Counted from the first letter of the stretch, positions 1 through 64,000 are shown. The stretch: 64,000 nt of DNA from Antedon mediterranea (GCF_964355755.1 NC_092673.1:19651648-19715647); one strand, 5' to 3'. A program made the numbers and translations. The notes: generated from the letters alone by a model not told the origin.

Positions 1-120
1 CGTTACTTCTGGTGTGTGCGTCCTGACAAGACATAAGTAGAATAGAACCCGAACGACGACATTAAGAACAATAATTAATGTTTATATTTAAGCAAAAATA
101 AAATAAAGCTTATTGACTCT

Positions 121-285
121 TGTTCATATGGATTGTTAATTAGGTGATACATTTTATAAGGGCACACTCCATACTAATGGGGAATTTAGGTGTAAGTTTT
201 TATTGTTCATATGGATTGTTAATTAAGTGATACATTTTATATAAGGACACACTCCATATTAATGGGGAATTTAGGTGTAAGTTTT
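121..285. repeat. Two-copy tandem duplication of about 83 bp
   Basis: tgttcatatggattgttaatta...ggggaatttaggtgtaagtttt occurs twice. Confidence 0.85.
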
Positions 286-883
286 ATTTTGATTGGTTCA
301 GAAACGGTAATGGTAAAATGCACAGTGAACAGGCTTGTTGTGATTTTTGTTTATTATATATTATTTAAATTTATATAAATTATTTAATAATTAAGTTAAT
401 ATAAATATCAGGATACGGATAAAACTGGTCAACAATTGTTGACCAATATTACACTGTCACCTATCACCATCCCCAGTTTTCTATTTCCTATGGTGACATC
501 CAGAAGAGGATTAGTTGAAATCGGAATTAGAATGCTGTGAGAGTATCACTGAAATATTCATTAAAAAAATGTCATGTTGTTTACAACTAACACATAAGAA
601 TAATCATTTGTGAATTTAAATACTTGGTAATATCATGAAGAAAATAAAAAAGATTACATTATTTTTTCCTCCATGATAGTACACAGTGTCTTGCTTTTGT
701 GTGTACACTCTTTTATTGACTTAACCAACTTGACTGGATATCCAGATACCAATTGTGTAGTAAAATGATTTCATATGCTCTAGTTAACATGTTCTTTACA
801 AAAGGTTGTTCTTTATGAAGTATATAGAAACTACTTATAATAATAATATAAGTTGACAACTTCTATTTTCTGTTATTTTTTAG

Positions 884-1016
884 TATGCAAGACTGACTCT
901 TAAAGTCATGTGACACACAGAACGCTGTAAACAGGGTGTTGGCACTTAGCATAACAATAAACACCTTTGACGATGGACCAGGGAATGGAGGAATATTCAG
1001 ACATGAATCTACAAGG
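884..1016 (+). other. Candidate upstream or alternative first exon of gene 1
   Basis: Polypyrimidine tract with TAG acceptor at 883 and donor GG|gtaatt at 1017. ATG at 973 gives MDQGMEEYSDMNLQ+GG (phase 2), which is compatible with the exon at 3849. Confidence 0.4.
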
Positions 1017-1637
1017 GTAATTTATTGTTACCAATACCAGCAACTCTTTATGAATTTATTGTTAGTGACTGTGAGTTATATTATTCTTGTTCATTTCATT
1101 ACAGTAATTTAACGTTTTAAGCTCTTTGTCATCTGAAAGTTACAAATAAACAGTACAGTTAAACAAACGCAAGACACATGAATTTTGCTTTACTTTATCT
1201 AATCCAGCAGAAGTATTTAGTGTGAGAACATAGATTACAATTTTTTTGTGATAAACTTATAGTAACCTCTGTCTACACTATAAAACTATTTTGACAAAAA
1301 GGTCAGGTCAGTTCATACAGGTCATCTTCAGGCAGTAACACCAGCATACAGGTCATATTCATTCAGTAACGCCAGCATACAGGTCATCTTCATTCAGTAA
1401 CACCAGCATACAGGTCATCTCCATAATATGTCTTTGGCAACTTTTAAATCTTCACTATAGAAAACATATTTGTATTAACCTTTTTGCCTTCACAATTGTA
1501 AATAGTTTTATATCTCTTTTCTTTCTTTTTGTTTTTGTTTTTAATTTTAATACAAATATGTTTACTGAACCACTTTACAAATCAGTACATTTGTATTGAA
1601 AGTGTATTTCAGTTTAAAGAAAGAACAAATAAATAAA

Positions 1638-2236
1638 TAAACTAGAGGGTACTCCGAGAGTACAAACCTCCGCCTACTGTAAAATTCCCCAACATAAAAT
1701 GCCTCCTGAAAATTTTTTTTTACATTTTTTTTAATTAGTTCTAAGTGTAAATATGTTAACTGCACACTACAAAGTTGTGGATGACAGTGTGGTGTAATGG
1801 TTATGTATCCAGCCTCTCACAGTTGAAATCGCTGGTTCAAGTCTCACTGAGGGTTTTTTTTTTTTTATTATTTTTTTATTTATTTTTTTTTTTTTTGTGG
1901 ACCTTGATCTTTGACCCTGACCCTTCAAAATTTAACCACAATTATATGATGTGTCATTGATCATTGTGGCTAAGTTTGGTGAGAATCAGATCAAAACGGA
2001 GGTCTCTAGGCAGTAAAATAGTTTTTTTGTTAGTTATGACCTTGACCTATGACCTTTCCCCCTCAAATTCGAACTCGTTCGAGCTTTTTGGGCATAGATC
2101 ATTGTGTCCAAATTTGGTTAGAATCGGATAAAAACTGTGGCCTCCAGGCTGTTCACAGACACACACACAAACACACACACAAACACACACACAAACATAC
2201 AGGAGTGAAAACATAACCTCCTTGGCGGAGGTAATA
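1638..2236 (-). mobile_element. Helentron-associated (HINE/DINE-1-like) non-autonomous element
   Basis: Subterminal inverted repeat ACCTCCGCC/GGCGGAGGT, hairpin ataacctccttggcggaggtaat, a (CA)n microsatellite, terminal stem-loop gtactccgagagtac and tgaccttga motifs. Confidence 0.6.
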
Positions 2237-2239
2237 ATC

Positions 2240-3290
2240 TTCATGCAGAAACACCAGCATACATGTCATCTCCATCCAGTAACGCCAGCATACAGGTCAT
2301 CTTCATTCATTAACACCAGCATACAGGTCATCTTCATTCAGTAACGCCAGCATACAGGTCATCTTCAATCAGTAACGCCAGCATACAGGTCATCTTCATT
2401 CAGTAACGCCAGCATACAGGTCATCTTTATTCAGTAAGACCAGCATACATGTCATCTTCATTCAGTAAGACCAGCATACAGGTCATCTTCATTCAGTAAG
2501 ACCAGCATACAGGTCATCTTCATTCAGTAAGACCAGCATACAGGTCATCTTCATTCAGTAAGACCAGCATACAGGTCATCTTCATTCAGTAAGACCAGCA
2601 TACAGATCATCTTCATTCAGTAACACCAGCATACAAGTCATCTTAATGCAGTAACACCAGCATACAGATCATCTTCATTCAGTAACACCAGCTTACAGGT
2701 CATCTTAATGCAGTAACACCAGCATACAGGTCATCTTCATAAAGGTAACACCAGCATATAGGTCATCTTCATAAAGGTAACACCAGCATACAGGTTATCT
2801 TCATGCAGTAACACCAGCATACACATTATCTTTATTCTGTAACACCAGCATACAGGTCATCTTAATGCAGTAACACCAGCATACAGATCATCTTCATTCA
2901 GTAACACCAGCTTACAGGTCATCTTCATACAGTAACACCAGCATACAGGTAATCTTCATGCAGTAACACCGGCATACAGGTCATCTTCATTCAGTAAAAC
3001 CAGCATACAGATCATCTTCATTCAGTAACGCCAGCATACAGGTCATCTTCATTCAGTAACGCCAGCATACAGATCATCTTCATTCAGTAACGTCAGCATA
3101 CAGGCCATATTCATTCAGTAACGCCAGCATACAGGTCATATTCATTCATTAACGCCAGCATACAGGTCATCTTTATTCAGTAACGCCAGCATACAGATCA
3201 TCTTCATTCAGTAACGCCAGCATACAGGTCATCTTCATTCAGTAACGCCAGCATACAGGTCATCTTCATTCATTAACACAGCATACAGGT
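2240..3290. repeat. 31-bp minisatellite (cagtaacgccagcatacaggtcatcttcatt), about 33 copies; a few more at about 1310-1420
   Basis: Directly visible tandem array. Confidence 0.95.
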
Positions 3291-3446
3291 GCAATTGAAT
3301 TGTCATAGCTTTTTTAATGCAAAGGTTTCTGTATGATGGAATTATGTTTTACCTTTCCTATTTTCAGAAGAGAATGTGTAGGCTTACTTTTACACTAGAA
3401 GCTATCGGCATTAATAATTGTTAAATGAAGACACTGTATTTTTGCA

Positions 3447-6400
3447 ATGGAGAGGTACGTTTTTAACAATTATTTCAAACAAAAATAACCAGCTCCAATA
3501 TGTGTTGATATTATTGAAATATGTAACTATTAAAAACAAATTAAAATGTTTGAATAGTTATATTGACATACATTATTATATATAACATACTTTATAATCA
3601 GAATTTATAGTTCAAACAAAAAGAAAACACTTTGATTTTAAGATATTCTTTTGAGAAAAATACTTCAAACTTTCTTAAAAGATTATAAAATCCAAAATTA
3701 TTTCTTTCTTTCTTTAAAAATTATGAAATCATAAATATTACAATTAAAGCGCTTATTCTCATTAAATATAATAATAATAATATTTCCATCAATCATCATT
3801 CTCATTAAATACACGGGTATAAATGGATTATTTCTTACATTTTGACAGGAAACATTTGGTAGAAGCTTTGTCAAGGAATGATTTGAAAACAATTAAACAA
3901 ATCTGTAAGACGCAACCAGATCTTCTGAAATCTATCAATGAGGTATAAAAACAGATATATTTTTATAATATTATCAAAGAAGAAATTCTTTTCATTAAGG
4001 TTTAAAATTATAGAGGATGTAATTTTATTTAATAGTTTAAAGCTTTTTTACTTAATTACAATTCTTTTGCATTATCACACTGATGATGGAGGTATAACCT
4101 GCATATACTGATTAACCACATTAGGCTAAAAATAATAATATAAATACACACTGATGATGGAGGTATAACCTGCATGTACTGATTAACCACATTAGGCTAA
4201 AAATAATAATATAAATACACACTGATGATGGAGGTATAACCTGCATGTACTGATTAACAACATTAGGCTAAAAATAATAATATAAATACACACTGATGAT
4301 AGGGGTATAACCTGCATGCACTGATTAACCACATTAGGCTAAAAATAATAATATAAATACACACTGATGAAGGAGGTATAACATGCATGAACTGATTAAC
4401 CACATTAGGCTAAAAATAATTTGCTAGTGTAATAGGCTAACATTCTATAGATATGATGTGGTAAACCATTCTATTTTGTTCTACTCATTTATCAATAATG
4501 ATAATTATTATTATTTACCACAATATTTAGCAGCAATTGTTGTTGTTTGTATTAACAAAAAACAAACAATTTCACATAATGTCTGTTGTCAGTATTTATA
4601 AACTTCATTATGATTCCTTTCCAGGTTGGTGACACTCCATTACATTCATATCTGAGGAGAGGATATCCACCTACCTTAGAAATAGTGACTTGTCTCATTC
4701 AGCATGGGGCACCAGTAGCATTGCAAAATAAGGTAAGGTACAGGGATTTGCTAGTGTAGTAGGCTAACATTCTATAGATATGCTGTAGTAAACCATTCTA
4801 TTTTGTTCTACTCATTTATTAATAATGATAATTATGATTATTTACCACTTTATTTAGCAGCAATTGTTGTTGTTTGTATTAACAAAAAACAAACAATTTT
4901 ACATAATGTCTGTTGTCAGTATTTATAAACTTCATGATGATTCCTTTCCAGGATGGTGACACTCTATTACATTCATATCTGTGGAGTGTACGTACACCTA
5001 CCTTAGAAATAGTGACTTGTCTCATTCAGCATGGGGCACCAGTAGCATTGCAAAATAAGGTATTGTACAGGGATTTGCTAGTGTAATAGGCTAACATTAT
5101 ATATGTAGCTCTTCACAAAATAATGACAATGATAACTTAAACCCAGGTTCTCAATTTCAGCTACAAAATCGATAAAACACAGAATTCCAATACAAAATGC
5201 TTTTATTAATTATAACACAACTGCTTACTTTTAAAACTCAATACTAACTACACAGATCTGACTCATCTCTCCAATTTCACAGTATTTCTAGATAACACAG
5301 GCTATAAAACTTTCTTATTCCCCACCACAAAACCCACAAAATGGACCAGTTGTTATGGAAACCTAGATAAAGGAGGTACAGTCTTAATTAATTCAGAGAT
5401 TGGAATGTGTAAAATCAAACTAAGGCATGATCATTGAGGATATACAAGCTACTAAGTAAATATGAACTTAAATACAATAAAATAATAATACTGCTTTTAG
5501 AGTATCGCTACATCCACCCCTCCTTTCTTGAACGTCGTCCACGACGTTCGCCTGCTTCAAAACCGAGGGAGACTTGCCGAATAATCTAGTCTTAATTAGG
5601 AATTATACTAAAACTACAAACTCTACAAACTATTAAAAAGGCATAAAATGAGGAAACATCAAAATAAACAAAACTTATCTATGATAATACTGTATAAAAC
5701 AAACTTATTAGTAGTGCGGTTCATTACCACCTGAAACAGTCACATATTACCAACCATGGCAAACTGTCTATTATTAACTGTCTATTATTAACTGTATCAT
5801 TACATCATGAATACTATAAAATATAAGATACATTCCATTCTAAAATGAAATTGTACAGCGCAGTACTTGCTGTTCAGACTCAAATTGACCTAGTAAATAC
5901 TTACTCGGTATGAAACGATGAATAAACATAAGGAATGATTTAAATTACTACCGGTACTACAATACCATCACTATGGGTAACCACTTAACTACAGTATACG
6001 GTAATACTACCTTCATTATGCTTTGTTTATACATTTTTTTTAAAGTTAATTTAATTTAATACGTAAAGTATATCAATTAAGTTCAATAGGCGATTGGAAG
6101 GGATGACATCTCACTCACCCCTCCCATCTGAAACGTCGCCCCCGACGTTAATCAAGTAGTTCATGAAAATACATAAAAATATACAATATAGTTCAAACAA
6201 TTACATGTCATCAAATAGTCATATGAAAGTGTCCAAAAAGTCAGTGAAAAAAAATTTAAAAAGTGTTCCAGTGTTCACTTTAATCCAAGTCATATTCAAA
6301 CATAATAGTCGGTGTTTGAGAAGATTGAGGTATGAGTCTATTATCCAATGTATCTATATTATTTACAAATCGTTTATTTGGCGGCGACAACGATACAAAC

Positions 6401-9400
6401 GGAGATGCGTATGGGTTTAGCGAAAGACAATGAGATGGTACTATGTTGCTGGTGCTGGCATCGGCATTTGGTGAGGGTGGAGCGCTTTGGTCTGGCGTCG
6501 GAGTTGATAAATCCAATGGCAAAAACATACATGGAGTCAGTAGATTTCTATGTAATGTCCGCTGACGACCATCCGCGTTTTCAACTTTGTATACTGGAAT
6601 ATTTGGATGTTTGAACAACACGACATATGGGGTTTCCTCCCATCTGTCTACGAGTTTTTGCTTCCCGATAATATGTTTCTTTTGCACAAGGACGCGGTCG
6701 CCCAATTCCAAAGGAGCTTGAGTTGTCTTTTTGTCATACTCGCGTTTCTGTTTGTCTTTGGCTTTCATGGAAGATTTGGCAGCTTGGTCATAGACCAGCT
6801 TTAATCGCTCGCGAAATTGTAAGACCAACTCATCATAATCATCGTCATCACTATTATGATTATCGCTATCAAGTCCAAACATTACATCAATTGGCAGATT
6901 GGCATGTCGGCCGAACATTAAGTAAAATGGCGCATAACCCGTGGAATCGTGTTTAGTACAATTATATGCATGTGCCATATCGCCAACATATTCCTTCCAG
7001 TCCTGTTTACGATCTAGTGAGAGTGTACCCAGCATGTCGATTAGTGTTCTATTAAATCTCTCCGTAGTTCCGTTACCCATTGGGTGGTAGGGTGTAGTAC
7101 GCGACTTTGCTATTCCGGCGACCTTGCACACAGATTTAATTATTGCGCTTTCAAAATTACGCCCTTGATCGGAGTGTATACGTTTTGGGAAACCATAATG
7201 TCTAAATACGTTCTGAAATAGTACCTTGGCAACAGTTTCAGCCGTCTGGTTTTTTGTTGGGTACGCTAAGGCATATCGGGTGAAATGATCGGTGATAACT
7301 AAAACATTTTCATAACCTCCTTTCGACCGTTCCAGACCAAGGAAGTCGATGCATAGTAGTTCCATTGGTTCGTAAGTGTGAATATTCACGAGGGGCGCAC
7401 GTTTCACATTTGGTGAAGTTTTTCGAAGACAGCACCGTTGACATGTGTCACACCAGGTCTTAATGTCGGATGCCATCTTAGGCCAATAAAATCTTCGCCG
7501 AATCATATCGATGGTACGCTCATAACCCAAATGCCCAATGTTGTCATGCAGGTGTTCAAAAGCAAGTTTGTGTTTAGACGTTGGTAATACAAGCTGATCG
7601 CATGCTTCTCCAGTGTTGATATTGGTGGTCCTATATAATATGTTGTTTTTGAACTTTAGGCGATTCCATTGTCTGAGTAAACAGATGACATTCGGATGTT
7701 CAAGTCGACGCTCTGCTGCTGATGGCTTTTGATTGCGTCGGAGGAAGAATGTCACACGGTCAAGCACATCGTCCTCCTTCTGGAGACGGGATATGTCCGC
7801 TTGCGAAAGATTTGGGACAGGCGCAAAACCATGATTTGTGTTAACATCAGGGGCTTGCACTGGATCCCCAGCAGCATCAGTGTTGTCGATACGAGATTTG
7901 CTTCTGGTGTGGGCCTGACACTGTACAATTTGTGGTTGGACATACAGACACGGATTCACAGGGGCAGATCCTGAGAGAACCGCAGTGACCAGTTCACACG
8001 GTACGTCTTTCCTGCGAGATAACGCGTCAGCTGCTGCGTTGCTTTTTCCCGGGCGGTACTTTATATCAAAATCGAACTGGCTTAGGGCAGCCACCCAGCG
8101 TTGACCAGTCGCATCTAATTTCGCTGTGGATAGAACGTACAACAACGGATTATTATCAGTCAGTACTGTAAAGTGATTTCCAATGAGGTACTCTCGAAAT
8201 TTGTTAGTGACAGCCCATTTTAGAGCCAGGAACTCCAATTTGTGCGCCGGATAGCGAGATTCAGATGGGCGAAGGCTACGACTTGCGTAAGCAATGACTC
8301 TTGGCGTGCCATTTTGTACTTGTGAAATAACGGCTCCCAGACCGATACCAGAAGCATCCGTTTCCAAAAGAAACGGCAAATTGTAGTCAGGGTACGCTAG
8401 GATTGGAGCATTTGTCAACAGGTGTTTAAGAAGTGAAAATGCTTTGTCGCATTCTGAAGTCCATACAAATGGTGGTGGTTTGGCATTCATTGCCTTTCTG
8501 CCATTCTTTTTCTTTCGTCGTGGGTCGCCGCACGTTAGTGCATATAACGGCGCAGCTATCTCCGAATACTGGCTGATAAACCGTCTGTAATAGCCGGTAA
8601 ATCCCAAAAATTGAAGAACTTGTTTGCGGTCAACCGGCGTGGGCCAGCTGTCGACTTGCGCTGTTTTAGCAGGGTCGGCATGAATCCCCTCGGCTGATAC
8701 AATGTGGCCCAAATAATTAACCTCAGATCGAAGGAGGGAGCATTTTGAAGGCTTTAACTTCAAACCATTTTCTCTTAGACGTTTGAAAACAGTTTCCAGT
8801 CTCTCTAAATGTTCTTGAAAGTTATTAGAAAAAATAATGATATCGTCCAAGTATATTAACAAAGTAGAAAAGTTTTGGTCACCAAAGCACGACATCATCA
8901 AACGTTGAAACGTCGCCGGTGCGTTTTGGAGTCCAAATGGCATTCGGTTACACTCAAATAAACCCATTGGTGTTGTAAATGCTGTTTTTGGTTTATCTTC
9001 TTCTGCTACCTCTACCTGCCAATAGCCGCTAGTCAAATCTAATGTAGAGAAGATTTTGGCCTTACCCAGAGCATCCATAGCTTCATCTATCCTGGGTATT
9101 GGAAACGCATCTCTTACTGTTTTAGAATTAAGTTTTCTAAAATCGATACATATGCGCATTGACCCATCCTTCTTGCGAACAATCACCATCGGTGAAGCAT
9201 ATGGGCTTTTGCTTGGTCGAATGGCGCCAGCCTCTAACATACCATTGATATGCGAGCGCACTTCTTGATATTGCGATGGTGGGATGCGGCGAAAGGGTAG
9301 TCTAAATGGTTGGTTGTCAATAAGTGGTATATGGTGATATATGGCCTTAGTATGGCCAAAATCGTTTGCGTCCTTTGAGAAAACATCCGAGTATTTGTCT

Positions 9401-12400
9401 AACAGTGATTTTAGTGCTTTGTGTTCAGAGTCAGTTTTAATGTCTGATTCTGAAAGATCTGGCAGAACAGTTTGTGATGTGATATTAAGTTGGCTAATAC
9501 CACCTGTAACATCGTAAGTGTCCAAACTTGCAATTTGAGATAGAGTCGCTACCGTGGTGTTGTGGTGCAAAAAGATTGGTTTGTCAGATACATTGCAGAT
9601 TCGCACTGTAACTATATTGTTTCGCCGGATGTGGGATACTGAACGACCAACGAGAAAGTTTGTAGTACTTCCAAATGGCTCAACAAGCACAGTTGATATT
9701 TTATCTTTAGACCACACTGCAGTACATTGTATATCAATTTGTTGATTTGGGTTTATGCGAGCAGGGTGTCTATTAAAGTATACAGCTCTGCCAACATTTT
9801 CTGGTTGTATATTTTTCTCCATTTGCGCAAATGCTGCTACAAAGGCTGCATCTTTGCATTTTATGTTGTGTTTGTCGTTTTTCTGTGCACGTAGAACATT
9901 GGTCCCAATCAGAACGGGGATAGTTTTGCGGTATTTACTGTTCGGGACTACAAACACGGGAACAGCGGAGTATGTTTTATTGAGTATATTGATGTCGCTA
10001 TTAATAATTCCATAGTACGGGACACTCTGGCCATTTGCCGCTATAACTTCTATGGTTGAGCGTTCCATAACTTGTGATTTTAATTCCGGAATTTTGTTAT
10101 ATAATTCAATAGTTATAGTTGATATCTGTGAGCCTGAATCAATAAGGGCGTTACATTTTACTCCATGAATTGATATTTCTGCTTGATTGGTTGGCCCGAC
10201 AAGATATGTCTGTCCTTTGGGTGTGTGCTTTTCACCACCAACCCACCCTACTGTTGTGGTGACCTGCCGTTTCCCGTCGGCGCATTTGGGCAAAATCGTC
10301 GAATGTGTCCAATTTGGCCGCAGCCGTAGCATTCTAGTGCCCTAGGTTGTGTCATGTTGGGCCGTTGCTGCGCCGCTTCCTTTGCCTCAAGTTTAGCGGG
10401 AAGAAAGCTTATTTTCCTCTCCATCTCCGTAACTAATCTGTGCATGGACGCGTCCTCACCGGAACCTTTAACATTTGTCGGCGTTATGGGAGGGGCTACT
10501 AGGTGTGGTGCGCACGGTTGCTGCTTTCGTTCTCGTTCTAGTAGTCTTATCTCTGATAGAACAGAATGAAATGTCATAGACCTCGGTCTCATGGGCGCTA
10601 TTCGTCCAACTACTTCTTGGTCGTACATTCCCCGCATTAATTGTTGTGTCAACATTCGATCCCTTTCATGCATGGGACCTCGCCCAAGTTTCTCCTCCAC
10701 ATCTCGTAATACTGCTTCTAGTTCAATGGCATAAAAACTAGCAGACTCACCCTGTCTTTGTGTTCTCTGGTAGAAATCAGATAAGGGGTCACCAGAGGAC
10801 ACATTTCCGAATTGTTCTTTTAGTTCTTTGAATGCTCTTTCTGGTGTCTGGCATTCTCTCGGTAAGTTCAACACCAGCTTCCGTGCAGTTCCTCCCAGAT
10901 TTCTAACTATTGTTGAAAACTGTAGGTGACTAGGCATGTTGCTACAGCTTAAGATATGTTGAACATCTCTGGTCCAATCCTCAATCAGTAGGTTGGGTGA
11001 TTGTCCCGTAAATATTGGTACTCCTTTTAGTTGGTGTGCCGGGGTGTAAATTTGTACTGATTTTGGCACTGGTAATAATGGTTTTACCGCTGTATTATAC
11101 CCCTGAACTGGTCTTGGTAATCGAGGTTGGCCTGGAGTTTCTAGGCTTTGAGACACATCCGCTCTCATCGGGGTAGTATAGTAACTATTTCTCTCCCATA
11201 ATGGCGAGTTTTCTGGTTGAACAGTTTCACATCGGGTATCTTCATATCCTGTCATATCCAATACAGTATATTCCATTGTAGATTAAAATTTGTTTAACAA
11301 AACAAATCCTGGTCACGGCACCAATTGTAGCTCTTCACAAAATAATGACAATGATAACTTAAACCCAGGTTCTCAATTTCAGCTACAAAATCGATAAAAC
11401 ACAGAATTCCAATACAAAATGCTTTTATTAATTATAACACAACTGCTTACTTTTAAAACTCAATACTAACTACACAGATCTGACTCATCTCTCCAATTTC
11501 ACAGTATTTCTAGATAACACAGGCTATAAAACTTTCTTATTCCCCACCACAAAACCCACAAAATGGACCAGTTGTTATGGAAACCTAGATAAAGGAGGTA
11601 CAGTCTTAATTAATTCAGAGATTGGAATGTGTAAAATCAAACTAAGGCATGATCATTGAGGATATACAAGCTACTAAGTAAATATGAACTTAAATACAAT
11701 AAAATAATAATACTGCTTTTAGAGTATCGCTACATATAGATATGCTGTGGTAAACCATTCTATTTTGTTCTACTCATTTATTAATAATGATAATTATGAT
11801 TATTTACCACAATATTTAGCAGCAATTGTTGTTGTTTGTATTAACAAAAAACAAACAATTTTACATAATGTCTGTTGTCAGTATTTATAAACTTCATTAT
11901 GATTCCTTTCCAGAATGGTGACACTCTATTACATTCATATCTGTGGAGTGTACGTACACCTACCTTAGAAATAGTGACTTGTCTCATTCAGCATGGGGCA
12001 CCAGTAGCATTGCAAAATAAGGTATTGTACAGGGATTTGCTAGTGTAATAGGCTAACATTATATAGATCTGCTGAAGTAAACCATTCAGCAGTAATTGTT
12101 GTTGTTTGTATTTACCAAAAAAAAAACAATTTTACATAATGTCTGTTGTCAGTATTTATAAACTTCATTATGATTCCTTTCCAGAATGGTGACACTCTAT
12201 TACATTCATATCTGTGGAGTGTACGTACACCTACCTTAGAAATAGTGACTTGTCTCATTCAGCATGGGGCACCAGTAGCATTGCAAAATAAGGTATTGTA
12301 CAGGGATTTGCTAGTGTAATAGGCTAACATTATATAGATATGCTGTGGTAAACCATTCTATTTTGTTCTACTCATTTATTAATAATGATAATTATGATTA

Positions 12401-15400
12401 TTTACCACAATATTTAGCAGCAATTGTTGTTGTTTGTATTAACAAAAAACAAACAATTTCACATAATGTCTGTTGTCAGTATTTATAAACCTTATTATGA
12501 TTCCTTTCCAGAATGGTGACACTCTATTACATTCATATCTGTGGAGTGTACGTACACCTACCTTAGAAATAGTGACTTGTCTCATTCAGCATGGGGCACC
12601 AGTAGCATTGCAAAATAAGGTATTGTACAGGGATTTGCTAGTGTAATAGGCTAACATTATATAGATCTGCTGAAGTAAACCATTCAGCAGTAATTGTTGT
12701 TGTTTGTATTTACCAAAAAAAAAACAATTTTACATAATGTCTGTTGTCAGTATTTATAAACTTCATTATGATTCCTTTCCAGGATGGTAACACTCTATTA
12801 CATTCATATCTGTGGAGTGTACGTACACCTACCTTAGAAATAGTGACTTGTCTCATTCAGCATGGGGCACCAGTAGCATTGCAAAATAAGGTATTGTACA
12901 GGGATTTGCTAGTGTAATAGGCTAACATTATTTTCTATTTTGTTCTGGTTTACCACATTATTTAGCAGTAATTTTTACTGTATTGTCTCATATTATGGCA
13001 TATCTGCAGCATTGCAAAATAGGGTAATGTAGGCTTACAAAGAATTGTCAGGACAATTTCACATTTTATTGTTATCAGTATTTATAAACTTCAACTTCAG
13101 TATCAATTAGCCTCCATATTAATCAATAGTATTACTACCTCAAAGAGTAGTATTATTTAATCAGACTTACAGATATAGAATTCTCAAGTGTTTGATTTTT
13201 TTCACATTTTTCTTTTTTTACACATAGCACATTCTAACAAGTTTGTTTTGATTTAGATATTCATTTATAAGTCAACTATAATTGTAATGTGTTGTTGTTG
13301 TTTTAATATTTCATTTGTATCTGGATAGTATCCAAATATTATTTTCTTTGAAAGTTTATAGTAAAACTATTTGTTGTTTTATATTATGGCTCAAACATTT
13401 TAACACATTTACCTACTGTTCCAAAGTAAACTTTTATTCAATTTATCTCTCTCTCTCTCAATGTTGAAGGCGGTAGACTATAAACGGCAGCGCTTAAGTT
13501 TTGGTTTGGATACAGGAGTTATAGGTGGCGCACTGTACAAGTTGATGTCATTTATTGGCAAATAGTAATTTCTATTCACGTCCTAATTTACAACCAATGT
13601 TAAAAAATAGTAAATCTACGTGTTATCACATGATGCTCTTTCATCCAATCTCTAGATGGTAAATGTTTGAGCCATGACTGTATGTATGTGATGCGTATTA
13701 AAGTGTGTTATATTGTATATCAATAATTTCTCAAAAACTACTAAGTAACTACACCCATTTTTTAATAGGATGGAAATACACCTGTCTCTGTTTTAGAAAT
13801 TAACAGGTGGATAGGGTACCAGAGAAAAACTGAAATTTTAAACTTCTTTAAAAGTAAGTGAAGTTTTAATTATTAAAATTTTGGAATCAACTAGTTTTCA
13901 TTACAAACGATAAAGATTTGATTTTTTGTCCCAAATGAAGAAGACTGTCCAGATAAAGAAAATTAACATTTATGATATCATTCACAGGTTCAGATGGCAA
14001 TAGATTAAATAATCCACTGGGATTGTAGTAAACATGGAAGTTGTGATATGTTGCAAGATGTAAAAACCTTATTTTTTATGATTTGAAAATTGCAAATAAA
14101 TTAGAAAAATTATTTTGCCATTACGATAAAAATACACAAAAATGCAAACTTTAAAATTCCTTTGAATTAACAATATTGAATAAATTTGGCCACACTTTTT
14201 TTTTATGGAACGTCATTTTTCACATCAAATCAATCTCTTTATTCATCAATACATCAAAACAATTATACATAAACAAATTAAAGATGTGAAGATGAAAGGG
14301 ACCTCCAAGAAACCCAAAGGGACTTGTGATAAAAGGACCACTATAAGCTAGTTACAAAAAAAACATACAAAAAATAAATTAATAAAATTAATAAAAATCC
14401 TGTATAGACAAATACACGGGATGCGCATTGTTAAAGAATATTTGAACTTTATTAATTGCATATAAATGTAAATGTAGAATATTTTTTTTTTAAATGTAAT
14501 CTATTTTATATATAATGGTATTATTTAAAATATGTATTCGCAATCGAGGCAAACAATTTACGATAGGAGGAGATAAATATTGAATTTAACAAGGCCATAT
14601 AGATGTCTGCAGTCGCTTGCTCAAGTTAGTGTTTACCAACCGACCGACATAGTGAGTTGTAGAGTGGCGTTGCACGTGACTAAAAATCTAATTTTCTTGT
14701 TAATCCCATTTTTTGTTTCCACAATGAATGAATTTTCTTCACATACTTTAAGCCAGCTTAAGAATTCTATTTCTCTGTATGTAAAATTAAGCATCATACA
14801 TAATGTATTTTACCTTGGCTCCTACTATTGTATTATCTTGCAACTTCTTATGCAAATAGGCACAAAATAATAAGTAATATTTGAGCATAAACGCTTAAAT
14901 AATTGTAAAAGTTGTTATAAATTAATGAGCTTTCAGTAGAGTACTTATACACAGAATAATAGAATATTGCATTCATATTTTGTTTCTTTTTCTTCCCAAC
15001 TTGTTGTTACTTTTTTCTGGGAGCCTAGGCTTAAAGTTTTATACTTTTAAGGTTTCCTTCCACACATACTATGTTTTATTAATTATTATCTTACATGTTT
15101 ATATAATTATTATTTTATGTATTTTTAATATGTGTGAAGAATATTTATTCAATATCTATTGAATATTGCATAAACGAATTAAATTGCAAATATTTATCCT
15201 TGGCTTGGTGTAGGCCTACTAAAAAAGGTTGAGAATACAGAACCAAAACTGATAGTAATGTATGACAAAGTGAACAAACTTTTATAGTCTAAGGAACTTT
15301 CTTAGTCAATACATACAAGATTAAACCATTAGGTAAGAGTTCAAAATCTATTTCAAAGACCCTTTCCTTACAATTTTCGACGTTTTGTAAAAATAATGGA

Positions 15401-18400
15401 ATATTACTTTAAAAACATTAAACCAGGTTATTCCTTGTCTTAGATGTACGTTTTATGGTAATTTATAATAAAATGAGAGAAACAATGTACTCGCAGTTTA
15501 TTTATTATTATATCGTTTATATAGCCTGATCGTACCAGATGTAGCGATAGCCAGTGGAACAAAGCAAATCATTAACTTGTTTAGCCCAACAATGTTCATT
15601 TTTATTAGTTTTTCTTAGTTGAAACGTGTAACATTTAAAAGGAAATCTATTTTTATCCATTTCAGTGATTTGTAACCAATAACGAATAATAGAAATAAAG
15701 CAATCAATGTTTAAGCGTAGTCTGCTTAATTCTGATCTAACAGCCACGCTGGGTGCGCTGTTTCCAATGCCTAAAATAAATCTTGAAAAACGTGTCTGTA
15801 AATGATCAATTGGTGATAAATTCGAAAAGCCCCATGTCTCACTCCCGTAAATTAAAATTGGTAAAACTTTGTCAAAAATGTGTTTCCATATATACTCTGG
15901 TAGGTATTTTGTTTTGCTATTAATTGATTGTAAATAGTACGTACGTTATTTGCTTTTTGACAATTGTGTTCAATTGTGTTATTCCACTGACCATTTGAAT
16001 TGAAAACCACTTCCAAGTAAGTATACGATTTAACAACTTCCATTTTAATGTTTATGTAATACTGTACCATTTTTCATATTTTCTTAATTTTTCACCTTTT
16101 TTAAATACCATTATTTTTTATTTGTTTACATTTACACTAAGACCCCATGTGTCACAACATATTTCCAATATAATTATTAAATTTTGTAAACCTTTACTGT
16201 GTCTGCGAATAGTAATAAATCAGCAGCATATAGCAGATGGTTTATAAAGCAATCCCCAAATGGTATTTTTTCGTTATTTTGATTTAGCTAGTAATTCATA
16301 AATATATTAAATAGAGATAATGGCAGGGGTGACCCTTGTTGTATTCCAATTGAACATTCAAATAGGAGCGTTAATGGTTTCCTATTTTTACATGCGCTAA
16401 TAATTGGAAACTAAATAATAATATATATTATATTATATACCGTTGCTTCAATAGGCTAAAATAGTCCTTGGCTGTACTGCTAATAACTAATTGTACTGTA
16501 TATTCATTACATTGGTTGTGGGGGGAGGGGCGGTGTTCTTCTAAACACCAAGCCCTTCAAAGTATAACTAAGCTCTACCAAGTGTATAAAGTGTATGTTT
16601 TACAAATATTTATATTATACAAACATTTAGAGTTTTTAATCAATTATGCAAGCAAGCAAGTATGACACATTGTACATTCTAGGCTGATGTTTAAATTTTT
16701 TATTTTTTAACAATTAATATTTACAAAAGTGTAGCGTATACACATAATGGGGAACTAACAACTGGGGACAGTGGGCACGTTTTCTGAGCGTGTTTTAGTA
16801 GGACCAGAAAAGCGCCCTTATTGTAAGTCTTTAAAGGTGCAATTCCAGGTCTATATTGACAAAATTGTTTGACATCAGCCTAAACCATGGTTGGGCTCGA
16901 GTTATCTTTATTGTGTTTTGACAAACAGGTATAAAAACAAAATTGATTTCTGGTCATAAAACAGAATATAAATAAAAACATTCAAAAAGTTCAAAGCATA
17001 TTGAAAACTTACAATAGATGTTTTTAATCGCATTTCCTACTGCCTCATTCTGAATCATACCAGTTATTCATTTCAGGATTACTTTATTTGCACTTTACCC
17101 ATTGAAACCATGCTAATCAACCGTATATTGCTATAATTTCAACGATTTAGATTCAGGATCGCTGTCAAAAAATGTTGCAAACGTCTATATGTTTGGATGA
17201 GTTTGAGTTCCACAATTTTTTTTAGGACATAATTTAAATTAATAACTGTAGTTGTTAACTGTATACATTGTAGTTAAAAATATACATTGTTATTATTATT
17301 ATTCAGAATGAATGATTGCTTGTACACAATCACCCAGAAGTTTTTGTAAGGCTTTGTATCACACAGAGCCTTATATAACCTTATACCATTGAAAAAAAAA
17401 AGCTATGACTTTTAATATAGTGTTTTTTATGAAAATATATAATATGTAATATTTTTGTTTTGTGCATTTTTTTAGATTTATCAAGTACTGTTGATGAGCA
17501 ATTTCAGAAACAGACAAGTGACAAACAGAAAACAAAACCAGAGAGTGGTAAGTTTAAGAATAAGAGCTGCTGTATGTTTTATGATTGTATCTATATATAA
17601 TTTAACAGAAGTGTGATTAAAATGGGATTTCAGTAAAGAGAGAATTAGATGCTAATGTTATTTAAAAAATCATTTCTGAGCGGTACTGTAAAAAGGCGAA
17701 AAAGTGTCCAACTGATAACAAATAAAAAATGGAGAGATTTTATTTATCATAAATAATAACAGTTGATTGTTTCCATTTCCAAGAATGCTCGGAAACACAT
17801 ATTTTTTATTTCATATTCTTGAAGTGTATGTATCATATATATGATTTATTATGAAATTAAGAGTACAAAAGTTGATAAAGTCATCGTTAATTGCATTTTA
17901 AATTCAAAAAAATTTATTTCGACAATCAAAAATTTATGACATTTTCTTAGGCCGAAATAACAAACTTTAACTTTCTTCCTTCAAAATAAAAGTTCATATA
18001 TTAAAGTTAAAAGTATATAGTTTGACAGTGCATCGTTTTTTAACATTTTTAAAGATGTCATCATAGTAAAAAATTATAATTCAATGCGTTATGTAATAAT
18101 CTATCTGCGCCAAAGTGGTTACTGCATAGTAAATACACGGAGGAATCTTTCTACAACTTTTAGTCAGTTGTGTATGGCTCGGTGGTCTGTGCTCGTGTCT
18201 ATGGCATTCAAGGTACCGAGATCGAGTCTCACATTGGGAAAGGAAATAAGATTTTTTTTAATATCCGTATTGTTTGTTCAATTTTATTTGTTAGTGTATA
18301 GATTATACACATAATTTATAATGAAATCTAGATAAAAAGTAAGTAATGTCTTTATTACTATGTAACAATGTTGTATGACATTATACGCGGAGGGATCTTT

Positions 18401-21400
18401 GATCGGATTGTGATACCGGCTATTGCGTTAGCAAGATCCTATATTATAAATATTTAAAGATTCTGAGAAAATCAATCAATCAATATATCTTTTAAAAATC
18501 AATTATCTTTATTTAAATCAATGCATATAACCTAATTCTAGTTTTTTTTTACTTTATTTACTCCAGATGTTTAAAAAATCTATTAAAATCTTGATTCAAT
18601 TTTCAGATATTGCTGCACGTGAATTAGATTTTCAGAAAGCATACAATGAAGCCTTGAAAGATGGATCCGTTCCAGTCAATCTTGGAATGCTTAAAGTGAT
18701 TGGGCAAGAAGGAGTGGGTAAAACATGCCTCATCAATGCATGTCTTGGAAAAGAGTAAGTAGTAGTAGTAGGACAGTGAAATGAACATTACAAAATATTT
18801 GTGAGTCAACTAAGAATTACAAGCCAGCCAACTTTATTGATTTGTTTTTGATAAACTACCACTTTTTAAATATTGCAGTGATAGATAACAATAGTTGAAT
18901 AAAAACGTCTATAAATATATAAATCGGTTTCTACAATAATCATAATACCATCAAATTTTCTATTGATTATAGAATTTACTTTTAGGCTTGTATTTAAAAA
19001 AAAGATCATACGAATGGTCGGATAACTTGACTTCCTAAATGTATAATTAATGAATATATTAAAATGGTTTTGAAGTAAAAGGAGAAAAGTGCATGTTTTA
19101 CAGTACCTGTACTTAAAATGACTGAAGTTCATAGTTGGTTTCAAATATTTTTGTCAGATTTGAGGAAAAGCATGTAGTTACAGATGGCATAGCGGTGATA
19201 AGAACAGCAAGCACAACATGGACAGAGGCTAAAGCTGATAGTGGTAAACATGAATACATTTAGCATATTACTCTTCCCACCATCATACGTTATGTAACAA
19301 TATTATCAATAATAATTATTATCATAGACACAGACAAGTTCACAATGAAATGGAGACATAGAATTGAAATCAATGCATACAACTGTAGTATGGTGTCATA
19401 TTTTCACATACATTACAATTGTTACTCTATGATTCCTTTATAACGCACAAGTTACTGTACTGTATGTTACATTCTTTGATGATGTACTGTAATTGTAATT
19501 TTACTTCGACAGTAGTAAAATATCCAAAGTATAGTCACATATGAACGTATGTACTGAAATAATATTTACACACTTTCTCTTTCTCTACAGGTGATCCTTC
19601 AAAACAGTATACAAAAATGGTCACTGACAAATTGAGAGCAAAGGAAACTGTACGCGTATGTCAGTAATAATGAATAAAGTAGCACCTACAGGACTATTGC
19701 AAACCAGTCACTTAGGCTTTCTTTCTAAATGAATCAATGAGGCATTATGAGCAGCTATTTCATTTTTTTTGCTTCAATGCTTTTAAAATTTACTCTAAAA
19801 ATTAATTTGGTTTTGCTTTTGAGAGTAAATAATATTAGTTTTCTCTTATATTAAATTGTAAACAATACTGTATTTAACTTTGAATAAACATTTATTTCTT
19901 TTTTATATCCATTTATTGTTTTTGTTTTATGTGTCAGATTGACATGAGACCACCTATAGATGATAATGATGAAAACAATGATGATAGCAAAACTGATGAC
20001 AACAATGATGACAACAATGATGGTATGTAACTTTCCATTTCAATTCTAATTATGCTTACATTTTTTTTTACATAAATAAGTTGCAATTATCAGTTTGCAA
20101 TTTCTGTCATATTAAAGATTGTCCCCAAAAACATGTTAAAAACAATTTATTAAATTCAGACTTTGAATAGATTCTTTTGTAGTCAATCACTTCTGTAGGG
20201 AAAAAAAAGGAAACAATTAATGTTTTCACTTATAAAATAACAAAATAAATGGTTAAATTCAACCAAAAACCCATTGACTGGCTGTCATTTTGACTATTTT
20301 TTTTTTAAAATTACAGTTTTTTAGGTAAATACATTTTTTTACAATCCATTTTTTGGTCAAAGTGGATAACTATTAGGTGATATTAAAATGGCATATTAAA
20401 AAAACAATTATTTTTTTCAAGGGGACAATACTTCTTTAAGTTCATAGTTATTCAAAATAATAAGATTATTAATTAGATTTTCCAATTTAATGTAACTAAA
20501 GAAGTATAAAATTATGTTATCAGATTTATAACTTAGAGGCAACCTATCTGTGTAACAATTATGGTGACGGTAATTTAGAGAAAACATGGCGGCGGCCATC
20601 CCACTCCTAGACAGTCCAAAGACGCTGTACATGGAGGCTTGATGGGCATGTTTCTTAGTTAGCAAAGTTAAACAAAGATGAACTAAAACACCTAATTAAA
20701 ACCTTAAAAGGGGCTTACAAAGATGCTTATTTGTTTGTATGAATCTAGAAGAATCAAAGTGAATTCACAGTCTACACCTACTATATAATATACATAAATA
20801 TATACTTGGCTTATACAAATGTGCAGATTAATAGTTTGTACATATTAAAGTATCCTTTTATATCTACCATCCCCTTTCGCTTACCGTCCCGGTGCGAAAG
20901 CTCATATGATGATAATGAAGACAACTATACTCATAGTAACTTTTTAACTGACTGATTAAATATGATGAATTAAAATTTTTGAAATAAAATTATGCTTGTT
21001 ACGCTGTTTGTGGAATGACCAAAAAATTTGTTTCCACTACAGGTACTGATACAGCTACTCAAGCTGTTCCATTTGATACAGATCAACAATTAGATAAGGA
21101 TGTAATCAAGAAAGTTGAGGAAAATAATGAGGAGACTTTGGAAGAAACATTCAACATCTGGGACCATGGGGGACAATTAATATACCATGGTCTACATCGG
21201 GTAAGTAGGTTTCTGTACAGACTAACATGATTGTATGGCCAAGGTATAGTTGGTCTCCCGTCATGCTGATCTGGTAGGCGCTTCACTGCTGGCTGCCGTT
21301 GGTCAGTGTCAGTGGTCAAGCTCACTTTTCAGTTAAGCTTGAGGACAACTATTAATACCTTTACCTTTTACCTTTATGAAAGTCTTTATTATATTAATAT

Positions 21401-24400
21401 GTATTGTCCCCTGAAAAAATAATTCTTAACAATTTTTTTTTTAATATTCCATTTTAATGTAACATTATAGTTATCCACTTTGACCACAAATTGGATCGGA
21501 AAAAAAAATTTATATACCTGAAAAAATGTAATTTAAAGCAAAAAATTGTCAAATTGGCTACCAGCCAATGGATTTTTATATTTTGTCAATTTATAAGTGA
21601 AAAAATTATTTTTTTCGTTTTTTTTTTTCAATGGAAGTGATTAACTTTATTAAAACTACAAAATAAATATTCAAATTCTGATTTAATTAATCTTCATTTT
21701 TCATGTTTTTGGGGGACAATACATCTTTAAGGTCCACATACAAATAAAAATAATATTTGTTCATATGTTGTCAAAAGGCCTTCAAGAATATTAATCAGTC
21801 AATATTTAAATATTTTTGCAGATGTTCATGACACTTCAAGCACTATATATTGTTGTGTTTGATCTCAGTAAACCCTTGGATGATCTTGCTACTTTCATTG
21901 ATTCATCTGGAGTAAGTATTTCTAGACCATGGCGGAAGTAAGGTATTGTGATTGAACAAGTCTTTTATAAGAACAGTTTTTAAAAACTAAGCATTTCAAG
22001 TTTAACTGTGGTTAATTGTTCTGTAATTCTTTTTCAGAGGAAATTTCAACATCATTGGACCAATCTCCAGTTCATATTATCTTACATCCTGTCAGTTTAT
22101 TCTCATAGTCGTATTGTGGAAGAAGATGAGGAAAATGAAGTTGACAAACCAACTATCCTTATTGTGGGTACACACAAGGGTAAGCTTGGTAAGACTGAAG
22201 AAGAACAAAATGATGAGGTTAATACTTTTTTTGTTTCTATATTATTAAAAATAGCCACAACCAAAGATACATTGCAGTTATAACTGTTTTTAAATATTAC
22301 TTTAAATAAATTACAAAATTGACACATTTTTATTATGATATAGGCGTAAACTGTTATAAAAATTATTTACAAACAGGCAGAAAAGGTGTTTAAAATTATT
22401 CAAGATGTGCTTAAAACTAAACCATATGGAAATCATGTCTACTACAAATATTTTGCCATTGAAAACAGCCAAGAAACTACAGATAAGAGCTTTAGTGATT
22501 TCAAACAAGTTACTGATACACTTATGAAAGCTTTAGAACAGCCTTTTCCTTTAAAGTGGATGCGTTTTCGATGTGATCTACATGATCTAAGAGGACAAAA
22601 ACAGCCCTCCTTTTCTTTGTGTCCTTTAAAAGAGGTAAATGGTATTTGTTTTGTTTATATTTTTCGAAATATTAAGTTGCAAGTATCTATCAAGTATCTA
22701 AAAAAAAAATTAACGTTTCTAAATATAAGTACCCTTTAATTAAAAAATGTCCATAGCCTAGCCAATTAGATTACAATATTCAAAATCAAATTTTCATCTC
22801 AGATATTTGCTGCCATTGTTTTATTTATAAATTATGTGTTTGAAAATACTGAGGTAATTAGCCATTGAAATTGAATATTTCAAACTATTTTTTCATGTAA
22901 TACCCACATTTTTTATTTAATTCTGCATAATACTAATTATTATTTCTTTTAGATCAAAATTCTGACAAGTAAGAATGGTATTGTTGAAGAAAAAAACAAA
23001 TCAGTCCTGCTTAACTTCTTGTACGATCTTGGTGAAATTGTTTACATGCCTGACAACAAATTATTAAGAGATAAAGTCGTGCTAGATCCGATGAGGCTGG
23101 TTGAAATTGTCACCAAATTTGTAACTGTGGTTCCCCCAAAATATCCCGTAAGTAGACTCATGTAATGTCTTGCATTGTAAAAACGTGTTACAGTAGTATA
23201 ATTACTCCTGTTCTGTGTAATTTATTATTCCTTAGCAAAGAATTTGTCATTGATAATATTTGATAGAGATGCTTAACATTTTCTATAGATAAAATAAATG
23301 TATGCCGTAAGGCATCATTTGTAATTTACTGTAATTTTTTTACAAGTTTTAATTAGTTCACTTTTAATATTCTGCTTTCAATCTATTATAATTGAAGAAC
23401 TATAAAAGTGAATAGCAAACTAACTTGGAGTCATTTCACAGTTTAACCCTTTTACTGCGTGTACCCGGTATTACCGGGTATAAACATGTCGTCCAACTGC
23501 ATATAACCATCATTACCGGGTATGCCGGTATTAAACTATTTTCCTGCACTACATGTGACCTCTATATTTTTTAATATCGTCTTCTGTAATGATGTCATTA
23601 GTATGCAAATTACCATTTTTTTACCCACCACAAAAATATTTACAAAATTATCTCATTTAGTAGGTTTTTGCAATTTATTAAAAATCACCTGTCTCTCATT
23701 GTTACGCACAGTGAAAGGGTTAAACCACAATACTGTATTATACCAAATACCAACACATGGTTCATCTATATTCTAAATGCTATTTCCGTCATCCTCACAA
23801 AATACGATGCATGGTTGATAGTTGGTTTCTTTTTAGACCGCTAAATTTAGAGAATCTTTTGATAAGCTGGACAAAGGCATACTGGAAGAAGACTTGTTGC
23901 GAAAATTATGGAAAGATAGTAAAGTTGACAACGGAAAGAATTTTGAGTTCCTTGTAGCACTGATGATTCAATTAGGTTTCATTTGTGAGAGGGAGACAAC
24001 CAGCAGCCAAGATGTGGCAAGTACATCTACAGTAGGTTTTGTTTCTTTAATCTTTCATTTTATGCATGTAAGATTTGGGATAAAAAGTATTATTTTAATA
24101 GTTTGGATGTTTAATGTTCAGACAAAGTTTGAATAAACTTTCTAATGAAAATGTCTACATGACAGAGTATCTTTAGTTTGCTTAAAATAGTTTAAATGGC
24201 ATTGTTACAAATTAACAATTTCAGAAATCAGTTGGAAAACGATCCTTTTTTGTGCCACTGCGACTTGCTATCAAGACAAGTAAAGTGAGACAATTACCTG
24301 ATGATTCACAATCTATCAGCAGGCCTATCTATTATGACTTTGAGGGATATCTGCCAGACGTGTTGTTTCCGTATTTAATTATTGAATTCCTTAACAAATT

Positions 24401-27400
24401 TCAAAAGGAAGGAGTTAACCCAATACTCGCATGTAATTATGCAGAACTTTACCTCGACGAAAATCATCATGTGACTTTGTCTCTTGACAAATTTATTACT
24501 AAGAATGATGAGCGAAAGTTCTTGTTAAAGGTAATATATAATCTCTAATGTTCAATAAATATCACTAAATTATGAAAGTTAAATATTGTTTCTTAGTCTT
24601 TCCCTAATCTGTCATGTCAGAATCTACTTTAAATGCATATAAAACTAAAACTAAATTCTGATAACAAAACATTACATCTATTTTTACTTTCTAGATGGCT
24701 ATTAAAAGAACAGATTCTTTTGATGAAACGAGTAATGAGGAGCCTTCAGCTGAAGCATGTAAATTGGTATGTATCTATACCAGTTACGTTATCTATCTAT
24801 TTGGAGGTAGTTTATGAAAATGTCAGGTTTGCTTGATGTCTGAAAATGTCTGCATATATACAATGTATTTTAAAAACCAATTACAAATTACTTTCCAACA
24901 TTGCATTGTATAGTATAATAATGAATGTTTATGAGATGGATGGTAAGAATATTTTATGAGTTGAAAGATTGACTGCACTATTTTTAACAAAGCAGAGCCG
25001 AAAATAGAGCAGTCAATGAATAACATATTCTCTCCATTCAACGAATGCAAAACATTCATTATTTATTTTATAACACACCTATTTTTTATTAAATTTATCC
25101 ATCGTAAATCAGTGACGAATGTTAGGCCCGGGAAGCTAGATCATTTAAAAAGGCGATGATCCAACTTTGGACACGGAGTAGAACCGTAAACAGCGTAAAC
25201 AAATTACATCCATGTTCTCTTTTATTTTTGTAATTGAATTAGTAAGTAATTTTAATATGTATCTGCCTATTAAAAGATTTATTCCCAATCAAGTTTTCAG
25301 ATTTACACCATAAATCTGAAAACATTGCCTGCCTCACATTACATAAAATGTCTAGCTTTGTAAGCTACTGCATCATTGATGCTTTCATATTTGTTGATAT
25401 GATATGTGTTAAATTCAATTAAATTCAAATCAACATTAAATTTATATCTTTAGGTTTTGTCAACAGTTGAGAAGTCATTCGAGCAATCTAAAGATGGTGG
25501 TAGAAGAGGGATTCCATTCAAGAGATGCATTCCTTGTCGGTGTAGTGATCAATTAGACAAAAAGCATTTTCAAATTCTTAAAGATTTCCAATGCAGGAAG
25601 TTTACATGCACAGAAACTGGCAAGTCTGTTACGATGGATGTCACATGTTACAAGCGGCTGTTTGGAGGTAAGAGTCATTAAATTTATTTATTTTTATTAA
25701 GTACATTTTCATTAATACACTACTTTCTTCATGAAGGACTCTCACTCATCCCTAGAGCACAGGAAACTGAAAAAAAAAAGGCTATTTCTGTTCTATAAAC
25801 AATTTGTGACCTATTTCTGCAAAAAAGTGACATGTTTAAATAATTATAGAATAGAAAAAGAGGATACTGTACCTTATTTGAAAATAGACATATTTGATAA
25901 TACTCTTCCAGTAGTAGTACAACAATCATTATTGATAATCTATACATTGTTACAACATGCTGCTATTAGCTGTGATATCTTCATTCATCTTACCAGTAGT
26001 AGTACTATCATAATCATTATTAATAATCTATACATTGTTACAACATGCTGCTATTAGCTTTGATATCTTCATTCCTCTTACCAGTAGTAGTACTATCAGA
26101 ATCATTATTGATAATCTATACATTGTTACAACATGCTGCTATTAGCTGTGATATCTTCATTCCTCTTACCAGTAGTAGTACTATCAGAATCATTATTGAT
26201 AATCTATACATTGTTACAACATGCTGCTATTAGCTGTGATATCTTCATTCCTCTTACCAGTAGTAGTACTATCAGAATCATTATTGATAATCTATACATT
26301 GTTACAACATGCTGCTATTAGTTGTGATATCTTCATTCCTCTTACCAGTAGTAGTACTATCAGAATCATTATTGATAATCTATACATTGTTACAACATGC
26401 TGCTATTAGTTGTGATATCTTCATTCCTCTTACCAGTAGTAGTACTATCAGAATCATTATTGATAATCTATACATTGTTACAACATGCTGCTATTAGCTG
26501 TGATATCTTCATTCCTCTTACCAGTAGTAGTACTAGCAGAATCATTATTGATAATCTATACATTGTTACAACATGCTGCTATTAGCTGTGATATCTTCAT
26601 TCCTCTTACCAGTAGTAGTACTATCAGAATCATTATTGATAATCTATACATTGTTACAACATGCTGCTATTAGCTGTGATATCTTCATTCCTCTTACCAG
26701 TAGCAGTACTATCAGAATCATTATTGATAATCTATACATTGTTACAACATGCTGCTATTAGCTGTGATATCTTCATTCCTCTTACCAGTAGTAGTACTAT
26801 CGGAATCATTATTGATAATCTATACATTGTTACAACATGCTGCTATTAGCTGTGATATCTACGAAAGCCCATTAATGCCATTTTAAGTATATGTTTTTCG
26901 AACGTAATCCGTTCTAACGAATTAGTAATTCGTTTGAACGGATTAATAATCTGTTCAAACGAATTAGTAATCCGTTCAAACGAATTGCAACATATACAAC
27001 AAGTGCCATTTAAAGTATATGTTGTAATTCGTTTAAACGGATTACTAATCCGTTCAAACGAATTACTAATTTGTTTAAACGGATTACTAATTTGTTCAAA
27101 CGAATTATTAATTCGTTCAAACGAATTACTAATTTGTTTAAACGGATTACTAATTTGTTTAAACGAATTAATAATTTGTTTAAACGGATTACTAATTCGT
27201 TCAAACGAATTAGTAATCCGTTTAAACAAATTAATAATTTGTTTAAACAAATTAATAATTTGTTTAAACGGATTACTAATCTGTTTGAACGAATTAGTAA
27301 TTCGTTTGAACGAATTAGTAATCTGTTTAAACAAATTAGTAATTTGTTTAAACAAATTAATAATTTGTTTAAACGGATTACTAATTCGTTTAAACGAATT

Positions 27401-30400
27401 AGTAATTCGTTTAAACAGATTAGTAATCCGTTTAAACGAATTACTAATCCGTTTGGACGGATTCCTAATTCGTTTGAACAGATTATTAATCTGTTTAAAC
27501 AAATTAGTAATTCGTTTGAACGGATTAGTAATCTGTTCAAACGAATTAGTAATCCGTTCAAACCAATTGCAACATATACAACAAGTGCCATTTAAAGAAT
27601 ATGTTGTAATTCGTTTGAACGGATTACTAATCTGTTCAAACGAATTACTAATTTGTTTAAACAGATTAATAATCTGTTAAAACGAATTAGGAATCCGTTC
27701 AAACGGATTAGTAATTTGTTTAAACGGATTACTAATTTGTTCAAACGAATTACTAATTCGTTCTAACGAATTAGTAATCCGTTTGAACAAATTATTAATT
27801 TGTTTAAACAAATTAATAATTTGTTTAAACGGATTACTAATTCGTTCAAACGAATTACTAATTTGTTCAAACAGATTAATAATCCGTTTAAACAAATTAT
27901 TAATTTGTTTAAACAAATTACTAATTCGTTTAAACGGATTACTAATTCGTTTGAACGAATTAGTAATTCGTTTAAACAAATTACTAATCCGTTTAAACAA
28001 ATTAGTAATTCGTTTGAACGAATTAGTAATCCGTTTAAACAAATTAGTAATTCGTTTGAACGGATTAGTAATCCGTTTGAACAAATTAGTAATCCGTTTA
28101 AACAAATTATGATTTGTTTGAACGGATTAGTAATCCGTTCAAACGAATTACAACATATACTTTGAATGGCACTTGTTGTATATGTTGCAATTCGTTTGAA
28201 CGGATTACTAATTCGTTTGAACAGATTATTAATCCGTTCAAACGAATTACTAATTCGTTATAACGGATTACGTTCGAAAAACATATACTTAAAATGGCAT
28301 TAATGGGCTTTCGTAGATATCTTCATTCCTCTTACCAGTAGTAGTACTATCAGAATCATTATTGATAATCTATACATTGTTACAACATGCTGCAATTAGC
28401 TGTGATATCTTCATTCCTCTTACCAGTAGTAGTACTATCAGAATCATTATTTGATAATCTATACATTGTTACAACTTGTTGCTATTAGCTGTGATATCTT
28501 GTAAAGTGGACACCTCCTATAACAGAAAGGGACACTCAATTGGCACTATTAGCTGAATCCGTCATAGTTTAGTTTAGTTATAATGGGAAAGTTTAGGCGA
28601 TGTGCCTTTTTAACCCCATATCAACTACATTGTGTCGATGCGATTCTTGAAGGCGTTAGTGGTCTCAGAATTGACAACGTCGGCTGGTAAACTGTTCCAA
28701 TGGTTTATTACGCGTTGCGAGAAGGTATGTCTTCTACAGTTCAATCCTTTATGGAAAGTAGGCTTGAAAAATCTCAGGTGATGCCCTCGAGTAATTCTGC
28801 TAATGTTACTTCTCATTTGGAAGAAGTCATCCTTGGCTACACCCTCGAAATCTTTAACAATTTTATATGCTTCAATCAGGTCACCTCGAATTCTTCTGTC
28901 ATACAAGGTTGTTAGGCCAAGAAGCTTTAAACGATCTTCATATGAATATGAACGGATACATGGAACTAATTTAGTCGCACGACGTTGTACTCATTTTGAA
29001 GATACGGATTCCATACTTGAACACAAAATTCGAGATGTGGGCGTACATAATGCTTGTAGATGACGTTAAAACAATCCTTATCCATATATACGAAAGTCCT
29101 TCTGATGCTTCTTAAACAGTTCACGGCCCGCTGAGACACTTTGGCACAGTGTTGGCTTGGTTTACAGTCATTAGTAATTAGTACTCCTAGGTCCTTTATT
29201 TTCTCAACTGTTTCCAGTTCAACTTCATCTATTTGGTATTTAAAATGAACATTTGAATGTTCGAAGTGCATCACCATGCATTTGCTTTTATTAAAAGCCA
29301 ACATCCATTCTTTACTCCACTGCAGTGCATTGTTTAAAGTTCTTGCAATAATTGTCCATCATTTCTGTTGTTAACTACTGAGTAGATCTTTGTATCATCA
29401 GCAAATAGCTTTATATGACTAGACACATACTTTGGTAGGTCATTTATATATAATGCAAACAACTGGACACTGACTATAATAACAGACACCAGCTGAATCT
29501 GTGATAAGTGGACTCCTCTAAAATCAGATACTTTTCAATGGTGTCCACTTATACTGTAGGAGGTTCAGTTGTAATTTTTTTTTTCCAGACAAAAGTGGGC
29601 CAAAAGAAAGAAAAGGAAGAGAAACAGATCAAGGTAATGGATCGAAATATATGTTGGAAAATAAGTAGAGTGGAGAGAGAAAATAAAAACTGGTTTTGAT
29701 CAGAATTGGGGGGAAACAATAATGATATATATCTCTTGGTATCTTTAGTTTAATCCTTAAACATAAAACATGCAAGACAAATAAAAATCCATAGCAGCCA
29801 AAAAAGCTGAATTGAGGATTTTTAACAAAGGCCAAATTTTTACAAATTTTAAATTTTTAAACTTAAGATTTTGTGCAATAATGGGTGTGTTCTATATTTA
29901 AATTTTTTTTAAATATTTTATACATATATATCGGTTTTTAATTATACTAATATTTGCTGATCTTTAAGAAGTATTTCTATTGTTATTTTATTATGATAAT
30001 ATACATTTCAGTATTTCAGTAATTTTCTGTAATTTTATTTGCAGGAAACACAATGGCATATTCTGAATCTTTGAACAATTTCAGAGACCTAAAAGCTGGT
30101 CTCAGTAGGTGCTTTGATGGTGAAAGATATCATTGGATAAGGTTCCTACTATTTGATCAATTGAATGTCGGGGACCTTACAAATAAAGATTTCAATGGAC
30201 ATAACTTACTCAATGCACTTGAAGACAAAGGTTTCATCTCATCAACTAATGTTAACTTGCTGTTAGAGATTACAAATACATCTGAAATCCAACAGGCCAA
30301 AGATCTTGTATCAGAGTATATGAGAAACAACATTCTGAATAGACATACTGGTAAAGCTAAGTTGTCACCTTACAGAAAGCGACTGTTCAAGGCCCTGAAT

Positions 30401-30880
30401 CAAGTTGACCCAGATGCATTACGTAATGTTACTGCTTACTATGAATTGACAAAATATAACTTATCAAATGTATGGGATGCAGTTCTCAGGCTTGAAATTG
30501 ATGGAGAATTATCTGATGATCCAGAAAAAATAAATTGGTTTGCAGATCGTCTTAGCACAACAGCAAGTAACACACTACTTGGTATGCATTTCTACTTTGT
30601 ATTGTATTAAGTTATTTGTAATATTAATCTTTCATTTATAAACAGTTTAAGTATTTGTAATCTGATTAAATTTTTTTTTTTAGGTCATCAACCACGTACA
30701 ATCTTTTAGCTTTTTGTTGATGGATCTTTTCATCTTTTAATATATTTTTTTCTATATTTTTAGTGATATTTTTTATTTTCTTTTTGCATGAATACATGAA
30801 ATGAAATAGTTTAATTTTATTCATTAAAGTTGATTATTTGCATTAAATGATTATTTGTAGGTGATAGTGAGAAGAAGTGA
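3447..30880 (+). CDS. Multi-exon Roco-family gene: ankyrin repeats + ROC GTPase + COR + tandem DED-like domains (about 1184 aa)
   Basis: Hand-spliced coding exons with GT-AG sites and matching phases: 3447-3454, 3849-3942, 4625-4732, 4952-5059, 11914-12021, 12185-12292, 12512-12619, 12783-12890, 13769-13853, 17476-17547, 18607-18754, 19158-19243, 19591-19649, 19938-20022, 21043-21200, 21822-21911, 22038-22217, 22377-22634, 22953-23147, 23837-24031, 24225-24530, 24695-24766, 25454-25667, 29589-29633, 30045-30581, 30861-30880(TGA). The total is 3555 nt in one open frame. Confidence 0.85.
3849..3942 (+). CDS. Gene 1 ankyrin N-cap exon (RKHLVEALSRNDLKTIKQICKTQPDLLKSINE)
   Basis: tttgacag acceptor and gag|gtataa donor. 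A paralogous exon of the same 94-bp length lies at 47043-47136. Confidence 0.8.
4076..4420. repeat. 71-bp tandem repeat, about 5 copies
   Basis: cacactgatgatggaggtataacctgc...taggctaaaaataataatataaata. Confidence 0.9.
4625..4732 (+). CDS. Gene 1 ankyrin-repeat exon A1 (VGDTPLHSYLRRGYPPTLEIVTCLIQHGAPVALQNK)
   Basis: GxTPLH...IVxxLIxHGA ankyrin consensus; 108 bp, phase 0-0; cctttccag acceptor and aag|gtaagg donor. Confidence 0.9.
4952..5059 (+). CDS. Gene 1 ankyrin-repeat exon A2 (DGDTLLHSYLWSVRTPTLEIVTCLIQHGAPVALQNK)
   Basis: 108 bp, phase 0-0, canonical splice sites. Confidence 0.85.
5104..5512 (-). repeat. 3' LTR
   Basis: TGTAGC...GCTACA, adjacent to the polypurine tract AAGAAAGGAGGGGTGGA on the minus strand (5513-5529). 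Confidence 0.95.
6280..10332 (-). CDS. pol: Gypsy Pol (protease-RT-RNase H-integrase), probably expressed by -1 frameshift
   Basis: ALIDSGS protease, YLDD reverse transcriptase, TDAS RNase H, and HHCC plus D-D-E integrase (IHSDQG...TERFNRTL), in Gypsy domain order. Confidence 0.96.
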   Translation of the reverse strand: MLRLRPNWTHSTILPKCADGKRQVTTTVGWVGGEKHTPKGQTYLVGPTNQAEISIHGVKCNALIDSGSQISTITIELYNKIPELKSQVMERSTIEVIAANGQSVPYYGIINSDINILNKTYSAVPVFVVPNSKYRKTIPVLIGTNVLRAQKNDKHNIKCKDAAFVAAFAQMEKNIQPENVGRAVYFNRHPARINPNQQIDIQCTAVWSKDKISTVLVEPFGSTTNFLVGRSVSHIRRNNIVTVRICNVSDKPIFLHHNTTVATLSQIASLDTYDVTGGISQLNITSQTVLPDLSESDIKTDSEHKALKSLLDKYSDVFSKDANDFGHTKAIYHHIPLIDNQPFRLPFRRIPPSQYQEVRSHINGMLEAGAIRPSKSPYASPMVIVRKKDGSMRICIDFRKLNSKTVRDAFPIPRIDEAMDALGKAKIFSTLDLTSGYWQVEVAEEDKPKTAFTTPMGLFECNRMPFGLQNAPATFQRLMMSCFGDQNFSTLLIYLDDIIIFSNNFQEHLERLETVFKRLRENGLKLKPSKCSLLRSEVNYLGHIVSAEGIHADPAKTAQVDSWPTPVDRKQVLQFLGFTGYYRRFISQYSEIAAPLYALTCGDPRRKKKNGRKAMNAKPPPFVWTSECDKAFSLLKHLLTNAPILAYPDYNLPFLLETDASGIGLGAVISQVQNGTPRVIAYASRSLRPSESRYPAHKLEFLALKWAVTNKFREYLIGNHFTVLTDNNPLLYVLSTAKLDATGQRWVAALSQFDFDIKYRPGKSNAAADALSRRKDVPCELVTAVLSGSAPVNPCLYVQPQIVQCQAHTRSKSRIDNTDAAGDPVQAPDVNTNHGFAPVPNLSQADISRLQKEDDVLDRVTFFLRRNQKPSAAERRLEHPNVICLLRQWNRLKFKNNILYRTTNINTGEACDQLVLPTSKHKLAFEHLHDNIGHLGYERTIDMIRRRFYWPKMASDIKTWCDTCQRCCLRKTSPNVKRAPLVNIHTYEPMELLCIDFLGLERSKGGYENVLVITDHFTRYALAYPTKNQTAETVAKVLFQNVFRHYGFPKRIHSDQGRNFESAIIKSVCKVAGIAKSRTTPYHPMGNGTTERFNRTLIDMLGTLSLDRKQDWKEYVGDMAHAYNCTKHDSTGYAPFYLMFGRHANLPIDVMFGLDSDNHNSDDDDYDELVLQFRERLKLVYDQAAKSSMKAKDKQKREYDKKTTQAPLELGDRVLVQKKHIIGKQKLVDRWEETPYVVLFKHPNIPVYKVENADGRQRTLHRNLLTPCMFLPLDLSTPTPDQSAPPSPNADASTSNIVPSHCLSLNPYASPFVSLSPPNKRFVNNIDTLDNRLIPQSSQTPTIMFEYDLD
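10248..11276 (-). CDS. gag: Gypsy Gag (PNMA-like capsid, CCHC zinc knuckle)
   Basis: 342-aa ORF with CYGCGQIGHIRRFC and an MHR-like QRQGESASFYAIEL. Confidence 0.92.
   Translation of the reverse strand: MEYTVLDMTGYEDTRCETVQPENSPLWERNSYYTTPMRADVSQSLETPGQPRLPRPVQGYNTAVKPLLPVPKSVQIYTPAHQLKGVPIFTGQSPNLLIEDWTRDVQHILSCSNMPSHLQFSTIVRNLGGTARKLVLNLPRECQTPERAFKELKEQFGNVSSGDPLSDFYQRTQRQGESASFYAIELEAVLRDVEEKLGRGPMHERDRMLTQQLMRGMYDQEVVGRIAPMRPRSMTFHSVLSEIRLLERERKQQPCAPHLVAPPITPTNVKGSGEDASMHRLVTEMERKISFLPAKLEAKEAAQQRPNMTQPRALECYGCGQIGHIRRFCPNAPTGNGRSPQQ
11305..11323 (-). promoter_or_regulatory. Primer-binding site complementary to the tRNA-His 3' end
   Basis: The plus strand reads AATCCTGGTCACGGCACCA, matching the 3' end of metazoan tRNA-His(GUG)+CCA, 2 nt from the LTR. 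Confidence 0.85.
11326..11734 (-). repeat. 5' LTR
   Basis: Direct repeat of 5104-5512, followed on the minus strand by the PBS. Confidence 0.95.
11914..12890 (+). CDS. Gene 1 ankyrin-repeat exons A3-A6 (11914-12021, 12185-12292, 12512-12619, 12783-12890)
   Basis: Four near-identical 108-bp phase 0-0 exons, [ND]G[DN]TLLHSYLWSVRTPTLEIVTCLIQHGAPVALQNK, in 271- and 327-bp exon+intron units. Confidence 0.85.
13769..13853 (+). CDS. Gene 1 ankyrin C-cap exon (DGNTPVSVLEINRWIGYQRKTEILNFFK)
   Basis: tttaatag acceptor, A|gtaagt donor, GNTP motif. The paralog is at 51235-51319. Confidence 0.85.
15480..16370 (-). mobile_element. Degraded non-LTR retrotransposon RT fragment
   Basis: Minus strand reads GIQQGSPLP, HLLYAADLLLFAD (YADD region), YTYLEVVF and AVRSELSR...IIRYWL, broken by frameshifts. 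Confidence 0.75.
18607..22634 (+). CDS. Gene 1 ROC (Ras of complex proteins) GTPase exons
   Basis: P-loop GQEGVGKT, switch I TDGI, G3 IWDHGGQ followed by YHGLHRMFMT, ALYIVVFDLS, G4 LIVGTHKG and G5 FAIENS, all typical of Roco ROC domains. Confidence 0.9.
20112..20439. mobile_element. TTAA-flanked MITE of about 330 bp (Kolobok-like); further copies at 21394-21730, 47434-47730, 62084-62439, partial at about 43978 and 45567
   Basis: TIR AGATGTATTGTCCCC...GGGGACAATACATCT with TTAA on both sides and shared internal sequence. Confidence 0.75.
22953..25667 (+). CDS. Gene 1 COR domain exons and Cys-rich C-terminal part
   Basis: COR-like motifs LLNFLYDLGEIVY, VVLDPMRLVEIVTKFV, GILEEDLLRKLW, LVALMIQLGFIC, FFVPLRL and LPDVLFPYLI, preceded by PLKW at the end of ROC. 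Confidence 0.85.
23443..23723. mobile_element. piggyBac-like MITE
   Basis: TTAA-CCCTTT...AAAGGG-TTAA with an imperfect TIR of about 16 bp. Confidence 0.7.
25900..28500. repeat. 88-bp minisatellite, about 13 copies, interrupted by a foldback transposon
   Basis: Unit atgctgctattagctgtgatatcttcattcctcttaccagtagtagtactatcagaatcattattgataatctatacattgttacaac. Confidence 0.95.
26860..28315. mobile_element. Non-autonomous foldback DNA transposon (IS3EU-like termini), 1456 bp
   Basis: TIR of more than 150 bp, TACGAAAGCCCATTAATGCC...GGCATTAATGGGCTTTCGTA, flanked by a duplicated GATATC. The interior consists of 7-bp-based repeats. Confidence 0.8.
28600..29465 (-). mobile_element. CR1-like LINE 3' fragment
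   Basis: KLFADDTKIY, FNKSKCMVMHF, KDLGVLI, YVRPHLEF, RRIRGDLIEAYK and FSQRVINHWNSLP, with frameshifts. Confidence 0.88.
30045..30581 (+). CDS. Gene 1 tandem death-effector-domain-like exon
   Basis: Two helical death-fold-like units. The first has FRDLK...WIRFLL...LLNALEDKGFISSTNVNLLLEI...DLVSEY; the second starts LSPYRKRLF, resembling caspase-8/cFLIP DED2. Phase 1-1. Confidence 0.7.
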
Positions 30881-31584
30881 GACGGCATCATCAAGTCACC
30901 AATGTGAACAAAGTGAAGGTAAATTATTCATAAATATTATGCAGGATTGGGAGATAAACATAAACATTACACGATTTTAGTATGATTATTGACATGATGA
31001 TAATGACATAGAAGTTATGAGGAATACTATGAAAGGTATGATTTATACAACACAAAGAATGTAATTACAATGTTGATTATTAATATAGGAATAAAATAAT
31101 AAGAGTGAGTAGCTTTGTTGTACTGTAGTTGTTTCTTAAAGCTGATTATAGATAGAAAATCATTGAATTATAATTATTATATTATAACCATATTCAAACA
31201 ATGATTATGATTATTAAACAATAATTATAACAATGCTGAATTTATTACTTAAAATTGGAAATGATTTTGTGGTTTTTCATGAATTTTTATTCATAAATCT
31301 TAAAATTTTAATTATGATAAGAATGCTATCTACTGAATTTATTAAATAAAATTGGAAATTATTCTGGCGTTTCATGAATTATACTGTAATCATATTCAAA
31401 TAATGATTATGATTTCAACAATGATTATGATGCTAATCCACTGAATTTATTATAGTGGGAAATATTGTGGTGTTTTATGAATTTATATTTATTATTCATA
31501 ATCTTAAAACAACAATTACAATTTCCACAATAATTATGATAACTGTTATACTAAATTGATTGATACTGTTTTTCATTTGTATAG

Positions 31585-31670
31585 ATCTCTCAGAGGAAGA
31601 TGAATACTTAAGTCACAGACTTAGCCCAATGATGCAATAAACATGGACATTCTATTCATACAAATGTTAT
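31585..31670 (+). other. Probable terminal 3' UTR exon of gene 1 with AATAAA (31636-31641)
   Basis: tttgtatag acceptor, upstream donor at 30919 and a poly(A) signal. A conserved copy lies after gene 2 (53379-53440). Confidence 0.5.
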
Positions 31671-31858
31671 TTAGAGATAAGACCATTTTAACTGTTTTTA
31701 TATTTCTTTGTGCATTTATATTAGAGTCTCTAGGTTGAGATTACAGGCAAAATCAAATGACAAACATACATTTTTTTAGTAATTGATTTAAGTAAGAAGA
31801 ATATGTGCTACCCCAGACCTCAATGCCATAAACGAGAGTGGAATAATAAATGAGTTTT

Positions 31859-32458
31859 CAACATATTGAAGCTGTAACTCAGTTGTCAATTGTGTACTCA
31901 ATGTTGTAGTAGACAGTTGTCAACATATTGAAGCTGTAACTCAGTTGTCAATTGTGTACTCAATGCTGTAGTAGACAGTTGTCATCATATTGAAGCTGTA
32001 ACTCAGTTGTCAATTGTGTACTCAATGCTGTAGTAGACAGTTGTCATCATATTGAAGCTGTAACTCAGTTGTCAATTGTGTACTCAATGCTGTAGTAGAC
32101 AGTTGTCAACATATGGAAGCTGTAACTCAGTTGTCAATTGTGTACTCAATGTTGTAGTAGACAGTTGTCAACATATGGAAGCTGTAACTCAGTTGTCAAT
32201 TGTGTACTCAATGCTGTAGTAGACAGTTGTCAACATATTGAAGCTGTAACTCAGTTGTCAATTGTGTACTCAATGCTGTAGTAGACAGTTGTCAACATAT
32301 TGAAGCTGTAACTCAGTTGTCAGTTGTGTACTCAATGCTGTAGTAGACAGTTGTCAACATATTGAAGCTGTAACTCAGTTGTCAATTGTCTACTCAATGC
32401 TGTAGTAGACAGTTGTCAACATATTGAAGCTGTAACTCAGTTGTCAATTGTCTACTCA
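31859..32458. repeat. 62-bp minisatellite, about 10 copies
   Basis: caacatattgaagctgtaactcagttgtcaattgtgtactcaatgctgtagtagacagttgt. Confidence 0.95.
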
Positions 32459-32929
32459 TTTATATGTCATTTCACATTGAAAACCAATTGCTCTTACTAT
32501 TTGAAAATGGATGTTTATATGATTACAGTTTAGATATCTAAAGTTACATAATTAGCATACACCTTTTGATTGGTAGGATATGGGAACAAAAAGTGGGTTT
32601 TTTCAAATATTGATACAATTAGAGATGCCCCTACAATCTCAATTTTTTTTCAAAATGTATATTGCAGCTATAAACATCTTAAAGTAAAGTAATAATTTGA
32701 TAAATTAAAAAAAAATTCAAATTAATAAGGGGACGCGACAGGATATGAGGGCAGCAATTAGGTGTTTGATATAATGATACTGATGATAATAATGTTGCTA
32801 TTTGTTTGTATTAATAACTATGGTAGTTATGATTAATGATCCTAAATTGTATTTAAATCAAGAAATCATGTAATAATTAGACCATGACAATCTAAATTTA
32901 TTGTGACCAAGACAATCATATTTTCCACT

Positions 32930-35080
32930 CAACAACACAATTTGTTGTGGATAAATCTAAAAGCTGTAGGAATCACTGTATTTATAGTACAGGGATTTTA
33001 ACAACACAATTTGTTGTGGATAAATCTAAAAGCTGTAGGAATCCCTGTATTTATAGTACAGGGATTTTAACAACACAATTTGTTGTGGATAAATCTAAAA
33101 GCTGTAGGAATCACTGTATTTATGGTACAGGGATTTTAACAACACAATTTGTTGTGGATAAATCCAAAAGCTGTAGGAATCACTGTATTTATAGTACAGG
33201 GATTTTAACAACACAATTTGTTGTGGATAAATCTAAAAGCTGTAGGAATCCCTGTATTTATAGTACAGGGATTTTAACAACACAATTTGTTGTGGATAAA
33301 TCTAAAAGCTGTAGGAATCACTGTATTTATGGTACAGGGATTTTAACAACACAATTTGTGGTGGATAAATCTAAAAGCTGTGGAATCACTGTATTTATAG
33401 TACAGGGATTTTAACAACACAATTTGTTGTGGATAAATCTAAAAGCTGTAGGAATCCCTGTATTTATAGTACAGGGATTTTAACAACACAATTTGTTGTG
33501 GATAAATCTAAAAGCTGTAGGAATCACTGTATTTATGGTACAGGGATTTTAACAACACAATTTGTTGTGGATAAATCTAAAAGCTGTGGAATCACTGTAT
33601 TTATAGTACAGGGATTTTAACAACACAATTTGTTGTGGATAAATCTAAAAGCTGTAGGAATCCCTGTATTTATAGTACAGGGATTTTAACAACACAATTT
33701 GTTGTGGATAAATCTAAAAGCTGTAGGAATCATCACTGTATTTATAGTACAGGGATTTTAACAACACAATTTGTTGTGGATAAATCTAAAAGCTGTAGGA
33801 ATCCCTGTATTTATAGTACAGGGATTTTAACAACACAATTTGTTGTGGATAAATCTAAAAGCTGTAGGAATCATCACTGTATTTATAGTACAGGGATTTT
33901 AACAACACAATTTGTTGTGGATAAATCTAAAAGCTGTAGGAATCACTGTATTTATGGTACAGGGATTTTAACAACACACTTTGTTGTGGATAAATCTAAA
34001 AGCTGTAGGAATCCCTGTATTTATGGTACAGGGATTTTAACAACACACTTTGTTGTGGATAAATCTAAAAGCTGTAGGAATCCCTGTATTTATAGTACAC
34101 TGGATTTTAACAACACAATTTGTTGTGGATAAATCCAAAAGCTGTAGGAATCACTGTATTTATAGTACAGGGATTTTGACAACACAATTTGTTGTGGATA
34201 AATCTAAAAGCTGTAGGAATCCCTGTATTTATAGTACAGGGATTTTAACAACACAATTTATTGTGGATAAATCTAAAAGCTGTAGGAATCACTGTATTTA
34301 TAGTACAGGGATTTTAACAACACAATTTGTTGTGGATAAATCTAAAAGCTGTAGGAATCCCTGTATTTATAGTACAGGGATTTTAACAACACAATTTGTT
34401 GTGGATAAATCTAAAAGCTGTAGGAATCACTGTATTTATAGTACAGGGATTTTAACAACACAATTTGTTGTGGATAAATCTAAAAGCTGTAGGAATCCCT
34501 GTATTTATAGTACAGGGATTTTAACAACACAATTTGTTGTGGATAAATCTAAAAGCTGTAGGAATCCCTGTATTTATAGTACAGGGATTTTAACAACACA
34601 ATTTGTTGTGGATAAATCTAAAAGCTGTAGGAATCACTGTATTTATAGTACAGGGATTTTAACAACCCAATTTGTTGTGGATAATTCTAAAAGCTGTAGG
34701 AATCACTGTATTTATGGTACAGGGATTTTAACAACACACTTTGTTGTGGATAAATCTAAAAGCTGTAGGAATCCCTGTATTTATAGTACAGGGATTTTAA
34801 CAACACAATTTGTTGTGGATAAATCCAAAAGCTGTAGGAATCACTGTATTTATAGTACAGGGATTTTGACAACACAATTTGTTGTGGATAAATCTAAAAG
34901 CTGTAGGAATCCCTGTATTTATAGTACAGGGATTTTAACAACACAATTTGTTGTGGATAAATCTAAAAGCTCAGGTAGGAATCACTGTATTTATAGTACA
35001 GGGATTTTGACAACACAATTTGTTGTGGATAAATCTAAAAGCCTTAGGAATCACTGTATTTATAGTACAGGGATTTTTAC
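32930..35080. repeat. 69-bp minisatellite, about 31 copies
   Basis: aacaacacaatttgttgtggataaatctaaaagctgtaggaatcactgtatttatagtacagggatttt. Confidence 0.97.
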
Positions 35081-35205
35081 AAAAAATGACCAAATTGATA
35101 ATGATGTTATTATATTAATGATGTGCAATTGTCAGTCTGTGTTAACTGTCACCCTTTTTAATTCATATTTTGCGATATCAATGTTGTCATCCTTCATGCT
35201 GCATT

Positions 35206-35450
35206 TTGGTTAAAGTGTGGCCTACCGTACTTAATAGGCCTAACAATAAATATAATAAGTCAATTCACATTAATATTTTGTTCTCTCTTGGTTAAAGTTT
35301 GGCCTACTGTACTTAATAGGCCTAACAATAAATATAATAAGTCAATTCACATTAATATTTTGTTCTCTCTTGGTTAAAGTTTGGCCTACTGTACTTAATA
35401 GGCCTAACAATAATATAATAAGTCAATTCACATTAATATTTTGTTCTTTC
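35206..35450. repeat. 82-bp tandem repeat, 3 copies
   Basis: ttggttaaagtttggcctactgtacttaataggcctaac... Confidence 0.9.
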
Positions 35451-36044
35451 TTTTCTAAGTTTGCAAAATTACAAAACAAAACATGACAAACATATATGTG
35501 TTTGTTCTGGTTTTGCTTTTGTAATTTTGAACATATTTATATTAATAAATAACTAACATGTGCATATTATGCAAATGAGACCAGGTAAACGGAAGTGCAG
35601 AACGATGTTTAAATATAGTGAATTGAATAAATACATTTTTTTGTACAGAACTGAATTATATTTTTTATATGAATGAATTTTCTAATACCTATTTGTTGAA
35701 AATGAAATGTTTTATATTTTGATATTTGTCACTTTTAATTCAATTTTGTAAATTAAAACTCAATTAAGTATTTATGCTGCTGTGTTTTAATGTTTATATT
35801 CATATATTTTTTAATAAATACTAATGAATGAAAAGCTTTTTTTGTGTTTGTAAGGAGTGTGTGTTTGTTTGGAAAGGGGAGATTTTAACATCGAGGATAT
35901 CATTATACTGTATTAAAATGTACGTGCTTTGCTATTCATCGTATATTATACAAAATATCCATTCCACCAATCCAGAGAGTAATAAAGTTCTTCGATATTA
36001 TGCATTACACACAGCGATAATGTTACGTAGACAAAAATGGTGAT

Positions 36045-36121
36045 TGCGCCCTCTATAAAAATAAAAGTTTATTCACCCAACAAACCACTCACAACATGTC
36101 GAAGAATGTCAAACAGAAGAA
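36045..36121 (+). promoter_or_regulatory. Candidate core promoter (GCGCC + TATAAAA) with a short first exon
   Basis: TGCGCCCTCTATAAAAA, ATG at 36096 (MSKNVKQK+AA) and a strong donor gtaagt at 36122, followed by an AGGCCT-rich tract. The same 17-mer occurs at 54181. Confidence 0.4.
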
Positions 36122-37275
36122 GTAAGTTTTTATTTCATTATTATCATTACTGTATCCTAGGCCTACCAACTTAGTACTATATTATATCGGCCTAGATAGG
36201 CCTATAGGCCTAGCTAGGCTAGTTCTAACTAGCTGGGACAGGCCCTAGGCCCTACCTCTAGCTATCAAAAAGGCTTTTTTTAGCCCTTTAGCTAGGCCTA
36301 GGCCCTAGGCCTATTCTAAATATAGGCCTAGGCTAGACTATATAGTGGGCCTAACCAGTAGCTAGTAGTAGGCCTACTATATAGTAGGTAGTACTAGTAG
36401 GCCCTAGAGGGACTGGCATATATTTTTCAATTTATCTTTCTGCATTTGAATAGTGTTCAGTTTGAAAGAGTATATAATCATAAGCATTTTAAACTTTAAA
36501 TCAACAAAATTTATTATTTATTATTTATTTCGAAAGTTATAAATAAAATAAGGTGTAAAAATTTGGCACCATCACTATCCTTTGTTTACATAGGAATCCC
36601 CACCCCACGTTTGTGACCTTGTACACAAATAGTCACTGGGTGAAAATACTACTAAAACACATATAAATACATTTTATGAACATATTTTTAATTAGAAAGT
36701 TGATGGTGACAAATATATATTTGCATACTAGTACCACATTTTGTTTGGAAATTGTGTCAAAATCACAAAAATAAGATAGAAAGTACTTATTTTATGTTTA
36801 CCCTCTCCCCGGACTGCGCGAATGTCCCGGAGGAATACCCCCACCTCAGCCAGGCTGTGTGATGACGTCATCAGGGACTTCGCGGCCTAGAATTGCTTAC
36901 TCACCTAGCATCAGGTGATTTAAAACCTTTTGTGATCCAATATAGGTGATATTTATGTTAAACCAAAGGCGAACACTGTTAAAATATAAATAGAGGCAAC
37001 GTCGTACACGTGAGGGCGCTCGCTTGCTCGCATGGTGGAAATACACAGTGTGCATGTGCTGTTTTTGACGATCTGCATTTTTGGATCCTCGGGTATAAGC
37101 CCACCCCCCAAACTTGACGTGATTTCATGTTCGAGGGGGGTGGGCTTATACCCGCGTCAGTACGGTACATGTACAAGTTGTAACAATTTTACTCGGTTTG
37201 TTACATTCAAATAACCAACAACATTTAGTTCATATTCACCAACATGTGATCAATTGCCTCTTCCTAAAATAAACC

Positions 37276-37500
37276 TTACAGCTTTTTTTGTGCTGTTTGT
37301 AATTTAATTTTAAGGTCCTTAGTAAGTCCGTCAAACCATGAGGTGGATCCGTAATCGTGGTGACTTTGAATGAGAGCGTTACAGAGAATTTTTCTAGTCT
37401 GATTATTTAAGCATTTTATATTACGGTAAAGAAATTTTAACCTAGAGTTGATTTTTTTAATTGTACTTTGCGCCATTGCTGTACCACTTAAGTTATTCAA
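37276..37500 (-). mobile_element. LINE (L2/CR1-group) fragment
   Basis: NNLSG...IKKINSRLKFLYR...LCNALIQSHHDYGSTSW, a post-RT region typical of this group. Confidence 0.7.
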
Positions 37501-37504
37501 TAGA

Positions 37505-39620
37505 CTCCTTCATGTTTATATCTAAGATTTCGAGAAAGTTTACAATTTCGATTTTCGCCGTACTGATAGTACTATAGCCTAAGACCTCGTCCTTCAGCTT
37601 TATCAGGAAATCGAGGATGTGACCGGTTTTTAGCTGTTGCCATGTGATTCCTCTGATTTCACAAAAGTCTATAAATTTGGTTAGCTGTGAGTTATATTGC
37701 TTCCACGTTGACCGTCTCCAGGATTGCAGAATGACGTCTGCTGCAGTATTGCTTATTCCTTTGTTGTAGCGTTCCGCCCTGATAGCCTGCAGGCAAAAAG
37801 GTTAAGTCTGTTATAAAGGGGATGACAATCATCTGAACCATGTAATGTTAAGGCATGTTTGGTATTCTTAAACCTCAGTGGTTCCCCAACCATCATTGAT
37901 TGTAATTTAGGATACCAATACTGTGTTGGCCAGTTTGGGACCACCATGATAACTATGGCATTATCTGTCAATATTTTTTGCAAACATCTGCCTATAAGGC
38001 AGAATGGCGGAAAAGCATAGAGCTTGGCAAAGGACCAATTTGTAGAAATGCATCGATACCAATTGAATCTGGGTCCGGTTTCCATGATGTATATTTCGGG
38101 AGCTGTGCATTGTGCATTGTGCCTAGAAGCGAATAGGTCTATATCCAGTTCGCCGAATGTTTTAGTGATTTTTATAAACAATTCTTTGTTAAGCATCCAT
38201 TCTGTCTCATCTTTAAACTGACGAGACTTTGCGTCAGCTATTATATTATCTCTACCTGGGAGGTATTCTGCACTTATACAAAATTTGTTCTCAATGCACC
38301 AAGACCAGATGGCTTTTGACATTTTATTGCACGCAATTGATTTTGCGCCAACCATGTTGTTTATGTAAGCTACTGCCGTGGTATTATCAACCTTCAACCC
38401 CCCTTCAACCTTATGTGCTTAGCTTTTCTCTCACAGGACAATGCTTTAAGGCCGAAGAAAGCAGCCAGCAATTCTAAGTAATTAATATTTAGTGCCCCTG
38501 TAGCATATGCAATGTCTAGGTCTTTGTTTATCCACCTTCCCCCAGTGTGGGTATGTCCATCAGTGGCACCCCAGCCTAGACCACTAGCGTCTGTCTCAAT
38601 TGTTAGGTCGTGGTACCCATGATATATCAATTTATATGCGTCTTTGACATTATTTTGCCACCAAAGAATATCTTCCTGTCCATTGACGGAAATACTAATA
38701 GGCCTATCGTAATGGCCTTTATTTAGTTTAAGAGCTAGTATTTTCTCCTTCTCTAGTGCCCTATAATGAAGCTTTCCATACTCTACAGCAGGTAGTGTTG
38801 CTATAATTTTGCCTAAAAATTGCGCAACTTTCCTTTTTTTTTTCGATACGAGGCCTTTATTATTCAATTTTTTTAAGAAAAAGCACACATACCATAAAAA
38901 ATATCCATGTATTTAATTTTTGGAATATAATATTCCGTGAGGCTCAACTACAAAACCACCATTGTGTGATATGATGTCATCGTTAGCCAATCAAAGCTGA
39001 GCTTTCCCGTGATTATCGGCATTGGTCACGGTTGAATGATTTTGGATTCTGGCTGATTTGATTTGATTGGTGGATGCGAATCACCCACAGCGGAAAAAAA
39101 CAAAAACAAAAACAAAACCCGGAGGAAGGGGGCCTTTGACCTTACTATTACTATTATTAGTGGCTGGCCGCTCAGGATTTTCATCCTTCTTGGATAGTTG
39201 TGTACCTGATACTTCTCCCTCCTCCAGGTCAGACACATCATGTTCGTACTGATGATGCCTATCGTAAATGTTACTCGTGAGGCTAACCACCGAGCTACTG
39301 TCATCATATTCATTGTGACAACATTTGTGTCATCAACTGAGATAAAAGGTTGTGCGTTGACTCATTTATTTGTTGAGCAGCCTTCGTCTCTTCAACCGCT
39401 CAAGGTTTTCAACCCTAGCCTCATATAGTTTAGGCCTACTCCGACCTGTTGATTAAGCTGCAGCACGCTAGTACATGATGGCCCGGCGATAGCAACGGCA
39501 TCGCTATTGCTATGCGTATTACCTTCTTTAGGAGGCCTAGTAATAGTACAGCTAGACCCAGCCTTTCTGGCCTTTTTTGGTGGGCTTAGCCACCGTATGC
39601 TGTACAAGTGGAGTTGTAGC
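37505..39620 (-). mobile_element. Degraded DIRS (tyrosine-recombinase) retrotransposon
   Basis: RT/RNase H (TDASGLGWGA, INYLELLA, DNTTAVAYIN), methyltransferase-like domain (DLFASRHN, YAFPPF), and an overlapping YR N-terminus (ILQSWRRSTWKQY). Possible gag remnant at 39190-39620. Frameshifted and partly deleted. Confidence 0.85.
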
Positions 39621-40073
39621 AAAGATTATATAGCGCCGCTACGCGGCGCAAGATAGGTAACTGTTGCCAAGCTCCTATCTTATAACACTACGCGCCCAGT
39701 AAATCCATGGACGCCATTCGGGCGGACAGGTTATTATTGTGATTTAAATGTAAATGGTTTAAATTTTGCGGTCCGCCTCGAAGTAGCTGTGGTTAACCAT
39801 CTTTATGATTGATTCATGGAAAAGGGAAGAAATTATGTAAACAAAGTAAAATAAAAGTTTCTTTGGGATCTGGACACTTTCCGATTAATTTTTTGTGTTT
39901 ACATTGATATGTTTGGTTAGAGAACTTCGTTCTTTAACCGAAACATCGTGGATATTGCCTTGACAACGACTTTATTCCGGTTCAAACTTGTCCGCCGGAA
40001 TGGCGTCCATGGATTACAAAGGTCTCACCCAGTTACCTATCTTGCGCCGCGTAGCGGCGCTATACAATCTTTG
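39620..40073. mobile_element. MITE with TIRs of about 110 bp (P-element-like CAAAG...CTTTG ends)
   Basis: caaagattatatagcgccgctacgcggcgcaagataggtaactg is inverted at about 40030-40073. The flanks GTTGTAG and GTTGTAT are a possible 7-bp TSD. Confidence 0.7.
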
Positions 40074-41157
40074 GTTGTATGTAGCTGCAAATGTTACATT
40101 TCCAGCAGAAATCTCCAACACATCTTCGTGTATTGCAAGTGATTTTTGTTCCATGATCGTTCGGCGGGTGCACGCCGTCTCCAAACGATGGCGCCGATAT
40201 GAGGGTGCGCGTGCGCGTCAAGATCTCAGTTTACAGCGATCGTATATGAAATAAAATAATGATATAGGCCTAGGCCTACATTCAAAAATTTATAAATTTT
40301 ATAAAATTCATATTAATTTCTCATTTTTGGAGGAATCTTCCCACATTTTTTTATGTTTTTTACTTGCTGTATCCCAACACTTGCATGTTTTGTTCATAAA
40401 TAAAATTAACAGTTGACAGAATATAAAGTGGATGTGTAAACAATACGCACCTCGTGAAAAGTGCAGGTAATTGTTTATTTGTTGAGTTTGTACGTTACAT
40501 CCTTATTGTGTCGCAATACTGGAGACCATTAACTGATATACATAGATTTTAAAAGTGGAATCCATGGGTTTTGATCAGTAAAAACACATACGAAGATGAA
40601 CCAGCTGAAGTAGTCGAAATGTGCAGCTCATCCGACATGAAAATGACATTGTTAATGATACCTTAATAACAATACATTGCCCATGTATTTTGGTCACTGC
40701 ACCGCTTTTGCACAATTCAAAGTTACGAAAAGAATTCCTTGCTCAAATTGTAAATGATATTGCTGTGTTTTTTAATGAAGTTAAACAGCCTAAATAAATT
40801 GCACAAGAAAATCTGTTACACAACCTAATAAGGAACATACATGAAATCCCTATAATCGCACAGCCAACCACTTTACTTTCCAAACATGGTAAATGCTCCT
40901 CAACAAGAGGAGTTGTTTGTGATTTGTATGCAAGTCCTGGGTGGGCTATTGCACCATTGGAGACCTTAAAATCTAAAACTTTGGCATTTCTACTATACTA
41001 GTGGTACAGTAACTCACTGCCAGACTTTAGTAATCTACAGTAAGTTCTGCAGACACTGGGCAACGGCAAAGTTTGTATCGTGAAACATTTGAAGTGCCAC
41101 AGGGTGCCTTGAGGGACTGAAAATATTGGAATCAGTAATTTAAACCAGGCCGTTTTA

Positions 41158-43083
41158 TTGGGTGTTTATATTAGTTACAAGGCAGTTGAAGAAGTCCCGA
41201 AGAAAACAAGAAACCAAAATGCTCATCCCTGGGATGGTGATGAAAGACTACAACAGCTTATAAAAGAAAGAAAGAATATTAACAAAAGCATAGTTACCTA
41301 CAAAGAAGAGGAGATCAAGGCTATGCAGAAAGCAATTAAGATAAGAGTGAAGGAACTACGGAATGAATATTTGTATGAAGAAGCAAGCAAGTTAAATGAA
41401 GCCCACCAAAATAGAAAAATATTTGATTTATGGAGAAAAGCTAAGGAGCACGGTGATGTTATAAGAAAAGCACCAAAGCCTATAAAATGTCCTGGATTAC
41501 GTGAACACTTTAAAGATCACTTTAATCCAGACCAATCTAGCCTTAAAATCCCAGATGAAATTAGCACACCTCCAGAATATATTATCAACCTGAGACAACC
41601 AGAATTTGAGATGGACAATGAACCTCCGTCCAAGAAAGAAATTATTGATGCAATCGGACATCTAAAAGGTCGCAAAGCTACCCTAGATGTCGCTTCTGAA
41701 ATGTTGCAAGTCGCCACAGAGAACCCAGTATTCGTCGACCATGTACATAGACTGTTTGAGGAAATTTGGAGAACGAAAGAAGTACCAAGTGATTGGGGAC
41801 TGTCCAAATTAACAACCATTTGGAAAAAAAAAGGCAGTCCACTTGATCCATCAATGTATAGAGGAATATCAATTGGGTCTACATTTTCAAAGATACTTAT
41901 GGTTATCATTCTTTCACGTTTTTCCATCTTTTATGAAAGTCAACTTCTACGCACACAGTTTGGATTCAGGTCCAACAGAGGGTGCAATGATGCTATATAT
42001 GTAATCAAGCAGATCCAGGAAATTGCGTATCGCTCAAATCGCAAACTCTATACATGCTTCATTGATTTAACAGCAGCATTCGACCATGTGAATCGTAATC
42101 TTCTTTTCCTAAGCGTTCGTAATAGGTTTCACTTAAACCAGTCTACTACTATGATTGACATTATACAATCACTGTACAGCTCAACGAAAGCATACCTTGC
42201 TGACGACGATCCGAGTGATGATAAGTTCGAAACATCTTCTGGGGTGCGACAGGGTGGTATTGAGAGTACCAGCATGTTTAACCAATATTTTGATTACGTT
42301 ATTAGAGTGTTCAAACAACGCTGTAAAGATGCTAGTTTGGATGGCCTAATGATACAATACCTAATTCCTATTGAAGCTACAAATCGTGCTCAAAGATGTA
42401 AAGCACCATCAAGGGGCATCTATGACGACTTTGAAAGTGGCTATGCTGACGACTTTGCTGTAAGCTCCTGGTCACAAGAAGAACTGCAAACCATTGTGAA
42501 CATCTTGAATAAAGTTTGTCTGGAATTTGGTCTAAGAATTAGTGCCCCCAAAACAGAAACCATTATATGGAACTGGAAAGAGGAAGTTGAAGAATACCCA
42601 AGATGCATCATACAAATTGGCGGCGTACACATTAACAACGTAACACACTTTAGATACCTTGGTGTATGGGCTACCTACAATGATGTTCATATTGGAGATC
42701 AAGAAGTAAAATACAGAATCAATTCAGCCAAAGGAGCATTTGCAGAGAATAGGGCATTGCTTACCAACAGAACGATCCACCTACAAACAAGAATAATGTT
42801 TCTTAATGGTCTAGTTAGGAGTAGACTCACCTATGGTTGCCATGCTTGGAGGGCAACAGGAAGTGAAATGTCCAAACTTAGCACAACATACAAAACCTTC
42901 CTAAGAAGAATGCTAGTGAATGGCTTTCAAAGAGTCTGCCCACCAAACCATGTAGACATATCCTCAGATGAAGAAACAGATGAAAACTATATAGACTGGC
43001 GTTACGTAATTGATAATGACGATCTCTACAAAATTACTGGCTGTCAAGCAATTTCTGTAATTATTTTATACACATCTGTCTAA
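41158..43083 (+). mobile_element. Non-LTR (RTE-like) retrotransposon RT ORF, truncated at both ends
   Basis: 641-aa open frame with YRGISIGS, QFGFR, FIDLTAAFD, GVRQG, YADD and FRYLG. No endonuclease domain is visible. Confidence 0.9.
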
Positions 43084-43677
43084 TGAGTGTTCTTTTTGAA
43101 TTACTTATCCTAATTTAGTAATGTTAACTTCAGATATTTGGGTAGTCTAGGTTATTAGTAAAAAGATAACTGGTATGGTAGTAGATCGGAATGCCTGATA
43201 ATTATAAAACGTATACACACTGGCTTCTATTGTACTGACTCACGCGAAGGCAGCAATTGTCAGGTTTTTATTCAATCAATGACAATCAGTAATTTGCATA
43301 CATATTTACATGTGTGACTAATCACTACAATTGCCACAATGGCGTTTCATACATATAAAGGCACAAAATCAAAACGCTGACTGGTGGACTAACATTTAAA
43401 AAAAGAGAATAACTACAGACTTGGGGAAAGTTTAATATTTGGGCAACTAATCTTTGTTATATGGATATGTTGTAATAAAATGGTATTAGTATAAAGTTAT
43501 TCAAAGTTCATCCTATTTATTATCACTTTGGTATGTACAATTGACTGATTGACAAAGTTTATTATCACTGTGCATAAATATAACCAAAAAAAAATAAAAT
43601 TAATAATTAATAATAATGTAATAAACTGCTGTGTTCTAGTTATTATCTGTGTACAACATTGTATATATAATGCATGC

Positions 43678-43780
43678 ATGTTTATTCAAGAAAATAAATA
43701 CCACAGGGCGTTTATTCAAGAAAATAAATACCACAGGGCATTTATTCAAGAAAATAAATACCACAGGGCATTTATTCAAA
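43678..43780. repeat. 30-bp tandem repeat, about 3 copies
   Basis: tttattcaagaaaataaataccacagggca. Confidence 0.9.
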
Positions 43781-43807
43781 ATGATGTTCTATTATACTGT
43801 ATGTTTA

Positions 43808-44143
43808 TGAAGACGGTGTATTTTTAAAATGGAGAGGTATGGTTTTTCAAATTTATTTAAATTACGAATAAATTAACTTTCAATTATTTGTTGATATTTA
43901 TTTTGCTTTTTTAAATTTCATTTTTATGTCGCTTTTAACAAAGTGTAAAAAAAAATATGTATATATCAAAAGACCATAGAGATGTATTGTCCCCCAAAAA
44001 CATGACAAAATGAAGATTATATATGACTGTCATGAACACTGACATCATCTGGCATTGATTTGGTCATCTCACTTTCTAGATCTTAAGAGATCTTAAGTTG
44101 ACTTTTTGAAAGTGTAAAGTTAAGTTGACTTAGGCTGTGTTTA
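43808..44143 (+). repeat. About 335-bp duplicate of 45395-45729 containing the gene 2 start codon and donor
   Basis: Near-identical sequence from atgaagacggtgtatttttaaaatggagag|gtatgg to ctgtgttta. Confidence 0.9.
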
Positions 44144-44177
44144 AAGCATGGCATATATTGGAATAAATAAATTAGTC

Positions 44178-44512
44178 AGTTTTCTGTATAAATGCACTTA
44201 TTATATTGAACTTGTTATAAATGGTCACATCAGTGTCACATTATCAATTTCATATCTCATAAATTTTTACTAATTGGATTCATTAGTCATTGCATTATCT
44301 TTATTATCTTTGTTGAACATTGAAATACAATGCTTAAATTAAATCTCTAAGATTATCTGATAACAAATTGTGTAACAGGAACTAAAAATAATTATTTTAT
44401 TAATTTCCTGATACACAAATAATTGTTTTATTAGTTAATGTTGATAATGTGACACTAATGTGACCATTTATAATGATAACAAGTTCATATAAGTGCATTT
44501 ATGCAGAAAACT
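44178..44512. mobile_element. MITE-like inverted repeat
   Basis: agttttctgtataaatgcactta...aaatggtcacatcagtgtcacattatcaa is inverted at about 44440-44512. Confidence 0.6.
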
Positions 44513-45416
44513 ATCTGATACATTTGAATAATGAGGGTTTGTTGAAGTAAACTGACAGATACGGCGATATAATATAATTTTGTATTTAAACAGAAGATAA
44601 AGTAAATATCACCTGATTGTTTTACAACAGGAATAAGACTATAAATGTTTGGTGTGGTGTTTTGATGTAGTACTGCAATATCAGACTGCTAGACCAGTGG
44701 ATGGAAGAATCTTGAAATTCATAGCCGACAATTGTAATTTTTTGGTTACCAACAACTTTTTATAAATTCATTTGTGTGAGTTATATATTTTTTTAAATTT
44801 CAGTAGATCCACCTGATTCCCAGTGCTGTATCTCCACATACTATCTATTTCCGAAGTATCATAGGAATATTTGGTAATACAGCATCACATGTGGTGCCTG
44901 TATCGTGTAAGGACGTTAAGGGTTAGGTTACTCTAGATACATGTGAAACACATGTGATGTTGTATTACAAAATATTCCTGATACTTCGGAAATCGATACA
45001 GATACAGTACCGAGAATCGGCTTGTAGATTAGTGAGGTTAATTCTTGTTACAACTATACATTATTTGGGCTGCTTTGTGAAATGCGTATTAGACTCAATA
45101 CTCCAATATGCCTCTTCAAAGTTAGCTTGGATATCGCTCCTACTAGATGTATGTTGATATAATGTATTAATCCTCAACAAGTAAACAAAAGCTGTTGGGT
45201 GATAATGTGTTTGTGTATGTCATGATCTACTGTATAAACACTTTTACAATAGGCCTACGCAGTTTGTTAAAATATACTGTTTAAATCTAAATGCCCTGAA
45301 ATAATTATTTCAGACAGATATTTTAACAATAACAGGAGAGATTTAATGTTTACCATTTTTATTTTAAGAGAGGCATAATTGACTTGATTAGTAAATGAAG
45401 ACGGTGTATTTTTAAA

Positions 45417-48400
45417 ATGGAGAGGTATGGTTTTTCAAATTTATTTAAATTACGAATAAATTAACTTTCAATTATTTGTTGATATTTATTTTGCTTTTTT
45501 AAATTTCATTTTTATGTCGCTTTTAACAAAGTGTCAGAAAAAATATGTATATATCAAAAGACCATAGAGATGTATTGTCCCCCAAAAACATGACAAAATG
45601 AAGATTATATGACTGTCATGAACACTGACATCATCTGGCATTGATTTGGTCATCTCACTTTCTAGATCTTAAGAGATCTTAAGTTGACTTTTTGAAAGTG
45701 TAAAGTTAAGTTGACTTAGACTGTGTTTATACAACACCCTAAATTTGAACACGTCTTTAATTTTTAGTGTGTTGCACGGGCCGAGGTCAACCCCACAAAA
45801 ACCTTGCAGTTATACATTAAATAGTAATAATGTGTAATACCGTAGTTCATAATCCTAAAGTTGGATGTATACTCGCATGCATTATGAATTAATATGAGTT
45901 TTTTAAAGGATTTTTATAAAGAATGATTTCGTTTAAAATTTAGTTTATTCAGTTATTGAGTTTTTAAATCTGCTTTTGAAATTATGGACCAAAATGTTTT
46001 AGAATTAGGATAAAACTATGCTACATTTTGCCAAATTATGCCAACATTTGATTAGCGTTAATGTTAAGTGCAAAGGCAAAATTATCTACTAGATTTGGTC
46101 AACATTTTCAAAACATATACTTTTTCTTAACGAGAGGTCAAAACAATACCCTGAGGACACTTCCAACACGCCAACAGCAACCGGGAATCCACAACATTTT
46201 AGGATTCAGCCAGGTAACCTTTTTAGTCGCGTGGAAGCGACTCTATAGTTCACTATGTCGGTCTGTTGGTCTGTCTGTCGGTCCGGTATCACTATGCATT
46301 TTATCGCTTTCTGACCTTATCTTGATATCAGTTTAATCTAGCTAAGTAAATTTTTCACAGTATATTCCTTATGGCCAGGAATCGATGTGGTTATGTTTTC
46401 ACGGTGCGCAATAAAAATTTACGCGGTCTACGCACGATTTAACGAAATCACGTTTGTAATCATATCTTCACAACCATGAATCACAATTAAATAAAATTTG
46501 GTACTCATAAATTTCAGGGCATAAATCATCATATGGCAATACAATTACGTGCGTAGCGCATGTAACGCATGCGTACGCACGCTTAAAATTTTCAAAATTT
46601 TTTTTTGCGCGCGCACTGCACGTTAAATCTTATTGCGCACACTTTTTGTCCGATTTCTGTTTTCTTGACTTACTTTTCAACTCGAAATTACGTTATACGA
46701 GCACGTCAAAAGTGACAGGCTACGCACGTGTAAATTAAAAAAATATAACTGTTTTTAAACATTTCAACATTTTTAAACATGTTCAGTCGGTCGGTCGGTA
46801 AACACTAGGCACGCGACTGCAGCCATCCATATGGCCTTGTTTGCAATTAAAATCTCATTACCCGGAATCTCTTCGATGTTATACAACACACTTCTCGTAG
46901 GCGTGTTGAATATGCGTGTAATAGCGTGTTGTATAAACGCGCCTTTACAGTAAAGGGCAATTTGTATATTATTTCAATATAGAAATAGGTAATTCCAAAC
47001 CTTTTAGGATAATATTGAAGTTTATAATTTTCATTTTGACAGGAACAATTTAGAACAAGCTTTGGTCAGGAATGATTTGGAAACAGTTGAACGACTTTGT
47101 AGGACGCAACCAGATCTTGTGAAAACTATCGATGAGGTATAACTAAATATAATCAGACTTTGAATAGGCCTTGGCAGTTTTAATAAGTTATTCACTTCCA
47201 TAGAAAAAAAAAATATTTTTCTTTTACTAAAAACCATTGTCTGATGGACAACTTGACGATTTGTTGCTTAAATTACAGTTTTAATTTTTGTTATGATCCA
47301 ATTTTGGTCAAAGTGATTTGAACATTGTTTTAAATACAATTTTATGAAATTCACATTTTTGCTATTACTACTTGCCTTAATAATAGGCTTTTTCATTTTC
47401 CCTCTTGCCTTTTCTATATCAAAAAATTTGTATTTAAAGATGTATTGTCCCCCTGAAAAAAATTATTATTAAAACTTTTTTGTTGAATATGTCATTTTAA
47501 TGTCACATAATAGTTATCCACTTTGACCAAAAATTAGATTAAAAAAATATATATTTACCTGAAATAACTGTAATTTAAAGCAAAAAATAGTCAAATTGGT
47601 GGCCAGCCAATTGATTTTTGGTTGAATTTTTAACCATTTATTTTGTCATTTTATATAATTTTTTTTTTCTACGGAAGTACAAAATAACCTATTCAAGTCT
47701 GATCTAATTAATCTTCATTTTTCATGTTTTCATGTTTCTAAACTTTACTTAAAATGACCTCAGTGATAACAACAGTTTCCCCCATTTATCAATAAAGATG
47801 ACAATTAAGATCATTTACTACAGTACAGTACATTATTTAGTAATTGTTGTATTGACAGAAATCCAATTTCACACAATGTCTGTTTATGATTATGATTCCT
47901 TTACAGAATGGAAACACTCCACTGTATGTATATTTTTGTGATGATCTAATTAACCCTACTTTAGCAATCGTAAATTGTCTCTTAAATCATGGTGCATCAG
48001 CAACATTGCAAAATAAGGTAATTTACAGAGATTTTCGTGAACCATTCTATTTTTTATTTCAATAATGACGATTAGAATTAGAATTGTTTACTAAATTACT
48101 GTATTTAGCAGTAATTGTTACTATATTGACAGAATAATCTGTTGTCAGTATTATTTATAAACTTCATGATTATGATTCCTTTACAGGATGGAAACACTCC
48201 ACTGCATGTATATCTGAGTGATGATAGACAAATACAACCTACTTTAGAAATAGTGACATCCGTTGTTGCATCAGCAAAATTACAAAATAAGGCAATTTAT
48301 TTACTTTGAATAATGACAAGATTATTTGTTACATTGTTTAGCTGTAATGGTTGCAATAATTTCCATTGACAGAAAACCAATTTCACATTATATTATAGTA

Positions 48401-51318
48401 TTTATAAACCTCATATATTATGATTCCTTTATAGGATGAGGACACTCCATTACATGTATATCTGAGTGATGGATTTAATCATACCTTAGAAATAGTGACT
48501 TGTCTTGTACAGCAATGTACATCAGCAACCATGCACAATAAGGTAATGTACAGAGATTTAGATCTGTTGTGGTAAACCAGTCTATTGTTTAAATAATGAC
48601 AATATTATTTACTAAATTACTTATCCAATAATTGTTGTATTTAAAGAGAAACAATTTCGTTCGCTTACCCTCTAGGAGTTCACAAAAACATGACCACGAC
48701 CCAGGAAATCAGAAACCCGGGTCAGACCTATGCATATTACATATGATTACTGAATTAGACATTTCATGAGGGGTACCCAACTTATGTACAAAAACCAAAA
48801 TATAGCGACCTGGGTAGTAAAGCTAGTTTTATTTTTTGGAAGTAACAGAGTTGAGATGGGTTACAGAAATGCTGTTTAGGACTGTTGTTATGACATCTTG
48901 ATGACGTCGTAAGAATGTTAAAATGCAGGTTTTTCTTGAGCATAGTAAAATTAGAGATATTACAGAAAGTATGATTAGGGAAACAGAAACTATAATATTT
49001 GGCAGTGTATGAGATTTGAGCCTGCTACTGAGAATAAGTACGATGAGACGCGAAATATCATTTATTATTAATTATATCTACTGACCACACAAATCATAAG
49101 AATATAATTTTAGAAGTTTTGCAAATTGATAATGTGTTACCTGCAACATAAAATAATAGACTTTATGGTACACAGGAAGGAAAGTCAATGCATCAATCAC
49201 TGAGTGGTTATGTTATGTGCAATTTGAATGACTTGCGCAATTTGAAATTGCTCAATGATTTCCTTAAGTATTTGATTATCAAAACGCATTTTACATATTA
49301 CAGATGTCTGTTATCAATATTTTAAAAGTCATGACTATGATTCATTTACAGGATGGAAACACTCCATTACATGTATATCTGAGTGGTAATTATGACCCTA
49401 CCTTAGAAATGGTGACATGTCTCCTAAATCAGGATGCATCAACAACATTGCAAAATAAGGTAATTTATAGGAAATTGTCAGTGTAATAGGCTAACAATCT
49501 ATATCTTCTACGGTAAACATTCTCTCCCTCCCCCCCCCCTCCCCACTCATTTTATCATAGGCCACAAGAAATTCTATTGTTTCTGATGTTATTCTATAAT
49601 TTCTTAATGTTATACAATGTTAATTTTATGGTTCACATCTCATCAAAAGTTCTCTAAAATGTGTGGCAATTTTGATACCTTTTATACCCCCTTTGCTCAT
49701 AGGGTGTACAATTTGTATATGTAATTCTCTGACACATATCTCTATGATTCATTGTACAAAATTAAATAAATTATTGAGGTGCCCATACACCATATTTGTA
49801 GTGGGCCCTTTTAAGCCTCAGTTGAATTAGACAATCAAAAATGGCAACTCCTGTGGCAGGCCATTGCTCAAATAAACTGGATATTTTGTGGAGAACATTT
49901 GATATAGTCCACAATATCAACTTTCAAAATGTTTACAGCTATTGCAAACAATTCACATAATGTCTGTTGTCATTATTTATAAACTTTATGATTATAATTC
50001 CTTTCCAGGATGGAAACACTCCATTACATGTATATCTGAGTGTTAGATATCACCCTACCTTAGAAATGGTGGCTTATCTGAAACAGCATGGTGCACCAGT
50101 AACATTGCAAAATAAGGTAATGTAAAAAGAATTGTCAGGACAATCAGCTGCGGAAACATTTTTTTTGTTTCGTTGTTTATCAATAATGGCAATTATTATT
50201 AGATTATTTAGATTTACATATGTGAACTTTATTCAATCAATCGTACATTTTTTTGGGTGTCTAGAAAACTCAGATCTCAGATACCTGAGTTTTCTAGATC
50301 TAGAAAACTCGGATATCTGACTTTTCTAGTTCCTTGAAAATGGAGTTTTCTAGACACCCCATTTTTTTGGTATTATAATGGTAAACATAATAAAGTGTAT
50401 TTACAGTGATTTTTACAAAAAAAAATATTAATTATAAAATATATATAGTGATTATTTACAGTAATGATAATAATAAGAATGAATTTAATTATATTGACTA
50501 TTATTTTTTTCGGTATTTATTTATAATGGTAACCATAATAACGTGTGTTTACAGTGATTTTTACTTTTAATAGAAATAGTAAATACTATTCTCGTCTAAA
50601 TTTAATATTTTGTCCAACGCAGCCAATGATGCTCTATCAACCAATCACTAGACAGTAAATTTATTTATTTATTTGTTCTTTCTTTAAACTGAAATACACT
50701 TTCAATACAAATGTACTGATTTCCAAAGTGGTTCAGTAAACATATTTACAACAAAAATAAAATATAAAAGAAAAACAAAAAGAAAGAAAACAGATATAAA
50801 ACTATTTACAATTGTGAAGGCAAAAAGGTTAATACATATATGTTTTCTATAGTGAAGATTTAAAAGTTGCCAAAGACATATTATGCAGTTCTGATTTTAT
50901 GTTATTTGGTAGAGAATTCCATAATTTAGTTGATCTATAAACAAAAGTTCTTTTACCCTGAGAGTTATTCCATAACGGAATAGATAAATCATTATTACTT
51001 TGGGAGCGAGTGCATTTATTATGGTTATCTACAGTAAATTGAAATAATATTGTTAAGTATCTTGGAGCTATTTCTTTTAAACATTTAAATAGCATTATAA
51101 GAATATTTTCATTCCATTTTTCTGTAAGTCTACTCCATCCAAGAGTATTTAAGATATCATAAATGTTTGAGCCATGATATGATACTGTATCAATTAAATA
51201 ATATTCTGATACTTATCTAAACTCATTTTTATAGGAAGGAAATACACCCATCTCTGTTTTGAAAAATAACAAGCAGATACAGGACCCAGAAAAAAATGAA
51301 ATTTTAAATTTTTTTTAA
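45417..51318 (+). CDS. Gene 2: ankyrin-only paralog of gene 1 (about 241 aa), or an expressed pseudogene
   Basis: Exons 45417-45424 (ATG GAG AG; duplicate copy at 43829-43836), 47043-47136, 47907-48017, 48187-48291 (GC donor), 48435-48542, 49352-49459, 50009-50116 and 51235-51318 (TAA). Introns are also homologous to gene 1. Confidence 0.75.
46220..46842 (+). mobile_element. HINE/Helentron-like element; a short inverted copy lies at 60216-60353
   Basis: 5' subTIR AGTCGCGT with a nearby inverted gcgact, a GTCT/GTCG microsatellite, and a 3' ACGCGACT plus stem-loop gccatccatatggc and cttgttt. Confidence 0.7.
47907..50116 (+). CDS. Gene 2 ankyrin exons B1-B5
   Basis: NGNTPLYVYFCDDLINPTLAIVNCLLNHGASATLQNK; DGNTPLHVYLSDDRQIQPTLEIVTSVVASAKLQNK; DEDTPLHVYLSDGFNHTLEIVTCLVQQCTSATMHNK; DGNTPLHVYLSGNYDPTLEMVTCLLNQDASTTLQNK; DGNTPLHVYLSVRYHPTLEMVAYLKQHGAPVTLQNK. 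All are phase 0-0. Confidence 0.85.
50661..51159 (-). mobile_element. L2-like LINE 3' fragment inserted in a gene 2 intron
   Basis: LFKCLKEIAPRYL...GKRTFVYRSTKLWNSLP and an (AATA)n tail, flanked by a TAAAT duplication. The empty site is visible in gene 1 at about 13660. Confidence 0.8.
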
Positions 51319-52825
51319 AGTAAGTGAAGTTTTAATTATCAAGATTTTGGGGTAAACCAATTTTCATTGCAAAGGACAGATGTTCAATTTCTTTTTCCAA
51401 TGCTTTGATAAACTGATTTTGAAAATGTTCTCATACTGATCATATGATGAGCTCTGTAAATTGTGTGCATGTACGGTATCCATGCATTGTGCTATTGAAA
51501 AACTCTTTAAACTTATAGAGAATCATTGTGAGGATGTATGTAATTTATTTATAATTTCTGAACCATGCCTTATGTAGATGTGAATGAATTATGCACATTT
51601 ACAGGTTTATTAGTTTTCTTCTTTCATTAGCATTGACTATAATCACAAATGATGCAGTCATTAAAAATACAATTCACGGGGTAGGGGTACAAAAACGGTT
51701 TTTAGAGTCAAAGTAATATTGATGGATAATATGGTGCATAATTAGCAAGCAAGGTGATTGTTTACAACTGGAAATGTTTTGTGATCGATTAGGAGCTACC
51801 TGTTTCAGAGCATAGATTTCATTTTTATGAGTTATTATAGGGGTCAAAAGGCTAATGATGACCTCTCAATAATTTATTTTGGGATCAATTGCTTTCCCTG
51901 ACAAACCTGTTTCTGTGTATAAGTAGTGCGTCATCAATGCACTACAAAACCAACATATGATATATTAGGGACTTTTAGATTTGAGTGAACGTGAACTAAA
52001 TCCACGTCCACATGGGTCGTAGTCGACTGTTACTCGTCGACAGATATATGAACGCAACCTTTTTTGACTCCGACCCCATGATCCTATTTTGGTAATTCTC
52101 GCGACCCAACATTGCGTATTTGAGCCACAGACCTGCCATGTTAAGTGACACCCATAGATGGCCGGAAATGGTACTGTCGCACGTAAAAATCCATATAAAA
52201 GGCACCTCTAGTCCACTATAATAATAGCGCGCTCGCAATTGGCAAAAGGATCGTAGCCTACTTTTTCCGCCGGTACACACATTTGTGTTCAATGCTAACA
52301 TCCCGAACCATAAAAAGTTCCCCTGGCTAGGAACAACATCGCTATGAGTGTAATTTGGTAGGGACCTGTTTCTATTGAATGTTCATTGTAAATGTTCCCA
52401 CCGCCGGTGCATCAAAGGATGCACTTTTTCAGTCAAGTTACACACTCATTGCAAACTACAGAAAAATAGCGTCATAGAACCAGTTGGTAGATTATTAAAT
52501 TCACGCCCTAAAAGGGGATTCCCCACTTGTATATTAGCAACGAACTATGTGTCAAAAGCGTCCATTGGCCCGTCGTCAATTCCCAATTGTGTGTACGCTA
52601 CTCGCCTCAAAAAAAAAACTGTAGATGTAAAATATAATTAGCCTTTGTAGATTACCTTTCACATCTAGATCAGTTTATACTTTCTAAAAGGTTTCAGTAT
52701 CTGAAACATTCTCGATCCATCAATTTGTTTTCGCGACCCAAACATTGGGTCTTGACCCATAGGTTGCGGAACGGCGGTTTAGATTAAGTGGATATTTTTT
52801 TTATTTTTTTTTTTTTAGAATTTAG

Positions 52826-53440
52826 GATTTATAATACAAAGAATATAATGTAACTTATTATTATAGGAATAAAATAATTAGAGTGAGTAGTAAATGTAAC
52901 TTATAATTAGAGTGAGCTGTGTTTTTGTAGTTGTTCCTAATAGCTGATTATAGATATAGAAAATTGTTGAATTTAATTAATATTATATATCATATTCGAA
53001 TAATGATGATTATTAAACAATATTTAAAACAATGCTGAATTTATTACTTAAAATTGAAAATGATTTTGTGGACTTTCTTGAATTTTTATTCATAAATCTT
53101 AAAACAGTAATTATGATAAGAATGCTATCTACTGAATTTATTTCCTGAAATTAGAAATGATTTTGTGGCATTTCATTAATTATACTGTATTAATATTCAA
53201 ATAATGATTATGATTTCAACAATAATTATGATGCTAATCTACAGAATTTATTACATTGGAAAATATTGTGGTGTTTTATGAATTTATATTTATTATTTAT
53301 ATTATAATCTTAAAAAAACAATTACAATTTCTGTAACTGTTATACTAAATGTATTGATACTGTTTTTCATTCGTATAGATCTCTCAGAAGATTTAGCCCA
53401 ATGATGCAATAAACATGGACATTCTATTCATACAAATGTT
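52826..53440 (+). repeat. Paralogous copy of the gene 1 last intron and terminal exon (about 31040-31670)
   Basis: Collinear similarity including the acceptor ...gtatag|atctctcaga and ttagcccaatgatgcaataaacatggacattctattcatacaaatgtt. Confidence 0.85.
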
Positions 53441-54436
53441 AGATGACGTTAAAGTGTTGAAAACTGGTACCAGTACAATCTATCCGCGAATTTATTAGGG
53501 ATTTGGTTGCGATTTAATGTTAGCGTGTCATACCTCAATGTACAATACTGTAGATACCCTGGTAACCCAGAATTAAAACACACTAGTTATTGTCTGTGGT
53601 GTTCTCTTTCCACAAAAAAAATTGGTGTCCCCCTATAATAGGATTAAATCAACCATTTTTAAATTACTTTCATATACTAATGGCTTATTTCATGAACGAA
53701 TTATTTTTTAAATTAAGGTGATGCAAAATATTACTATAAAATAATAATGTAAACAAGATGATTTATTTGTGTATAAAAAGACAATTTACAATAAAATCCT
53801 TTCTAATTTTAATCAGTTGTATTTGTCATTGTGTGCATATGTTTTGATGTTGTGGAGCTTTCTGAAAAAAAAAAAATGAGCATGAAACAAATTCCCAAAT
53901 GATGCTAAGATAACTTTTGATTATGATAAGTTCTATAATATCTGAATGTGTATTCGGTTTACAAAGCAACCAATAATATCATAATTAGATGCAACTGATT
54001 TTCAGCGAGGCCGATTTCATATGTCACCGTGTATTCTGCACATGAGTAGTTAATTAAAGAATTATTATACAAAAAAATGTATTTTTGATATAATTACATT
54101 ATATAGGCCTTATAGTCACTGTAGTATTTATTTGTTAGCATACCCTAGTAGCCCTTTAAAGTACTATGTTGTTTGAATGATGCGCCCTCTATAAAAAAGT
54201 ATACCAATGCATGAAGATCGTATGTCAACAAAAACACATGTTAAACTGAACTTTTTTTTGTTGCATAATATAATAGGCCTATCCCCCTAGCCTAGGCCTA
54301 TTTTTTTTTCACGTAGGAAAATATCTTTAACAAAATGTTTAGCATTAGCATCACATTCTTACATTCATAACTGCAAACATGCCACCAAAAACTTCAGAAA
54401 AATTGATAGTATGTATACTTTAAATTTGTTCGTAAA

Positions 54437-54975
54437 TTTATGTTATGTAGAATAGAATTTATGTTATGTAGACTAGAATTTGTGTTATGTAGACTAGAAT
54501 TTATGTTATGTAGACTAGAATTTATGTTATGTAGACTAGAATTTATGTTATGTAGACTAGAATTTATGTTATGTAGACTAGAATTTATGTTATGTAGACT
54601 AGAATTTATGTTATGTAGACTAGAATTTATGTTATGTAGACTAGAATTTATGTTATGTAGACTAGAATTTATGTTATGTAGACTAGAATTTATGTTATGT
54701 AGACTAGAATTTATGTTATGTAGACTAGAATTTATGTTATGTAGACTAGAATTTATGTTATGTAGACTAGAATTTATGTTATGTAGACTAGAATTTATGT
54801 TATGTAGACTAGAATTTATGTTATGTAGACTAGAATTTATGTTATGTAGACTAGAATTTATGTTATGTAGACTAGAATTTATGTTATGTAGACTAGAATT
54901 TATGTTATGTAGACTAGAATTTATGTTATGTAGACTAGAATTTATGTTATGTAGACTAGAATTTATGTTATGTAG
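54437..54975. repeat. 21-bp near-perfect minisatellite (ttatgttatgtagactagaat), about 25 copies
   Basis: Directly visible tandem array. Confidence 0.97.
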
Positions 54976-56606
54976 CATTATACTGAACTCATCTATATAT
55001 AAAAAATATTATACATAACTAGCATTAGTAACATCTTCGACGGGTGTGAGCCCCGCTGATTTCAACCACGCCGAGAAAACTTAACGTATGTAAAATAATA
55101 AGTAAGAATTGCAATTGAAGTCTTATTTTTTATGTTTTAAATCCATTTGTACACAAAGGATTGAAAGAAAGTTATGGTAGGCTAAAGCTAAATGCTAATT
55201 ATAAATATGCAATGTTGCGGTCAGTAAAATTCATTGTAACAAAATTAAATACAACATTTTACATACACTTGCAAGTGTTACGTACGTCCGTAATCTGAAG
55301 TTCATAAAGAAAGTCCACTGTTATTTACGAATTTGAAAGTATTGCTAGAAAATATTGAAAGAATTTTGAAAATGATGGTACGTCTGTAGATAGGCAAATA
55401 ATTAAATATTATTTTAATTAATGATTACCATTATTACACAGTACAGAAATATGTTTCCTTACAGGTAGTAGCCGTTTACTACTGAAATACAATACTGATG
55501 AGATATCAAATTTGACGCTTTTATCTTTACTGTATTCATGTAGGAAGCTTATAGAAGAACTTTAAAAATTACTGCATGGGCTTATACATTAACACTTATT
55601 TCTGTAGGACTTTCATTACAAAGGTTTACTTGGATTGGATAGACAAAAAATAACATAGCTACAGTATATGGGAAAAAATGTTAAGGCGTGTAACGTTTTA
55701 TAAACTTGAAATAAGCAGACTCAGGTGGTCCAACGTTGACAATCCTGAATACCATGATACAATAGGACTTGTACAGTAGGTACAGATTTAATTGCACTGC
55801 AAAGTAAAATTAAAATGCATTCCATACTTTTTGATTACAAATTAGGAAATCCAGAGTAAACAAATCATGATAGGCATCAAAAGGTATAGCCGTAATTATA
55901 ATTAAGATTCTGTACCAATGATAAGCTGGTAATTATCTGGTGGATTGGTAGAATAATGAAGAATACTACGTTCAAAATGGAAGTGAACTGAAGTAATCCA
56001 CGACCATGTGGATTTTCTTTTACTTAAAAATGGTGTCTACCCTATAGACTCACCTCTCTTTAAGTGTAATGCTGTTGTTTTTTTCTTGTTTCCTGCTTGT
56101 ATAGGCTTAATGAGAAAATCTGGAAATTCCACATTTCATAGCCTTTTGATCCAGAGGTCATTTTTAGTCCTAATTTAATAAATATTTGGTTTACAAACTT
56201 TTTATATAGACCATGACCATATCCGTTGCAAGATTGATGTTGAGTTCAAAATTCACACCAATCAGAGTTTGTACCGCGTCGTGCATAGAGGACAAACTTT
56301 TGTGTTTGCCTTAATATATTATATACAGATATAACTGTATTATGGTATATTAAAATGGCATATTCAACAACAAAAAATGTAAGAATCTTTAAATTATTAT
56401 TGATATGTAATTTTGTTTGTTTTTTATCTAACATTTTGAAGCAAAGAGTTTCACAAAAAGAAATTAAGTAAATGTAACAAATGCGGCCTCTATTTTCAAG
56501 GAGATGTACATTTTCGGAGGCACAAATAAATAAATCGGACATTCATAACTAGAAACCTCTTTGACTGCTTTATTATTAATTTTCATAATTTATGGCTGTT
56601 TCACAG

Positions 56607-58028
56607 GGCAAAGTAAAATGGACAGAATGAAAGCAAACAAGTAAGGTGTATTTCTAATAATAATAGTTCATTCTTATAGCGCATATAGGCAAGCTCTCAA
56701 TGCGCTCCTTATATAGCGCATATAGGCAAGCTCTCAATGCGCTCCTTTTATAGCGCATATAGGCAAGCTCAATGCGCTCCTTATATAGCGCATATAGGCA
56801 AGCTCTCAATGCGCTCCTTATATAGCGCATATAGGCAAGCTCTCAATGCGCTCAACATTATTACCAAAGTCATAAATAATAATAATAGTTCATTCTTATA
56901 TAGTGCATATAGGCAAGCTCTCAACATTATTACCAAAGTCATAAATAATAATAATAGTTCATTCTTATATAGCGCATATAGGCAAGCTCTCAATGCGCTC
57001 CTTATATAGCGCATATAGGCAAGCTCTCAATGCACTCCTTATATAGCGCATATAGGCAAGCTCTCAATGCGCTCCTTATATAGCGCATATAGGCAAGCTC
57101 TCAATGCGCTCCTTATGTAGCGCATATAGGCCAGCTCTCAATGCGCTCCTTATATAGCGCATATAGGCAAGCTCTCAATGCGCTCCTTATATAGCGCATA
57201 TAGGCAAGCTCTCAATGCGCTCCTTATATAGCGCATATAGGCAAGCTCTCAATGCGCTCAACATTATTACCAAAGTCATTTTTTTTTTTATCAAATGCGC
57301 AAGGAAATATACTCCAGAATGCAGATAGTAATCAGCGCAAAGTTGTGAAATTAATATATAAAATAACATTTTTGTTGAAAACAACACCTAATACATTTTG
57401 AAAGGTCATATCCCACATATTTAAAAATAATTTTCAACAACAAAAAATGAGGATGATTTTATATATATTATTTTTATATATACTGTATATTATATTCCTA
57501 AAAAGGTTTTTAGGAATTAACATTATTTTGTTGACTTGTAATGTTTTATTTCCCCAAATAATGTTGTGCTGCTATTTAAAAGAAGTTCTGTTTATAAATT
57601 ATTTTGTAGAAAAACTGCCAAAACAATAAAACATGAACAAGAAAAAGAAAGAGATGTGTCTGAAAAGGAAATAAAAGGTGAAAATAAAACAAGTTATAGT
57701 TGTTTATAATTCACACATTTACCACAATTAAATTTTTGGACTCTCAGAGGACAAAGTAATGAACCAATGTTATGTAAAAGTGTATTTCAATCCATTTCAC
57801 CATTGGAAAGCCATTATGGCACAATGTTTTAAGAACTGTGCTTTAAAATATATTGCTTTAAAATCTGTATGTGTTTTTCTAATGCAGAAAATAAATTTGT
57901 ATGAACTGTAAAGGGGTCTTATCTAATTCTAACAAACATATTGTACTTTTATTATCAATTTGTTATAGGTGAAGATTACACTTACTAATGCTTAGTCTGC
58001 TGAGCTGAGAACATACCTAGCTGGACAG
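56607..58028 (+). other. Candidate upstream exons of gene 3 (56607-56640, 57610-57677, 57969-58028)
   Basis: Good AG/GT sites. The first two join in frame (MDRMKANKKTAKTIKHEQEKERDVSEKEIK); the third contains stops in that frame. Confidence 0.35.
56670..57260. repeat. 37-bp minisatellite derived from a SINE 3' end
   Basis: Unit ccttatatagcgcatataggcaagctctcaatgcgct; continues into SINE-like sequence to about 57350. Confidence 0.85.
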
Positions 58029-58984
58029 GTAAGTTATTTATTATTTACTGTATTAATTAAACATATAGAAGGACATTATAAGAAAAAACACACCACCCCG
58101 CTTGAAAAAAATGTTAATTGAATTGACAAATTGTATCGAAAACACACTAGTTCATCTCAGATAATAGTAACATTTAAGCATTTCTTCATATTTTTTTATA
58201 TAGATTGCTTGAGCCATGGTGTCAGTCAGTATGAGTATGAGATGCATTTAAAAATATAATACATTTATAAAGCTTATAGTCTACACTGACAAACCTTCGT
58301 TTGCAAACTCTGAGTTTTCAAAGTCTACCTTGTAGACCAGTTGACAAACTTTGAAAACTGCAGAAAACAAGTTTTCACAAGTCTACACTAGCAAACTTTG
58401 AAAATAGACCTGATTTTTGTGTTGAGTTGGTGTTTACTTTTTAACTCTCAATAACCTTTTAATAGTAAAATAAATTTTATAAACAATTCATAGTTGAAGA
58501 TTCAAATAATTCTCTGATCACATTATGGCACTGAATGGTCAATTTACTCAATGGAAATATGAATGGCCAGAACTATTAGTACATAACAGAATATAATCTT
58601 GCAGCCTGCTGGAAATAATGCTGTCAAAGGAATCGTGTTTTTGCAAATTTTGAAACCACTATTTTATCCATTTTTTCATTTTTCTTTTAGTTGTGTTAAT
58701 GTTGAAATTACTATTACAGTATAATTATTATTATGTATGTATTAACATGTTAATGCTTGTGAAGGTTATTGGTCTGCTCTTGTGAATATAAACAGAAGGT
58801 CTCAATAGAATTGAGCCCATTTGTCTGAAATAATACTTACTACTATCTGGCAACACAGAGTCAGATGTGCGGCAAACTCTTTTTCAACGCGGTGGATCGA
58901 TGATAATGATTACAATTTTTTTATTTTGAAAGGCCAATTGCATTTTTAATATTAACCACTGAAAAATATCCGAAAATGCAAGTT

Positions 58985-59288
58985 AATAATAATATCCTGG
59001 ATTTATATAGCGCCTAATGTTGTGAAACCTCTAAGCGCTGAACATTATTACCCCAATCATTTTTTTAATCAAACACGTATGGAAACATACTCCCATAATG
59101 CAGCTAGTAATCAGTGCAAAGTTGTGTCTTGATCTAAACCAGTGTTCCCATTTATACACCTGGGTGGAGAGAGGCAAACGTAAAGTAAAGTATCTTGCCT
59201 AAGGATACAAGCAATGCGGCGAGAGTTAGATTCAAACCTTGATCTCATGATCTGTAGTCAAACGCCCAACACAATGCGCCACACGCCC
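58985..59288 (-). mobile_element. tRNA-derived SINE
   Basis: On the minus strand: GGCGTGTGGCGCA A-box-like head, GGTTTGAATC B-box-like motif, central conserved block (plus strand cccatttatacacctgggtggagagaggca) and an (ATT)n tail. Confidence 0.75.
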
Positions 59289-60747
59289 TTACAAAATGTT
59301 CTGCCGGTTTAGGAAGAAAAAAAATTCGGAAAATAATAATAGCGACTACGCAACTATCAGATGTTTCTGAGCGTATGCAGAGTTTTTTTTACTTGATAGT
59401 TGCATAGTCTAGTAACATGTGAAAACAAAAAGTTGTTTATAAGGCAACAAAAATAAAAAAATATCGTATACATAATAAATATTTTTTAATTTTCTAAATC
59501 GTTTGAAACAACATTTATCTAATAAAAAGAACAAAACTACATGATTCAAATAATAAACAGGGAGTCTGATTGTTTGTTACATTTTTAGTTTTTGCCAAAT
59601 CATTTATTTGATTTTCAAACAGCAAAGAGTCACATGACTGTGTGTTGGCCTAGTGTATGTGTTTACTCGAGGTTTGTTCACTGTATACAGACTTAAAAAT
59701 AGTCCAATATCCTGACTGGGAAATTTCTAGTCAATGTTTTTAGACACGTACAATAAATTATCATTTCCTCATAATATTCAAAACCATAACAATACCATTT
59801 TCTATTAAATAGGCTGTATGCTAGGTTGATTATCAATATGAAAGTTCTGTGACACACAGAACACGGTAAAATGTGTGTTTGTGATTTGCATAACAATAAA
59901 CATCTTCATTACACAGTTTGCATCCTTATAGAGATGCGCAATTATAATTATACTATACCACCAGTGAGAGTCTAGACATACATAGCCTACGAGGGTAATT
60001 TTATGGAGCAGTAATTCTGTTTTAGATTCAGTTGTAGCGTGAGTTATATCTATCATTATTATTATTTAATACTACAGTAATTTTATTTAATATAGACTGT
60101 TTGATGTAATCAGAAATAGCCAGTAGATAGCTAGTAAACAATGCTACACTGACAGTGGTTTAGCATAGAATATGTACAGTAACAACTAATACAGAAATAT
60201 TGTGCAATTAGAACTAAACAAGGCCAACAGCCATAAGTCGCGTGCTAAAACGCATAGTGATACCGGACCGACAGACAGACCGACAGACAGACAGACCGAC
60301 AGACAGACCGACCGACATAGTGAACTATAGAGTCGCGTCCATGCGACTAAAAATTGTAAATAACATTCACTTGCATATTATGAAAATATTAAATATGAAA
60401 TGATGTAGCATGCTGCCAATCTATAGATTAGATTAACTTTTAGGCCTTTCTTTTTGTTATTTTTGTATGTGTTTTTATATTTATATCTATATTTTCATCC
60501 TGTAATTGGTGTATACTGTTGGATGTGAAAGAATAAAATACAAAATACAAAATATATTGCAGGCCCGTAGTAGGCAGGCGGATGGGGATTATGGTTTGAA
60601 TAAACCCCTTTGTCTGCAAACCCTCATTTCCCAGCAAGCCCTTTTGATTTATGAGGATAAGAAACATCAAATCATGTCAGGACAAGATGTCTTTAGATAG
60701 GGGTGTGACCAGGGAGTTGTTACAAATCCATGGTTTGAACATAGATA

Positions 60748-60890
60748 TAAAGCTCTGTCTACACTATCAAACTTTATGTGATGTGCCCATATGGACATGA
60801 TGACATACCATAATTGGGCATATCACTACCATATTTGGGCACATGACACCATTTTTGTCAAACTAGTTTGATGTGTAGAGAGAGCTTTAT
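60748..60890. mobile_element. Short MITE (Harbinger-like)
   Basis: TIR taaagctctgtctacactatcaaact / agtttgatgtgtagagagagcttta. Confidence 0.6.
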
Positions 60891-62926
60891 AGTAGTTTAC
60901 TCTTTCATTTTCTCCTTCTTGGACTACCTAAGGCATGTGGTGCACCCTAACCTTGTGTTGCTCCCAGAGCCTGAATTAATTTTAGCGGCTATTCAATACC
61001 TGAACAATGACTCAACATCATCTGTTGAAATTTCATGTTTAACTAAATTTGTTTATACCACACTTTCATTTCAAAAGATATAAATAATATAAACTGACAT
61101 TTCTGGTTTATTTTAACATTTGACTGAAAGTTATGTATCTGTCTCTACAAATGTTTGTGAAAAAATTATATAAGGTTAAGGATATATCTAATATGTAAAA
61201 TTTCCTAACCACATATTGATTGTGTGTGTATTGTTCACCATCATGTAACATTTGCTATTGTTAAGCCACATTGATATTATAATATGTATTGTGCATGTGA
61301 GGTTCAAGGGTTACATCAGTCTTAGAAGACGTCTATGGAAATGAACAAATCAATAATGCACAAACACAATGGTACTGTAAATTGTAAAAAAATGGATATG
61401 GATGTCAACATGTATTTTGCTTTTTGCATAGCTGGTTATGCAAGTTTCTCTGTAATTTCTGGCACTTTAACCTCTGAACCTTGGAAGCCTCCCTTTCTCC
61501 CAGCCTAAAGTTGCTCACTCCACTAGCAAAAACATAATAAAGTTACTGGATTTGTTCTTTAGTTCCCCTCACACCTTCTAAAACAATTTTCTAGTTAACC
61601 CAGGGTATTTTTTTTCTAGGAATGATATGTTATATATTTATATATATTATAAATTTTAAGTTCTGTTGTCATAGAATAAAAAATACTATAACATGCCGTA
61701 GAAACTAATCGTAAAATGCACAGATGATAATACTGTTTTATTTGGCAATATATATCAAGCATTTATAAAGACTCTGAAGCCCTCTAAACACACAAAACTC
61801 ATATTTAGGAACCCTATAGCATCATATTTTCTGTATTCCTTTAAGATTGGTAAGATATATTCGTCATTAAATGTGTTATGCTGAATTACAGTATATACCA
61901 CCATGGTAGTTAAAAAGCTAGTTACAACCATTCTCTTCTGGGAATATCTGTACTAATATATTTCTTGACTGTGTCTTAAATGTTGCATAATCTCCAGGTC
62001 ACTTTTAGTGATACGTTCGAACAAATGCATCAATTATTTATTATATTATCATTATAACATAGAATCAATGTTTTTTGGACATATTAAAGGTGTATTGTCC
62101 TCCTGAAAATATAATTCTTATGCCATTTTAATGTCACATTAAATAGTTATCCGCTATGACCAAAAGTTGGATTGAAAAAAAAAATCGTATTTAACTTAAA
62201 AAACCCCTGTAATTTAAAGCAAAAATCAGTCAAATTAGCTGCCAGCCAACGGGTTTTTGGTTGAATTTAACCATTTATTAGAGTATATCATTGTATGACT
62301 GAACAAATTATTGTTTTTCTTTTTTTTTCTATAGAAGTGATTAACTTTATTAAAACTACAAAATAACCTATAGTATTCAAAGTCTGATTTAATTAATCTT
62401 CATTTTTCAAGTTTTTGGGGGACAATACAATATCTTTAAGCGACTCCCTTCTATTTTAGTTATATCATGGACGAATAACAACTAGTTTACCTCCATGGTT
62501 ATATAAAGTAGCTGAATTATTAGCTTTTCTTAACCAAGCATTCCTCTCTCCAGACTAGACAATCACAATACTGTATGTTTGGTAACATTTCCACTCAAAG
62601 AAACAAAAGTCTAAATATCATACATTATTGAGTTAGGAAATAAAGACTTTAGTTTAAGAATTTTGAAGTCATAAAATTGTCTCAAACATTTTGGGGTTCA
62701 GTTTCTTCAAATCAATAATCAAATTATCTATAATTCAAAGTGATATTGTTAAAAATCACACAAAGTGTGAACATGATTTATTTCTTTATTCTTTATGGAT
62801 TTATTGTAGATGGTGTCATTTTAAGAATCTTCCATGCAATATAATCTGTAACCATAATTACATGACACCATTGGATGTAATCAGTAGTGTACAGGCTAAA
62901 TAATATTCTTTTATGGAATTTTGCAG

Positions 62927-63445
62927 GCTAAAGCAAACTTTGAAATGGAAACAAATTTCCAGCAACTGAAATTGTCTTTCAGTGGACACTATAGAGGTGA
63001 CAAGTATAAGTGGCTGAGGTTCTTCCTTTCGATCACGTAACTGTAGAGGATATTACACATTCTTTTAATAGTGATTTTTTAATAGACAAACTCGAGCAGG
63101 AAAGTATAATCTCACCACAGAATGTCAGCCTTCTGTTAGATATTGCTTTAGTAACACAATTGACGGATGCCGTAGATCTGGTAATTCAGTATATGAATGT
63201 CAATGGTCAATACACTGATAAAGAAATTTCAAAATATCGAAAACAACTATTTGAGGTCTTAAGAGAAAGTGAACAAACTAATTTGAGCAGGGTTATTGCT
63301 CACTATGGTATGAAGTCAACTGAAATTAAAGATATTTGGGATGCAGTTTTGATGTTAGAGATTTGTGGCGATTTAGAAGATGACAATGACAAAATTAAAC
63401 ATTTTGAGAGTCTTCTTAAAATAAGCTCAAAGGAAGCACTAACTG
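62927..63445 (+). pseudogene. Gene 3: tandem DED-like exon paralogous to 30045-30581, with a 1-nt frameshift near 63027
   Basis: METNFQQLKLSFSGHYRGDKYKWLRFFL aligns with gene 1 NNFRDLKAGLSRCFDGERYHWIRFLL; the frame then shifts to FDHV...ISPQNVSLLLDI...ISKYRKQLF...IWDAVLMLEICG. The phase-1 donor is at the same position as in gene 1. Confidence 0.75.
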
Positions 63446-64000
63446 GTAATAATTTTTTCCTTTTGATTGTATAGTTTTAATTTTTTAGGGTAAAAAAAAG
63501 ATAATAACATCAGAGGGTTAACTAAGGCAATGTAAAGATGTAAGCCCACCGTAAAGTAATTTGGTAGGTCATTCAAACTGCTTGTGATTGATCAACTCAC
63601 TTGCGTTGCGCCTACATTGTTGCGTTGTGTCCAAGTAGGAACCAAGCTTAAGCTATCTTTTGTACAGTAGATCAACTTTATATTGTGAATGAAAATATGG
63701 CGGTGCAGAGATTAAAGCTTCAAAACGCTTCCCTGCTCAGCATTGTTTGTCATCTATTGAAGTTGTCTTCCGTTTTGTGTGAAAAGTGTATCCCTTGTGG
63801 TCAGCAGCTTGATATTTGACCTAGGCATATGAAAATTGATTCACATGTTCCCATACAGCAATGAAACCAGTCTTTAAAATCTTATCGGGAATCGGGAAAT
63901 AAATTTTTGAGTAATCCTGCTAACTAACAAACACACACAAACACACCCGATCTACCTCATAACCTCTTGCCATTCTGGCAGAGGTAATAAGTATTAAAAT

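Follow-up and report, generated by a model that had tools for sequence, protein, structure and literature searches.

Organization of the locus

The 64,000-nucleotide stretch of the Antedon mediterranea genome analysed here (the window) carries three genes on its plus strand. Gene 1 runs through 26 exons from an ATG at 3447, with all 25 introns GT-AG and phase-compatible and the frame open throughout, and its product of 1184 aa, completed by a last exon read at 30861-30880, has the order ankyrin (ANK)-ROC-COR-tandem DED. Exons 1-2 (3447-3454 and 3849-3942) supply the start codon and an ankyrin N-cap (aa 1-34), an N-terminus shared by models P0018, P0032 and P0033, and are followed by six 108-nt phase-0 ankyrin exons (4625-4732, 4952-5059, 11914-12021, 12185-12292, 12512-12619 and 12783-12890), an ankyrin C-cap exon (13769-13853) and a pre-ROC linker exon (17476-17547). 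The ROC GTPase occupies exons 11-18 (18607..22634) and the COR region exons 18-23 (22377..25667); a 45-nt phase 1-1 linker exon (29589..29633), also present in P0001, leads to the tandem DED, which lies on one phase 1-1 exon (30045..30581, aa 1000-1178). The last coding exon (30861..30918) contains the stop at 30878-30880; in another frame it resembles the linker preceding the second tandem DED in P0002 and P0011, and gene 1 has therefore probably lost a second tandem-DED pair. A further exon lies at 31585, with an AATAAA at 31636. Intron 4, amid the ankyrin repeats, holds an intact antisense (minus-strand) Ty3/Gypsy LTR retrotransposon of ~6.6 kb (5104..11735) that is young and no part of the receptor; its 410-bp LTRs are 100% identical and its target duplication is TATA. 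No kinase-like ORF was seen upstream of gene 1 within the window, the model beginning with the ankyrin N-cap, and Rfam returned 0 matches. The initial annotation had proposed a complete, kinase-less gene of this layout and of this very length, and the 26-exon open frame bears it out.

Residues 621-1184 of gene 1 are exactly the deposited A. mediterranea model P0001 (XP_071947637.1), and the sister model P0013 is 96.7% identical. No deposited model that we saw spans all three of ANK, ROC-COR and tandem DED, the first residue being aa 621 in P0001 and aa 330 in P0013, and the COR-to-DED junction (exons 23-24-25) is taken from gene models. On the ANK side, sequencing run X1 contains the joint from C-cap to pre-ROC exon, spliced and in frame; since it departs from the window at three letters and two cap-exon sites, its source may be a paralog or an allele and not gene 1 itself. 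We treat X1 as RNA-like in that, at gene 3, it covers nothing but the exon and that two exon-exon joints occur in it, with the caveat that gene 1 introns are also covered and no matching run is registered as RNA. The expectation that transcripts join the ANK, ROC-COR and DED exons has support from X1 at the ANK-cap/pre-ROC joint, and no full-length gene 1 transcript was seen.

Gene 2 (45417..53441) encodes a 241-aa protein of an ankyrin N-cap, five repeats and a C-cap. Its exons lie at 45417-45424, 47043-47136, 47907-48017, 48187-48291 (GC donor), 48435-48542, 49352-49459, 50009-50116 and 51235-51319, the coding part (45417-51319) closing with a TAA in the cap exon; a putative last exon begins at 53379, with an AATAAA at 53408, and the exon 1 region is duplicated at 43807-44143. 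No ROC or COR remnant was found 3' of gene 2 or elsewhere after 31000 in the window, and 52823-53441 is a copy of the gene 1 3' region (80% to 31037-31669). Sequence comparison confirms gene 2 as the ankyrin-only paralog first proposed and as a deletion derivative. Read-through to a distant ROC was considered and rejected, as there is no such remnant after 31000 and, without the TAA, the next exon would add only 8 residues. The product of gene 2 would be an ankyrin module on its own, either a decoy or a relic; the decoy role originally assigned to it, argued from gene structure, is not supported.

Gene 3 enters the window with its first coding exon (62927..63445), which encodes an N-terminal tandem DED and closes with a phase-1 donor, 555 bases short of the window edge; the protein continues beyond. 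It had been taken for a DED-only, effector-only derivative, a description that does not survive: model P0183, identical to the exon at 84 of 84 positions, runs on into a ZU5, and an X1 contig matches up to 63445 and then carries 95 more letters absent from 62450-64000, so that the window edge cuts a tandem-DED-ZU5(-UPA) gene. The near-identical paralog P0193 (138 of 139 positions identical) bears a PIDD-like HFS motif after its ZU5 (aa 298-300), and a UPA in proteins of this type is inferred from their likeness to P0148, which has a weak UPA match. The window copy contains a 1-base frameshift at ~63026, absent from the initial annotation. This form recurs in the X3 contig, which makes an assembly error unlikely as its sole cause, and the intact form appears in X1, X2 and X4; the variation reflects either an allele or P0193. 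Because the DED pairs of genes 3 and 1 are only 39% identical, gene 3 is not a recent derivative of gene 1, and we suggest that, as a PIDD-like tandem-DED-ZU5(-UPA) gene, it is an independent part of the same network.

Ankyrin array, ROC-COR and tail of gene 1

Pfam recognizes the putative switch as Roc in P0013 (E 8e-15) and as COR-A both on a single gene 1 exon (E 7e-8) and on the deposited models P0013 and P0001 (1e-12). The best solved-structure matches of P0013 are bacterial Roco proteins and LRRK2, and its alignment with the Roco structure 4wnr spans ROC and COR. The gene 1 ROC carries G1 (GQEGVGKT, aa 335), G3 (WDHGGQ, 468) and G4 (IVGTHKG, 553), with an acidic insert between G2 and G3, and the G1 and G3 motifs are kept across paralogs. 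With G1, G3 and G4 located in its ROC and COR directly after it, gene 1 is by sequence a Roco gene. Throughout its clade, G4 has a Gly in place of the Asp (THKG), and GTP use is consequently not assured. No NACHT or NB-ARC ATPase was found in gene 1; with ROC-COR in that place it is not a member of the NLR/STAND class, and the comparison with NLRs extends to how the protein would work. Nor is it a DAPK ortholog, as the N-terminal CaM-regulated kinase is missing.

The tail exon scores 19.2 bits against Pfam DED, under the 35.9 cut-off and over the first DED only, and several of its tandem-DED relatives exceed that cut-off. A model built from 38 sequences (pLDDT 95.6, pTM 0.88) resembles the caspase-8 tandem DED at TM 0.69-0.74 by Foldseek, where the best row has E 0.0013 and none reaches E <=0.001; an earlier fold from 14 close paralogs was poor (pLDDT 63, best Foldseek E 0.56). 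Re-comparison against Foldseek's 150 chains gave Z 15.0 for caspase-8 (rmsd 2.9, 157 residues aligned) and Z 12-14 for cFLIP and vFLIP, against Z <=3.8 for unrelated rows. Sequence identity to these tandem DEDs is 15-17%, the best profile match is cFLIP (E 0.011), and the top Atlas matches are DED and vFLIP-like (0.91-0.92), with a recognition value of 2106 that lies below its 2300 mark. The two DED-like domains claimed for the C-terminal exon are thus predicted with high model confidence as a caspase-8-type tandem DED, its two folds packed as in caspase-8 and vFLIP.

In the ankyrin array, each 36-aa ankyrin repeat of gene 1 is one phase-0 exon, and 11 such exons lie across genes 1 and 2. Pfam Ank falls below its cut-off on one gene 1 repeat exon (E 0.0036), and paralogs P0033 and P0034 pass. 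Across 13 distinct repeats, positions at the end of helix 1 and in the loop take 6-8 residue states, versus 1-4 elsewhere. Repeats 1 and 2 of gene 1 differ at 19 of 326 aligned bases, 6 of the 19 falling within 15 nt and all of these non-synonymous (scan p 0.006). Over five exons, loop pN is 0.25-0.80 against a whole-exon pS of 0-0.26, a comparison in which the loop positions were picked after looking and indels make changes seem more numerous. Outside the loop pN is close to pS, so the repeats may simply be weakly constrained, and repeats 2-6 of gene 1 differ by 0-2 nt, contrary to what a diversified binding surface would show. A search for inverted repeat exons in the introns found none; the 11 full and one partial repeat matches are all on the plus strand.

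An expanded family and its tandem-DED network

Gene 1 belongs to a multi-copy, diversifying family and is no conserved single-copy housekeeping gene, as had been anticipated: 21 of 23 ROC-COR matches are from Antedon, 16 of them on one 36.19-Mb contig (one chromosome), and these are lower bounds, being counted on deposited protein models only, truncated or mis-joined members included. An ANK-ROC relative, P0030, occurs in a second crinoid, Anneissia. Paralogs whose COR is 98-100% identical have tails 23-70% identical; COR versus tail identity is 100 vs 23% for P0008/P0016, 98 vs 70% for P0001/P0008 and 70 vs 80% for P0001/P0004, and the two correlate little (Spearman 0.14, p 0.11, over 120 non-independent pairs). 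These tail differences are read from automatically built models, which can mis-join exons in a tandem array, and P0008, P0016 and P0019 start mid-gene or inside intron 9. Some members bear kinase, Death or transmembrane tails.

The same tandem DED recurs on other proteins, in a network of 69 clusters at 50% identity. Among 67 relatives scanned, 7 carry NACHT, 3 ZU5, 3 kinase, 2 caspase, 2 TRIM/NHL and 1 each TIR, a GVIN-type GTPase and a PARP14-type domain; the NACHT-LRR proteins (NLRs), the two caspases and the TIR protein belong to A. mediterranea. That tandem-DED caspases occur in this species agrees with the original postulate, and both keep the His-Cys motifs. With the tandem DED of gene 1, those of the caspases and the TIR protein share only 23-27% identity, and they form a branch of their own, so similarity does not name the partner.

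Proposed function and precedents

We propose, with a probability of a little under 0.6, that gene 1 is a kinase-less Roco of a crinoid-expanded modular family, acting as an NLR-like intracellular sensor whose tail would nucleate tandem-DED assemblies. The variable ankyrin surface would bind either a guarded host protein or something made by a pathogen, and thereby shift the nucleotide-dependent dimer cycle that ROC-COR is known to undergo in Roco proteins; clustered tails would seed a DED filament that would recruit tandem-DED caspases or the TIR protein, directly or via double-tandem-DED adaptors, with cell death or immune signalling as the outcome. Duplication of exons would, together with exchange of tails, renew input and output. 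Both caspase coupling and pattern recognition by gene 1 are steps that we infer.

That the array is mostly neutral duplication debris, made of chimeric, truncated and dying copies with the 5' half of gene 1 perhaps unused, we consider unlikely. It would account for the truncated neighbour, the frameshifted gene 3, the fresh retrotransposon, the homogenised repeats, the deposited models that begin mid-gene or in intron 9 and the near equality of pN and pS outside the loop, but intact introns and a frame kept over 1184 codons, G1/G3 motifs conserved among paralogs, the spliced joints in X1 and the relative in Anneissia all speak against decay, and birth-and-death remains are typical of immune clusters as well. 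No more probable is a role like that of DAPK, in which the protein would be a scaffold for death or NF-kB signalling linked to development, stress or regeneration and its tandem DED would serve outside pathogen sensing. Copy number, repeat turnover and tail exchange would be hard to explain in a fixed developmental role, and many of the domains fused to this tandem DED are of immune type, even though the ANK-ROC-COR-death-fold order is that of DAPK1 and the kinase, Death or transmembrane tails of some family members would suit such a scaffold. Non-caspase uses of DEDs are also documented, vFLIP binding IKK-gamma and PEA-15 binding ERK2 in the accessible text of one account (PMC11874512).

Slimmer still is the chance that the tail inhibits, a protease-less tandem DED capping caspase filaments in the manner of cFLIP-S or vFLIP and making gene 1 a nucleotide-gated brake or guard. 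The cFLIP and vFLIP matches nearly equal that of caspase-8, yet all solved tandem DEDs match alike, so their ranking carries no sign, and the repeat-switch-death-fold layout, as in NLRs and Apaf-1, usually activates. The NLR-like sensor remains our preferred reading.

Roco proteins have long been suspected of being immune receptors, from brown algae, bacteria and the links of LRRK2 and MFHAS1, and to our knowledge none has been shown to combine NLR-like sensing with death. DAPK1 shares the domain order of gene 1 but has a kinase and one Death domain where gene 1 is kinase-less, ends in a tandem DED and is multi-copy. Over 157 residues the tail is predicted to fold as the tandem DEDs of caspase-8, cFLIP and vFLIP do and to pack DED1 against DED2 in the same way; unlike theirs, it is modelled at the C-terminus of a GTPase receptor, as a candidate filament former. 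In the accessible text on PIDD1, CARD8 and NLRP1, which undergo ZU5-UPA autoproteolysis (PMC3210808), ZU5 followed by an HFS motif and joined to a death-fold module resembles gene 3, whose tandem DED is instead N-terminal, whose UPA is proposed via P0148 and whose cleavage is putative.

As far as the accessible portions of these sources go, a close parallel is the brown-algal LRR-ROCO family (Zambounis 2012, PMC3341825; PMC11378527), in which expanded ROC-COR genes lie in clusters, each repeat has a symmetric exon of its own, repeats turn over and an immune role has been proposed. By sequence, the gene 1 family has the same Ectocarpus-type clustering of paralogs with one repeat per symmetric exon, but its unit is a 36-aa ankyrin in phase 0 in place of a 24-aa LRR in phase 2, its death-fold effector sits on its own exon, and inverted intronic repeat exons were not found. 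The Trichoplax ROCO expansion (Civiero 2014, PMC4104024) is likewise a lineage-specific animal expansion of ROC-COR with varied flanks, CARD and Death included; its accessible text contains neither DED nor ankyrin as whole words, and no exon-per-repeat sensor was encountered there. Immune-receptor logic has been proposed, in the parts available, both for brown-algal ROCOs (PMC3341825) and for bacterial AP-GTPase-COR proteins (PMC8195603), and the AP-GTPase(ROC)+COR conflict proteins (Kaur 2021, PMC8195603) resemble gene 1 in variable repeat, ROC-COR and variable effector. The accessible supplement of that study tabulates the sponge architectures APGTPase+COR+DED+TRADD-N+caspase and DED+TRADD-N+Ankyrin+APGTPase+COR+Death; these have one DED with TRADD-N, and 0 of the 11 APGTPase places among those listed is an ANK-ROC-COR-tandem DED or a crinoid. 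Our literature search, with most subscription papers outside its reach, found no description of the gene 1 family. The architecture first called uncharacterised thus stands as undescribed in what was searched, but is less unprecedented than claimed, and as far as these sources extend the family is a fresh variation on brown-algal ROCO exon shuffling, Trichoplax ROCOs and the sponge ROC-COR-DED-caspase row.

More tentatively, and short of even odds, crinoids may possess a second, GTPase-switched receptor system beside NLRs, in which exon-per-repeat Roco sensors connect, by way of one tandem-DED exon that can be swapped, to a DED network private to the lineage and shared with NLRs, PIDD-like ZU5 proteins, caspases and a TIR enzyme, exon exchange rewiring sensing and output to make a "Roco-some" in a deuterostome. 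In this family a Roco that lacks a kinase has a defined, if predicted, death-fold output, and caspases and a TIR protein encoded by the same genome are its candidate partners. If the proposal is true, the gene family would show the ROC-COR switch of LRRK2 and DAPK driving a filament-forming effector, and a large unstudied tandem-DED network would be added to echinoderm immunity.

Exon structure and domains of gene 1

In-silico splicing of the AT-rich window joins 26 exons of gene 1 (3447..~30918, +) into a single open frame from the ATG at 3447, with GT-AG borders at 25/25 introns, and the 1184-aa length given in the initial annotation is reached, frame open, with a last exon at 30861-30880. 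Residues 621-1184 exactly match the deposited Antedon mediterranea model P0001 (XP_071947637.1), and the sister model P0013 is 96.7% identical across residues 330-1184. In P0013, Pfam recognizes Roc (E 8e-15) and COR-A (E 1e-12), which upholds the annotated ROC and COR of gene 1; among solved structures, P0013 best matches bacterial Roco proteins and LRRK2. The GTPase motifs G1, G3 and G4 lie at aa 335, 468 and 553. G4 (22038-22217, aa 553-559) reads THKG or THKA throughout gene 1's ROC clade, so that this clade, without the guanine-specifying Asp, may have an altered nucleotide specificity; the Asp is kept in P0030, an Anneissia relative with ANK-ROC, and in the first ROC of the model P0018, a second ROC type.

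The whole tail lies in one phase 1-1 exon (30045-30581) whose Pfam DED score falls under the cut-off, and profile and language-model searches agree weakly with a tandem-DED reading. Structure prediction from 14 close paralogs was poor; from 38 diverse relatives it reached pLDDT 95.6. The resulting model matches the caspase-8 tandem DED (Foldseek TM 0.69-0.74, best E 0.0013; Z 15.0 over 157 residues, rmsd 2.9). cFLIP and vFLIP follow at Z 12-14, and unrelated rows stay at Z ≤3.8. A tandem-DED fold is predicted on this basis, in agreement with the death fold first proposed for the C-terminal exon.

The joining of the ankyrin, ROC-COR and DED parts is borne out in part. Among the matches listed (12 of 242), one contig of X1, a sequencing run with no RNA label on its record, splices the ankyrin cap exon in frame to the pre-ROC exon, and another joins exons 18-19. 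Because the cap/pre-ROC contig differs in sequence from the window, this joint is evidence for the family, not for the gene 1 copy. The COR-to-DED joint in gene 1 is predicted by deposited models, none of which was found to hold ankyrin repeats, ROC-COR and tandem DED together. Several family models start within intron 9, and the gene 1-type ankyrin module appears as small stand-alone models (P0032, P0033) or fused to a different ROC type (P0018, P0034). In P0018 it precedes two unlike ROC-COR units and, at the C-terminus, hydrophobic segments; this model is either a genuine double Roco or a fusion of two neighbouring genes.

Repeat variation and module sharing in the family

The ankyrin array comprises six 108-nt phase-0 exons, each encoding one 36-aa repeat, and repeats 2-6 differ mutually by 0-2 nt. 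In a set of 13 distinct repeats, drawn from the window and from paralog models, the helix 1 end and next loop, the usual binding face of ankyrin repeats, vary in length and show 6-8 residue states, against 1-4 elsewhere. Repeats 1 and 2 differ at 8 exon sites, 8/8 non-synonymous and 6 inside 15 nt, a clustering with scan p 0.006 versus uniform placement (19 differences in 326 bases). Over five exons, loop pN is 0.25-0.80 and whole-exon pS 0-0.26, with loop positions chosen post hoc and indels blurring the loop; outside it, pN is close to pS. Diversifying selection on the loop fits these values without being proved by them. Half an ankyrin exon survives at 12980-13031, 3' of repeat 6.

Far from a single-copy housekeeping gene, gene 1 belongs, as anticipated, to a multi-copy family: 21/23 ROC-COR matches among deposited protein models are from Antedon, 16 on a single 36.19-Mb contig. 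Family tails include several tandem-DED types, Death and hydrophobic segments. Among 16 chosen members, COR versus tail identity is 100% versus 23% for P0008/P0016, 98% versus 70% for P0001/P0008 and 70% versus 80% for P0001/P0004; since these models are automated and come from a tandem array, tail exchange is likely rather than proven. P0123 carries four near-identical tandem-DED units in tandem before a ROC domain, and the starfish Roco P0031 (Patiria) has hydrophobic, membrane-like segments within its ROC.

The gene 1 tandem DED as query returned 69 clusters at 50% identity; the 21 of these that were checked for organism comprise 19 from Antedon, 1 from Anneissia and 1 spurious. Domains in 67 scanned relatives include NACHT (7/67), TIR (1/67), caspase (2/67, His and Cys motifs present in both), GVIN-type GTPase, PARP14-type, TRIM/NHL, kinase, ZU5 and ROC/COR. 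The DED pairs of the caspases and TIR protein are 23-27% identical to gene 1's and form their own branch (FastTree, 103 pairs); at that distance, likeness names no partner for the gene 1 tail. These three proteins (P0182, P0186, P0187) have accessions close together, and both caspases and the TIR isoform map to 31.9-Mb contig(s), a possible effector cluster.

Neighbouring genes and repeats

Gene 2 (45417..53441, +) is indeed an ankyrin-only paralog, with five diverse repeats and a TAA stop in the last repeat-module exon, 1 base 5' of its donor. No ROC/COR remnant was found after its ankyrin exons in the window. Its 3' side duplicates the 3' end of gene 1, AATAAA included. Gene 2 has the appearance of a gene-1-type copy that underwent an internal deletion. 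Its first-exon region is duplicated at 43807-44143 (98.5%).

The annotation of gene 3 (62927-63445, +) as DED-only does not hold: P0183, identical over 84 aa, continues into ZU5. P0193, the intact form of gene 3 (138/139 identical), has an HFS motif after ZU5; HFS also occurs at self-cleavage sites of PIDD (PMC3210808), and cleavage of P0193 is putative. X1 covers the exon alone and extends beyond the donor at 63445. The frame is intact in runs X1, X2 and X4 and frameshifted in X3 like the window; X2, X3 and X4 share one sample. A short segment bounded by AG...GT (57970-58029) is a possible 5' untranslated exon of gene 3.

An intact, young Ty3/Gypsy element (5104-11735) lies antisense in intron 4, among the ankyrin exons; its gag and pol are 344 and 1353 aa long, its two LTRs are 100% identical and its target duplication is TATA. 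Between genes 1 and 2 are a broken element (37276-39000, -) with a Dam-type methylase match (E 9e-5), by our reading DIRS-like, and a 656-aa LINE reverse-transcriptase frame (41113-43083, +). Long minisatellite arrays occupy 25903-28271, 31853-35082, 54435-54975 and 56675-57259, with units of 88, 21, 62, 69, 21 and 37 bp; ORFs within them were rejected as spurious products of the repeat units.

A candidate receptor and its alternatives

Brown algal ROCOs with one repeat per exon are proposed immune receptors (PMC3341825, PMC11378527), the ROCOs of Trichoplax, at least 17 in number, include CARD and Death among their domains (PMC4104024), bacterial LRR-ROC-COR-effector proteins are presented as counter-invader systems (PMC8195603), and Aplysia has TIR-ROCO proteins (PMC9334734). 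The supplement of PMC8195603 holds sponge ROC-COR-DED-TRADD-N-caspase and DED-TRADD-N-ANK-ROC-COR-Death proteins. A search of mainly open literature found no description of this crinoid Roco family or of ANK-ROC-COR-tandem DED.

We favour, at a probability of roughly 0.57, an NLR-like sensor with a ROC-COR switch and DED-filament output. Its basis in sequence is the architecture, the family expansion and the shared module; the tail fold is predicted, and sensing, switching and recruitment are inferred. That the array is duplication debris, a reading favoured by the truncated and frameshifted neighbours and opposed by the open frame of gene 1, seems unlikely, and a developmental or NF-kB scaffold, in which the tandem DED would serve outside pathogen sensing, is equally so. 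A cFLIP-like brake, suggested by structural scores of cFLIP and vFLIP close to those of caspase-8, is less probable still. In the favoured sensor, a ligand would be bound by the variable ankyrin surface and the ROC-COR dimer cycle, reported for Roco proteins (PMC4104024), would shift state. Clustered tails would then nucleate a caspase-8-type DED filament (PMC11874512), and this filament may bring in tandem-DED caspases or the TIR protein.
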